From the NCBI GenBank assembly GCA_946533175.1, contig CAMNBS010000002.1, positions 1-36,321 on the forward strand: a stretch of DNA of 36,321 bases, in the 5' to 3' direction. The DNA comes from an uncultured Clostridia bacterium (GTDB lineage Bacteria > Bacillota_I > Bacilli_A > RF39 > UBA660). Positions within the stretch are counted from its first letter, which is position 1. Each line of letters opens with the position of its first letter. The position numbers and the translations under genes were made by a program. Below, piece by piece: positions 1-36,321 of this stretch. The notes under the pieces were generated by a model, which was given only the letters and a program-made list of their open reading frames with translations, searched no databases and was not told the origin of the DNA.

Positions 1-51
1 CGGATTCCTCCTAAGAATTAAATGTGAGTTCGATTCTCGCAGGGGACACCA
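1..51 (+). tRNA. tRNA-Arg(CCU), 3' portion (5' part lies outside the window)
   Basis: Anticodon stem GATTC/GAATT (3-7 / 15-19) with 7-nt loop CTCCTAA, anticodon CCT at 10-12. T-arm GTGAG-TTCGATT-CTCGC (24-40). Acceptor 3' strand AGGGGAC, discriminator A, encoded CCA ending at 51. Confidence 0.75.
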
Positions 52-120
52 TTTATTTTGTTTTGAGCTTTTAACTGGTTAGAAATAATCAGTTTTTTTA
101 TTGTTAAGGGAGGTGTTACA

Positions 121-471
121 ATGTCAGTTTTTAAAATAGAAAAATCAAAAGATTATACAATTATGTCTAATTATCATTTAAGAGATAGAAACTTATCTTA
201 TAAAGCAAAAGGATTATTATCTTTTATGTTATCTTTACCAGATGATTGGGATTATTCATTAGCAGGGTTATGTTCTATTAGTAAAGAAAGTAGAGATGGT
301 ATTAGGGCAATACTTAATGAATTAAAAGAACATCATTATTTAGAAATAGAAAAAGTAAGAGGAGAAAAGGGATATTTTGAATATAACTATTTAATATATG
401 AAAAACCTCATTTTATTGAATTAGAAAATGATAAAAAAAACTGGATTTTTCAATATCTAGAGAAGATTTAA
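121..471 (+). CDS. winged-helix HTH protein, DnaD/replication-initiator-like N-terminal domain (HTH_36-type), probably truncated
   Basis: RBS GGGAGGTG upstream of the ATG. YTIMSNYHLRD..LSYKAKGLLSFMLSLPDDWDYS..SKESRDGIRAILNELKEHHYL resembles the N-terminal wHTH of mobile-element replication/DnaD-like proteins. Only 116 aa, directly downstream of a tRNA gene. Confidence 0.55.
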   Translation: MSVFKIEKSKDYTIMSNYHLRDRNLSYKAKGLLSFMLSLPDDWDYSLAGLCSISKESRDGIRAILNELKEHHYLEIEKVRGEKGYFEYNYLIYEKPHFIELENDKKNWIFQYLEKI

Positions 472-626
472 ATATTAAAACTGTCAAACTAGGGGAATTT
501 ATTCTTTTTTTTATAAAAGAAATAAATAGTATGTCATTAATAATTAAAATATGTTATACTAATGTAGTAATATAATGTGTATGTATATGTGTAATAGAAA
601 TTAATCGTTTTAAGGAAGTAGAAATT

Positions 627-2714
627 ATGGATAAAAATAGGAATTCTTTAAAGAAAAAAAATACAGCTACTAATTATAAGAAAAAGAAATATAATTCTAA
701 TAATAAGATAATTTCTTCTAAAAAGAAAAATTATTATAATAAGGAAAAAGTAAATGTTAATAAAAAAGACGATGAAAGAAAACTTCTTCAAGAGAATCAA
801 GAAAAAAGTAAAAATAGGCAGAAAAGTAAAATTTTAATCTTTTTGATATTTATATTAACTATTGTGGTAGGAGTATTTTTAATTAAATCAGCATATGCTA
901 TTTTTAATTATACTAAAGCTGGTCGAACTAATGAGTTGGTTGTTGGTAATGTGTATTTGCATTATACCAATGATACTATTTCATTACAGGGAGTAGAACC
1001 AAGAAATAGTTATGATCCTGATCATTATATTGATTTTTCAATTGATGGAATAAATGAATATACTAAAAGTGATTTATGGTATGCTATTGATTTATTATAT
1101 GGTGATGTTCCCGATGGAAAAACGGAAAGTAATCGAATAAATGATGAATTTCTTCGTTTTAGATTAACTAAAGAAATTAATAGTAATGGCGATGAAATAG
1201 TTATTATTGATGATGGCATATATGAAGATATTAATAATTTAAGAATGTATACTGAGGCAATACCAGCGGATACAACTGATGAATTAACTCATGATTATAA
1301 ATTATATGTATGGATATCTGATGAAATAAAGGTTGGAAATACTAATGATTGTGATTATACAGCTAGTGAATGGAGTGATTTATTTGTTAGTATTAAAATT
1401 AAAATAGTTGGTGATTTTACTCCTAAAGGGGCAGCAAATAGTTATCGAGTTAAATTTGATGCTGATGGTGGTACAGTTACAGTACCATATAAATATTATA
1501 CTGATGGAGATGTATATGGAGAACTTCCGGTAGCTACTAAAGAAGGTTATGCATTTGAAGGTTGGAGAGCAGATAATGGAGTTAAAGTTCATAGTAATAA
1601 AGAGCTTCAATATAATGCTAATCATACTTTAACGGCTGTTTATTCTATTGTTAAATATAGTCATCCTGGTGAAGTAACGTTTAATGGAACAAGTGATTAT
1701 ATAGATACTGGTGTAGCATTATTTAATGAAGATAATGCTGATCGTAATTTTTATATTTCTTTTGATATAACACAAGTTCAGAATACTAGTAATGGAACAC
1801 CAATTACTTCACGATCATCAAGTAATTATGGTTTTGAGTTTAAACGTAATGGAACAAACAATCAATATCGAATGGATTCTACTGGTAATGTAAAAAGTTA
1901 TTCACGTACTAATATATATTATGGTCCTCAAAATGTTAAAATCATTCGTATCAATGGAATTATGTATTATAGTTTAAATGATGGTGGATTTGTTGAATGT
2001 GGAAATTATACAGGTTTTAGTAAATATTTTAGTAATACAGTTGTCTTTGGAGCATCAATGAATGGTAATACACCAAGGTATTTCTTTAAAGGAAAACTTT
2101 CCAATATGATGATTAAAATTATTGTTGGTGATGATGTTGCCCTTGATGACTTCTTGTATTCGACAAATAAGTTTCAATATGATGGTGATATGGAATTTAA
2201 TGGTTCAACAGCAATTAATACGGGAGTATATTTGTTTAATCAGGCCAATGCTACGAAAAGTTTTTATATATCTTTTGATGTTAAGACTATAGCATGGACT
2301 GTTAATCAGTCTACTATCATGAGTTCTAAAAATGAAAATGGTACACCATGGCCAGGTTTTGAATTCCGTCGTTATGGTAATTCCAATACTTATTATCAAT
2401 CAAAAGCTACAGTTGCTAGTGGAGTTGCTAATGATTTAAAAACTATTCCGATTAATCCACCTCAAAATGTTCGATTCTTAAGGGTTAATAATGGATCAAC
2501 GGTTAAATTATATTATAGTATCAATAATGAAAATTTTATTTTACATAAAGATTTTACCGCTTTTAATTTATATTTTGATATTCCAGTTGTTTTTGGTAAT
2601 GCATTTAATGTTGAAGTTCAAAGATATTTTAAAGGAACATTAGGTAATATGGTAGTTAAAATAATTGATGATAGTGAAGCTCTGGAGATATGTGGTAGTA
2701 CATGTAGTACATAA
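627..2714 (+). CDS. large surface protein: Lys-rich tail, TM/SipW-type signal region, TasA-like N-module, Listeria-Bacteroides (InlB B-type) repeat, two LamG/ConA-like lectin domains
   Basis: TM ILIFLIFILTIVVGVFLI followed by AIFNYTKAGRTNELVVGNVYL. YRVKFDADGGTV...EGYAFEGWR...HTLTAVY matches the Flg_new/Listeria-Bacteroides repeat. Two ~170-aa tandem units each end in FKGKLSNMMIKII / FKGTLGNMVVKII, as in LamG-type jelly rolls. Confidence 0.6.
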   Translation: MDKNRNSLKKKNTATNYKKKKYNSNNKIISSKKKNYYNKEKVNVNKKDDERKLLQENQEKSKNRQKSKILIFLIFILTIVVGVFLIKSAYAIFNYTKAGRTNELVVGNVYLHYTNDTISLQGVEPRNSYDPDHYIDFSIDGINEYTKSDLWYAIDLLYGDVPDGKTESNRINDEFLRFRLTKEINSNGDEIVIIDDGIYEDINNLRMYTEAIPADTTDELTHDYKLYVWISDEIKVGNTNDCDYTASEWSDLFVSIKIKIVGDFTPKGAANSYRVKFDADGGTVTVPYKYYTDGDVYGELPVATKEGYAFEGWRADNGVKVHSNKELQYNANHTLTAVYSIVKYSHPGEVTFNGTSDYIDTGVALFNEDNADRNFYISFDITQVQNTSNGTPITSRSSSNYGFEFKRNGTNNQYRMDSTGNVKSYSRTNIYYGPQNVKIIRINGIMYYSLNDGGFVECGNYTGFSKYFSNTVVFGASMNGNTPRYFFKGKLSNMMIKIIVGDDVALDDFLYSTNKFQYDGDMEFNGSTAINTGVYLFNQANATKSFYISFDVKTIAWTVNQSTIMSSKNENGTPWPGFEFRRYGNSNTYYQSKATVASGVANDLKTIPINPPQNVRFLRVNNGSTVKLYYSINNENFILHKDFTAFNLYFDIPVVFGNAFNVEVQRYFKGTLGNMVVKIIDDSEALEICGSTCST

Positions 2715-2721
2715 AAAATAA

Positions 2722-2756
2722 CAAGAGTATAGAATATCTATTCTCTTGTTTTTTTG
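2722..2756 (+). terminator. intrinsic terminator after the LamG surface-protein gene
   Basis: Hairpin CAAGAGTATAG-AATAT-CTATTCTCTTG (one mismatch) followed by a T-run. Confidence 0.6.
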
Positions 2757-3114
2757 ATAATCTTTTAAAAACTATCTTTTACCTAAAGGAAGATGACTAT
2801 AATCATTTAACACAGTTAGTTGCCAAAAGATAAGTGATTGATTGGGAAAGAAAAGTATTATAGATTTAAAGATTAAATATGGGGATAATAATTCTAAATA
2901 CTTAATAATTTATAGTATATAAAAAAAGCAATGCATGTTTGTTTAACAAATAAATCTGAATGGTTTTGGATGGTAAATGTTAAGCGCTTAATCAATTAGA
3001 TTGAGTGCTTTTTTTGTTGTATTAAAGTGATTATTAATAAATTATATTATTTAAACATAAAATTAAAAGAAAAAAATATGATACAAGGAAAAAACATAGT
3101 TTGGAGAGATGATT

Positions 3115-4206
3115 ATGAAAATAAAAAAAATTAGATTTAATAAACGTATATTAAGCACACTTTTAGCTTTAGGGATAAGTATTACACCTATTAGTGCTTT
3201 ATGTGAAGCTCATCATATGGGTAATAACATATATATGATGAGTGATGGTGATATATATTATAAAAGATATGATGATAAAACTAATTCGTATAATAATATT
3301 TCAATATTTGATGATGAAAATATAAGTAGCAGTCAATATGGTGCGAATCAAGATGTATTTAGAAGTAATGGAAAGTCTTTAATAAATAATTCGCTAATTG
3401 TTCAAGAAATGAATAATTATTTTCCTATTAGTGATTTTGAAAGTGAAAAGGAAGCTTTATTATTTTATGAAGCATATTTTAAGCTTATAGCTAAAAGTGG
3501 TTGTGGATATGCAGCTGCTACAAATTTTATATTTAGAATGTTTGAAGGAAAAGAAGTAGAATTTGAAAGTATATTTGGCTTTCCAATGTACACTTATAAT
3601 AATCTTAGTATGGATATAGATTTTAATTATGAAATATTAATGTTAAAGTTTTTTAATTTTTATAATTTAGATAAATTAAATCGGAAAAATATGATAATTG
3701 ACTCATTAGCTGGTGATATATATTCTATAAAGACAATGATTGAAAATGAAAAAAGAGAACCTGTGAAAAGTAATCATTTTATATCAAGAGAGGAATTATC
3801 AGTTTTATTAAAGACACATGGAATGAAGACTTATGAATACAATACTCGAAATACCAATATAGATATTATTCCGCATAATACACGAATAAACTTAGGTATT
3901 CCAGTGGATGAAACTTTTGGATATTTAAACCAGTTTTTATCTCAATATCATTTATCCCTTGATATAAGACGAGCATACAATACTCATAATTATCAATCAA
4001 ATGATATAGTAGTAGCGGATAATTTGACGTTAGAGGTTGTTGATAATACTGGTTATGTTTTACAGTCTAAAATTAATGTCGATTTACATTATGTTTATGT
4101 AATAGAAGTTTTAAAAAACGGAGATGTTGTTGTATCTTCTTGGGGAAATAAATATGTTTTTAATAAAAATAATACTAACGATGCAATAAAACTTTTAATA
4201 AAATAA
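3115..4206 (+). CDS. secreted hypothetical protein, possible papain-like (C39-like) cysteine peptidase fold
   Basis: RBS GGAGAG at 3103-3108. ATG 3115 has better spacing than ATG 3109. Signal peptide MKIKKIRFNKRILSTLLALGISITPISALCEA. Candidate catalytic Cys in KSGCGYAAATNF and His in DLHYVYVIEV...GDVVVSSWG. The function call is weak. Confidence 0.45.
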   Translation: MKIKKIRFNKRILSTLLALGISITPISALCEAHHMGNNIYMMSDGDIYYKRYDDKTNSYNNISIFDDENISSSQYGANQDVFRSNGKSLINNSLIVQEMNNYFPISDFESEKEALLFYEAYFKLIAKSGCGYAAATNFIFRMFEGKEVEFESIFGFPMYTYNNLSMDIDFNYEILMLKFFNFYNLDKLNRKNMIIDSLAGDIYSIKTMIENEKREPVKSNHFISREELSVLLKTHGMKTYEYNTRNTNIDIIPHNTRINLGIPVDETFGYLNQFLSQYHLSLDIRRAYNTHNYQSNDIVVADNLTLEVVDNTGYVLQSKINVDLHYVYVIEVLKNGDVVVSSWGNKYVFNKNNTNDAIKLLIK

Positions 4207-4362
4207 TAAAAATTGATTATTAATTTTTTTTGTGATACGATATATATGTGTTTGAGATTAAGATATAAAGACTAAGTACTGATATATTTAATTAATTAGC
4301 TTTAATATGAAAAATAAAACATTATTTCTTATTGTATTTTTAGCTTTATAAAAGGAGACAAT

Positions 4363-5157
4363 ATGTTTAGAGGTAATTATTCTTTTTTTGATTATAAATA
4401 TAATATTTCTAATTATCATGGGCAAGATTATGGTGGTTTTTCTCAATATTTATATTTAATTATCTCTATTTGTTTATTAGTAATATTATTATTATATTTG
4501 AGAAAAAGTTCAAAAGATAAAGTGTTAAAAATAATTAGAATTATTAGTGTTTTTTTAGTGTTCTTTTATTTTGGCAAAACGATTTGGGAAAGTATTTATG
4601 ATATAAAATATTCTGGTTCATTTAATTGGGGATTATTGCCATTTGATTCATGTTCTATCATCATGCTTGCTGGTATTATTTCGGGTTTCTTTAAAGGAAA
4701 AATTAAGGAATATAGTGATGCATGGCTTGTTACTGGTGGTATAGTAGGAGGAATCGGGGCAATGTTATATCTCAATGCTTTCAAGTTTTATCCTTTTCTA
4801 TCTTTTGGAGCTTTTTATTCTATGTTATGGCATTTTTTGATGGTTTTTTTGGGATTATTATTGATTGTTACTAATTATGTTTCATTAAATTTTAAAACAA
4901 TTATTAAAGGATTTCTATTTCATTTATTAATTTCTGTAATTGTTATTCCTATTGATTTTATTTTTAATTTGGATTTTATGATGTATAAAAACTTAGGTGG
5001 TATTCCTTTTTTCGAAGGGGTAGCTGAAATATTTACTCAAAAAGGATTGATTATTTTAAATCCGTTATTGATGTTAATTCTTTATTTTTTGGCCTTTAAT
5101 ATAATTTTAATTGTTTATTGGGGAATAAAGTGGATAGGAAAGAGGATAAATGGATAA
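4363..5157 (+). CDS. polytopic integral membrane protein (YwaF/TIGR02206-like)
   Basis: RBS AAAGGAG. About 7 hydrophobic spans. The LPFDSCSI motif resembles the conserved LP..lC motif of the YwaF/TMEM164-type family. Confidence 0.5.
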   Translation: MFRGNYSFFDYKYNISNYHGQDYGGFSQYLYLIISICLLVILLLYLRKSSKDKVLKIIRIISVFLVFFYFGKTIWESIYDIKYSGSFNWGLLPFDSCSIIMLAGIISGFFKGKIKEYSDAWLVTGGIVGGIGAMLYLNAFKFYPFLSFGAFYSMLWHFLMVFLGLLLIVTNYVSLNFKTIIKGFLFHLLISVIVIPIDFIFNLDFMMYKNLGGIPFFEGVAEIFTQKGLIILNPLLMLILYFLAFNIILIVYWGIKWIGKRING

Positions 5158-5887
5158 TTTAGATTTAATATTAGAAAAATATCATTTTTCTCAAGAAGAA
5201 AAAGATGAATTGTTAGCCATTATTAAACCATTTTATTGTCATGATGAATTTCAGAAAAGAATGACTAATATTTTTCCACATCATGGTAATAAAACTTTAG
5301 GGATGCATATTTTAGATGATGCTGCAGTGACATATATTTTATGTAAGAAGAAAAAAGAAAAGAAAAAATATTATAATTTACATATTGATTTAGCAGTTAA
5401 AATTGCTATGATGCATGACTTATATACTGTCCCATGGCAAAATAATACTAGTATTAAAGTAAAAAGTTTTTTTCATAAACATGGATTTAGACATCCAGTT
5501 GAGGCAGTTATTAATGCTAATTATTGGTTTCCGGAAATTTTCAAAGATGATAATTCTGCCAAAATAATGATTGATGGAATAATTCATCATATGTGGCCAT
5601 TACCTGTTTCATCTTTAAAGCATGAAGGAATTAATGAAATGGAATTGGTTAATTATGATTTTGTTGAGTATTTATCAGTTCAAAATCGTGAATATTTAAT
5701 AGCAAGTTTAATGCGTCATAAAATAGGTAAAATATCTTTTTGTCGGAGTAAGTATCATGAAGGAAGAATTATGAGTAAAGCTGATAAAATTGTTGCAAGG
5801 AAAGAATTAACAACTACTTCTAGTATTATAGCTCTTATAACAGGGAAAAATAAAAAGTTATTAAAGGGAAAAGAAGATGTTCGATAG
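5150..5887 (+). CDS. HD-domain phosphohydrolase-like protein
   Basis: Overlaps the upstream stop by 8 nt (operon). His/Asp motifs HHGNKTLGMHILDD, MMHDLY and IIHHMWP are typical of the HD superfamily. Confidence 0.55.
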   Translation: MDNLDLILEKYHFSQEEKDELLAIIKPFYCHDEFQKRMTNIFPHHGNKTLGMHILDDAAVTYILCKKKKEKKKYYNLHIDLAVKIAMMHDLYTVPWQNNTSIKVKSFFHKHGFRHPVEAVINANYWFPEIFKDDNSAKIMIDGIIHHMWPLPVSSLKHEGINEMELVNYDFVEYLSVQNREYLIASLMRHKIGKISFCRSKYHEGRIMSKADKIVARKELTTTSSIIALITGKNKKLLKGKEDVR

Positions 5888-5896
5888 AAAAAATAC

Positions 5897-5999
5897 TTGC
5901 AAATTCTATAAAATATGTTATAATCTTATGCGTGTGGTCCGCTGTTAGTAAAAGAAAAATGGGAAATATGACCATATTTATAGAAAAGGAGAGTATATT
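5897..5999 (+). promoter_or_regulatory. rplS promoter plus possible L19-type leader
   Basis: -35 TTGCAA (5897-5902), 16-nt spacer, extended -10 TGTTATAAT (5916-5924). The ~75-nt leader can pair TGTGGTC with GACCATA. An L19 autoregulatory leader is known in Firmicutes, but I cannot verify the fold here. Confidence 0.3.
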
Positions 6000-6338
6000 A
6001 TGAACGTAATTGATAAGATTACTAAAGAACAACTTAATCCTAATGTTCCTGAATTTCGTGTAGGAGATACTGTTAGGGTAGATGTTAAGATTATCGAAGG
6101 TAAAAGAGAAAGAATTCAAGCTTTTGAGGGAATTGTTATGTCTCGTAAAGGTAGTGGAATTAGTGAAACATTCACAGTTAGAAAAATGTCTTATGGTGTA
6201 GGTGTTGAAAGAATATTTCCAATTCATTCACCTAAGATTGCTAAAATTACTGTAATTCGAAGTGGTAATGTAAGACGTGCTAAACTTACATTCTTGCGTA
6301 AGTTAGTTGGTCAATACAAAGTAGAAGAAAGGTCATAA
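6000..6338 (+). CDS. rplS: 50S ribosomal protein L19
   Basis: Full-length match to the L19 pattern: [26 protein letters not shown]....G.G..ETFTVRK.S.GVGVER.FP.HSP. Confidence 0.95.
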
Positions 6339-6365
6339 AGATAAGTTATATTCTTATCTTTTTTG
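6338..6365 (+). terminator. hairpin/attenuator between rplS and lepB
   Basis: AAGATAAG-N7-CTTATCTT followed by TTTTT. Confidence 0.45.
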
Positions 6366-6371
6366 TATAAT

Positions 6372-6875
6372 ATGGAAAGAGTAAAAAGTGTTTTATCATA
6401 TGTTTTAGTTATTATAATTGCATTATTAATCAAAATGTATGTCTTTTCTCCAATTAGAGTAAATGGTAGTAGTATGGAACCAACATTATATGATGGTGAT
6501 TTTATGATTTTAAATGAAATAGGTTATCATTTAAATGGTGTTGAGCGTTTTGATATTGTGGTTATTAATAAAAATGGGGAAAAAATAATTAAAAGAATTA
6601 TTGGATTGCCTGGAGAAACAGTTAAGTATAAAGATAATAAATTATTTATAAATGATGAAGAAATTACGGAAGATTTTCAACATGAAGTAACCCATAATTT
6701 TGATTTATCCGAAATAGATGTTGATATTATACCTGATGGATACTATTTTGTTTTAGGTGATAATCGAGGTAATTCAAAAGACTCTAGAATGATTGGTTTA
6801 ATTAATAAAAGTGAAATTCGTGGTAAAACATCAAGAATCTTTTTTCCTTTTACAAGATTTGGTAAAGTGAAGTAA
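6372..6875 (+). CDS. lepB: signal peptidase I
   Basis: Boxes GSSMEPTL, IKRIIGLPGE and GDNRGNSKDSR. ATG 6372 preferred over the TTG at 6363 given in the ORF track. No obvious SD. Confidence 0.9.
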   Translation: MERVKSVLSYVLVIIIALLIKMYVFSPIRVNGSSMEPTLYDGDFMILNEIGYHLNGVERFDIVVINKNGEKIIKRIIGLPGETVKYKDNKLFINDEEITEDFQHEVTHNFDLSEIDVDIIPDGYYFVLGDNRGNSKDSRMIGLINKSEIRGKTSRIFFPFTRFGKVK

Positions 6876-6905
6876 AAAGTTATCGTTTGATAACTTTTTT
6901 CTTTT
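6875..6905 (+). terminator. intrinsic terminator after lepB
   Basis: AAAAGTTATC-GTTT-GATAACTTTT followed by a T-run. Confidence 0.6.
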
Positions 6906-6966
6906 GTCAAAAGGGTTGTTTCTCTATTTAAAATTTAATATAATAGATTTAAAGATAGGTGGTACG

Positions 6967-7803
6967 ATGTATAAAATTATATATAATAAAAAGATAAGTG
7001 AAACATCCATGGAAATAGCATTAGAAGCAAGAAATATTATTGATAATGCATATCCAGGACAATTTGTTATGATTATGACAAAAGAGGATAGTGAACGTAT
7101 TCCTTTAACTATTTATGATTATGATAAGAAAAAAGGAATATTATATTTAATATATCAAATACTAGGGGCTTCAACATTAGAATTATCAATGGAGAAAGAT
7201 AGTCTATTTAGTGTATCTGGACCATTTGGTAAAATTAATGAAATATGTAAAAATATTGATGAATATAAAAATAAAAAAATTGTTTATGTTGCTGGTGGTG
7301 TTGGTATTGCCCCTATTTATCCACAAATTAAGTATTTACATGATTTTGGTCTTTCTTGTGATGTTATTTATGGAGCAAGAAATGCTGATTTACTTTTAAT
7401 AAAGGATAAAATAGAAAACGTTGCCCATAATGTATATTATTGTACTGATGATGGAAGTTTTGGTGAGCAAGGTTTTGTTACGAATATTTTAGAAAAAAAA
7501 CATGACTATGATGTGGTAGTTGCAATTGGACCAGTAGTTATGATGAAAAATGTCTGCGATGTAACTAAAAAATATCAAATTCCAACAATTGTTAGCATGA
7601 ATCCTATAATGGTTGATGGTAGTGGAATGTGTGGTGCATGTCGTTGTATTGTCGACGGAAAAGTTAAATTTGCTTGTATAGATGGACCAGAATTTGATGG
7701 ACATAAAATTGATTTTGATCTTGCTTTAAAAAGAATGAATATTTATAAAAAGGAAGAACAAAAAAAATTAATAGCTATGCAAGAATCATTAGAGGTGAAA
7801 TAA
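6967..7803 (+). CDS. sulfide/dihydroorotate dehydrogenase-like FAD/NAD-binding subunit (NfnA-type partner of GltA)
   Basis: ATG 6967 with RBS AGGTGG; the ORF-track start at 6904 is an upstream extension. FNR-like fold motifs PGQF, RIPLTI and GGVGIAP. C-terminal CGACRC 2Fe-2S motif. Stop overlaps the start of the next gene. Confidence 0.8.
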   Translation: MYKIIYNKKISETSMEIALEARNIIDNAYPGQFVMIMTKEDSERIPLTIYDYDKKKGILYLIYQILGASTLELSMEKDSLFSVSGPFGKINEICKNIDEYKNKKIVYVAGGVGIAPIYPQIKYLHDFGLSCDVIYGARNADLLLIKDKIENVAHNVYYCTDDGSFGEQGFVTNILEKKHDYDVVVAIGPVVMMKNVCDVTKKYQIPTIVSMNPIMVDGSGMCGACRCIVDGKVKFACIDGPEFDGHKIDFDLALKRMNIYKKEEQKKLIAMQESLEVK

Positions 7804-9158
7804 TGGAAGACAAGAAAACTGTTATGCGTATGCAGGATAAGGATAAAAGAATAAAAAACTTTCAAGAAGTAGAATTAGGCTATAATGAAGAAGAAGCTCT
7901 TCGTGAAGCTAGTAGATGCCTACAATGTACTAATCCTCGTTGTGTTAAAGGATGTCCTGTTAATATTATGATACCATTATTCATTAAACATATTAAAGAA
8001 AAAGAATGGGAGAAGGCTTATCAGGTTATTCAAGAATCAAGTTTTTTACCAGCTATATGTGGACGTGTTTGTCCACAAGAAATGCAATGTGAAAAGATGT
8101 GTGTTAAAGGTTTTAAAGGAGATGCTATTAGTATTGGAGCTTTAGAGCGTTTCGTTGCTGATATGCATAATAGTATTGAGCCAAAGAAAGAGATTATAAA
8201 GAATAACGGAAAAAAAGTTGCTATTGTGGGAAGTGGACCGGCTGGATTATCATGTGCTGGTATTTTAGCATCAAATGGCTTTGAAGTTACTATATATGAG
8301 GTATTACACCGTCCAGGTGGAGTATTAACATATGGTATTCCCGAATTTCGACTTCCTAAAAAAATAGTTGAAAAAGAAATAGAAAATTTGAAAAGAAAAA
8401 AAGTAGAGATTAAATGTGATATGCCTGTTGGTAATGCCATTACTCTTTCAGATTTACAAAAAGAATATGATTATATCTTTTTAGGAACAGGGGCTGGTGT
8501 TCCTAAGTTTATGGGAATACCTAATGAAAGTGCTAATGAAGTCTTTTCTGCTAATGAAATATTAACACGAATTAACTTGATGGGAGCATATCAAGAAAAT
8601 AGTAAGACTCCGATTAAAGAGGCAAAAACAGTATATGTAATTGGTGGAGGGAATGTGGCGATGGATGCCGCTAGATCTCTTAAAAGACTGGGAATGAATG
8701 TTCATTTAATGTATCGAAGGGGAAAAGATGAATTACCTGCACGAAAAGTTGAAGTAATTCATGCATTAGAAGAAGGGATTATTTTTGATTTATTACAAAA
8801 TCCTTTAGAAATATTAACAGATGAAAATAATTCCGTTACCGGTATGAAAGTGATTAATATGGAATATCAAGAAGAAATTGTCGGTCAAAGAAGATCAGTC
8901 CAAGAAGTTAAAGGTACTGAACATAATGTCTCTTGCGATATGGTTGTTATGGCATTAGGAACTAATCCTAATCATGAAGCTTTGAAAATGAGTGATATAA
9001 AATTAGATGATCGCGGATTAATTATGGTTGATGATGGTTTAACAAGTATTCCCAACGTTTATGCTGGAGGAGATGCAGTAACTGGGGCTGCTACGGTTAT
9101 TTTAGCTATGGAAGCAGGTAAAAAAGCAGCTTATGAAATTATTAAAAGATGTAAATAA
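7803..9158 (+). CDS. gltA: NADPH-dependent glutamate synthase small-chain-type oxidoreductase (homotetrameric GltA / NfnB-like)
   Basis: N-terminal Cys clusters CLQC..PRCVKGCP and CGRVCPQE..CE. Two Rossmann motifs, VAIVGSGPAGLSCA and VIGGGNVAMDAA. C-terminal AGGD. Confidence 0.85.
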   Translation: MEDKKTVMRMQDKDKRIKNFQEVELGYNEEEALREASRCLQCTNPRCVKGCPVNIMIPLFIKHIKEKEWEKAYQVIQESSFLPAICGRVCPQEMQCEKMCVKGFKGDAISIGALERFVADMHNSIEPKKEIIKNNGKKVAIVGSGPAGLSCAGILASNGFEVTIYEVLHRPGGVLTYGIPEFRLPKKIVEKEIENLKRKKVEIKCDMPVGNAITLSDLQKEYDYIFLGTGAGVPKFMGIPNESANEVFSANEILTRINLMGAYQENSKTPIKEAKTVYVIGGGNVAMDAARSLKRLGMNVHLMYRRGKDELPARKVEVIHALEEGIIFDLLQNPLEILTDENNSVTGMKVINMEYQEEIVGQRRSVQEVKGTEHNVSCDMVVMALGTNPNHEALKMSDIKLDDRGLIMVDDGLTSIPNVYAGGDAVTGAATVILAMEAGKKAAYEIIKRCK

Positions 9159-9172
9159 AAAATATGGATTAA

Positions 9173-11032
9173 TTAATTATTAATTTCCATATTTTTTTTG
9201 ATTTTTTGGCATATTGATTTTCTATCTAATGATAAAAATTTTAGAATTTCTTCTTTTTTACCTTGAGGAACATATTGGTCTGGAATAGCAAATAATTTAA
9301 TGTTTCCATGATAATTTTTTTCTATAGCATAATTAATTAAATAAGATCCTAAAGAATTTATTTCCGTTTGTTCTTCATAAATAAAAATGTTTTGATATTC
9401 TTTCAATAATTTATTAAATAATTCTTCATCTATTGGTTTTTGAAATCTAGCATTAACAACGCAAATATTCAATTCTTTACCTATTGTAAGTGCGTTATTT
9501 ATAAGTGATCCATAAGTTATTAATACAGCTTTATTACCATTATTTATTATTTCCCATGAACCAATTGGAATGATATCATATTTTGGTTTAGTATATTCTA
9601 ATCGATCTTTTGAATATCTTATGGCAAAAGGTTTTTTAGTTAGGATAGCTGTATATAACATATTACAAGCTTCAATACTATCTTTAGGAGTGGCAATAAT
9701 TAAATTAGGAATAGGTAATAAAAAGGTTAAATCATAAATTCCTTGATGTGTTTCTCCATCTTCTCCTACAATACCACAACGATCAATTCCTAATATAACA
9801 TGAGTATTCATTCTGGCAATATCATGAATTATTTGATCATATCCTCTTTGTAGGAAGGTTGAGTAAATTGACACAAAAGGAATTAATCCTGTAATACTCA
9901 TTCCATTAGCTAGTAATAAAGCATGTTCTTCAGCAATACCTACATCAATAAAATTATTGGGATATATTTCTTTATATTTTAATAATTTACTACCTCCGGC
10001 CATAGCGGGGGTTATGACCATTATATCTTTATATATTTTAGTTAATTCTATTAAATGATTCGAAATTACCTCACTCCAAGTAATTAAATGATCATTTTTA
10101 GAAATTATTATTCCTGTTTCTTTATTAAATGGCCCAACTCCATGCCATAATCCAATTGTATCTTTTTCGGCTGGTTCATATCCTTTTCCTTTTTGACTTA
10201 TTACATGGATAATTACTGGTTCTGTTTCTTCTTTAGCAATTTCTAGATATGTTATTAATTCTTTATAATCATGACCATTAATTGGTCCATAGTATTTAAG
10301 TCCTAATTCTTCAAATACAAAGCCCTCTTTTAAATAAAGTTTTTTTATGGATGATTTAAAATCAGTAATTTTATGGGATAAATAATTACCAACATATGGA
10401 ATTTTATTCAAGACTTTTTTTGTTGAGTCTTTGGCATGATTATATTTGTAGTTAGCTCTTATTTTATCTAAATTATTGTGTAGAGCTCCAACATTTTTAG
10501 AAATACTCATTTCATTATCATTTAAAATAATAATTAATTTAGTTTTAGTTGATCCAATATGATTTAAAGCTTCATAGGCTAAACCATTTCCCATCGAACC
10601 ATCACCAATTATAGCGATAACATTATATTTTTGATTTAATTTATCTCTTGATAAAGCCATTCCAAGAGCAGCGGATAGACTTGTTGAAGAATGTCCGGAT
10701 TCATAAGAATCATATTCACTTTCATTTCTTTTTTGAAATCCTGATAACCCATTAAATTTTCTTAAACTATCAAATTTATTGGCTCTACCGGTTAAAATTT
10801 TATGAGTATATGTTTGATGTGAAACATCAAAAATTATTTTATCTTTAGGACTATTAAAAACTTTATGAATAGCAATTGTTAAGTCAACAATTCCTAAGTT
10901 AGAAGACAGATGGCCACCATTTTTGGAAACTTTATCAATAATAAAAGTTCGAATATCTTGCGATAGTAGTTCTAAGTCTTTTATTTTCATTTTTTTTAAA
11001 AATTGAGGATTTTTTATATCTAATATATTCAT
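9173..11032 (-). CDS. dxs: 1-deoxy-D-xylulose-5-phosphate synthase
   Basis: GGHLSSNLG..DL..A.H.VF..P.D...FDVSHQ.Y.HK.LTGR and GDGS...G...EALN, full length 619 aa. A convergent hairpin AAATATGGA/TCCATATTT at about 9160-9200 serves as a shared terminator with gltA. Confidence 0.95.
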   Translation of the reverse strand: MNILDIKNPQFLKKMKIKDLELLSQDIRTFIIDKVSKNGGHLSSNLGIVDLTIAIHKVFNSPKDKIIFDVSHQTYTHKILTGRANKFDSLRKFNGLSGFQKRNESEYDSYESGHSSTSLSAALGMALSRDKLNQKYNVIAIIGDGSMGNGLAYEALNHIGSTKTKLIIILNDNEMSISKNVGALHNNLDKIRANYKYNHAKDSTKKVLNKIPYVGNYLSHKITDFKSSIKKLYLKEGFVFEELGLKYYGPINGHDYKELITYLEIAKEETEPVIIHVISQKGKGYEPAEKDTIGLWHGVGPFNKETGIIISKNDHLITWSEVISNHLIELTKIYKDIMVITPAMAGGSKLLKYKEIYPNNFIDVGIAEEHALLLANGMSITGLIPFVSIYSTFLQRGYDQIIHDIARMNTHVILGIDRCGIVGEDGETHQGIYDLTFLLPIPNLIIATPKDSIEACNMLYTAILTKKPFAIRYSKDRLEYTKPKYDIIPIGSWEIINNGNKAVLITYGSLINNALTIGKELNICVVNARFQKPIDEELFNKLLKEYQNIFIYEEQTEINSLGSYLINYAIEKNYHGNIKLFAIPDQYVPQGKKEEILKFLSLDRKSICQKIKKNMEINN

Positions 11033-11335
11033 ATTTTTTCACCACTTCTAATTATGCTAATTTATTATACATAAAAATTATATTGTTCGCAAGTAAAATA
11101 ATTTGTATAATTATTAAAAATATGGTATACTTTGGATGTAGTAATTCAATTAGTCCATTCGCGTTTTACTACCATATAAACAGAATTGTTTAAAGGAATA
11201 ATGATGAGCCTTAAGAATCTCTTCATGAATGGCAAATTACACACACTGAAAATTGTGATGTTTTTGCTATTTGTGAAAGGAGGTTCTTTTTATTTGAAAT
11301 CACAATATAAGTGTAAAAGAAGATGGAGGTAAATT

Positions 11336-13021
11336 ATGAGATTATTTAAAGAAGTAATTAAAAACAATTTGAAAATGATAATATTTTATGTGCTAATAGG
11401 TATTATTATTAATTTTTTAGATTTATATAGCGTAACATACTATCAAAAAATACTAGATGCATTTCAATTTCAAACTCTTACAATAGTTCCACTGATAATA
11501 TATGGAGTATTATTATTAATATCTACAATACTAGGATATATTGAAAATTATCCAGAGCAACAAGTGAAAAACAAATTATATTTAGATTTCAAACTTCAAT
11601 CATTAAAGAAAATGAAATCTATTGATTATTTAGAATATCAAAAAATTGGAACAGGAAAACTTACACAAAAAGCTGAAGATGGTGCAACAGCATCAAGGGA
11701 TATAATGATTAATTTTTGGTTAAAATTATTTAGATATTTATTACCAACTGCTATATTTAGTTTAATTTTTATTTTTAGAGTGAAAAAAGAATATGTTTTA
11801 TTTGTATTTTTAGGATATATTATAGTAGTTATCATTTCAAATTTAATTCTAAAAAAACTTTACAAATTAAAGGAAAGCATCTTATTAAATCAAGAATTTT
11901 TAAACAAACATTTAGTTAGAGGATTTATGGAATTAGTTGTATTTAGAACTAACAAAAAATACGATACTGAAATAGAAGTAACAAAAGAAGGAATAAAAAA
12001 TATAGTTGATGGAAAAACAAAAATTAAGTTAGTACATGAGATATTTTTTACAGTGTTTGCTTTAATAGTAAATATTTTAAAAGTTGTTGTTTTAGGATAT
12101 GCAGTTTTAAAATCTGATTTGTCAGTTGGAGCTGTTGTAACAGTTATTTCATTACTTGGTAAAGCATATGAACCAATTGCAATTTTTAATGTTGAATATG
12201 TTGATTATAAATTGAATAAAGTAACTGTAAATAAATACATTGAGTTATTAGATACAAAGGATGATAAAGCACTAGATGCTGGACTTAAATTAAAAACAAT
12301 AGATGGTAATATTGAATTTAAAAATGTTTCTTATTCCTATAATGATGAAAAAAATATAATTAATGATTTATCGTTTAAAATTAATAAAAATTCATCTATT
12401 GCATTAGTTGGTGAATCAGGATCTGGTAAATCAACAATAATAAAATTAATTATGGGATTGGTGAAATATAGAAAAGGAAATATACTAATTGATGACAAAG
12501 AGTTATCTGAACTTAATCTAAATTCATTTTATGATAATGTAACTTATGTTTCACAAGAAGCACCTATATTTGACGGAACATTAAGGGAAAATTTAATATT
12601 TGATAAAAAAATTAGAGATGAAGAAATATTAAAGGTGTTAAGACTAGTTTGCTTAGATAAATTTTATGAGAAACTTGAAAATGGTTTAGACGCAGAACTT
12701 GGTGAAAAAGGTGTAAGAATGTCTGGAGGAGAAAGACAAAGAGTTGCACTAGCAAGATTGTTCTTTGATGATTCTAAAATAATTATTTTAGATGAAGCAA
12801 CAAGTGCAATGGATAATATAACTGAAAAGAAAGTTATGGAAAATGTTGTTAAACAATTAGATAATAAAACATTAATTGTAATTGCTCATAGATTAGAAAC
12901 AATTAAAGATGTAGATAAAATATATGTTTTATCTGATGGTATTATTCAAGAAGAAGGAAAATATAGTGAATTACTTGATAAAAATGGATATTTTACAAAA
13001 TTATATAAATCTGTAAAATAA
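11336..13021 (+). CDS. ABC transporter, fused permease/ATP-binding (exporter type)
   Basis: Six N-terminal TM spans. Walker A GESGSGKST, signature LSGGERQR, Walker B IIILDEATS. Confidence 0.85.
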   Translation: MRLFKEVIKNNLKMIIFYVLIGIIINFLDLYSVTYYQKILDAFQFQTLTIVPLIIYGVLLLISTILGYIENYPEQQVKNKLYLDFKLQSLKKMKSIDYLEYQKIGTGKLTQKAEDGATASRDIMINFWLKLFRYLLPTAIFSLIFIFRVKKEYVLFVFLGYIIVVIISNLILKKLYKLKESILLNQEFLNKHLVRGFMELVVFRTNKKYDTEIEVTKEGIKNIVDGKTKIKLVHEIFFTVFALIVNILKVVVLGYAVLKSDLSVGAVVTVISLLGKAYEPIAIFNVEYVDYKLNKVTVNKYIELLDTKDDKALDAGLKLKTIDGNIEFKNVSYSYNDEKNIINDLSFKINKNSSIALVGESGSGKSTIIKLIMGLVKYRKGNILIDDKELSELNLNSFYDNVTYVSQEAPIFDGTLRENLIFDKKIRDEEILKVLRLVCLDKFYEKLENGLDAELGEKGVRMSGGERQRVALARLFFDDSKIIILDEATSAMDNITEKKVMENVVKQLDNKTLIVIAHRLETIKDVDKIYVLSDGIIQEEGKYSELLDKNGYFTKLYKSVK

Positions 13022-13039
13022 AAGTGATTGTAGTCTTTT

Positions 13040-13214
13040 GATATTATGTTGCTATATGTCCAGGAAACTATATTATAAACTTTGATGTTGCAATAATTAA
13101 TCCCTAATAAATGAATTAAAATTTGACGGAATTGTACTAAATTTCGTCTTTTTTATGCTATAATTAGATAGAAATGGAGTGATTCCTATGAATAATAAAA
13201 CTAATATTAACTGG
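13040..13214 (+). repeat. rbgA upstream/5'-end module, copy A
   Basis: Hairpin terminator GACGGAATT-N6-AATTTCGTC + T-run (13125-13154). Extended -10 TGCTATAAT (13156-13164). RBS GGAGTGAT. ATG 13188 encodes MNNKTNINWWY* (to 13223). Core AAAACTAATATTAACTGG at 13197-13214. Visibly homologous along its length to copies B and E. Confidence 0.85.
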
Positions 13215-13492
13215 TGGTATTGATTTATCTAACCTCTTTAATAAATCATTATAAAATAAGGGAAATTTAAAAAATGGATCTTGCATATTTAATATAAAAA
13301 ATAATTAAAAATGTACAAAAAACACCAAAAATTATTAAAAATGGTGCTTTTTTCATACATTTTTAATTAGGTGATGTTTTCAGCTAACCCCATTGAAAAA
13401 TAAAGAAATTATTCATTCAAAACAAATAGGAAAATAAAGAAAAATATAGTATAATATAAGTAGTTGATAAATCATGGTAAAGGGGGAATTAT

Positions 13493-14368
13493 ATGAATGA
13501 TAAATTAACAACTATTACAAATCTTTTTGAAGGAAAAGAAATAAGAAGTGTATGGGATTCTGAAAAAGAAGAATATTATTTTAGTGTAGTAGATGTGATT
13601 AATGCTTTAGCAGAACCTAAGGATGCAAGCGATTACTGGACAACCTTAAAACGAAGAATGATTAAAGAAGAAAAAAGTGAGATTCCGACAAATTGTCGGG
13701 AACTGAAAATGAAATCTTCTAAAGATGGTAAAATGTATAAAACTGATACTCTTGATACTGAAGGAATATTTAGATTGATTGAATCTGTTCCATCTAGTAA
13801 AGCTGAGCCTTTTAAGATGTGGTTAGCCTCCTTAGGAAAAGAAAGAATAGATGAGGTATTTGATCCAGAAATAGCAGTTAATAGGGCTGTAGAATATTAT
13901 CGTAAAAGAGGTTATGATGATAAATGGATTAAATCAAGACTAACTGGAATAGTTGATAGATTTAAATTAACTGATGTTTGGAAAGAATCAGGGATTACAA
14001 AAGACTATGAGTATGGAATTTTAACTAATGAAATTTATAAATCATGGTCAGGAATGAAAGCAAGTGAGTATAAAGCATATAAAGGTCTTAGAAAAGAATC
14101 TTTAAGAGATAATATGACAGATATTGAAGTAGCATTAACTGACTTAGGAGAAATAGCAACAAGAGAACTTGCTAAAGAACATAAACCATTTGGATTAGAA
14201 CAAAATAAAAGAATAGCGCAACGTGGAGGAAATATAGCTAAAATAACTAGAGATAATTTAGAAAAAGAGTTAGGTAGAACTGTCATCAGCAATAAGAATT
14301 CGTTAAATTATGAATATATAGATGAAAAATTATTAGAAGATAAAAAAGAGGTTGTAAGTAATGAATAA
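13493..14368 (+). CDS. Bro-N domain protein (phage/ICE antirepressor-like, DinD-like architecture)
   Basis: RBS AAGGGGG. N-terminus ITNLFEGKEIRSVWDSEKEEYYFSVVDVINAL matches the Bro-N pattern. The helical C-terminal half is as in Bro/KilA-type proteins of Firmicutes mobile elements. Confidence 0.7.
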   Translation: MNDKLTTITNLFEGKEIRSVWDSEKEEYYFSVVDVINALAEPKDASDYWTTLKRRMIKEEKSEIPTNCRELKMKSSKDGKMYKTDTLDTEGIFRLIESVPSSKAEPFKMWLASLGKERIDEVFDPEIAVNRAVEYYRKRGYDDKWIKSRLTGIVDRFKLTDVWKESGITKDYEYGILTNEIYKSWSGMKASEYKAYKGLRKESLRDNMTDIEVALTDLGEIATRELAKEHKPFGLEQNKRIAQRGGNIAKITRDNLEKELGRTVISNKNSLNYEYIDEKLLEDKKEVVSNE

Positions 14369-14415
14369 GTATAATATTAATGAATTAAGAGAACAAATTG
14401 GATAGATGTAAAAAT

Positions 14416-14628
14416 ATGGATTTAAAAGATGTTAGTCTTGATGATGTTGATGAAATATCTTCTATAAAAATTGATAAGAGAAAATCTAGTAATGAAAGAA
14501 TTTTAGATTTTTTGTCTAAAACTAAAAATCCATATATATTTAAGGTTAATAATAGATTAGTTAAAATCAGTTTTTCTGATAATAATAGAACAGGTGATGA
14601 TGCATTAACTAGTGTACTTAAGAATTAA
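14416..14628 (+). CDS. small DUF6870-like protein (typical cargo of Firmicutes integrative/conjugative elements), possibly frameshifted at its 5' end
   Basis: KNPYIFKVNNRLVKISFSD motif. No RBS before ATG 14416. A 14-codon ORF (14361-14405, MNKYNINELREQIG*) in another frame looks like the displaced original N-terminus. Confidence 0.4.
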   Translation: MDLKDVSLDDVDEISSIKIDKRKSSNERILDFLSKTKNPYIFKVNNRLVKISFSDNNRTGDDALTSVLKN

Positions 14629-14788
14629 TATAGATAAGGATGTAATGAGTAAAAATGAACTAAAAACACCTAAAATCATTAAAATAGGGACTTTTTTTTA
14701 TATTTTTGATGAGGTGATGTTTTCAACTAACCCCACCATAAAATAAGAGATTATGATAATTAAAATTATTTTAGAATAAAGTGATTTT

Positions 14789-14817
14789 TTGACACAATTG
14801 TTGGAAAGTGTTATAAT
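14789..14817 (+). promoter_or_regulatory. sigma-A promoter of the T-box/valS unit
   Basis: TTGACA (14789-14794), 17-nt spacer, TGTTATAAT with TATAAT at 14812-14817. Confidence 0.65.
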
Positions 14818-14829
14818 TTTTTCGTATTC

Positions 14830-15057
14830 AAAAAACGAGGAACAAGAGGAGTAGAATAGTTAGTAGCTATTAGGAATGAAAGGTCACCGACTGAAAGCCT
14901 TTCTTAGTGAAGAGTATTTGAAGGTAGCTTGGGAGTTGTATATCTGAAATAGTAGTAAGATATAATGTTAGTCGCATTAAGACTTCAAGGTAATAGAAAT
15001 ATTACAAATTAAGGTGGTACCACGAGCAATTCGTCCTTTATGGATGAGTTGCTTTTT
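14830..15057 (+). promoter_or_regulatory. T-box riboswitch leader, specifier most likely GUA (Val)
   Basis: Stem I with AGTA/GAA loop-E elements. Specifier loop TTGAAG-GTA-G, then CTTG pairing with CAAG (14843-14846). T-box sequence AATTAAGGTGGTACCACG at 15007-15024. Terminator GCAATTCGTCC-N5-GGATGAGTTGC + T6 (15025-15057), mutually exclusive with the antiterminator. Confidence 0.8.
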
Positions 15058-15165
15058 TAATTATTTAGGAGATGATTAATATGAAATTTATTTTTAAAGG
15101 TGATTATGTACGAGTCTAATTATTTTAATCGATTATAATTTTTAAAATAAGAAGGAGAGATTAAA

Positions 15166-17583
15166 ATGTTAGATAAAAAATATAATGCAAATGAAAAAGA
15201 AAATAAATGGTTAAATTATTGGAAAGATAATGGAATATATGATTTCAAACCAGATTACAGAGAAGTATATTCAATAGATACTCCTCCTCCAACAGTTAAT
15301 GGTAAGATTCATATAGGACATATATTTTCATATACGCAAACAGAAATGATTGCTAGATATAAAAGATTAAGTGGGTATAATGTATTCTATCCATTTGGTT
15401 TTGATGATAATGGATTACCTTCAGAAAGATTAGTTGAAAAAGAACAAGGTAAGAAAGCTCATGAAATTGGAAGAGAAGAATTTTCTAAATTATGTCATGA
15501 AACAACTGATAAATATGAAAGTGAATTTCAAGAATTGTTTAGTAAAATGGGTGTAAGTACTGATTGGAAATATCATTATAAAACAGTTAGTCCATCAACT
15601 ATTAAGATAAGTCAAAAATCATTCTTAGATTTAATTGATAAAGGACATTGTTATCATAAAGAATCACCAGCATTATGGTGCAATGAATGTTTAACTTCAA
15701 TAGCACAAGCTGAACTTGAAACAAAAACAATAAAAACAACATTTAACTATATTAATTTTAAAACTAAAGAAGATGGTGAAGAGTTTACTATAGCTACAAC
15801 AAGGCCCGAATTGTTACCAGCTATTGTATGTGTATTTGTAAATCCAAGTGATGAAGCACACAAGTCTTTAATTGGAAAAACTGCCCATATTCCAGTAATA
15901 GATGTTGAAGTTCCTATTATGGCAGATGAGAAGGTTGCTATCGATAAAGGTACCGGAGTAGTTATGTGTTGTACTTTCGGAGATCAAACAGATATTGAAT
16001 GGTGGAAGAAGTATAATTTACCACTTAAATATATATTTACTGATGATGGTAAAATTATTGATTCAGTTCCTAACTATGGTGGAATGAAAATCAAAGAAGC
16101 AAGAAAACAAATAATTGAAGACTTACAAGCTGGTGGTTATGTAGTTAAGATTGAAGAATTAGAGCATGAAGTTCAAACACATGAAAGATGTGGTAAAGAA
16201 GTTGAATATGCAGTTATGAAACAATGGTTTATTGATATCATGAATCATAAACAAGATTTCATTAAAATTGGTAATGAAATCAAATGGTATCCAGAACATA
16301 TGCATAATAGATATAATGAATGGGTTGAAAATGTTTTATGGGATTGGTGTATATCAAGACAAAGATATTTTGGCGTTCCATTCCCAGTTTGGTATTGCAA
16401 AAATTGTGGAGAACCAATTTTTGCAAATGAGAAAGATTTACCAGTTAATCCATTAATAGATAAATCTAAGAATGATAAATGTCCAAAATGTGGATGTACT
16501 GAATTTATTCCAGAAACAGATGTAATGGATACTTGGGCAACTTCTTCAGTAACACCATTAATTAATATGAGATATGGTGAAGAAGATAATTTTGAATCAA
16601 TTTTAAAACCAATGAGTTTAAGAACTAATGCTTCTGAAATTATTAGAACATGGGACTTTTATACAATAGTTAAGAGTTTCTATCATTTTGGAACTAGACC
16701 TTGGGATAATGTAATGATATCAGGATTTGTTATGGCTAACAAAGGAGAAAAAATAAGTAAGTCTAAAGGTAATAGTAAAGTAGATCCAATGGATCTTATT
16801 AATGAGTATTCAGCTGATGTATTAAGATATTGGGCTGGTACTGGAAGATTAGGTACCGATATCGTATTTAGTGATGAAACATTATTAAGAGGTAAGAAGT
16901 TAGTTAATAAGATTTGGAATGTTTCTAAATTTATTGAAATGCATTTACAAGATTATGAAGATAAAGAATTTAATGATTTTGAATATATTGATAAATGGAT
17001 ACTTGGTAAATATCAAGAAATGGAAAGAGGGTTCATTAAATATTTAGATGATTATGAAGTAGGATTAGCATTAAACTTACTCGAAAAGTTCTTCTGGAAC
17101 TTCTGTGATAATTATATTGAAATTGTTAAACATAGACTATATAGACCTGAAGAATTTGGAGATACTCCAAGATACTCAGGGCAAAAAACAGTTTATACTA
17201 TTCTTTATAAATTATTACAAGACTTTAGTATTTACTTCCCATATATAACTGAAGAAATTTATCAAGAATTATATCACGATAATAAATCAATTCATATAAC
17301 AGAAATTAAACCATTAAATTATAGTTTTGATAATGAAATTAAATGTGGTGATTTAATAATAGATATTATCAGTCAAGCTAGAGGAGAAAAATCAAATAAT
17401 AATTTATCTTTAAAGACACCAATTAAGAATTTAGATTTAAGTTTAAATAGTGAACTTAAAGAAGCAATTAATAAATCTATTAAAGATATTAAAGCAACAT
17501 TATTTATTAAGAATTTAAATATAAATGATATTGATAAAGATTATACTATAGATAAAATTGAGTTGGATTTAAGTGAAGAATAG
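15166..17583 (+). CDS. valS: valine--tRNA ligase, short (type-2, archaeal/actinobacterial-like) form
   Basis: RBS GAAGGAGAG. TPPPTVNGKIHIGHIFSYT (HIGH), FGFDDNGLPSE, CP1 editing region, KISKSKGN (KMSKS). 805 aa with no long C-terminal coiled coil. Confidence 0.8.
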   Translation: MLDKKYNANEKENKWLNYWKDNGIYDFKPDYREVYSIDTPPPTVNGKIHIGHIFSYTQTEMIARYKRLSGYNVFYPFGFDDNGLPSERLVEKEQGKKAHEIGREEFSKLCHETTDKYESEFQELFSKMGVSTDWKYHYKTVSPSTIKISQKSFLDLIDKGHCYHKESPALWCNECLTSIAQAELETKTIKTTFNYINFKTKEDGEEFTIATTRPELLPAIVCVFVNPSDEAHKSLIGKTAHIPVIDVEVPIMADEKVAIDKGTGVVMCCTFGDQTDIEWWKKYNLPLKYIFTDDGKIIDSVPNYGGMKIKEARKQIIEDLQAGGYVVKIEELEHEVQTHERCGKEVEYAVMKQWFIDIMNHKQDFIKIGNEIKWYPEHMHNRYNEWVENVLWDWCISRQRYFGVPFPVWYCKNCGEPIFANEKDLPVNPLIDKSKNDKCPKCGCTEFIPETDVMDTWATSSVTPLINMRYGEEDNFESILKPMSLRTNASEIIRTWDFYTIVKSFYHFGTRPWDNVMISGFVMANKGEKISKSKGNSKVDPMDLINEYSADVLRYWAGTGRLGTDIVFSDETLLRGKKLVNKIWNVSKFIEMHLQDYEDKEFNDFEYIDKWILGKYQEMERGFIKYLDDYEVGLALNLLEKFFWNFCDNYIEIVKHRLYRPEEFGDTPRYSGQKTVYTILYKLLQDFSIYFPYITEEIYQELYHDNKSIHITEIKPLNYSFDNEIKCGDLIIDIISQARGEKSNNNLSLKTPIKNLDLSLNSELKEAINKSIKDIKATLFIKNLNINDIDKDYTIDKIELDLSEE

Positions 17584-17618
17584 AATGGTCAGAATATTGA
17601 TTTGTTGCAAACTTACAA

Positions 17619-17642
17619 GTAGGAGAAATCCTACTTTTTTGA
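17619..17642 (+). terminator. intrinsic terminator after valS
   Basis: AGTAGGA-GAAA-TCCTACT followed by T6. Confidence 0.7.
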
Positions 17643-17906
17643 TATAATAATGGGAAGTATCATTTCTTTTATCGATATGGTATTAGTGATAATGGTGAAA
17701 AAACACTTAGCAATTTAGAAATTGCAAAGCTCGATGATATAGTTAGAATAAATCATATTGATAAATGGAATGGATATAATTCTCAAAACAAAGAAACTCC
17801 TAATGATGGGTTTATAATTCATATTGAATATATGGATGGAAAAAAGACAACATTTGATATTTATATTAGAAGAGATAAATATACAATAAAAGAAAAGAAT
17901 AATTAA
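17643..17906 (+). pseudogene. startless 3' gene fragment (unknown family)
   Basis: 87-codon open frame (..YRYGISDNGEKTLSNLEIAKLDDIVRINHIDKWNGYNSQNKETPNDGFIIHIEYMDGKKTTFDIYIRRDKYTIKEKNN*). It begins right after a TGA and has no start codon or RBS. Confidence 0.3.
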
Positions 17907-17918
17907 TCGCACTATTAT

Positions 17919-18095
17919 GATATTACGATTGATCATATGACCAGGAAATTATAATAAAACATTTGATGTTACAACATCTAACCCAACTTAAATAAATTAA
18001 AAATTGACGGAATTATACTAAATTTCGTCTTTTTTATGCTATAATTGATTAGAAACGGAGTGATTCCTATGGATAATAAAACTAATATAAACTGG
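17919..18095 (+). repeat. rbgA upstream/5'-end module, copy B
   Basis: Terminator hairpin 18006-18035. TGCTATAAT with TATAAT at 18040-18045. RBS GGAGTGAT. ATG 18069 encodes MDNKTNINWLRTI* (to 18110). Core AAAACTAATATAAACTGG at 18078-18095. Confidence 0.85.
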
Positions 18096-18295
18096 TTGAG
18101 AACAATTTAGTCAAGATCGACTCCAAAACCTTATAAAATAAGTGAAAAACAAAAAATAAATCATACATGTTTTATAATAAAATATATTAAAATAGATAAA
18201 AAATAATAAAAATTAAGTGATTTTAAGTAAAAATAGCTTAGGAATTGACATGGTGAGAACAGGTAGTCAAGACCAGATGAAAGAAGATGATAATT

Positions 18296-19052
18296 ATGGC
18301 AAATAATTTAGTAATTAGAAGCAGTAGTGCAGAATTTTTGATATTTGAAAGACAAACCCATGATAAGGGAATTCAAGTTAGATTTGAAAATGGAGATTTA
18401 TGGTTAACTCAAAAAGCTATGAGTGAATTATATGATTGTACAGCAGACAATGTTTCATTACATTTAAAAAATATATACAAAGACTATGAACTTTACAAAA
18501 ACTCAACTACCGAGGAATTCTCGGTAGTTCAAAAAGAAGGTAACAGAGAAGTAAGCGGTGGATTATGATTCAAAGGCACCAACAACAATTAAATTTTTTA
18601 AAAAAGTACAAAACAAAATGCATTATACTGTATCTCATCAAACTGCAGCTGAAATAATATATAATCGTGCTGATTCAAAAAAAGATAATATGGGGCTTAC
18701 CTCATGGAAGAATTCTCCTAATGGAAAAATTTTAGAAACTGATGTTGTAATTGCTAAAAATTATTTATCTAAAAATGAATTAGAAAGTTTAGAAAGAATA
18801 GTTTCGGCATTTTTAGATTTAGCAGAGAATAGGGCAAAGAGAAATATTCCAATGACAATGGAAGATTGGGCGACAAGAATTGATAAATATTTACTTGCTG
18901 ATGATTTAGATATATTAAAAGATGCTGGTAAAATATCTCATGAAATAGCGTGCGACAAAGCATTAACTGAATTTGAAAAATATAGAGTAAAACAAGATAA
19001 ATTATATAAATCAGATTTTGATTTATTAATGGAAGAAAGTGAAAAAATATGA
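18296..19052 (+). pseudogene. RhuM-family (virulence RhuM / Fic-associated) gene, split by internal deletion and frameshift
   Basis: The N-part (to 18568) has RFENGDLWLTQKAMSELYDCTADNVSLHLKNIY and FSVVQKEGNREV. The C-part (18558-19052) has FFKKVQNKMHYTVSHQTAAEIIY. Together about 250 aa in two frames, with the central segment of intact RhuM proteins missing. Confidence 0.65.
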
Positions 19053-19402
19053 AAATAAAATCATTATATATATGCGTTGATGATATGCAAAGGGCGATAA
19101 ATTTCTATACAGATTTCTTTGAGAAGAGTCCTATAAAAAATGATTCTATTTATTCTGTATTTGATATTGATGGTTTTAGATTTGGTTTATTTGCATATAA
19201 AAAAATGAAAGAGCCACATACTTTTGGAAGTAATTGTTTGCCTAGTATAGAAGTAGATAGTATAGAAACACTAAAAAGAAAAATAGAAAAGCTAGAGATT
19301 TGTTTTCCTTTAACTAAAATTGAAAGTAATTATGTAGTTGAATTTATTGATAGTGAAGGAAATCATATAGAATTAACAACCCCTATAAAAGGAAGTGATT
19401 AA
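19049..19402 (+). CDS. VOC (glyoxalase/bleomycin-resistance) family protein
   Basis: Start overlaps the RhuM stop (ATGA). Single beta-alpha-beta-beta-beta module pattern: LYICVDDMQRAINFY...FGLF...GNHIELTTP. Confidence 0.6.
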   Translation: MKIKSLYICVDDMQRAINFYTDFFEKSPIKNDSIYSVFDIDGFRFGLFAYKKMKEPHTFGSNCLPSIEVDSIETLKRKIEKLEICFPLTKIESNYVVEFIDSEGNHIELTTPIKGSD

Positions 19403-19464
19403 AATGAAAGAAGAAAAAGTGTCTTTAAACAAGCTAAAGATATTGAACAAATTATGAATAAATT

Positions 19465-19508
19465 AGGGAGGTAATACTCATGGATGAAAATAAAACTAAT
19501 ATAAACTG
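19465..19508 (+). repeat. rbgA 5'-end module, copy C (short)
   Basis: RBS GGGAGG. ATG 19480 encodes MDENKTNINCLVWI* (to 19524). Core AAAACTAATATAAACTG at 19492-19508. No terminator or -10 part. Confidence 0.75.
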
Positions 19509-19717
19509 TTTGGTATGGATTTAGTCAAACATTTTTATAAAACCCTATAAAATCAAGGGAAAATGAATGTTTACTTATTACATTTTTTTATTAAAAAAAG
19601 TAAAAAAAAACTAAAATTTGATAAAATTCGGTAAAAATCATCCAAAAATAGCAATATTTAAAAAGGGTGGTATTGACGGTCTAACTTTTAGAAAAAAGAG
19701 TGTTTTTATATAAATTT

Positions 19718-19744
19718 GTCAGATAGTTATATCTGACTTTTTTT
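19718..19744 (+). terminator. strong hairpin + T7 just upstream of the ParB-like gene
   Basis: GTCAGATA-GTTA-TATCTGAC followed by TTTTTTT. The context CTTTTTTTATGC resembles the terminator/-10 junction of the rbgA modules. Confidence 0.6.
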
Positions 19745-19766
19745 ATGCAAAAATTTAGGAGGATTT

Positions 19767-20141
19767 ATGAAAGAAGAGGTAATAGAAATTGATGTAAAAG
19801 ATATTAAAAAATTTCCAAATCATCCTTTTAAAATTACTAATGATCTTAATTATGAAGAATTAAGAAATAGCATTATGGAAAGTGGTGTATTAGTTCCTGC
19901 AATTGTTAGAAAGAGAGATGATGGAAAATATGAAATGTTATCTGGACATAGAAGAATGCAAATATGCAAAGAACAAGGAATAAAGAAAATTCCATGCATA
20001 GTTAAAAATATTTCAGATGAGGAAGCTATTGTCTTGATGGTAGATTCTAATCTTCAAAGAGAAAAAATATTACCAAGTGAAAAAGCAATGGCATATAAGA
20101 TGAAATATGATGCAATAAAATCTATGACACCATCGGTGTAA
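19767..20141 (+). pseudogene. ParB N-terminal-domain (ParB/Srx) protein, 3'-truncated
   Basis: RBS AGGAGG. PNHPFKI..., GVLVPAIVRK...YEMLSGHRRMQICKEQG, and VDSNLQREKILPSEKAMAYK are typical of ParB-like proteins of clostridial integrative elements. The HTH part (..[15 protein letters not shown]) continues only in another frame (about 20143-20213). Confidence 0.6.
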
Positions 20142-20223
20142 GATAAAAGAAAAGATGAAATATTAGGAGAGCAAGTTGGAGAAAGTAGAGAGCAAATAAG
20201 AAGATTTAGAAAATAATAATATA

Positions 20224-20790
20224 AGACCAGAAAGTTTAGATGAATATATTGGCCAAAGTGAAGTAAAAGAAAACATTAAAGTATTTATAGAAGCTGCAAA
20301 GCTTAGAAATGAACCACTTGATCATGTACTTTTATATGGTCCACCAGGACTTGGTAAAACAACTTTAGCAAATATAATAGCAAATGAATTAGGTGTTTCT
20401 TTAAAAACAGCATCGGGTCCTGCTATAGAAAAATCTGGCGATTTGGCAGCAATATTATCAACATTAGAACCAGGTGATGTATTATTTATTGATGAAATAC
20501 ATAGAATGCCAAGATTTATTGAAGAAATACTTTATCCTGCTATGGTAGATTTTACTTTAGATATAGTAGTTGGAAATGATACAAATACAAGAAGTATTAA
20601 AATTGATTTGCCTCCATTTACTTTAGTTGGAGCTACAACAAGAGCAGGTGATTTGACAAGTCCACTTCGTGATAGATTTGGTATTACTTGTAAATTAAAA
20701 TATTATGATGAAGATGAACTTCGTATGATTATTGAAAGAACAAGTCGTGTTCTTGATATGCCTATTTCTCATGAAGCAGCGATTTCACTT
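20224..20790 (+). pseudogene. ruvB: ruvB fragment (about residues 20-215 of Holliday junction helicase RuvB)
   Basis: [57 protein letters not shown]...[30 protein letters not shown]...[14 protein letters not shown]......[29 protein letters not shown]. The C-terminal third is absent. Boundaries approximate. Confidence 0.8.
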
Positions 20791-21694
20791 GCTAATTTAT
20801 TAAAACAAAAAGATTATAGTATAAAAGCTTTTCATATGAATTCTAAAGAATATTTTTCAAGAGGAATTAATTATTCTAATTGGGGATATGATAATTATTT
20901 TGGACTTCAGGATTTAGGAATATATTCTGATACATCATATCAGTTGGATAGAGAACTTATTCTTAATGAAACATTCTACAATGAAATGTTTAATAATAAT
21001 GGAAAATTTATGAATTACATTATTACTTATAGTAATCATTTACCTTTTGATGCTAAAAGAGGAGTATGTAATAAATTATTAAAACTTGATTATGAAAAAG
21101 AACTTTAAAATATTGATAATAGTGAAAAAAATGTATTTCTAGAGAGTTTAGAATTAACAGAAGAAGATTGTATTAAGAGACAAGCAAAAGAGACTGATTA
21201 TATGATATGGTTATTAATAAAAGCATTAAAAGATAATAATTTATATGATAATACAATAATTATTGCTTATGCTGATCATTATTTATATACTGTATCTGAT
21301 TATGAAATACTAAAAAAATGGTAAGAGTATAGAAACTAATTTAATTAATCATACACCATTCTTTATATGGAGTAAAAATTTAAAAAAGGAAGAAGTAAAA
21401 AAAGTTACAACACAAATGAATATTTTACCAACTGTTTTAAATTTACTTGGAATAGAATATAATGAAAAATGGTATATAGGGCAAGATATATTTTCAAAAA
21501 AAATTAAACCATTTGTAGTATTCCCTGATTTATCTTGGTATGATGGAAGTTATTATGTAGAAGATGGTAGTGTTGTTAATAATAAGAAAATATCTTCTGA
21601 ACTTTTAGAAGAAAAAAATAATTATGCTGAATATTTAATTAAAAAGAATGATTTAGTACTTAAATATAATTATTTTAAAGAAATGAGTAATTAA
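20791..21694 (+). pseudogene. LtaS-type sulfatase-domain gene, 5'-truncated, with an in-frame stop and a frameshift
   Basis: Fused in frame to the ruvB fragment at about 20785-20795 ([17 protein letters not shown]...ITYSNHLPF). TAA at 21106. Continues ..LYDNTIIIAYADHY.. to a frameshift in the A7 run near 21314. Then ..NHTPFFIWS...QMNILPTVLNLLGIEYN.. to 21694. Confidence 0.7.
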
Positions 21695-21775
21695 AAGACT
21701 TTGTTATAGGTAAAAAAAAGTCTTTCTTTTTGTGCGAATGTAATATATAATTATAATAGGTAGGAGGAGTGTTAA

Positions 21776-24568
21776 ATGATGGATGCAACTAAAAAAAGAA
21801 AATTAATAGTAAGTATTTTAGGAATAGTGGGAGTATTAAGTATTACACTAGGTGTTACTGTAGCATTCTTTAATTATACAAGAACAGGAAATGCTAATAC
21901 AATAAGTGTAGGAAGAATAGCTTTTAATTCAACTCAAGATGGAAGAATAAATTTAACAAATATATTTCCAATAGATAGTGAAGATATTGATAATGCTTTA
22001 GAAGAAGGAAATAACGTAACAATTAATATTAATGGGGATACAACATATCAATATGGAATAGAATATTTAGTTACAGCAGAAGATGTTAACATTACTGTTA
22101 ATAATAAAAAGGTACCATTAAATCTATATATAACAAGTACAACTGATTTAGGTAATAATGATCCTGATTATTTTGATAATCGTGGTGGAAATATGTCAAT
22201 GCATAAAGTTTTATCGGGAGGAGTTGTAGTAGATGGACAATATTTAGTTGTTGGTTATATTGCACCAGGACAAGAGGGAATAGAAGGAAATTTAAATATA
22301 AAGGCATATATTGATAAAGATAAAATAGCAATAACAGATACACCGGAAGAAAATATAGAATGGCAAAGAGGTAGAACTATATTTACAACGGAAGAATGGA
22401 ATAGTATTCAACAAGAAGGTCATGAATTATCCTTTAAAATAAGAGTAGAAGCGAATGAAGGAGTTTGGGTAGATCCATATACAACACCAAATTTAATGAA
22501 TAATATTAATATAAATAAAAGTGCAGTAAATATAAAAGAAATAAGGTTTATAGAAGAAACACCACTTAGAATGCAAAGAAGGTATGATGCTTCTGTTGGT
22601 GAAGAAAGTAATGGAACAAAAGCTGATTTAACATATCAAGATACTGGAAAAGTACTTGCATGGATAGAGCCGATGGAAGTAACCCCAACAGGAACAAGTA
22701 ATGAATTATTAAATATCAAACCAAAGTTTTTAGTTAATGAAGACACATCAAATAATCTTAAACAAATAGATAATGAACCTGCATATATATTATATATAGC
22801 AAGTAGTGGTAAGACAAAGTGGGTAACAGGCAATTCTTTATTTAAAGAATTCACAAGTGTGGAAAAAATCATATTTGAAAATGTTGATTCATCAAGTGTT
22901 ACTAGTATGTATGATATGTTTAATAATTGTAACAAGTTAAGAAGTATAATTGGATTAAATACATTAGATACAAGTAATGTTACAGATATGCAATATATGT
23001 TTTCAGGTTGTAGTAGCTTGACAAGTATTGATTTATCAGGATTAGGAAGCAATAATTTAAATGCTATAGGTTATATGTTTTATAATTGCAATGCTCTAAC
23101 TGAAATAATAATGAAAAATTTTAATTTTGGTCAAGTTAATTTTTATAATAATAGTAATTATTATTATGCATTTGCATATCTTCCAAATGTGGAAACAATA
23201 GATTTAACAAATGCCAATACTAGTGGTGTTACTAGCATGTATGATATGTTTTATAGTTGCACAAAATTAAAAAATATCATCGGTTTAAATACATTAGATA
23301 TAAGTAATGTTACAGATATGCGGTATATGTTTGCATATAGCGAAATAGAAAGTATTAATTTAAGTGGAATGAATATGAGTAGTGTAACTACTGTATATGA
23401 CATGTTTTACAGTTGTAAATCATTAGCATTAGTTAAGATAAATAACGCTAATTTACAAAATGTAACAGATATGCAATATATGTTCTCTGACTGTGATGCG
23501 CTTGTAAGTATTGATTTAAATAATTTAAATATTAATAGTGTACAAACAATGAATAGCATGTTTAGTGGATGTGATAATTTGGAAAGTGTTATATTTACTG
23601 GAATAGAAACAACAACATTAAGGGATATGTCAAATATGTTTTCTGGTTGTACGAAATTAATAAATGTAAATTTATCAGGATTAGGAGGAAACAATTTATA
23701 TAGTGTTGGTTATATGTTTTATAATTGTACTAGTTTAAAAAATATAAATATGTCTAATTTTAATTTTGGTGGAATTAATTCATTTGATGGTTCTTCAAGT
23801 ATTTTTTACCCATTAAAAGGTGTATTGGAAAGTATTAATTTAAGTGGAGCAAATTTTAGTGGACCTAATATATCATCTAGTAGTTTTTATGCAATGTTTC
23901 AATATTTTTCAAAATTAAAGACTGTTGATTTAAGTAATGCAAACACAAGTAAAGTAACAAGTATGCAAGACCTATTTGGTCATTGTCCATTATTAGAAAA
24001 TGTTAATTTAGCTGGAATCGATACGAGTAATGTGACAAACATGCAGTATATGTTTGATAATTGTGATTCTATAACAAAACTAGATTTAAAACATTTAAAT
24101 ACAAGTAAAGTAACTAATATGTATTATATGTTTAGATATATGGACAATTTAGAAGAAATTGATATATCTGGGTGGGGAAATAATAGTTTATCTAATACAT
24201 ATGGTATGTTTGCTTCTGATATTAAATTAAAAACTATAATTATGAATAATTTTAACTTTGGAACAAGCGCATATGGGGCATTTTATAGTGCGAGTGGCGT
24301 TGAAGAAGTTTATCTAAGTAATGCTATAACAAACAAAGTGACTGATATGAGTCTTATGTTTGATGGTTGTAGAAACTTAAAAACAATATATGTATCAAAT
24401 ACATGGGATACAACTAAAGTAACGGATTCAGGTAGTATGTTTTCTAATTGTACATCTTTAGTAGGTGGAGCAGGAACTACCTTTAATGCTAGCTATATTG
24501 ACAAAACAAGAGCAATCATTGATGGTGGTACAAGTAATCCCGGTTACTTAACATTAAAGACAAATTAA
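21776..24568 (+). CDS. BspA-family leucine-rich-repeat surface protein (DUF285 / Mycoplasma-type LRR) with TasA-like N-module
   Basis: RBS AGGAGG. TM, then AFFNYTRTGNANTISVGRIAF. More than 15 repeats of the DUF285 pattern (..VT.M..MF..C..L..I.L....T..). C-terminal SLVGGAGTTFNASYIDKTRAIIDGGTSNPGYLT signature. Confidence 0.85.
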   Translation: MMDATKKRKLIVSILGIVGVLSITLGVTVAFFNYTRTGNANTISVGRIAFNSTQDGRINLTNIFPIDSEDIDNALEEGNNVTININGDTTYQYGIEYLVTAEDVNITVNNKKVPLNLYITSTTDLGNNDPDYFDNRGGNMSMHKVLSGGVVVDGQYLVVGYIAPGQEGIEGNLNIKAYIDKDKIAITDTPEENIEWQRGRTIFTTEEWNSIQQEGHELSFKIRVEANEGVWVDPYTTPNLMNNININKSAVNIKEIRFIEETPLRMQRRYDASVGEESNGTKADLTYQDTGKVLAWIEPMEVTPTGTSNELLNIKPKFLVNEDTSNNLKQIDNEPAYILYIASSGKTKWVTGNSLFKEFTSVEKIIFENVDSSSVTSMYDMFNNCNKLRSIIGLNTLDTSNVTDMQYMFSGCSSLTSIDLSGLGSNNLNAIGYMFYNCNALTEIIMKNFNFGQVNFYNNSNYYYAFAYLPNVETIDLTNANTSGVTSMYDMFYSCTKLKNIIGLNTLDISNVTDMRYMFAYSEIESINLSGMNMSSVTTVYDMFYSCKSLALVKINNANLQNVTDMQYMFSDCDALVSIDLNNLNINSVQTMNSMFSGCDNLESVIFTGIETTTLRDMSNMFSGCTKLINVNLSGLGGNNLYSVGYMFYNCTSLKNINMSNFNFGGINSFDGSSSIFYPLKGVLESINLSGANFSGPNISSSSFYAMFQYFSKLKTVDLSNANTSKVTSMQDLFGHCPLLENVNLAGIDTSNVTNMQYMFDNCDSITKLDLKHLNTSKVTNMYYMFRYMDNLEEIDISGWGNNSLSNTYGMFASDIKLKTIIMNNFNFGTSAYGAFYSASGVEEVYLSNAITNKVTDMSLMFDGCRNLKTIYVSNTWDTTKVTDSGSMFSNCTSLVGGAGTTFNASYIDKTRAIIDGGTSNPGYLTLKTN

Positions 24569-24649
24569 AAAAATTGTGTATAATAAACACAATTTTTTTA
24601 TATCTTTTTTTCTCTATTATATTATCATTAGTATGAAAGGGATTGTAGT

Positions 24650-26083
24650 ATGAGTAGTTTTTTTAATTCTCTAATTAAAACTATTGGTAGTTGGTATAAT
24701 AGTGGTTCTAGTATTCTATGGTGGGTATACCATATACTTGCCATTTTAGGTATATATAAAACTTTTTATTTAATAATTGGTATCTTTTTTACAAGAATAT
24801 TTCCTAAAGCTAAAAATAATCATAAATATGCTATTGTAATTGCAACAAGAAATGAAGAAAAAGTTATTGGAAATTTATTGGATAGTATTAATAAACAAGA
24901 TTATCCAAAAGATTTAATTACTACTTTTGTCATTTGTGATAATTGTACTGATAATACAAAAAAGGTTAGTGAAAAGCATGGTGCTATATGTTATAAAAGA
25001 CATGATTTAAAGAATAAAACAAAGGGGTTTGCTTTAAAATATTTATTTGAGTGTATAGAGCGTGACTATAAAATTAATAGTTTCGAAGGATACTTTGTTT
25101 TTGATGCTGGTGAAAAGATAATTACATCATATCGTAATACTAAAAATTTTGATGAGAATTGGATTGCATCAACTTACGCAATTCATTGGCTTAGAAGCAT
25201 TAGAACAGCGCATCGTGCTAGAAGTATTTTAAGACTTGCTACTAATATTCAAGGAACTGGTTTTTTATTTAGTAATGAACTTGTAAAAAATGGTTGGAAA
25301 TATACTTCATTAACAGAAGATAGAGCATTTACTGTTGATGCTGTTAAAGAGGGATACCATATTTCTTATAATGATAAAGCTATGTTTTATGATGAACAAC
25401 CTGTTAATTTGAAAATAGCATTACGCCAGCGTCTTCTTTGGTCTAATGGTCATTTACAGGCATTCATTGAAACAGGACTAGGTTTATTTAAAAATATTTT
25501 TTTTGGTAAGATGTTTCGTAAAAATAAACAAAATGTTAAAAGTGGTTTTTTATTAAAAATAATCGAATCAATACGACATCGTTTTGCATCGTTTGATATA
25601 TTAATGCTTATGCTACCAAGTAGTGTTATTTATTTTCTTTTATGGTTTATCTTTTCATGTTTATTATATAGTAATAATGCCTATATCGTTGGTATTAATG
25701 GTGTTAATATTTTCCAGGGTGGAACAATACTAGCAGGTTTACTTCGAAGTATAACAGATATATATGTTTATGTAAGTCCAGGTATTGAATCTTTGTTTAT
25801 GGGATTTATTTTAACAATATGGTTACGTATTTTTTATTTAATAGGAAGATATATTGAAAATATGTGGATGGCTATTTATATTTTCTTTGTTGAACATAAA
25901 AGAATAAAAAAGAATGATTCATGGATTGAGCATTTTAAAAGAAATAAAAAAATAAAAAAAATAACCAAAGAAGTTTTGCAAGAATTAATTGATGTTATTT
26001 ATATAACAAACGAAGGTAATGTAGAAATTACATTTAAATATAAAAATTTATATGAAGATGCTCTGAGGTATCTAAATAATTAA
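24650..26083 (+). CDS. family-2 glycosyltransferase (membrane, processive-type), probably inactive, with a chimeric 3' end derived from a large serine recombinase
   Basis: GT2 motifs YAIVIATRNEE, FVICDNCTD, TSYRN.KNF, GTGF, LTEDR and the Q(R)RLLW-type motif QRLLWSNG. The expected FDAD(N) DxD reads FDAGEKIITSYRN, suggesting an in-frame deletion of about 20 aa. The last ~55 aa resemble a DUF4368-type recombinase tail. Confidence 0.6.
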   Translation: MSSFFNSLIKTIGSWYNSGSSILWWVYHILAILGIYKTFYLIIGIFFTRIFPKAKNNHKYAIVIATRNEEKVIGNLLDSINKQDYPKDLITTFVICDNCTDNTKKVSEKHGAICYKRHDLKNKTKGFALKYLFECIERDYKINSFEGYFVFDAGEKIITSYRNTKNFDENWIASTYAIHWLRSIRTAHRARSILRLATNIQGTGFLFSNELVKNGWKYTSLTEDRAFTVDAVKEGYHISYNDKAMFYDEQPVNLKIALRQRLLWSNGHLQAFIETGLGLFKNIFFGKMFRKNKQNVKSGFLLKIIESIRHRFASFDILMLMLPSSVIYFLLWFIFSCLLYSNNAYIVGINGVNIFQGGTILAGLLRSITDIYVYVSPGIESLFMGFILTIWLRIFYLIGRYIENMWMAIYIFFVEHKRIKKNDSWIEHFKRNKKIKKITKEVLQELIDVIYITNEGNVEITFKYKNLYEDALRYLNN

Positions 26084-26090
26084 AATTTTG

Positions 26091-26187
26091 TGTTATAATT
26101 GATAAGTAAAGTTTCTTACAAAAAGGAGTGATTCTTATGAGTAATACAAATGGAAATGCTGGGCTAGACAAAACCAATATCAACTGG
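26091..26187 (+). repeat. rbgA 5'-end module, copy D
   Basis: TGTTATAAT with TATAAT at 26094-26099. RBS AAAGGAGTGAT. ATG 26137 encodes MSNTNGNAGLDKTNINWLITVYSNFWRNPLFIRTCED* (to 26250). Core AAAACCAATATCAACTGG at 26170-26187. Confidence 0.8.
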
Positions 26188-26385
26188 TTGATTACAGTTT
26201 ATAGTAACTTTTGGAGAAATCCTTTATTTATAAGAACTTGCGAAGATTAATGTCTTACATGCTTACAATAAAAAATATTAAAAATTAATAAAAAATAGTC
26301 AAAAATGACTAAAATATCCTAAAAATAGCGTAGGAATTAAAGTATTGATTACGGGACAGTAACTCACAGTAAAAGAGGTGAAATT

Positions 26386-26724
26386 ATGAAACATGAAATG
26401 AAATTAAATAATGGACCATACACAAATATAAAAAATGGTACAAAAACAATTGAGTTAAGATTAAATGATGAAAAGAGACAATTATTAAAGATAAAAGATT
26501 TAATTGAATTTACTAATAGAGAAACTTTAGAACAAATGTTAGTTGAAATTGAAAATTTATATCATTATCCATCTTTTGAAGAACTGTATAAACATTTTGA
26601 TAAGGTGGCTATGGGATATAAAAATAACGAAATTGCTAATCCAAAAGATATGGAAGAATACTATTCAAAAGATGAACAAGAAAAATATGGTGTATTAGGA
26701 ATAGAGATAAAAAAAATAAAATAG
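26386..26724 (+). CDS. ASCH (PUA-like) domain protein
   Basis: RBS AGAGGTG. MKLNNGPYTNIKNGTKTIELRLNDEKRQLLKIKDLIEF...YHYPSFEELY...YYSKDEQEKYGVLGIEI matches the small stand-alone ASCH family pattern. Confidence 0.6.
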   Translation: MKHEMKLNNGPYTNIKNGTKTIELRLNDEKRQLLKIKDLIEFTNRETLEQMLVEIENLYHYPSFEELYKHFDKVAMGYKNNEIANPKDMEEYYSKDEQEKYGVLGIEIKKIK

Positions 26725-26774
26725 TAAGTACAGTTTTAATACTATAATTATGTATTGATTTAAAGGAGGTTTTG

Positions 26775-27554
26775 ATGATGATATTTTTAAGTCATAATTA
26801 TAAAGATAAGGATATAGTCGAACCAATTGCTATAAAATTGAAAGAAATATATGGTCAAGAAAATATTTTTTATGATTCTTGGTCAATTAAACCAGGTGAA
26901 AGTATAATTGGAAAAATGGATGAAGGCCTTTCCAAGTGTAAATGGTTTTTCTTCTTTATTAGTAATAATTCATTAAATAGTTCTATGGTGGGGTTGGAAT
27001 GGCAAAGTGCTTTATATAAAGCCACAAAAGAAGGAATAAAATTTGTACCAATAAAAATTGATGATTGTTTTCCGCCACAAATATTGACTAATACTTTATA
27101 TTTGGATATGTATGTGGATGGTTTTGATAACACTTTAAGAAACATGTTTGACTTGATTGATAATAATGATACCAAAGAATATAATAAAAAATTTAATAAC
27201 TTGTTATGTAGTATCGAAAGAATCAATAATAAAGAATTAAAAATAAAGATTGAGGTTTTAAAATTAATTGAACCAAATCCAAGCTTTGCTTTTGCTTTTA
27301 GTAATAGTTTAGATGATGTTTCCATAGAATTAACATCTGATTCTATGTCTATGAATAGTTCTGGAACATTTTCAAACGGTAAAAATCTTAAATTGTGTAG
27401 GATTAGTAGGGTACTTACTAAGGGATTCCCGTATGAAGTAATTTTAAAAAGTAAAGTTGGTTTTAAAAATAATGATTTGGAAATATGGCATCAAGTTGGA
27501 AAAAACGATTTTGTTTTGCTAACTAATATAAACGAGTATAGTTCAATAAACTAG
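26775..27554 (+). CDS. TIR-domain protein with an uncharacterised beta-rich C-terminal domain
   Basis: RBS AAGGAGG at 26763-26769. IFLSHNYKDKDIVEPIAIKL...IFYDSWSIKPGESI...CKWFFFFISNNSLNSSMVGLEWQSAL is the TIR_2 pattern, including the conserved Glu. The ~130-aa C-terminal half has no motif I recognise. Confidence 0.75.
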   Translation: MMIFLSHNYKDKDIVEPIAIKLKEIYGQENIFYDSWSIKPGESIIGKMDEGLSKCKWFFFFISNNSLNSSMVGLEWQSALYKATKEGIKFVPIKIDDCFPPQILTNTLYLDMYVDGFDNTLRNMFDLIDNNDTKEYNKKFNNLLCSIERINNKELKIKIEVLKLIEPNPSFAFAFSNSLDDVSIELTSDSMSMNSSGTFSNGKNLKLCRISRVLTKGFPYEVILKSKVGFKNNDLEIWHQVGKNDFVLLTNINEYSSIN

Positions 27555-27563
27555 TTTATTCTA

Positions 27564-27756
27564 CATTAGAATGAGATATTATAGCCATATGACCTGGAAA
27601 CTATAGACTAAATTTGATTACGGTTTTTAGTAACCATTAAAATGACTTAAAAATGGACGAAAATATACTAAATTTCGTCTTTTTTATGGTATAATTTTAT
27701 TGATTTATATGAAAGGAGTGATCCAAATGAACGAAAATAAAACTAATATAAACTGG
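27564..27756 (+). promoter_or_regulatory. rbgA upstream/5'-end module, copy E (the functional one): terminator, extended -10 promoter, RBS, start
   Basis: Hairpin GACGAAA..TTTCGTC + T-run (27656-27685). TGGTATAAT with TATAAT at 27690-27695. RBS GGAGTGAT. ATG 27727. Core AAAACTAATATAAACTGG at 27739-27756. Confidence 0.8.
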
Positions 27757-28578
27757 TATCCTGGCCATATGGCTAAGACCAAGAGAGAAATTAAAGAAAA
27801 GTTGGCATTAATTGACATAGTATATGAAATAATTGATTCACGAATGCCAAAGTCAAGTAGAATTATAGATTTAGATGAATTGATTAATGATAAACCAAGA
27901 ATAATGATTTTTACGAAATATGATTTATGTGATAAAAGTATTACTGATAAATATGTTAATGAATATCAAAAAAAATATATTGTTATAAAAACTAATTTAA
28001 AAGAAAATAGTAATATTAATAAATTAATTCTTGATAAAACAGAAGAAATATTAAAAAGCATTAATGAAAAAAGATTGGAAAAAGGACTTAATAAAAGAAA
28101 TTATAGAGCTTTAGTAATTGGAGTTCCTAATGTTGGTAAAAGCACTTTAATTAATCGTTTAGCAGAACGTAATGTTGCTAAAACGGGTAATGTAGCTGGA
28201 GTTACTAAAAACTTGTCATGGATAAAGCTTAATAAGAATATAGAACTTTTGGATACACCAGGTATATTGTGGCCAAAAATAGAAGATGAAATAGTTGGTT
28301 TAAATCTTGCTTCTTTATCAAGTATTAAAGAAGAAATTTTAAATAAAGAGGATATATCAATGTATATAATTAGGACATTATATAATTATTATCCAAAGTT
28401 ATTATTAGATAAATATAAAATAGATAATATTGATGATTTTAATATTGTTTTTGATAGTATTGGAAAAAGAAGAGGTTGTCTTGAAAAAGGTGGTGTTGTA
28501 AATTTGGATAAAGTTTATACCATTATTATAAATGACTTAAAAGAAGGTAAGATTGGTAAAATAACCTTTGATAGATAA
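27727..28578 (+). CDS. rbgA: ribosome biogenesis GTPase A (YlqF/RbgA)
   Basis: INWYPGHMAKTKREIKEKL..ID.V.EI.DSRMP.SSR, circularly permuted G motifs (TKYDL then GVPNVGKSTLIN, DTPG). ATG 27727 preferred over the ORF-track start at 27700. Confidence 0.92.
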   Translation: MNENKTNINWYPGHMAKTKREIKEKLALIDIVYEIIDSRMPKSSRIIDLDELINDKPRIMIFTKYDLCDKSITDKYVNEYQKKYIVIKTNLKENSNINKLILDKTEEILKSINEKRLEKGLNKRNYRALVIGVPNVGKSTLINRLAERNVAKTGNVAGVTKNLSWIKLNKNIELLDTPGILWPKIEDEIVGLNLASLSSIKEEILNKEDISMYIIRTLYNYYPKLLLDKYKIDNIDDFNIVFDSIGKRRGCLEKGGVVNLDKVYTIIINDLKEGKIGKITFDR

Positions 28579-28586
28579 AGAACTAT

Positions 28587-28613
28587 AGAATTATTTTTGT
28601 AATTCTTTTTTTT
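28587..28613 (+). terminator. intrinsic terminator after rbgA
   Basis: AGAATTA-N6-TAATTCT followed by a T-run. Confidence 0.6.
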
Positions 28614-28780
28614 ACATTTGAAAAGGTGGAATAGAAAAATGAAAGTTTTATGTATTGACATAAACATAAAAATATGATTTTTTATTTGTAGAGAATATAG
28701 TAAATTATATTTTTGAAAGTGATGCTGAAAAAGTATTATCTAAAAATGCTGAAAGATTTTTTAGAATATAAGGAGGATTT

Positions 28781-29314
28781 ATGTATTATAAAAAAATAGA
28801 AGGAGAAAAAATTTATTTATCACCAATAAATAGTGATGATTATGAAATATATACAAATTGGATGAATAATTATGATACAGCTAAGTTTATAACCCAATAT
28901 ACAAATATAATAACAGAAAAATCTGAAAAGGATTATTTAGAAAGAATAGAAAATGAAAAATATAATTTTGCTATTGTTGTGAAAGAAAATAATAAATTAG
29001 TTGGGAATATTAGTTTAATGGATTATGATCAATTAAATCAACGGGCAGAATTAGGAATCTTTATAGGAAATAGTGAAGATAGGCATAAAGGATATGGAAC
29101 CGAAGCAATCCAATTGCTTTTAAATTATGCATTTAATTACTTGAATTTAAATAATATATTTTTGAAAGTTTATGATTTAAATAAAAATGCCATTAATGTT
29201 TATAAAAAAATTGGATTTAAGCAAATCGGAAAACGGCATGAATGCTTTTATTTTAATGGACAATTAACTGATGAAATATATATGGAAATTTTAAAAAAAG
29301 AGTATATCAAGTAA
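28781..29314 (+). CDS. GNAT family N-acetyltransferase (RimJ/SpeG-like)
   Basis: RBS AAGGAGG. Motif A region HKGYGTEAIQLLLNYAFNYLNLNNIFLKVYDLNKNAINVYKKIGF. Confidence 0.75.
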   Translation: MYYKKIEGEKIYLSPINSDDYEIYTNWMNNYDTAKFITQYTNIITEKSEKDYLERIENEKYNFAIVVKENNKLVGNISLMDYDQLNQRAELGIFIGNSEDRHKGYGTEAIQLLLNYAFNYLNLNNIFLKVYDLNKNAINVYKKIGFKQIGKRHECFYFNGQLTDEIYMEILKKEYIK

Positions 29315-29696
29315 GGATGTTTTTGATCAAAAGAGTACAAAATTTTATATAATCCTATTGATGTTTGCAATTCCTATAAAGAAAATTCGTATGTTGGTTC
29401 TGGATTAGATATATATTATCCATTTTTTTACGATAATGGTGACATGCCAATAAATCCATCTTTAATATTTCAACCGGTTGTAAGATATTCCAAAAATAAT
29501 TTTTTAGGAAGAGAGAAATATAAGTCATCTATTGCTTTTGTAAATGTATCGTATTTTAAAAGATTTAATGGAAATTTAATTGATGATATAGATAAGATAA
29601 TTAATAAATGATTTTATAGATAAATATATGTTACTAATTAAATAGACTTGATATCAAACGGTATTAAGTCTATTTAAATTTAAAAAATAAAAAAAA

Positions 29697-29770
29697 TTAG
29701 CAATCATATATTGACAAGTGCTAAACATAATATTATAATGAGATTAGCAATCAAAAAAGAAGAGTGCTAT
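29697..29770 (+). promoter_or_regulatory. two CIRCE operators bracketing the hrcA promoter
   Basis: CIRCE-1 is TTAGCAATC-N10-AAGTGCTAA (29697-24), one nt longer than canonical. -35 TTGACA (29711-16), 17-nt spacer, -10 TATAAT (29734-39). CIRCE-2 is TTAGCAATC-N9-GAGTGCTAT (29744-29770). Confidence 0.85.
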
Positions 29771-29785
29771 TTATGGAGGTGAATA

Positions 29786-30784
29786 ATGCTTTCCAAAAGA
29801 CAAAAAGAAATATTGAAATTAATTGTAATTTCTTATATTAAACTTGCTCATCCTGTACCGTCAAGCTTAATTTGTGATAAATTAAAATGTTCTAGTGCGA
29901 CTATTCGAAATGAAATGATGACTTTAGAAGAATTAGGTTATCTTGAAAAAACGCATACATCAAGTGGAAGAGTACCATCCGAAATGGGGTATCGTTATTA
30001 TGTGGATAATTTAATGGAACTTAAGGAATTAAATGGTGAAGATGTTTTCAAATTACAAACAATTTTTGATAATCAACAGTTAGAACTTTCAGATGTTATT
30101 ACAAAGAGTTTACAAATAGTTGCGGATATTACTAGTTATACATCAGTTATTCTAGATGAGAAATCCCATGATAATAAATTAAAAGAAATTAGTGTTGTAC
30201 CAATTAGTAATACTGAAGTAGTTGTTTTGGTGGTAACAGATAAAGGATTTGTTGAACATAAAGATTTAAGACTTACGGATGTTAGCTTAGATGATATTAA
30301 AAATACAGTTAAATTAATTAATGACTTAATTGTTGGAACACCAATAGATGAAATAAATAGTAAACTAGAATTTGAAATTAAACCTATTATTGGAAAATAT
30401 GTTAAACAGCATGAGATGTTATATAATGCTTTCTATGATGTTTTTCAAGATATGTCTACACGAAATATTAATGTTGTTGGGAAAAACAATATTTTCAAAC
30501 ATAAAGAGTTTAATGAAATTGGGAAAGTTCAAGACATCTTTGAAAAATTAGATGATGAAAAGACCATGTTAAGCATTAATGAAAATAATGACCAGAATAA
30601 TCAAAGTGATATTAGTGTTTATATTGGTAAAGAAAATAATTTGGATGATGATGTTACAGTTATCAAAACAAATTATAAAACGGATAAAGATAATGGTACA
30701 ATTGCTATTATTGGACCTAAAAGAATGGAATATTCAAGAGTTGTAAACTTACTTGATTATATAAAAAAACAGATTGAGAGGTAA
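29786..30784 (+). CDS. hrcA: heat-inducible transcription repressor HrcA
   Basis: N-terminal wHTH LSKRQKEILKLIV..Y......PV.S..I........SSATIRNEM..LEELGYLEKTHTSSGRVPS. Position upstream of grpE-dnaK with CIRCE. Confidence 0.9.
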   Translation: MLSKRQKEILKLIVISYIKLAHPVPSSLICDKLKCSSATIRNEMMTLEELGYLEKTHTSSGRVPSEMGYRYYVDNLMELKELNGEDVFKLQTIFDNQQLELSDVITKSLQIVADITSYTSVILDEKSHDNKLKEISVVPISNTEVVVLVVTDKGFVEHKDLRLTDVSLDDIKNTVKLINDLIVGTPIDEINSKLEFEIKPIIGKYVKQHEMLYNAFYDVFQDMSTRNINVVGKNNIFKHKEFNEIGKVQDIFEKLDDEKTMLSINENNDQNNQSDISVYIGKENNLDDDVTVIKTNYKTDKDNGTIAIIGPKRMEYSRVVNLLDYIKKQIER

Positions 30785-30786
30785 CG

Positions 30787-31356
30787 ATGGAAGAAAATAT
30801 TAAAAATGAAGAAGAACAACAAGAAAAATTAGAAAAGTTGAAGAAAAGACATGATCGAAGAAATAAAAGACAAGAAAATAAAGAAGAGCAAGAAAAAAAA
30901 GATGAGATGATAAAAGCTCTTTCTGAAAATGTTCAAGAATTACAAAATAAACTTTTATATCAGCAAGCTGAGTTTGCAAATTATAAACGACGCCGGGAAG
31001 AAGAAACACAGAATATGTTAAAATATAAAAACTTTGATTTTGCACTGGAAATAATCAGTATTGTTGATAGTTTAGAACGTGCTTTAAATGTTCCTTCGGA
31101 AAGAATGTCCTTGGATGTTCAAAAGTATTTAGAAGGATTTAAAATTATGTATAATAATTTGAAAAATATACTTAATAAATTTGAAGTATGTGAGATTGAT
31201 TGCTTAAATAAAAAATTTGATCATAATACTTCCCAAGCCTTGATGACGGAAAAACGTGATGGTGTGGAAGAAGGTATGGTCATCGAAGTATTACAAAAAG
31301 GTTATATGATAAAAGATAAATTATTACGTGCTGCTTTAGTTAAAGTTAGCGAATAA
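30787..31356 (+). CDS. grpE: nucleotide exchange factor GrpE
   Basis: QAEFANYKRR...E and a C-terminal beta domain (V..VLQKGY....K.LR.A.V.V). Confidence 0.9.
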   Translation: MEENIKNEEEQQEKLEKLKKRHDRRNKRQENKEEQEKKDEMIKALSENVQELQNKLLYQQAEFANYKRRREEETQNMLKYKNFDFALEIISIVDSLERALNVPSERMSLDVQKYLEGFKIMYNNLKNILNKFEVCEIDCLNKKFDHNTSQALMTEKRDGVEEGMVIEVLQKGYMIKDKLLRAALVKVSE

Positions 31357-31378
31357 ATTGCTCGAAAGAAAGGAATGA

Positions 31379-33205
<1,827 letters not shown>

Positions 33206-33260
33206 AAGTGAAGTAGTCCTAGTTTACTAGGACCTTTACTTAATATAGGAAAGGAAAAAT

Positions 33261-35057
33261 ATGAAACAGAAAATTCGTAGTGAAATAAATATCAATGATA
33301 CATGGGATTTAACATATATCTTTAAAAATGATGATGAGTTTAATAAGACATTAGAACATGCTCAAAAAGATTTAAAAAAAATAGGTGATTATAAAGGAAG
33401 AATATTAAATAATAGTCAAACACTACTTTCTTTTTTAGAAGTTAGTGATGAAATCGAACGAGAGTTATATAAATTATATTATTATGCTCATTTAAGTTTA
33501 GATGTTGACACTACGAATACCAAATTTCAAGAACAAGAAGGTCGAGTAACTAATTTATTACAGGAATATAGTGTTTTAACTAGTTTTGTTATACCAGAAT
33601 TACTTAAAGAAGATTATAGTATTGTAGAAAAATATTTACAAGAAGAATCAAAATTAGCGAAATATCGCTTTAATTTAGAAAGTATTTATCGCTACAAAAA
33701 ACATTCTTTAAGTGAAGAAATAGAAAAGATGTTATCAACGTTATCCAAGAGTTTCACTAGCGAAGAAACTTTTGAAGCTTTAACTGATGCCGATATGACA
33801 TTTCCAAATATTAAAGTGAATGGTAAAATGGTTGAATTGACAGAAAGTAATTATAATTCTTTTATTCGAAGTCAAGATAGAAATTTACGTAAAAAAGCTT
33901 TTACTAAATTATTAAGTACTTATGAAAAATACAAAAATACACTTGCTAAAACATTTAGTGGTAATGTTGAATTATTAACCAGTATGGCTAAAATAAAGCA
34001 TTTTAATTCTAGTTTAGAAGCTAGTTTATATAAAGATAATATTAATACTGATGTTTACAATAAATTAATTGAAATAATAAATAATAATCTTCCTGTATTA
34101 TATAAATATTATGATTTAAAAAAAGAATGCTTAAAAGTTAATAAATTACATTTATATGATATATATGTTCCAATGGTTGAAAATATTAATAAATCATATA
34201 CTTTTGATGAAGCTAAAGATATTGTTATGAAAGCTTTGAGTGTTTTAGGAGAAGATTATCTTCATAATTTACAGAAAGCTTTTGATGAAAGATGGATAGA
34301 CAAGTATAATTCTAAAGGTAAAAGAGGTGGAGCTTACTCATCTGGATTTTATGATACAAAACCATACTTATTGCTTAATTTTGAAGGAAAATATGAAGAT
34401 GTTACCACACTTGCTCATGAATTAGGTCACTCTATGCATACATATTACTCATGTCATAATCAACCATATAATTTGTCAAGTTATAATATATTTGTAGCTG
34501 AGGTTGCTTCTACTGTTAATGAGCTTTTATTGGTACATTTTTTAATAAAAAAGAGCAAAGATAAAAAGGAAAAATTATTTTTGTTAAATCAGTTAATGGA
34601 ATTATATAAAGGAACTATTTTCCGTCAAGTTATGTTTGCTGAATTTGAGCGTGATATGCATGCTGATTTAGAAAAAGGTAAAATATTGACTAATGAGTAT
34701 CTATCATCTTGTTATTATCGATTAGTAAAAAAGTATTTTGGTGATAATGTTGTTTGTGATGAATTAATAAAAAATGAATGGATGCGAATTCCACATTTCT
34801 ACTATGATTTTTATGTTTACAAATATGCTATTGGATTATCTTGTGCTACCAAAATTGTTCAAGGAATTTTAAATGGTGAAAGAAATGCTTTAGAAAATTA
34901 TTTAAGTTTCTTAAAAACAGGTGGAAGTATGTATCCTGCTGATGAACTTAAAATTGCAGGTGTTTCAGTTTTTGATAATGATGTATATTTAAGCGCAATA
35001 AAAGCCTTTGAGGACATTATCAATGATTTCCATAAAATTTATAATAGTGAGGAGTAA
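33261..35057 (+). CDS. pepF: oligoendopeptidase F (M3B)
   Basis: HELGHSMH zinc motif, 598 aa, M3B-type N- and C-terminal helical pattern. Confidence 0.85.
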   Translation: MKQKIRSEININDTWDLTYIFKNDDEFNKTLEHAQKDLKKIGDYKGRILNNSQTLLSFLEVSDEIERELYKLYYYAHLSLDVDTTNTKFQEQEGRVTNLLQEYSVLTSFVIPELLKEDYSIVEKYLQEESKLAKYRFNLESIYRYKKHSLSEEIEKMLSTLSKSFTSEETFEALTDADMTFPNIKVNGKMVELTESNYNSFIRSQDRNLRKKAFTKLLSTYEKYKNTLAKTFSGNVELLTSMAKIKHFNSSLEASLYKDNINTDVYNKLIEIINNNLPVLYKYYDLKKECLKVNKLHLYDIYVPMVENINKSYTFDEAKDIVMKALSVLGEDYLHNLQKAFDERWIDKYNSKGKRGGAYSSGFYDTKPYLLLNFEGKYEDVTTLAHELGHSMHTYYSCHNQPYNLSSYNIFVAEVASTVNELLLVHFLIKKSKDKKEKLFLLNQLMELYKGTIFRQVMFAEFERDMHADLEKGKILTNEYLSSCYYRLVKKYFGDNVVCDELIKNEWMRIPHFYYDFYVYKYAIGLSCATKIVQGILNGERNALENYLSFLKTGGSMYPADELKIAGVSVFDNDVYLSAIKAFEDIINDFHKIYNSEE

Positions 35058-35066
35058 AGATGTACT

Positions 35067-36188
35067 ATGGAAAAAAGAGATTATTATGAGGTATTAGGAG
35101 TATCTAAAAATGCTTCTGAAGATGAAATCAAAAGTGCCTTTCGAAAACTAGCTAAAAAATATCATCCTGATATAAATAAAGATCCTGATGCTCCAGAAAA
35201 ATTTAAAGAAGTGCAAGAAGCTTATGCTGTTTTATCGGATAAAAATAAACGAAGTCAATATGATCAGTTTGGTCATGCAGCCTTTGAAAATAATGGACAA
35301 GCTGGTTTTGGCGGAGCGGGTGGATTTGATTTTTCGGGCTTTGATATTAATTTAGATGATATTTTAGAAAATGTTTTTGGTAATGGTTATGGTTTTTCTT
35401 CCCGTTCTCGTGGAAAAAGAAAAAGTCGTGGAAGAGATATATTAAAAGAAATAAATCTTACTTTTGAAGAAGCTGTTTTTGGTTGTGAAAAAAATATAAG
35501 TGTTGATGTAAGTAGTAAATGTCCTTCCTGTGATGGAGAAGGTGGTTTTGATAAGTCAACATGTTCAACTTGTCATGGAAGTGGAATGGTTACAAAAGAG
35601 CAATCAACTTTATTTGGTTCTTTTATGACCAAAACAACATGTCCTACTTGTCATGGTGAAGGAAGTACTTATAAAAAACATTGTACTAAATGTCGTGGAA
35701 CCGGAGTTATTAGGGAGAATAAAACATTAACTGTTAAAATTCCAAGTGGAATTGATACCGGAAATCGTCTTCGTTTAAGTGGTAAAGGTGAAGCAAGCAG
35801 TGATGGTGGAGAAAATGGCGATTTGTATTTGGAATTTACTGTTCGAGAACATGATTATTTTAAAAGAGATAATGATGATATTTATTTAGAGGTTCCTCTT
35901 ACTATTACCGAAGCAACCCTTGGATGTAAAAAAGATATTCGTACTATATCAAGTGTTATTACACTAGCTGTTCCATCTGGTACTCAAACGGGTGACAAAG
36001 AGCGTATAAAAAATCGTGGTATTAAAAATAGTACTACCGGAAGAACTGGTGATATGTATATAATTTATAAAGTAATTATTCCTAAAAAGTTAACTCGTGA
36101 ACAGAAAAATTTGTTTGAAAAATTACAAGAAACCAATTTAAATACGACAGAAATAGATAAGTTTAATAACTTTGTAGAAAAAGAGTAA
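35067..36188 (+). CDS. dnaJ: molecular chaperone DnaJ
   Basis: J domain DYYEVLGV...KKYHPD, G/F region, four CxxCxGxG zinc-finger repeats. Confidence 0.95.
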
Positions 36189-36274
36189 AGTGTCAATAAT
36201 TTTGATACTTTTTCTTTTATATTATAGACAATTATAAGATTATTTGATACAATGTAATTATCATAGGAGATAGT

Positions 36275-36321
36275 ATGAAAAAAAGTCAAAAAAATAAATT
36301 AATTAATATTGTTGGTATTAC
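36275..36321 (+). CDS. 5' end of an unidentified CDS (MKKSQKNKLINIVGI...), runs off the window
   Basis: RBS AGGAGA at 36265-36270, then ATG 36275. Too short to identify. Confidence 0.35.
   Translation, partial: MKKSQKNKLINIVGI

Follow-up and report, generated by a model that had tools for sequence, protein, structure and literature searches.

Probable tandem array of small integrative cassettes at the 5' end of rbgA in uncultured low-GC Bacilli

Positions 13054-27757 of the window (the whole stretch of 36,321 nt analysed here) probably constitute a tandem array of small integrative cassettes that a large serine recombinase has accumulated at the 5' end of rbgA. The array contains at least four, and probably five, cassettes (Table 1). 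The left end of a cassette is a conserved leader of ~200 nt, and the right end supplies a portable substitute for the rbgA start, with the RBS and leader codons up to Trp10. Because the right end replaces the start of rbgA, insertion never inactivates the gene. The array seems not to have been described before and can be viewed as a small-scale relative of the staphylococcal cassette chromosome, targeted to an essential ribosome-assembly gene and with each cassette bringing a spare copy of the gene start.

Results

The core AAAACYAATATHAACTG occurs exactly five times in the window, always on the + strand, compared to a chance expectation of 0.02 in shuffled sequence (five copies were reached in 0 of 100 shuffles). 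It lies in five co-oriented copies of the rbgA start. Up to their stop codons, the mini-ORFs of copies A, B and C read MNNKTNINWWY, MDNKTNINWLRTI and MDENKTNINCLVWI, respectively; that of copy D begins with MSNTNGNAGLDKTNINWLITVY, and copy E is the intact RbgA reading frame. Copies A, B and E have a long upstream module of ~150-160 nt in common (85% identity for A/B, 76% for A/E and 74% for B/E), containing a hairpin with a T-run and an extended -10 (TGCTATAAT in A and B, TGGTATAAT in E). Copy D retains an extended -10 (TGTTATAAT) and the RBS, and copy C is reduced to the RBS and codons. Resemblance to rbgA stops directly after CTGG, at the Trp10 codon. Each internal copy is a two-sided site in which the rbgA start is joined to the conserved cassette leader, and four of the five sites in the window are two-sided. 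The exact core search and pairwise comparisons bear out the original prediction of five copies with these mini-ORFs, a module common to A, B and E with lesser remnants in D and C, and loss of similarity after Trp10. Its proposal that the elements carry a replacement 5' end also stands for the RBS and start codons, to which a terminator hairpin and extended -10 promoter are added only in A, B and E. The further claim that each cassette has its own rbgA promoter holds in part, since copy C has no promoter and each cassette also has its own leader.

Table 1. Features of the array and its surroundings in the window
Feature	Position	Strand	Evidence or details
rplS, just before lepB	6000-6338		Pfam Ribosomal_L19
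lepB-like signal peptidase	6363..6875	+	Pfam Peptidase_S26
ABC exporter, directly before site A	11336..13021	+	Pfam ABC_tran
Site A, attL-type	13054..13473	+	nhmmer 13161-13303, E 2e-22; hairpin + T-run 13125-13148, extended -10 13156-13164, ATG 13188, core 13197-13213, then leader; predicted crossover TG at 13212-13213
Cassette 1a (13493..14628): Bro-N protein	13493-14368	+	Pfam; PADLOC candidate PDC-S13
Cassette 1a: DUF6870 protein	14398-14628	+	Domain match
Probable decayed cassette boundary	14650..14774	+	Partial leader without core
Cassette 1b: T-box leader	14829-15041	+	Rfam RF00230, 105 bits
Cassette 1b: complete valine-tRNA ligase	15166-17583	+	NCBIfam PRK13208, 998 bits (cut-off 738)
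Site B, two-sided internal	17935..18409	+	nhmmer 18041-18184, E 1e-22; hairpin + T-run 18006-18029, extended -10 18037-18045, ATG 18069, core 18078-18094, then leader
Cassette 2: RhuM-family gene, frameshift-split	18287-18568 / 18558-19052	+	PADLOC PDC-S05
Cassette 2: glyoxalase/VOC protein	19049-19402	+	Domain match
Site C, two-sided internal, left half reduced	19455..19723	+	nhmmer 19455-19600, E 3e-25; RBS 19467-19475, ATG 19480, core 19492-19508, then leader
Cassette 3: cargo and debris, whole span	19767..25834	+	
Cassette 3: ParB_N	19767-20141	+	
Cassette 3: RuvB_N fragment fused to sulfatase fragment	20443-21108	+	
Cassette 3: ORF fragment	21416-21694	+	No family match
Cassette 3: DUF285/LRR surface protein	21776-24568	+	
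Cassette 3: family-2 glycosyltransferase	24650 onward	+	
3' remnant of large serine recombinase gene	25835..26083	+	In-frame fusion to glycosyltransferase ORF
Site D, two-sided internal, variant leader	26084..26513	+	nhmmer 26112-26278, E 3e-18; extended -10 26091-26099, ATG 26137, core 26170-26186, then leader
Cassette 4: ASCH protein	26386-26724	+	
Cassette 4: TIR-domain protein	26772-27554	+	PADLOC PDC-S66 / TIR-NLR-like
Site E, terminal, attB/attR-type	27609..27757	+	nhmmer 27701-27757, E 3e-11; hairpin + T-run 27656-27679, extended -10 27687-27695, ATG 27727, core 27739-27755
rbgA, intact target gene	27727..28578	+	Pfam MMR_HSR1

The cargo appears to consist of accessory genes, including several with matches to candidate anti-phage families. 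The Bro-N gene of cassette 1a has 92.7% nucleotide identity to a gene in related locus L046, RhuM cassettes of six further loci match the RhuM gene of cassette 2 at 83-84% nucleotide identity, and site C is 94% identical over 300 nt to L024:8910-9206. The probable boundary between cassettes 1a and 1b is based on a repeat (D9; 13329-13403 versus 14672-14746, 76% identity), and its match to the leader profile is weak (E 7e-4).

The ancestral upstream neighbour of rbgA is lepB, and the variable region extends no further than this gene. In relative L036 the site is empty, with 108 nt from the end of lepB to the rbgA ATG, compared to a variable 1.4-9 kb in other relatives and 20.9 kb in the window. 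The ABC exporter was itself probably acquired horizontally, judging from sequence comparison: it is 93% identical at the nucleotide level to L054:119-866, while RbgA of the window and L054 are only 54% identical. The homologue in L054 also lies directly upstream of the first site of that locus. RbgA of the window has 54-79% identity to RbgA of 80 related genomes, and the first 30 nt of the gene hardly vary among species with proteins 54-62% identical.

Arrays are found clade-wide among uncultured low-GC gut/rumen Bacilli. One to seven internal (extra) sites are present in 36 of 48 species-level related loci, arrays in the clade reach eight or more sites, and the median cassette unit is 1.17 kb. 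Between species, cassette DNA has 83-97% identity, compared to only 76-80% for rbgA DNA in the two closest species and 68-71% in the best-matching distant ones. Dispersed repetition of the module can be rejected, as all 138 site-profile matches are on the + strand and those in 80 rbgA-anchored loci lie upstream of rbgA. No excision circle or strain-level polymorphism was seen among same-species contigs, which are short and identical in gene order.

One insertion can be placed exactly at the Trp10 codon by a before/after pair. A D-type leader is joined to the working rbgA in L024 (CTGG/TATCC) and to cassette 4 in the window (CTGG/TTGAT); the two units have both ends in common (94% and 92%) and carry different cargo. 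All 77+ internal sites break at exactly the same nucleotide. Of 115 positions scanned for dyad symmetry in the internal sites, the best centre lies between the T and G of CTGG (z=3.5), although the symmetry is modest (9.5 of 22 positions versus a background of 6.6); the same scan found no dyad centre at this point in the terminal site. The sites showed no consensus structure, covariation or attC-like fold.

Intact proteins of ~410 aa with Resolvase, Recombinase and Zn_ribbon_recom domains are encoded inside the arrays of L026, L004 and L050. We surveyed recombinase homologues at 80 metagenomic loci, 26 low-GC and 54 of higher GC. Among the low-GC loci, 13 have rbgA downstream on the same strand, 15-1500 nt from recombinase stop to ATG, and six more have sites, so that 19 of 26 adjoin rbgA or sites. 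The other seven, mostly short contigs, have neither, and none of the 54 higher-GC loci has rbgA or sites. IMG/VR contigs replicate this link, with rbgA downstream of five of the closest low-GC homologues. The recombinase gene occupies at least two kinds of position, either abutting rbgA at the right end (L050 type) or following a site at the left end (L026 type). Where it abuts rbgA, the leader is element-specific and the sequence common to attL and attR is only ~10 nt, which fits a serine recombinase. The enzyme for this site is likely a large serine recombinase, whose catalysis we infer, and not a Tn5253-type tyrosine integrase. Most recombinase-bearing units carry variant leaders and recombinase-less cassettes carry the canonical MNENKTNINW leader; given this difference, the same enzymes can be only tentatively assigned to the canonical sites.

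Scaffold positions 2.7-58 kb contain no intact recombinase. The 3' remnant in the window has a weak DUF4368 match, matches the C-terminus of a recombinase remnant at L004:1258-1410 (tblastn E 2e-5), and also matches the C-termini of the L004 and L050 recombinases. It ends in a stop codon 54 nt upstream of the copy D ATG, a position comparable to that of the intact L050 and L082 recombinases, which stop 43 nt before the rbgA ATG.

Discussion

The internal junctions are complete two-sided attP-like sites, and the rbgA-proximal junction is an attB-like site. Strand exchange would occur at the TG of the Trp10 codon, catalysed by a large serine recombinase of the lineage whose members, in relatives, are encoded within the unit adjoining rbgA. 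The left half-site of an incoming element is similar to the chromosomal one, which would keep the junction on the rbgA side usable as a target, so that new units may keep inserting beside rbgA and push older units upstream. The recombinase would have been lost from older units, leaving only the 3' remnant in cassette 3. With its recombinase reduced to a remnant, the array would now be non-autonomous and could move only with a recombinase supplied in trans.

Overall, the original prediction is partly supported. Successive insertion at a specific site in the rbgA 5' end agrees with the empty site, the extra sites in 36 of 48 loci, the cross-species cassettes and the L024 pair, and the empty sites and variable cassette sets expected in relatives were found. 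Later recombinase loss fits the remnant; the statement that there is no integrase is correct for intact recombinases but not for this C-terminal remnant. That rbgA is a known integration target is backed by literature on Tn5253 (PMC6079316, PMC4701971). The analogy to ICESt1-type elements and the significance of co-orientation did not hold up: all credible cargo ORFs in the window are indeed on the rbgA (+) strand, but the strand background in these genomes is already 92% +, and co-orientation does not exceed it (p=0.22). The integron-like arrangement applies to form only, with no IntI and no folded attC-like site.

Recombinase-less cassettes might instead spread and reshuffle by RecA homologous recombination, for example after transformation, with flanking homology supplied by the left module (45-160 nt) and by the ~200-nt leader on the right, and with no dedicated site-specific enzyme. 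We regard this as unlikely. In its favour, module identity is 74-97% over stretches of 150-300 nt, both inside a species and between species, the majority of cassettes have no recombinase, and the near-invariant start of rbgA is consistent with repeated gene conversion; even against the recombinase-built array it can be argued that conserved flanking modules of 250-350 nt would permit RecA-mediated exchange too. However, RecA leaves the origin of the leader/rbgA-start junctions unexplained, the single break point and the dyad symmetry centred on it argue against it, and the attL/attR overlap beside the recombinase is too short for RecA. Purely local duplication of the rbgA promoter and start, with vertical inheritance of the intervening genes, could produce direct repeats 74-85% identical inside one locus, but is effectively refuted by the empty site and variable content among relatives, by cassettes of distant species that are far more alike than the backbone, and by the L024/window pair, in which variant leader D is of the same type as the functional rbgA start of L024.

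The original prediction drew an analogy to the ICESt1/ICESt3 family. In the corresponding Tn5253/ICESt-type model, ICEs or IMEs integrate serially at a 5' attB in rbgA through a tyrosine integrase and decay to CIME-like remnants. Tyrosine integrases of the Tn5253 family do target the rbgA 5' end in streptococci, and integrative elements typically carry accessory genes such as ParB_N, Bro-N and DUF6870. This origin is nevertheless very improbable, as the units are far too small, the specific association is with a serine recombinase, no array contained or was preceded by a tyrosine recombinase gene in a motif scan of 81 loci and the window, and 110 cassette ORFs included no conjugation or relaxase genes. 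The only tyrosine recombinases nearby are of XerC type and are encoded 4-7 kb downstream of rbgA in 12 loci. They raise the idea, which we consider extremely unlikely, of IMEX-like cassettes that host XerC/XerD insert and stack at a dif-like core; we take the core TAATATAAACT to resemble the XerD arm of Bacillus subtilis dif at 9 of 11 positions. However, the left arm has no dif-like palindrome, the rbgA neighbourhood of the window lacks a Xer gene, co-occurrence is specifically with the serine recombinase, and in L007, the one locus examined of the 12, conserved synteny explains the position of xerC in a housekeeping string (rbgA-rnhB-topA-x-xerC-secDF).

For an array built by a large serine recombinase, the closest known analogue would be SCC/ECC and not ICESt1-type accretion or integrons. 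SCC, SCCmec, psiSCC and ECC likewise involve a large serine recombinase (Ccr), insertion at one extremity of a conserved housekeeping gene, which stays active, a regenerated site that yields tandem units between direct repeats, many units without a recombinase that are mobilised in trans (a property inferred here), and cargo rich in accessory and defence-type genes (PMC11470126, PMC6222049). In contrast to SCC, which targets the rlmH 3' end, the array targets the rbgA 5' end, so the element must supply the RBS, start codons and often a promoter. The units are also much smaller (median 1.2 kb versus 24-68 kb), each has a conserved ~200-nt leader, the host clade differs, and the recombinase scores 107 bits for CcrB, against a cut-off of 900, and is thus not orthologous to Ccr. 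Chromosomal integrons are similarly built of co-oriented cassettes, most with a single gene, that are each delimited by a recombination site and inserted beside a fixed primary site, with cargo including acetyltransferases, small enzymes and unknowns. Unlike integrons, the array has its primary site inside the start of an essential gene, cassettes with their own expression signals, no IntI tyrosine recombinase and sites that are not folded hairpins. We presume that the att boundary of the Tn5253 family falls at the same Trp codon, in the N-terminus of pneumococcal RbgA. Tn5253/Tn5252-family ICEs resemble the array in targeting the rbgA 5' end, with an att composed of the upstream region and first codons (in streptococci, 63 nt upstream and the first 20 nt of the CDS) and a CDS restored by the element (PMC6079316, PMC4701971). 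They are single conjugative elements of 20-65 kb with a tyrosine integrase and Xis, whereas the arrays consist of ~1-kb units with no linked tyrosine integrase. CIMEs of ICESt1/ICESt3 are also att-flanked tandem units without recombination or transfer genes at a site-specific locus, and an incoming element can presumably mobilise them. However, ICESt elements integrate at the fda 3' end through a tyrosine integrase and typically form one or two large units, whereas here a serine recombinase is implicated and many ~1-kb units occur across a whole clade.

Anatomy of the sites

The window contains five occurrences of a 17-nt core, AAAACYAATATHAACTG, all on the plus strand, compared to 0.02 expected from shuffled sequences. 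The five short reading frames described in the original prediction were re-read exactly as quoted; the last opens the intact rbgA (copy E) and the other four are designated copies A to D. Copies A, B, and E share an upstream module of approximately 160 nt (74-85% identity) that includes a hairpin with a T-run and an extended -10 element, TGCTATAAT or TGGTATAAT. Copy D has TGTTATAAT and a ribosome binding site (RBS), and copy C has only the RBS. Promoter-like sites were not enriched in a simple sigma-70 scan (113 compared to 123 expected), so the promoter calls derive solely from the conserved extended -10 motifs.

Similarity to rbgA ends in the copies directly 3' of CTGG, the Trp10 codon. Alignment of the break points of 77 internal copies from related loci revealed that a conserved module of the cassette's own, reading TTGAT.AC.ATTTA...CTTATAAAATAAGG...ATCTTGCA..., starts directly 3' of the break and runs on as a leader of approximately 200 nt with phased A-tracts, terminating in a conserved RBS and ATG. 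Internal copies are two-sided sites, consisting of an rbgA start and a cassette leader. With sensitive profiles, exactly four two-sided sites and the terminal rbgA site were found in the window, with no further hidden copies upstream of the ABC exporter, and all of the 138 profile matches across all loci were on the plus strand. A weak partial leader in front of valS may mark a fifth boundary that has decayed.

The leader is not a structured RNA. RNAalifold predicted 0 pairs on 85 sites, and the candidate leader helix CCTTAT/ATAAGG showed no covariation, its observed values not exceeding those of shuffles; a structured RNA or attC-like hairpin in the leader was ruled out on these grounds. A T-box alone reached the Rfam gathering threshold, and no tRNA genes were found.

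Features of the window and of related metagenomic loci (L-numbers), with cassettes numbered between successive sites A to E
Feature	Position	Strand	Content
Core, copies A, B, C, D, E	13197, 18078, 19492, 26170, 27739	+	
Hairpin and T-run, copies A, B, E	13125-13148, 18006-18029, 27656-27679	+	
lepB end	6875		
Genes between lepB and the ABC exporter	6904-11032		pyrK-like/gltD-like gene pair; dxs (minus strand)
ABC exporter	11336-13021		
Cassette 1			Bro-N protein; DUF6870 protein; T-box leader and complete valS
Weak partial leader	14650-14774		
T-box leader and valS	14829-17583		T-box; valine-tRNA ligase (PRK13208, 998 bits)
Cassette 2			Frameshifted RhuM gene; VOC/glyoxalase protein
RhuM-family gene	18287-19052		ORFs of 93 aa and 164 aa
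Cassette 3			ParB_N; RuvB and sulfatase gene fragments; DUF285/LRR protein; GT2 glycosyltransferase
Gene debris, cassette 3	20443-21694		RuvB P-loop fragment joined in frame to sulfatase-family fragment
DUF285/leucine-rich-repeat gene	21776-24568		930 aa
ORF ending in recombinase remnant	24650-26083		
Cassette 4			ASCH protein; TIR-domain protein
First 30 nt of rbgA	27727-27756		ATGAATGAAAATAAAACTAATATAAACTGG, MNENKTNINW
rbgA-hrcA interval	28579-29785		
GNAT acetyltransferase gene	28781-29314		
Intact RhuM-family cassette	L004:6172-7218		348 aa
Array recombinase	L026:6234-7469		
Region upstream of array	L026:2024-5465		FtsK/TraG-like ATPase; second serine recombinase
IS110-family transposase	L046:1962-3278	-	
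ABC exporter fragment	L054:119-866		
Class-I synthetase	L163:15264-17654		LeuRS-type editing-domain match

Cassette arrays in related genomes

The scaffold from which the window derives is 73 kb long and comes from a gut metagenome. Relatives of its RbgA (54-79% identity) were found in 80 species-level MAGs from gut and rumen, assigned to uncultured Bacilli, "Erysipelotrichaceae," or "Tenericutes." Empty sites and differing cassette sets among relatives, named in the original prediction as checks on serial integration at the 5' end of rbgA, both exist. In locus L036, the ancestral order rplS-lepB-rbgA is intact and lepB ends 108 nt before rbgA; this junction is an empty site. The distance from lepB to rbgA is 1.4-9 kb in other relatives and 20.9 kb in the window. 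One to seven internal sites are present in 36 of the 48 loci whose upstream sequence spans 2 kb or more, and the unit between sites has a median length of 1166 bp. Open reading frames in these units number 133 on the plus strand and 7 on the minus strand, the few minus-strand genes including an IS110-family transposase within one cassette of locus L046. Co-orientation was rejected as a sign of promoter capture because the cassettes (95% plus) do not differ from the background (92% plus, p=0.22).

Cassettes are shared across species. Cassette DNA of the window is 83-97% identical to that of distant species; for rbgA DNA, the corresponding values are only 68-71% for the best-matching distant species and 76-80% for the two nearest ones. 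The last cassette of locus L024 matches cassette 3 of the window at both ends (94% over the left 300 nt, 92% over the right 163 nt) and carries different cargo. The D-type leader is joined to the working rbgA in L024, compared to the left end of cassette 4 in the window, which indicates that cassette 4 was inserted exactly after CTGG. Within species, exact-protein look-ups for variation returned nothing but short contigs in which gene order was unchanged (one protein was not on record), and neither circles nor strain polymorphism was seen in these short same-species contigs. An extrachromosomal vehicle was rejected: no similarity to known plasmids or phages was detected; three IMG/VR pattern matches proved to be chance 25-nt matches in unrelated phages of 39% GC.

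The first 30 nt of rbgA are near-invariant in DNA in most species of loci L002-L081, although the RbgA proteins of such species are only 54-62% identical. Judged from these sequences, the start of an essential gene looks to have been homogenised by mobile DNA. In 21 of the 80 MAG contigs the contig ends within 500 nt upstream of rbgA (L003, L005, L006, L012, L016, L017, L019-L021, L029, L047, L048, and others): short-read assemblies break systematically at rbgA owing to repeated sites or strain heterogeneity.

A serine recombinase linked to the sites

Large serine recombinases of approximately 410 aa are encoded inside the arrays of L026, L004, and L050. The L026 protein has Resolvase (2.5e-17), Recombinase (5e-23), and Zn_ribbon_recom (2e-9) domains, and its best PDB match, the nearest solved domain, is the catalytic domain of TnpX (E 2.7e-20). 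A metagenome scan with the recombinase alignment recovered 80 loci, 26 of low GC and 54 of higher GC. The recombinase gene is followed by rbgA on the same strand in 13 of the low-GC loci, and the sites are present in a further 6, giving 19/26 compared to 0/54 among the higher-GC loci. IMG/VR contigs replicate the low-GC recombinase-rbgA linkage. The original prediction had found no integrase; the window indeed lacks an intact recombinase, and none occurs in positions 2.7-58 kb (55 kb) of the source scaffold, but the last ORF before copy D ends in the C-terminal remnant of a serine recombinase, 54 nt before the ATG, the only recombinase sequence in the window. In L050, the recombinase stop codon lies 43 nt before the ATG of rbgA.

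The array recombinases are not orthologues of Ccr or XisF; scores were below the NCBIfam cut-offs (in parentheses) for CcrB (107 bits [900]), CcrC (71 [900]), and CcrA (62 [700]). The best dyad centre of the internal sites, among 115 positions scanned, is T|G of CTGG (z=3.5), with modest symmetry, and the terminal site has no dyad centre there. Where a recombinase abuts rbgA the leader is element-specific (e.g. MNNQDNEKVFQKNQINW), and the stretch common to attL and attR is only about 10 nt in L050-type elements. Cassettes with the canonical leader may form a class separate from that of recombinase elements with variant leaders. The region upstream of the L026 array encodes an FtsK/TraG-like ATPase, identified by eye from sequence, and a second serine recombinase of 558 aa, only 27% identical to the array type; a larger mobilisable element may thus have docked at this locus.

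Cargo and neighbouring genes

The RhuM, Bro-N, and TIR proteins of the window match candidate defence families in PADLOC. Cargo in other loci includes RhuM, GNAT acetyltransferases, Bro-N/KilA-N, ASCH, NUDIX, NADAR, and HTH proteins, a beta-lactamase, and an McrB-like protein. The RhuM-family gene of the window is split by a frameshift, and an intact cassette 84% identical to it in nucleotide sequence is present in L004. A 92-aa ORF 3' of the RuvB/sulfatase fusion has no family match. The DUF285/leucine-rich-repeat gene has many internal DNA repeats (families D1-D3, D6, and D10), to which most of the remaining repeats reported for the window belong.

The valS gene, preceded by a T-box leader of its own, lies inside the array. 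A single further class-I synthetase was seen on the scaffold and has a LeuRS-type match, so the cassette valS may be the genome's only copy; alternatively, it may be a second copy potentially conferring inhibitor resistance. Were it the sole copy, mobile DNA would harbour an essential gene.

The ABC exporter is 93% identical in nucleotide sequence to a fragment directly before the first site of L054, despite an RbgA identity of only 54%, and is probably part of the mobile region. It shares the 6.3-kb interval between lepB and site A with the pyrK-like/gltD-like pair and dxs; the interval contains no recognisable sites and may be an older insertion or rearrangement. A second point of variation lies 3' of rbgA: the GNAT acetyltransferase gene and approximately 1.1 kb are missing from L002, the closest relative, in which hrcA lies directly 3' of rbgA.

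Discussion

We tentatively propose, as a possibility somewhat short of probable, that a clade of uncultured, low-GC gut and rumen Bacilli has evolved, independently of integrons, an integron-like platform for gene capture. In this proposal, a large serine recombinase inserts cassettes of about 1 kb at the TG of the Trp codon with which the conserved WYPGHM motif of the essential RbgA opens. Each cassette would bring a conserved leader and a spare rbgA start, by which the target is regenerated and rbgA expressed. Arrays of at least eight cassettes would build up and pass from species to species, and a recombinase acting in trans would excise or reorder the cassettes with no directionality factor. 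Given the junction anatomy, the variability between relatives, the cross-species sharing, and the linkage of recombinase and site that we observed, we infer that strand exchange by the serine recombinase would occur at the Trp-codon TG and that the rbgA start supplied by the element's right end would regenerate the target, so that units stack beside rbgA. Older units would have lost their recombinase and become reliant on one supplied in trans. Exchange by homologous recombination might also take place through the conserved modules. A tyrosine integrase was rejected as the array enzyme: no tyrosine recombinase motif occurs in or upstream of any array, and the only tyrosine recombinases nearby are XerC-type genes 4-7 kb downstream of rbgA in 12 loci. 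The only one of these examined, in L007, lies within the housekeeping string rnhB-topA-xerC-secDF.

In full-text literature searches, neither serine-recombinase elements nor cassette arrays were found to have been described at rbgA. On sequence evidence, the system appears to be widespread and mechanistically distinctive. If our proposal is correct, it represents a second, independently evolved cassette-array solution, unlike both integrons and SCC, that combines a serine recombinase, a target at an essential gene's start, and a unit donating the translation start and often the promoter. Accessory and candidate-defence genes would then move largely by this route in an uncultured, little-known lineage from gut and rumen, in which the first ten codons of an essential gene would be effectively owned and homogenised by mobile DNA, and the system would account for the MAG contigs that break at rbgA. 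The compact recombinase/att pairs, with a self-regenerating landing site, would be of interest for genome engineering.

Several known systems share some of these properties. Tyrosine integrases of the Tn5253 type are known to target the 5' end of rbgA (PMC6079316, PMC4701971), in agreement with the original prediction, which named rbgA among the target genes of streptococcal ICE/IME integrases. As in Tn5253/Tn5252-type ICEs, integration here restores the coding sequence; however, there is no tyrosine integrase or excisionase at the right end, and no conjugation module in the window or among the top families of 110 cassette ORFs. Cassettes 1, 2, and 4 of the window resemble CIMEs in being flanked by att sites and free of recombination and transfer genes. 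With regard to IMEX, the core may resemble an arm of dif (a 28-bp site used by host XerC/D), and the position of the Xer gene in L007, the one locus examined, is explained by synteny. The integron-like arrangement originally suggested applies in form only: the cassettes are co-oriented and mostly single-gene, with a plus bias equal to the 92% background, and there is neither an IntI-type tyrosine recombinase beside an attI-like site nor an attC-like imperfect hairpin. Large serine recombinase elements are similar in the resolvase catalytic, Recombinase, and zinc-ribbon domains of the enzyme and in the linkage of its gene to the att site. The closest known system is SCC/ECC, in which, as proposed here, a serine recombinase inserts units at the end of a housekeeping gene and builds tandem composite arrays between direct-repeat att sites, some units lacking a recombinase. 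SCC/ECC units of 24-68 kb, however, enter the 3' end of rlmH (orfX) by means of Ccr-family recombinases (CcrA/B/C), whereas units of about 1 kb enter the 5' end of rbgA here and the linked recombinase is not a Ccr orthologue. Insertion at a gene's 3' end requires no expression signals, whereas here the unit donates them.

Follow-up and report, generated by a model that had tools for sequence, protein, structure and literature searches.

Four gene cassettes, none with a recombinase gene, are stacked after codon 8 of the essential gene rbgA in the window (the entire stretch of 36,321 nucleotides analysed), and each carries its own version of a repeated half-site. The best explanation, to which a probability of about one half is given, is that X1, the copy at the junction, is a P' half-site mimicking the rbgA B' arm, that X2 and X3 are accessory half-site copies comparable to those of res sites, and that the lineage of the large serine recombinase (LSR) that has to read each cassette explains the co-variation of its copies.

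Junctions and half-site copies in the rbgA array

The features of the array are as follows (distances from X1 to X2 are register distances; p values refer to shuffled sequences).

13051-13068, + strand: GCTATATGTCCAGGAAAC, the S1 of long right-end module A; it copies the rbgA B' arm in inverted, degenerate form (reverse complement of TCCTGGCCATATGGC in rbgA) and is followed by a 13-nt spacer and X3
13081-13104, + strand: half-site copy of X3 type, TTTGATGTTGCAATAATTAATCCC, at the array's left edge, GATGTT...TAA(C/T)CC class as in cassette 1 X2/X3
13125-13164, + strand: within the long right-end module, terminator hairpin (13125-13148) with T-run and, after it, extended -10 TGCTATAAT
13188-13213, + strand: junction 1, left (P/B) arm, ATG and 8 codons, core AAAACTAATATTAAC, conserved TG at the end
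13212-13234, + strand: X1 of cassette 1, TGGTGGTATTGATTTATCTAACC, putative drifted P' half-site
13235-13368, no strand assigned: spacer of cassette 1 with palindromic motif TTATAAAATAAGG, ATCTTGCAT motif and phased A-tracts
13369-13391, + strand: X2 of cassette 1, AGGTGATGTTTTCAGCTAACCCC, distance 154 bp (13212 to 13369), class shared with X2 of LSR element L136
14644-14734, + strand: partial second module, located upstream of a T-box leader and aaRS gene and including its own X2 copy (14712-14734)
17932-17984, + strand: right end of cassette 1, S1 (17932-17949), 13-nt spacer, X3 (17962-17984) TTTGATGTTACAACATCTAACCC
18069-18094, + strand: junction 2, left arm ATGGATAATAAAACTAATATAAAC-TG
18093-18118, + strand: X1 of cassette 2, TGGTTGAGAACAATTTAGTCAAGATC, rank 0.000 against other-class modules
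18252-18274, + strand: X2 of cassette 2, GGTGAGAACAGGTAGTCAAGACC, distance 157 bp (18093 to 18252), TAGGAATT just before it, p=0.002
19507-19530, + strand: X1 of cassette 3, TGTTTGGTATGGATTTAGTCAAAC, 98% identical to L023_8951
19666-19685, + strand: X2 of cassette 3, GGTGGTATTGACGGTCTAAC, distance 157 bp (19507 to 19666), weak alone (p=0.29)
25826-26038, + strand: probable LSR C-terminus remnant (weak), immediately preceding junction 4 and fused onto the end of ORF 24650-26083
26170-26209, + strand: junction 4 and X1 of cassette 4, degenerate core AAAACCAATATCAAC, TG, X1 TGGTTGATTACAGTTTATAGTAACT
26344-26365, + strand: X2 of cassette 4, ATTGATTACGGGACAGTAACTC, distance 157 bp (26185 to 26344), p=0.012
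27584-27635, + strand: right end of cassette 4, S1 (27584-27601) GCCATATGACCTGGAAAC, 12-nt spacer, X3 (27613-27635) TTTGATTACGGTTTTTAGTAACC
27727-27780, + strand: rbgA start, left arm ATGAACGAAAATAAAACTAATATAAAC, TG, genuine B' arm GTATCCTGGCCATATGGCTAAGACC

Every repeat copy listed in the original prediction was found in its place, and the recurrence in the same orientation, predicted at about 151-157 bp, was measured from X1 to X2 at 154-157 bp. The proposed likeness of the copies to the rbgA sequence right of the core is also real (GACTTATGGAAAAC against rbgA GACATATGGCAAAAAC; GTCAAGACC against GCTAAGACC), but the degenerate core thought to stand ahead of X2 is weak, and a class-independent sequence, AAAAAT(A/T)GC(A/T)TAGGAATT, precedes X2 instead. 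Against shuffled sequences, the X2 copies of cassettes 2 and 4 were significant individually, but those of cassettes 1 (p=0.14) and 3 were not; X1 has drifted in these latter two cassettes. The copy at 14712 sits in a partial module (14644-14746) that duplicates 13300-13403 with 76-81% identity.

All cassettes share the junction layout (SD-ATG-first 8 rbgA codons)-TG-X1, in which comparative data place the crossover within an imperfect palindrome centred on the conserved TG. Every element brings its own left arm (P = B), made up of a ribosome-binding site plus ATG and the first 8 codons, and thus keeps rbgA intact; the right arm is formed by X1 within the array and otherwise by the rbgA sequence itself (B'). 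Reverse-complemented left arms mirror the X1 classes, with 9 of 11 positions matching across the junction in CTTCGATTAAC-TG-GGTAATGGAAG and an exact mirror of GTTGATTACGG in the left arm AAAACCGTAATCAAC-TG of L060/L039. For some elements, the junction taken as the left one may in fact be that of a neighbouring cassette fused to them.

X3 is a same-orientation copy of X1 located 132-144 bp upstream of the next junction in cassettes with a long right end; in the window this distance is 132 bp (17962 to 18093) and 143 bp (27613 to 27754). The two window copies differed from shuffles (p=0.011 and p=0.002, the latter for cassette 4, with a class rank of 0.0), and in 9 of 12 cases X3 was of the class of the cassette carrying it. 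S1 and X3 form a head-to-head pair; the spacer between them varies in sequence but measures 12-13 nt at 14 of the 18 sites. The terminator and extended -10 unit of module A recurs at 18006 and 27656.

The position of the array recalls tyrosine recombinases. Insertion of Tn5253 at the rbgA 5' end creates a duplication of as much as 84 bp, in which the first 20 coding nt are included (PMC8571831; PMC4701971). The copies might then be arm-type sites for a tyrosine integrase like Int of Tn5252/Tn5253, whose target in streptococcal rbgA is this very position, or sites of host Xer recombinases, in line with the resemblance of the core to a XerD arm (TAATATAAACT against TTATGTAAACT) and with a xerC-like gene 4-7 kb downstream in 12 loci. 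This is very improbable: a motif screen detected no tyrosine integrase in any array, its only matches being housekeeping XerC in conserved synteny; the bases flanking the TG vary between junctions, so that no overlap of 6-8 bp is shared; and the dif-like appearance of S1 is not seen in other loci. In addition, the extra sites copy the core half-site, with no separate arm motif. The prediction of arm sites for a recombinase or accessory protein is partly supported, the recombinase being an LSR in place of a lambda-type tyrosine integrase.

Conservation of the module in related loci

The layout of the window cassettes recurs in about 79 related modules of other MAGs, which were identified through an independent landmark. 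In 45 of these 79, the match downstream of a module's own X1 beat at least 95% of the comparisons with other-class modules (median 0.02), and the four X2 sites of the window fall in homologous alignment columns of the family. The X1-X2 distance is held to three steps, 112-114, 145-147 and 156-158 bp (113, 146 and 157), and X2 is absent from some classes such as GGTGATACGGATTTAAG... The steps of about 11 bp could in part be a by-product of slippage in the periodic spacer. Identity within classes is 0.86-0.97 for X1, 0.83-0.95 for X2 (0.90 in class A, to which X2 of cassette 2 belongs) and 0.65-0.72 for the spacer. In four classes X2 is conserved about as well as X1 and above its flanks, with a variable middle between two conserved blocks; as judged from this sequence conservation, X2 is under purifying selection.

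X2 and X3 might instead be decaying pseudo-sites left by an ancestral tandem att duplication (S1, junction, S2), kept alike by descent and occasional gene conversion and now without function. Cassettes lacking the module are common to different species (L010/L013, 92.7% identical) and, together with the X2-less classes, show that X2 is dispensable for spread; hybrids of X1 and X2 are known (L061_1331 and window cassette 1), and in another, L045_7582, X1 is joined to X2 inside a shared TTGATTA, as expected of homology-driven deletion. Decay is nevertheless unlikely, given the conservation of X2 in two blocks, the matching of X1 with X2 in more than 10 classes although repeats promote deletion, and the fixed spacing classes and S1 spacer length among varying sequences.

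A further reading, in which X2 and X3 are nested ends, that is, alternative crossover sites by which the recombinase gains, loses or swaps the 5' module or promoter module, is quite improbable. It is consistent with the TG that precedes X2 in the correct register in class A (GGAATTGATA-TG-GTGAGAAC), with the existence of variants without a module and with the reassortment of modules and genes (L003_8013 against L058_2487). The breakpoint between module and gene, however, is right of X2 and not at the TG on its left, many X2 copies have no TG in register, the joint of L045_7582 fits homology-driven deletion, and cleavage would require a half-site spacer about 10 bp shorter than that in S1.

The spacer between X1 and X2 consists of A-tract DNA of low complexity, in which the periodicity of AAA peaks at 10.5-10.75 bp (z about 35), and is predicted to be intrinsically bent. 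Its motifs ATCTTGCAT and TAGGAATT are conserved independently of class. The shared spacer motif of the original prediction is kept as TTATAAAATAAG in nearly all modules, but a hairpin is unsupported by covariation. A guide-like RNA, also proposed for this interval, would act in the manner of bridge or omega RNA, its X2 segment pairing with X1 DNA to program recombination. Direct repeats of about 22 nt, cassette-specific and about 150 nt apart, would suit such an RNA, and one L045 cassette carries an IS110-family transposase gene, but on the opposite strand and in this locus alone. RNAalifold gave zero consensus pairs over 33 modules and Rfam no match to the module; without a conserved RNA fold, and with phased A-tract DNA as the spacer, the proposal is unsupported. 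X1 and X2 also differ consistently within classes (GATATTGA against GGTATTGA) and the associated LSR reads DNA directly, making a guide RNA extremely improbable.

The repression loop of gal is 113 bp, and on this model X1 and X2 might be operators, at which the recombinase or another DNA-binding protein loops the bent spacer of 113-157 bp and represses or times the cassette gene, with recombination not being the target. X2 lies 20-30 nt upstream of the ribosome-binding site of the cassette gene, the class-independent spacer motifs are conserved, and phasing and bending fit loop formation. On the other hand, a scan of two window modules detected no convincing forward promoter between X1 and X2, X3 and S1 are at cassette right ends distant from any cassette promoter, and a class-specific operator requires a class-specific protein, for which the LSR is the only candidate seen. 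Little probability is thus given to gene regulation as the role of these sites.

Association with large serine recombinases

No intact recombinase is present within the window; the probable remnant before junction 4 gave weak matches to LSRs (tblastn, residues 338-404, E=0.001; hmmsearch, E=7e-4). In at least 19 related loci an LSR gene (Resolvase, Recombinase and Zn_ribbon_recom domains) ends 175 nt or less from the rbgA TGG junction, and in many more within 2.5 kb. Complete LSR elements of 2-4 kb have the same junctions at their ends, carry X1-spacer-X2 and encode the LSR at the right end. These LSRs are short, 397-412 aa, ending about 20 residues past the part that aligns to residues 15-385 of the 545-aa SprA, and from their sequences seem to be without the coiled-coil that other LSRs use for directionality. 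The test suggested in the original prediction, that site class should follow recombinase clade, gave agreement, with X1 similarity tracking LSR identity (Mantel r=0.42, p=0.0006, n=20). The tracking is loose, since L003, L085 and L086 have LSRs 91-96% identical beside different X1 variants.

Comparative data point to movement of related elements by the LSR that they encode at the right end. Under the preferred reading of X2 and X3 as accessory sites, X1 would be the P' half-site of the att site of this LSR, imitating the rbgA B' arm, and X2 and X3 further copies of this half-site, X2 being placed 113, 146 or 157 bp inside the cassette across the bent, A-tract-phased spacer. X2 and X3, for which occupancy by the LSR is inferred, may bind additional, non-cutting recombinase subunits that touch the dimer at the crossover site via a small pre-bent loop, as at accessory subsites II and III of res, and these contacts would tune or direct recombination by the short LSR. 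Cassettes without an LSR would retain the sites of the lineage mobilising them in trans. All sites of one cassette would fit the DNA-binding specificity of one LSR lineage, and hence co-vary within and differ between cassettes. Quantised spacing, phased A-tracts, selection on X2, the class of X3 and clade tracking altogether argue for the functional architecture first proposed.

Relation to known recombination systems

As in the LSR integrative elements phiC31, Bxb1, A118, SPbeta (SprA) and Tn4451 (TnpX), the enzyme combines Resolvase, Recombinase and zinc-ribbon domains, its gene is at the element end adjoining the junction, att is an imperfect palindrome with a 2-bp centre, and the target is a conserved gene. 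Unlike in these elements, the left arms of attP and attB are identical at rbgA, so that integrated junctions again resemble attP and attB; the module-linked recombinases are short (about 400 aa), the att region contains extra phased half-site copies, and most units are single-gene cassettes without a recombinase. To our knowledge, characterised LSRs need no accessory sites.

The res sites of Tn3/gamma-delta resolvase and Sin likewise combine a crossover site with accessory subsites of the same half-site motif at non-catalytic spacing, with bent DNA between them and all subsites co-varying with the recombinase. The res subsites, however, are clustered within some 120 bp and are bound by a small resolvase, whereas at rbgA 113-157 bp of intrinsically curved DNA separate the candidate accessory sites, the recombinase is an LSR, and X2 is apparently a lone half-site with no recognisable inverted partner.

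SCC and composite islands at staphylococcal rlmH (orfX) also use serine recombinases (Ccr), accrete in tandem at one end of a conserved gene and include pseudo-SCC units without a recombinase, thought to be mobilised in trans. SCC units are large and occupy the 3' end of the target, and internal phased half-site copies are not described there, whereas the units at rbgA measure 0.5-7 kb and each of them reconstitutes an essential gene's promoter or start. The Tn5253/Tn5252-type ICEs share the target position, directly behind the region of the conserved Trp codon at the rbgA 5' end, and restore the gene start, but are large and conjugative, use a tyrosine integrase and have long direct repeats of identical sequence.

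Integrons (IntI, attI, attC) resemble the rbgA arrays in accumulating mostly single-gene cassettes at one site, each with a recombination site of conserved architecture and variable sequence, of which the two ends co-vary. The integron enzyme, however, is a tyrosine recombinase acting on folded single-stranded attC hairpins, and its co-varying ends are therefore inverted repeats, whereas at rbgA they are direct repeats, some of the cassettes carry the serine recombinase, and the 5' end of rbgA provides the platform. As the original prediction anticipated, no matching att-site organisation was found in the literature searched. The rbgA arrays apparently represent an undescribed integron-like cassette system, driven by serine recombinases, in uncultured gut bacteria.

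Repeated putative half-sites in the cassettes upstream of rbgA

Four inserts were identified between the ABC-transporter gene and rbgA. At each junction, a ribosome-binding site and an ATG are followed by about eight codons including the core AAAACTAATATAAAC, then by TG, and then by either the genuine rbgA sequence (B') or X1, a cassette-specific putative half-site of about 22 nt on the right of TG. Copies of X1 in the same orientation lie within the cassette (X2) or at its right end (X3).

Borders, junctions and repeat distances in the window
11336-13021, ABC-transporter gene, left border of the insert region
27727-28578, rbgA, right border of the insert region
13212, 18093, 19507, 26185 and 27754, junctions, the last being rbgA itself
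13212 to 13369, X1 to X2 of cassette 1, 154 bp
18093 to 18252, X1 to X2 of cassette 2, 157 bp
19507 to 19666, X1 to X2 of cassette 3, 157 bp
26185 to 26344, X1 to X2 of cassette 4, 157 bp
17962 to 18093, X3 to the next junction, 132 bp
27613 to 27754, X3 to the next junction, 143 bp

The original prediction held that cassette-specific copies of an rbgA-like half-site recur at a spacing of about 155 bp, and every copy that it listed was found in its place; the copy at 14712 forms part of a second, partial module (14644-14746). In shuffle controls, the X1-X2 pairs of cassette 2 (p=0.002) and cassette 4 (p=0.012) and the X3 copies (p=0.011 and 0.002) stood out from the background, but the pairs of cassette 1 (p=0.14) and cassette 3 (p=0.29) did not.

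No recombinase was detected in the window by Pfam. The cassette cargo recognized by Pfam and Rfam includes DUF6870, a Bro-N protein and a class-I aminoacyl-tRNA synthetase under T-box control; a glyoxalase and a broken RhuM gene; fragments of ParB-N, RuvB and sulfatase, together with a glycosyltransferase and a DUF285 repeat protein; and ASCH and TIR proteins.

T-box and synthetase of cassette 1
14829-15041, T-box leader ahead of the synthetase (Rfam, 105 bits)
15166-17583, class-I aminoacyl-tRNA synthetase of 805 aa, Ile/Leu/Val type

This synthetase is an extra mobile copy, and possibly an antibiotic-insensitive paralogue. The RhuM-family gene (18287-19052) is divided into two ORFs through internal deletion or frameshift and is thus a pseudogene; intact RhuM genes, with different modules, are carried by cassettes of five related loci from other MAGs (L007, L048, L073, L098 and L101). 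At 20200-21700, an RuvB P-loop fragment fused to sulfatase-family fragments and several short ORFs represent decayed cargo of cassette 3, and at 21776-24568 lies the gene for a 930-aa DUF285/leucine-rich-repeat protein, likely a surface protein, with internal repeats spaced 78-81 nt and multiples thereof. The ASCH-domain protein and the 260-aa TIR-domain protein of cassette 4 (26386-27554) may serve in anti-phage defence. A phage origin was rejected, a scan of viral contigs having given chance matches only, in unrelated coding regions.

The module and the right ends in related loci

By a search with RbgA, 80 loci were collected from MAGs of uncultured Bacilli, Erysipelotrichaceae-like bacteria and 'Tenericutes', and the same layout was found in dozens of cassettes across these loci. 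A total of 79 modules, that is, the X1-spacer-X2 stretch at the 5' end of a cassette, were picked via an independent landmark. For 45 modules, the match between X1 and the region downstream of it exceeded at least 95% of the comparisons with other classes of X sequence (median rank, 0.02), as judged by an identity-exclusion test; single-linkage classing chained the classes together. The X2 copies of the window align in columns homologous to X2 of the relatives. Based on these two results, the repeat copies are confirmed as real and general.

The order after X1 is CCTTATAAAATAAGG, a ATCTTGCAT motif, an A-rich spacer, TAGGAATT, X2 and the ribosome-binding site of the cassette gene. The spacer motif that had been noted as shared between cassettes is the conserved palindromic motif CCTTATAAAATAAGG. 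A hairpin at this motif was rejected, because pair counts were not above those of shuffled sequences and covariation gave no support. The A-tracts of the spacer are phased at 10.5-10.75 bp (z of about 35 against shuffles), and the spacer DNA should be intrinsically curved, as predicted from this sequence. X1-X2 distances take discrete values of 112-114 (n=15), 145-147 and 156-158 (n=23), with one case at 191, in steps of about 11 bp or multiples thereof. Within four classes the mean pairwise identity was 0.86-0.97 for X1, 0.83-0.95 for X2, and 0.65-0.72 for the spacer. Conservation of X2 is restricted to two blocks around a variable middle of 3-5 nt, and X2 looks like a lone half-site.

A target-site duplication made by a small insertion was rejected as the source of the repeats. 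The module is homologous across more than 10 classes, and X1 contains a conserved ATTTA middle that is absent from X2; a single ancient module whose ends co-evolve is the better fit. The original prediction had also offered a guide-like RNA transcribed from a module promoter as an alternative to recombinase-related architecture. By RNAalifold, zero consensus pairs were found across 33 modules, and Rfam matched only the T-box, which argues against a guide or bridge RNA of the IS110 bridge RNA or IS605 omega RNA type. Near modules, DEDD/TnpB-type proteins are represented by a single IS110 copy, located in L045 on the opposite strand. Here an IS110-family transposase gene (1959-3278, minus strand; DEDD_Tnp_IS110 and Transposase_20) lies within a 6.6-kb cassette and appears to be an unrelated IS insertion. 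A consensus scan of the forward strand of two window modules detected no promoter inside the module. The module is a DNA-level architecture with no structured RNA. The original prediction was supported in part, in that a functional DNA architecture related to a recombinase stood and the guide RNA did not.

Module-less cassettes, in which X1 is joined directly to what is otherwise found after X2, are common to different species, and one class is without X2. Since such cassettes occur across species, X2 is not needed for spread.

The right end is simple in most cassettes, consisting of an extended Shine-Dalgarno sequence followed by ATG and the core. The long right-end modules contain, in order, an 18-nt inverted rbgA copy, a spacer, X3, a terminator hairpin, an extended -10 element (TGCTATAAT), a ribosome-binding site and ATG. 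The inverted copy (GCCATATGRCCAGGANAC), a degenerate version of the B' arm referred to as S1, corresponds to rbgA codons 10-16.

Long right ends in the window
13051-13214, 17932-18094 and 27584-27755, long right-end modules
13051-13068, 17932-17949 and 27584-27601, inverted 18-nt copies, upstream of the terminator

In other loci the inverted copy is preceded by a conserved TCGCAAGATTAAGATATTACGATT. If transcribed, the copy would be antisense to the start of rbgA mRNA. In nine of 12 cases X3 and the cassette to its left were of one class, and the distance from X3 to the next junction was 132-133 or 142-144 bp. The spacer between the inverted copy and X3 varies in sequence, but 14 of 18 sites have a length of 12-13 nt; at the junction, the gap between the left arm and TTGAT of X1 is just 3 nt. 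S1 and X3 are thus read as a putative head-to-head pair of half-sites, the halves lying about one helical turn further apart than at the junction.

A short serine recombinase associated with the junctions

One cassette of the L003 array encodes a large serine recombinase (LSR) of 406 aa, in which Pfam recognizes Resolvase, Recombinase and Zn_ribbon_recom domains. Relatives were collected with this LSR as the query and then with a profile, an N-terminal serine-recombinase regular expression being too strict. In at least 19 loci the LSR stop codon is no more than 175 nt away from the TGG junction of rbgA, and in many more it is within 2.5 kb. Complete elements of 2-4 kb start on the left with a junction carrying X1-spacer-X2, and on the right their own left arm is joined to rbgA. 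In the window, a weak match to the LSR C-terminus was detected at 25826-26038, just ahead of junction 4, and on account of this remnant cassette 3 probably represents an autonomous element that has decayed. Longer LSR relatives (522-550 aa) are found directly upstream of rbgA in L123, L124, L140-L146 and L148, and five LSR-like ORFs are arranged in tandem at one locus, L102 (9935-18211).

The junctions resemble LSR attachment sites in that an LSR is encoded by the element near the site in relatives and in that an imperfect dyad surrounds a conserved dinucleotide. TG is conserved, but the base before (C/T) and that after (G/T/C) vary. When reverse-complemented, the left arms mirror the X1 classes, with CTTCGATTAAC-TG-GGTAATGGAAG matching at nine of 11 positions, and in L060 and L039 AAAACCGTAATCAAC-TG mirrors GTTGATTACGG exactly. 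X1 also mimics the rbgA arm (GACTTATGGAAAAC versus GACATATGGCAAAAAC; GTCAAGACC versus GCTAAGACC). By comparison between genomes, the same cassettes occupy this site in different species.

The expectation that the site class tracks the recombinase held in part. In a Mantel test of X1 similarity against LSR identity, based on 20 LSR-bearing elements whose left end could be assigned, the correlation was significant (r=0.42, p=0.0006), but it is loose, LSRs of 91-96% identity being found beside different X1 variants. L049 and L129, with LSRs of 96% identity, both belong to the GCTTGT class, and the TTGATnnCGATTTAT class is carried by L139, L025 and L157. The element of L136 has the module class of window cassette 1 and the same MNENKTNIN left arm as in the window.

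Arm sites of a tyrosine integrase were considered as another source of the repeats. No tyrosine integrase was detected in the arrays by a motif screen of about 190 loci and by Pfam on selected ORFs, the matches of the screen being the housekeeping XerC only, in conserved synteny downstream. The core matches the B. subtilis XerD arm at nine of 11 positions and one S1 copy aligns to dif, but the left arm is poor (5/11), S1 spacers vary elsewhere, and the likeness fails in other S1 copies. Given the LSR association, an Xer/dif reading is unnecessary.

Proposed control of recombination and its meaning for rbgA

Comparison shows that an LSR goes with these elements, that the junction is palindromic, that X is present in several copies, that the A-tracts are phased and that the sites are conserved; for the half-site and accessory roles we infer the following. 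X1 would be P', the half-site of the element that corresponds to B', while X2 and the S1/X3 pair may be accessory sites that bind further recombinase subunits. By analogy with subsites II and III of a resolvase res site, the curved spacer would carry these sites to the dimer at the crossover site, and the cassette-specific co-variation would reflect the fitting of all sites of one element to one recombinase lineage.

In other LSRs, a coiled-coil sets the direction of recombination. The LSRs tied to modules are 397-412 aa in length and end about 20 residues past the part aligned to residues 15-385 of SprA (545 aa), apparently leaving no room for a coiled-coil. In addition, attP and attB share one left arm in these elements, so that integrated junctions again resemble attP and attB, and some other restraint on excision is therefore required. 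These two properties make the accessory-site model attractive. As in a res-type arrangement, X2 and X3 match the class of X1, S1 holds an inverted copy of B', and the spacings are fixed, at 113, 146 or 157 bp for X1-X2, at 132-133 or 142-144 bp for X3 to the junction, and at mostly 12-13 nt within S1/X3. Relic duplications, operator loops and nested crossover sites are rival readings of the same repeats. We tentatively propose, with a probability of roughly 30%, that short LSRs lacking a coiled-coil run an integron-like platform at rbgA, in which res-like X2 and S1/X3 sites on curved DNA control recombination, attP/attB-like junctions are regenerated, and cassettes are stacked, excised and exchanged without a separate directionality factor.

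Among known systems, integrons are the closest for arrays of single-gene cassettes, but they employ the IntI tyrosine recombinase and hairpin attC sites with inverted R''/R' boxes, whereas here the motif screen detected no such integrase, the co-varying ends are direct repeats and no consensus fold was found. In lambda-type systems the arm motif is distinct from the core and the tyrosine integrase has an arm-binding domain, while the extra sites here copy the core half-site, and the screen and Pfam on selected ORFs again detected no such integrase. SCC islands are the closest for tandem accretion driven by a serine recombinase with recombinase-less units, and res sites for the multi-subsite layout. 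ICEs of the Tn5253/Tn5252 type use the same position in rbgA (PMC8571831, PMC4701971); they are alike in target position but differ in recombinase, a tyrosine integrase instead of an LSR. In the literature no description was found of serine-recombinase elements at rbgA or of such an att organisation.

The first 8-28 codons of RbgA come from the right end of the last-integrated element.

Element-supplied rbgA starts
27727-27753, window
11775-11825, L085
6470-6555, L104
10003-10040, L060

For this reason the RbgA N-terminus differs among species (MNENKTNIN, MSKEQEEKVFHKTSIN, MDMYQKREMRKNKKMNEDKKSLPSTGIN and MNEEKVFNKTVIN). Many MAG contigs stop 50-450 nt upstream of rbgA (L004, L011, L016, L018, L020, L028, L046 and others), and in these genomes assembly seems to break systematically at the cassette array.

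LSRs are prized for genome engineering, as they are thought to need just two short sites. If the extra half-sites are accessory, such an att-site organisation would, to our knowledge, be known for no other LSR and would suggest how an LSR without a coiled-coil sets direction. Regardless of an accessory role, cassette stacking is widespread in uncultured gut and rumen Bacilli (MAG labels Bacilli, Erysipelotrichaceae and Tenericutes), for which no description was found. The cassette system interrupts MAG assemblies at rbgA, has cargo that is defence-like and resistance-like, and rewrites the promoter and the N-terminus of an essential ribosome-assembly GTPase.

Follow-up and report, generated by a model that had tools for sequence, protein, structure and literature searches.

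Adjacent ASCH and TIR genes at the 5' end of rbgA in a low-GC Bacilli genome: probably unrelated neighbours at a mobile-element landing site

In the stretch of DNA analysed here (36,321 nt, hereafter the window) a gene for an ASCH (PUA-like) protein and a gene for a TIR protein stand side by side, the latter directly upstream of rbgA/ylqF, in the order ASCH, TIR, rbgA and all on the + strand. On balance we favour the view that the two are unrelated neighbours brought together at a mobile-element landing site: they would be functionally unconnected accessory genes that share the final unit of a series of decayed integrative elements arrayed at the rbgA 5' end. Judged by its likeness to known TIR proteins, the likeliest role of the TIR protein is that of a standalone defence protein combining sensor and NADase, and its gene alone is a plausible candidate anti-phage gene. 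A preliminary description of this DNA had proposed that the two genes form a portable defence module. As a new two-gene immune system the pair appears to be a false lead, and cloning it as a unit would be misdirected. The features of the locus are:

13054-26169, +: remaining accretion array, in which 13197, 18078 and 19492 mark the earlier rbgA 5' copies
26091-26099, +: TGTTATAAT, extended -10 box of an rbgA promoter copy that has diverged; it lines up with the TGnTATAAT seen in the genuine promoter and its other copies
26137-26250, +: 37-aa remnant ORF in which a duplicated rbgA 5' coding end runs into the left-end leader of the element (junction alignment)
26170-26188, +: rbgA 5' core copy 4, AAAACCAATATCAACTGGT, the left boundary of the interval ('core D' of the preliminary description); junction ..CTGGT/TG..
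26189-26385, +: left-end leader of about 200 bp, conserved after each core, including the palindrome TAGTCAAAAATGACTA
26386-26724, +: ASCH (PUA-like) gene of 112 aa that forms a single-gene unit by itself (Pfam ASCH above cut-off; match to PH0355)
26725-26777, +: ASCH-TIR spacer of 50-53 bp with TATAAT at 26743-26748 and the RBS AAAGGAGG at 26762-26769; a degenerate rbgA promoter/RBS module and unit junction
26778-27554, +: TIR plus beta-sandwich gene, 258 aa, or 259 aa from the ATG at 26775 (Pfam TIR_2, AF2 models, Foldseek, family alignment); TIR domain about 26778-27160, Glu codon 26997-26999, beta-sandwich about 27201-27542
27586-27602, +: CCATATGACCTGGAAAC, inverted copy of the rbgA stretch ATCCTGGCCATATGG (27758-27772), from unit-end alignment
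27656-27685, +: terminator-like hairpin 3' of the TIR gene, GACGAAA..TTTCGTC followed by T6 (RNAfold -10.1 kcal/mol)
27687-27695, +: TGGTATAAT, extended -10 box of the rbgA promoter, kept in all promoter copies
27727-28578, +: rbgA/ylqF, the integration target (TIGR03596, 319 bits against a cut-off of 208); core copy 5 is 27739-27757

The rbgA promoter and the first 31 nt of the gene are duplicated five times within the window, where 0.01 core copies would be expected, and junction alignment and profile match place the last 5' copy in frame with an intact YlqF. These duplications are a Tn5253-type integration footprint. Streptococcal ICEs use the rbgA 5' end as integration site, with Tn5253-type elements inserting just after the N-W-[FY]-P-G-H-M codons and the gene being rebuilt from the element's own copy (PMC8571831, PMC4701971). 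Like Tn5253/Tn5252-type ICEs and IMEs, the array shows insertion directly after the first conserved rbgA codons and a duplicated att that takes in the upstream promoter region and restores the coding sequence. However, it consists of five tandem copies with units down to 1.4-1.6 kb, and its host is a 26.5% GC gut-type Bacilli lineage and not a streptococcus. The rbgA 5' site known from streptococcal ICEs is thus also used in low-GC gut Bacilli, where it gathers small integrase-less units, each behind a copy of the rbgA promoter.

That the two genes occupy a discrete interval in a mobile-element hot spot had already been recognised, and the interval is indeed a repeat-bounded unit among the five rbgA 5' cores. 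Its leader is about 70-75% identical to the stretches that follow the cores at 13216, 18097 and 19511, and likewise to positions 1-220 and 1100-1290 of the related locus L094, while the alignment of units in the window and in L094 showed that CCATATGACCTGGAAAC is kept at the right end of each unit. The cargo of the remaining array comprises Bro-N, a T-box with LeuRS, a split RhuM, a glyoxalase-like gene and ParB_N, as well as chimeric remnants, a 930-aa repeat protein and a GT2 gene. The T-box at 14829-15041 was the sole match of the Rfam scan, which gave none inside the ASCH/TIR interval, and a tRNA search found no tRNA genes. No integrase or recombinase domain was detected when window ORFs of at least 90 aa, covering 121-28578, were compared with Pfam, nor were integrase, relaxase or conjugation genes found in the window. 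Since no integrase is left in the window, the units are remnants that could be moved in trans at best. We liken them to CIMEs, which we take to be integrase-less, att-flanked remnants left here by the accretion of rbgA-targeting elements. The junction motif had no exact match in IMG/VR.

Three candidate mobility features were discarded. The end of ORF 24650-26083 carries a DUF4368 tail that stays below threshold as a sign of a mobilising recombinase (19 bits against 25), the serine recombinase adjoining the ASCH gene in L004 has no counterpart in the window, and a 13-nt core-like match in the 3' end of the TIR gene (27521-27533) is not a junction, as it encodes the family-conserved C-terminus L(T/N)NI.E.

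The gene arrangement given in the preliminary description was reproduced: a 112-aa ASCH protein and a 258/259-aa TIR protein are encoded about 50 bp apart. A pattern scan detected no terminator-like site in the spacer, the best fold of which reaches only -4.3 kcal/mol. The RBS ends 8 nt before the TIR start at 26778, the ATG that is also called in other assemblies. Since the genes are close together on the same strand and no terminator lies between them, they are probably co-transcribed here. The cassette had also been called promoter-equipped, which was not borne out in that form. A consensus promoter scan of 25900-27900 returned 16 sites against 16.6 expected for DNA of 26.5% GC, nothing above chance, and did not single out the extended -10 box at 26091-26099; this TGnTATAAT copy and the TATAAT in the spacer were picked out by eye. 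Judging from the promoter alignment, TGTTATAAT is likely to be the promoter of the remnant ORF, ASCH and TIR. Both genes would probably be transcribed from rbgA promoter copies. The terminator-like hairpin behind the TIR gene recurs at 13109-13172 and 17990-18053; the pattern scan did not report it, possibly due to its loop of about 10 nt, as the scan was limited to 8.

The ASCH protein is small and PUA-like, of a kind common in low-GC gut Bacilli, and belongs to a very large family. Its gene is well beyond chance, with more than 2,039 homologues; in the assembly collection, 1,692 indexed blocks contain one and the same protein of 89% identity. The earlier domain call was borne out (Pfam ASCH PF04266, 29.2 bits against a cut-off of 21.2), and DUF3850 also scores above its cut-off (23.8 against 22.9 bits). 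Over its full length the protein matches Pyrococcus PH0355 (2Z0T; 8e-9, residues 1-111) and PF0455 (1S04), which likewise consist of a single ASCH domain of about 110 aa and whose structures are deposited as uncharacterised or hypothetical proteins only. E. coli YqfB is a more distant ASCH/PUA-like comparison than these two. Since no YqfB-type chain is among the PDB matches at E <= 1, N4-acetylcytidine amidohydrolase activity is not to be assumed. Its probable function is to bind or to hydrolyse a modification of nucleosides or nucleic acids.

For the TIR protein, the earlier domain assignment was likewise upheld by Pfam (TIR_2, PF13676, 72.8 bits against a cut-off of 28, residues 3-119). Its homologues form 64 clusters with E-values down to 3e-167, again well beyond chance, and tblastn found homologues of neither this gene nor the ASCH gene in phage genomes. 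The conserved Glu noted before is E75 (..GLEWQ..), which is invariant in 23 aligned family members. Its counterpart in AbTir (..WTNYE) and Cat1 (..WCWDE) is the W..E-motif Glu, presumably the catalytic residue of these proteins. By the criterion of this conserved Glu, the TIR protein is predicted to be catalytically competent and of NADase type.

The C-terminal region had been described as a beta-rich domain of unrecognised type. Residues 143-256 are indeed all-beta in the full-length AF2 model (pLDDT 85.9), and the domain modelled alone reached a pLDDT of 91.7 and a pTM of 0.84. Foldseek aligned the whole protein best with AbTir (7uxu; E 2.7e-6, target-normalised TM-score 0.79). The isolated beta-sandwich gave no match at E <= 1e-3; in the PDB it resembles at best generic folds (cohesin-like, YcnI; E >= 1.9e-3, TM <= 0.53). 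A profile of the sandwich matched 233 of 1.84 billion representatives, nearly all of which share this architecture at a length of about 255-275 aa or are fragments. The beta-sandwich of about 115 aa is therefore exclusive to this TIR family and has no specific structural relative.

The TIR plus beta-sandwich family comprises about 230 clusters at 50% identity from Bacillota, Bacteroidota, Pseudomonadota, Spirochaetota and an archaeon, and it is also found on 8-kb Bacillus plasmids. In GTDB, 147 genomes carry it. We compared its neighbourhoods across 80 genome loci at species level, taking in flanks of up to 6 kb at each locus. No conserved neighbour emerged, the commonest (SLFN_AlbA_2/HATPase_c_4) being present in 5 loci. 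The genes right next to it include restriction-modification genes of types I, II and III as well as DrmD, AbiD, IetS, SMODS and integrases, from which a defence-island setting was judged by eye on the neighbour lists. Close relatives vary in the same way. An 86%-identical TIR occupies the same slot before rbgA behind a PP2C-like gene in place of ASCH, a 73%-identical one stands alone beside Mrr and SLFN_AlbA_2 genes, a 62%-identical one lies between AAA_14/DUF4143 and DUF3644, followed by TnpV, and 81%-identical ones occur in two further contexts. The 117-aa gene upstream of an 81%-identical TIR in L180 was considered as a possible ASCH gene and rejected, the match being of low complexity (28%).

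The TIR protein shares TIR_2, the conserved Glu and the status of a single gene with no fixed partner with the standalone TIR NADases (AbTir, BtpA/TcpB and PdTIR type). AbTir and BtpA have N-terminal coiled-coil or other regions, whereas here the TIR domain is N-terminal and the beta-sandwich follows. An N-terminal TIR with a C-terminal regulatory domain, joined in a single chain of about 260 aa, is also the layout of Cat1 (TIR-CARF), TIR-SAVED, TIR-STING and SPARTA TIR-APAZ, but the C-terminal domain here is an all-beta sandwich and none of CARF, SAVED, STING or APAZ; CRISPR, CBASS or pAgo genes were not found near the TIR gene. Cat1 (263 aa) is the best PDB match of the family profile (1.8e-10, TIR domain only) and ranks second, behind a TPR protein, when the single protein is the query. 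Foldseek alignments with SPARTA are good over the TIR part only, with an overall rmsd of 13-23 A. In agreement with the preliminary description, the pairing of ASCH and TIR fits no described system, as PADLOC and NCBIfam match the TIR domain only: the PADLOC matches to PDC-S66, TIR-NLR and retron RT-TIR cover the TIR part of the profiles and not the full architecture, and for NCBIfam Retron_TIR the score is 42 bits where 600 are required. Like the TIR protein, Thoeris ThsB combines a catalytic Glu with an extra domain that could sense phage, and Thoeris occurs in similar defence-island-like settings; unlike Thoeris, this family has no conserved adjacent effector across the 80 genomes.

A different reading would make ASCH and TIR one Thoeris-type system, in which TIR makes a nucleotide signal and ASCH is the effector, or in which ASCH senses modified nucleic acid and triggers TIR. 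The short, terminator-free spacing on one strand and the great diversity of known Thoeris effectors speak for such a system, as does the finding of the intact pair, at 99.7% nucleotide identity, in two other samples, the only further occurrences. However, these samples represent the same locus in the same species and are therefore not independent. None of the 80 TIR loci contains ASCH (tblastn nothing below E 0.28, up to 6 kb of flank each) and none of 82 ASCH loci contains TIR (tblastn nothing at E <= 1), which, together with the ASCH-free surroundings of the nearest TIR relatives in five other contexts at 62-86% identity, contradicts a portable two-gene module. The preliminary description had itself named a lack of co-occurrence elsewhere as an argument against the pair, and likewise ASCH homologues beside unrelated genes, and such genes are what we found: a GNAT acetyltransferase in 23 of the 82 loci, UDG-like genes, and housekeeping genes such as MurI and ProRS. 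Of the 49 loci with enough flank, 9 have rbgA no more than 3 kb downstream, and ASCH is often upstream of rbgA without any TIR. Furthermore, homology at the DNA level is gene-sized and breaks in the spacer. The ASCH unit (about 26371-26770) is 87-89% identical to loci with this gene only, whereas the TIR unit extends from 26758 or 26778 to at most 27553, homology to L094 starting at 26758. What comes after ASCH in L097, L107 and L096 is the unit-end module or else an rbgA 5' copy, and no TIR; in the last two of these loci the ASCH 3' flank seen here leads into ATG plus AAAACTAATAT.. of the rbgA 5' copy. ASCH is hence a unit by itself in the same kind of array. It has no PADLOC match, ASCH or PUA domains are not mentioned among the 29 effector types of a 2025 Thoeris survey, and a literature search found no paper linking ASCH and TIR in a defence system. 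We regard a joint Thoeris-type system as very improbable, and give as little credence to a modulation of TIR by ASCH in this lineage.

The TIR protein could also be an orphan ThsB-like signal generator, its effector being encoded elsewhere in the genome or by a lineage-specific neighbour such as ASCH, the PP2C-like gene, DUF3644 or SLFN_AlbA_2. This would agree with weak PADLOC matches to ThsB (3e-4, 0.006 and 0.015, all over the TIR core), with the short distance to a neighbour in a few loci (6 bp in L019 and L020, 12 bp in L176 and 20 bp, to the PP2C-like gene, in L094), and with the same survey, in which TIR clusters associate with several effector types. Yet in that survey a substantial fraction of each TIR cluster has an effector in common, and TIRs lacking a multigene operon counted as standalone proteins and were taken out of the search; here no neighbour family exceeds the 5 of 80 loci, and SIR2, SLOG and Macro are not among the recurrent neighbours. 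As already noted in the preliminary description, no ThsA-like partner was seen either in what was covered of these 36 kb of genome: SIR2, SLOG and Macro are missing from the Pfam-scanned ORFs (121-28578) and from the 25 PADLOC families listed for all 30 window ORFs, a listing beyond which 20 more families matched. The beta-sandwich is moreover fixed to this TIR, as expected of a built-in sensor. An orphan ThsB is thus quite unlikely. A role outside phage defence, as a TcpB/BtpA-like host-interaction protein, an NAD-metabolism protein or selfish cargo within decaying mobile-element debris, is suggested by the AbTir, BtpA/TcpB and PdTIR-type proteins among the best structure and sequence matches and by clear pseudogene remnants in the surrounding array. 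Against this, the chain opens directly with the TIR beta-A strand MIFLSH and shows no apparent secretion signal, the gene is intact in a family conserved at full length across phyla with an invariant Glu, and restriction-modification, Abi and integrase genes are frequent neighbours. We consider such a role unlikely.

For the favoured reading, a TIR protein functionally unconnected with ASCH, we propose that it works alone, with the C-terminal beta-sandwich as its built-in sensor. In response to a phage cue the TIR domains would assemble a composite active site, in which the conserved Glu, from what is known of the family, would hydrolyse or cyclise NAD+; protection of the abortive-infection type would be the result. 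The more specific idea, that the family is a self-contained single-protein anti-phage system whose sandwich directly recognises a phage protein and switches on the NADase, is put forward as a tentative possibility, somewhat short of probable. If true, the family belongs to the 'standalone TIR' class set aside by the Thoeris survey. With its compact length of about 258 aa and its solitary occurrence in several phyla, the TIR plus beta-sandwich protein would be a tractable candidate in which to study how standalone TIRs sense infection.

Among minor observations, one of three 'TIR_2' matches in upstream neighbours turned out to belong to a TIR gene that is split in L061, where it makes up the N-terminal half. 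The 37-aa remnant ORF is annotated as a gene in loci L092 and L093. The tight upstream gene in two lineages, ASCH here and PP2C-like in L094, loosely recalls the variable-effector pattern of Thoeris.

The two adjacent genes that the preliminary description had combined into a candidate portable two-gene defence module are present directly upstream of rbgA/ylqF:

26386-26724, + strand, ASCH gene, ORF of 112 aa
26775-27554, + strand, TIR gene, ORF of 259 aa from ATG 26775, or of 258 aa from ATG 26778

Since an RBS (AAAGGAGG) is located 8 nt before ATG 26778 and other assemblies have the same start, this is the more likely start of the TIR gene. The ASCH protein matches Pfam ASCH with 29.2 bits (cut-off 21.2) and aligns over its full length with the Pyrococcus structures PH0355 and PF0455, and the TIR protein matches TIR_2 with 72.8 bits (cut-off 28). 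No terminator-like hairpin was found in the spacer of 50-53 bp, either by terminator pattern scan or by RNA folding. Since ORFs, Pfam matches, models, spacer and the rbgA/ylqF neighbour all agree, the observation as such was correct.

One module of ASCH and TIR was supported by none of the comparative tests run: the two families are very unequal in size and occur in different contexts. A word-indexed search returned 64 clusters for TIR and more than 2,039 for ASCH, more than 100 of the latter with at least 86% identity to the query, and a single 89%-identical ASCH protein turns up in 1,692 indexed blocks of the assembly collection. Scanning one genome per GTDB species identified 147 members of the TIR family. 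When co-occurrence was checked, none of the 80 TIR loci fetched, with flanks of up to 6 kb, contained an ASCH homologue (best tblastn E 0.28), and none of 82 ASCH loci (67-92% identity) contained a TIR by tblastn, even at E ≤ 1. The sole other instances of the pair, L092 and L093, represent the same locus in two other samples of this species (99.7% nucleotide identity). DNA matches of ASCH loci to the window are confined to about 26371-26770, those of TIR loci start at 26758/26778 and reach 27553 at most. On its 3' side the ASCH gene is flanked by a degenerate rbgA promoter/RBS copy. In two loci (L096 and L107) this flank leads on to a duplicate of the rbgA start codon and core, in the window it leads on to the TIR ORF, and in another locus (L097) the ASCH gene is followed by a hairpin-plus-promoter module as found at unit ends. 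Due to this gene-sized DNA homology and the differing continuations of the ASCH 3' flank, ASCH and TIR are separate units joined in the spacer. It is very probable that they do not form a functional pair.

The neighbours of ASCH vary among the 82 loci and include GNAT and UDG-like genes, a collagen-like protein, MurI, ProRS and Tag glycosylase; these surroundings are not marked by defence genes. In 23 of the 82 loci, more than for any other neighbour, a GNAT acetyltransferase (~160 aa) is encoded directly upstream. ASCH is a frequent occupant of the rbgA-upstream region without any TIR, since in nine of the 49 loci with enough flank rbgA follows within 3 kb on the same strand, with differing intervening genes. 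The GNAT neighbour and the downstream rbgA hint that the function of ASCH is tied to acetylation or to the handling of nucleosides and that it has long resided near rbgA. ASCH would be a protein unrelated to TIR, acting on nucleosides or nucleic acids.

Among the 80 TIR loci no neighbour gene is conserved. The commonest, a SLFN_AlbA_2/HATPase_c_4 protein of ~450 aa, occurs in five of them (L012, L019, L020, L081 and L085), just 6 bp downstream of TIR in L019 and L020, and may represent a partnership specific to one subclade. Immediate neighbours are often restriction-modification systems of types I to III, DrmD, AbiD, IetS, SMODS or integrases. In the relatives at 86% identity (L094/L095) TIR is again the final gene before rbgA, with the gene for a 277-aa PP2C-like protein 20 bp upstream; those at 81% (L179 and L180) show two more arrangements. 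At 73% identity (L001) TIR stands alone with Mrr and SLFN_AlbA_2 genes nearby, and at 62% (L176) the order is AAA_14/DUF4143, TIR, DUF3644, TnpV.

As described before, the TIR protein contains the conserved Glu and a beta-rich, unrecognised C-terminal domain. Glu75 (..GLEWQ..) is invariant across the family alignment and corresponds to the W..E-motif Glu of the known TIR proteins AbTir and Cat1 when these are aligned. In the AlphaFold model an N-terminal TIR fold, with AbTir 7uxu as best Foldseek match (E 2.7e-6, target-normalised TM-score 0.79), is followed by an all-beta domain. Modelled in isolation (pLDDT 91.7), this domain had no PDB relative at E ≤ 1e-3 in Foldseek and resembled only generic cohesin-like or YcnI-like sandwiches. 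Its profile retrieved 233 proteins from 1.84 billion representatives, and since nearly all are fragments or proteins of ~255-275 aa in which the domain spans residues 137-257, the beta-sandwich is private to this TIR family. Family members were found in Bacillota, Bacteroidota, Pseudomonadota, Spirochaetota and one archaeon, and also on 8-kb Bacillus plasmids. PADLOC and NCBIfam matches are limited to the TIR core. In a recent systematic Thoeris survey, TIRs in standalone proteins without a multigene operon were removed, and ASCH or PUA domains are not mentioned. We propose that the TIR protein would act without a partner, with the beta-sandwich sensing a phage component and thereby causing TIR self-association, which would form a composite active site consuming NAD+. 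The reading of TIR as a standalone NADase defence gene is tentative, with close to an even chance.

Five occurrences of the 19-nt rbgA start (AAAACTAATATAAACTGGT) were counted in the window versus 0.01 expected by chance:

13197, core copy with upstream hairpin, T-run and TGnTATAAT promoter
18078, core copy with the same upstream elements
19492, core copy retaining only RBS and start codon
26170, core copy retaining only -10 box, RBS and start codon
27739, core copy with the same upstream elements as 13197

These tandem copies delimit four cargo intervals (13054-27757). Every internal copy breaks off after ..AACTGGT and gives way to a conserved leader of ~200 bp, as is also seen in L094, a related array from another species. 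The leaders are:

13216-13400, leader
18097-18262, leader
19511-19711, leader
26189-26385, leader
L094 1-220, leader
L094 1100-1290, leader

The leader contains the palindrome TAGTCAAAAATGACTA and ends with the RBS that serves the first cargo gene; it presumably represents the left end of these integrating elements. The break falls at the N-W-[FY]-P-G-H-M codons, which, going by the pneumococcal rbgA sequence, are probably those of the Tn5253-type site. Streptococcal elements of the Tn5253/Tn5252 type insert in the rbgA 5' end, where att duplication restores the CDS, the site being given by position only, after nucleotide 20 of the CDS (PMC8571831, PMC4701971). The duplicated site matches this streptococcal attB, here in a Bacilli-type genome with 26.5% GC throughout the window. 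No integrase was found among the window ORFs of at least 90 aa scanned against Pfam (121-28578) or by comparison with the serine recombinase of L004, and several ORFs of the cargo are chimeras or split. We interpret the array as integrative elements, now decayed, that accumulated by accretion, with the ASCH-TIR interval as its last unit, nearest rbgA. Copies of the rbgA promoter at 26091-26099 and possibly 26743-26748 would drive both genes. The proposed mobile-element hot spot is real, as is the gene pair; the proposed ASCH + TIR module is not supported. The remaining interest is modest and lies in a candidate standalone TIR family in an integration hot spot of a known type.

Each unit end bears CCATATGRCCAGGWAAC, at 27586-27602 an inverted copy of rbgA 27758-27772 just right of the crossover. 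It is located ~170 bp upstream of the crossover, also at the unit ends near 13060, 17940 and L094 2935, and may serve as an arm site for the integrase or belong to a folded att structure. The L094 array carries an EamA-like membrane protein and the PP2C-like protein (218-2121, 277 aa each). In the window, a Bro-N gene (13493-14368) matches the PADLOC candidate family PDC-S13 (2.7e-110); 75-bp direct repeats on both sides (13329-13403 and 14672-14746, 76% identical) make it look like a nested insertion. The stretch 14829-17583, also between the first two rbgA copies, comprises a T-box leader (105 bits to Rfam RF00230) and a complete leucyl-tRNA synthetase. The RhuM-family gene at 18287-19052 is split into overlapping ORFs of 93 and 164 aa, the second covering only positions 106-249 of the 252-position profile; it is probably a frameshifted pseudogene, and its two ORFs are the most likely source of the PADLOC PDC-S05 matches. 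Two chimeric ORFs, RuvB_N with a sulfatase fragment (20443-21108) and a GT2 glycosyltransferase whose C-terminus is a sub-threshold match to DUF4368, a serine-recombinase tail (24650-26083), would fit the decay of elements inserted earlier. In the third cargo interval a 930-aa protein (21776-24568) contains many DNA-level internal repeats (families D1-D3, D6 and D10), which by eye look like leucine-rich-type repeats.
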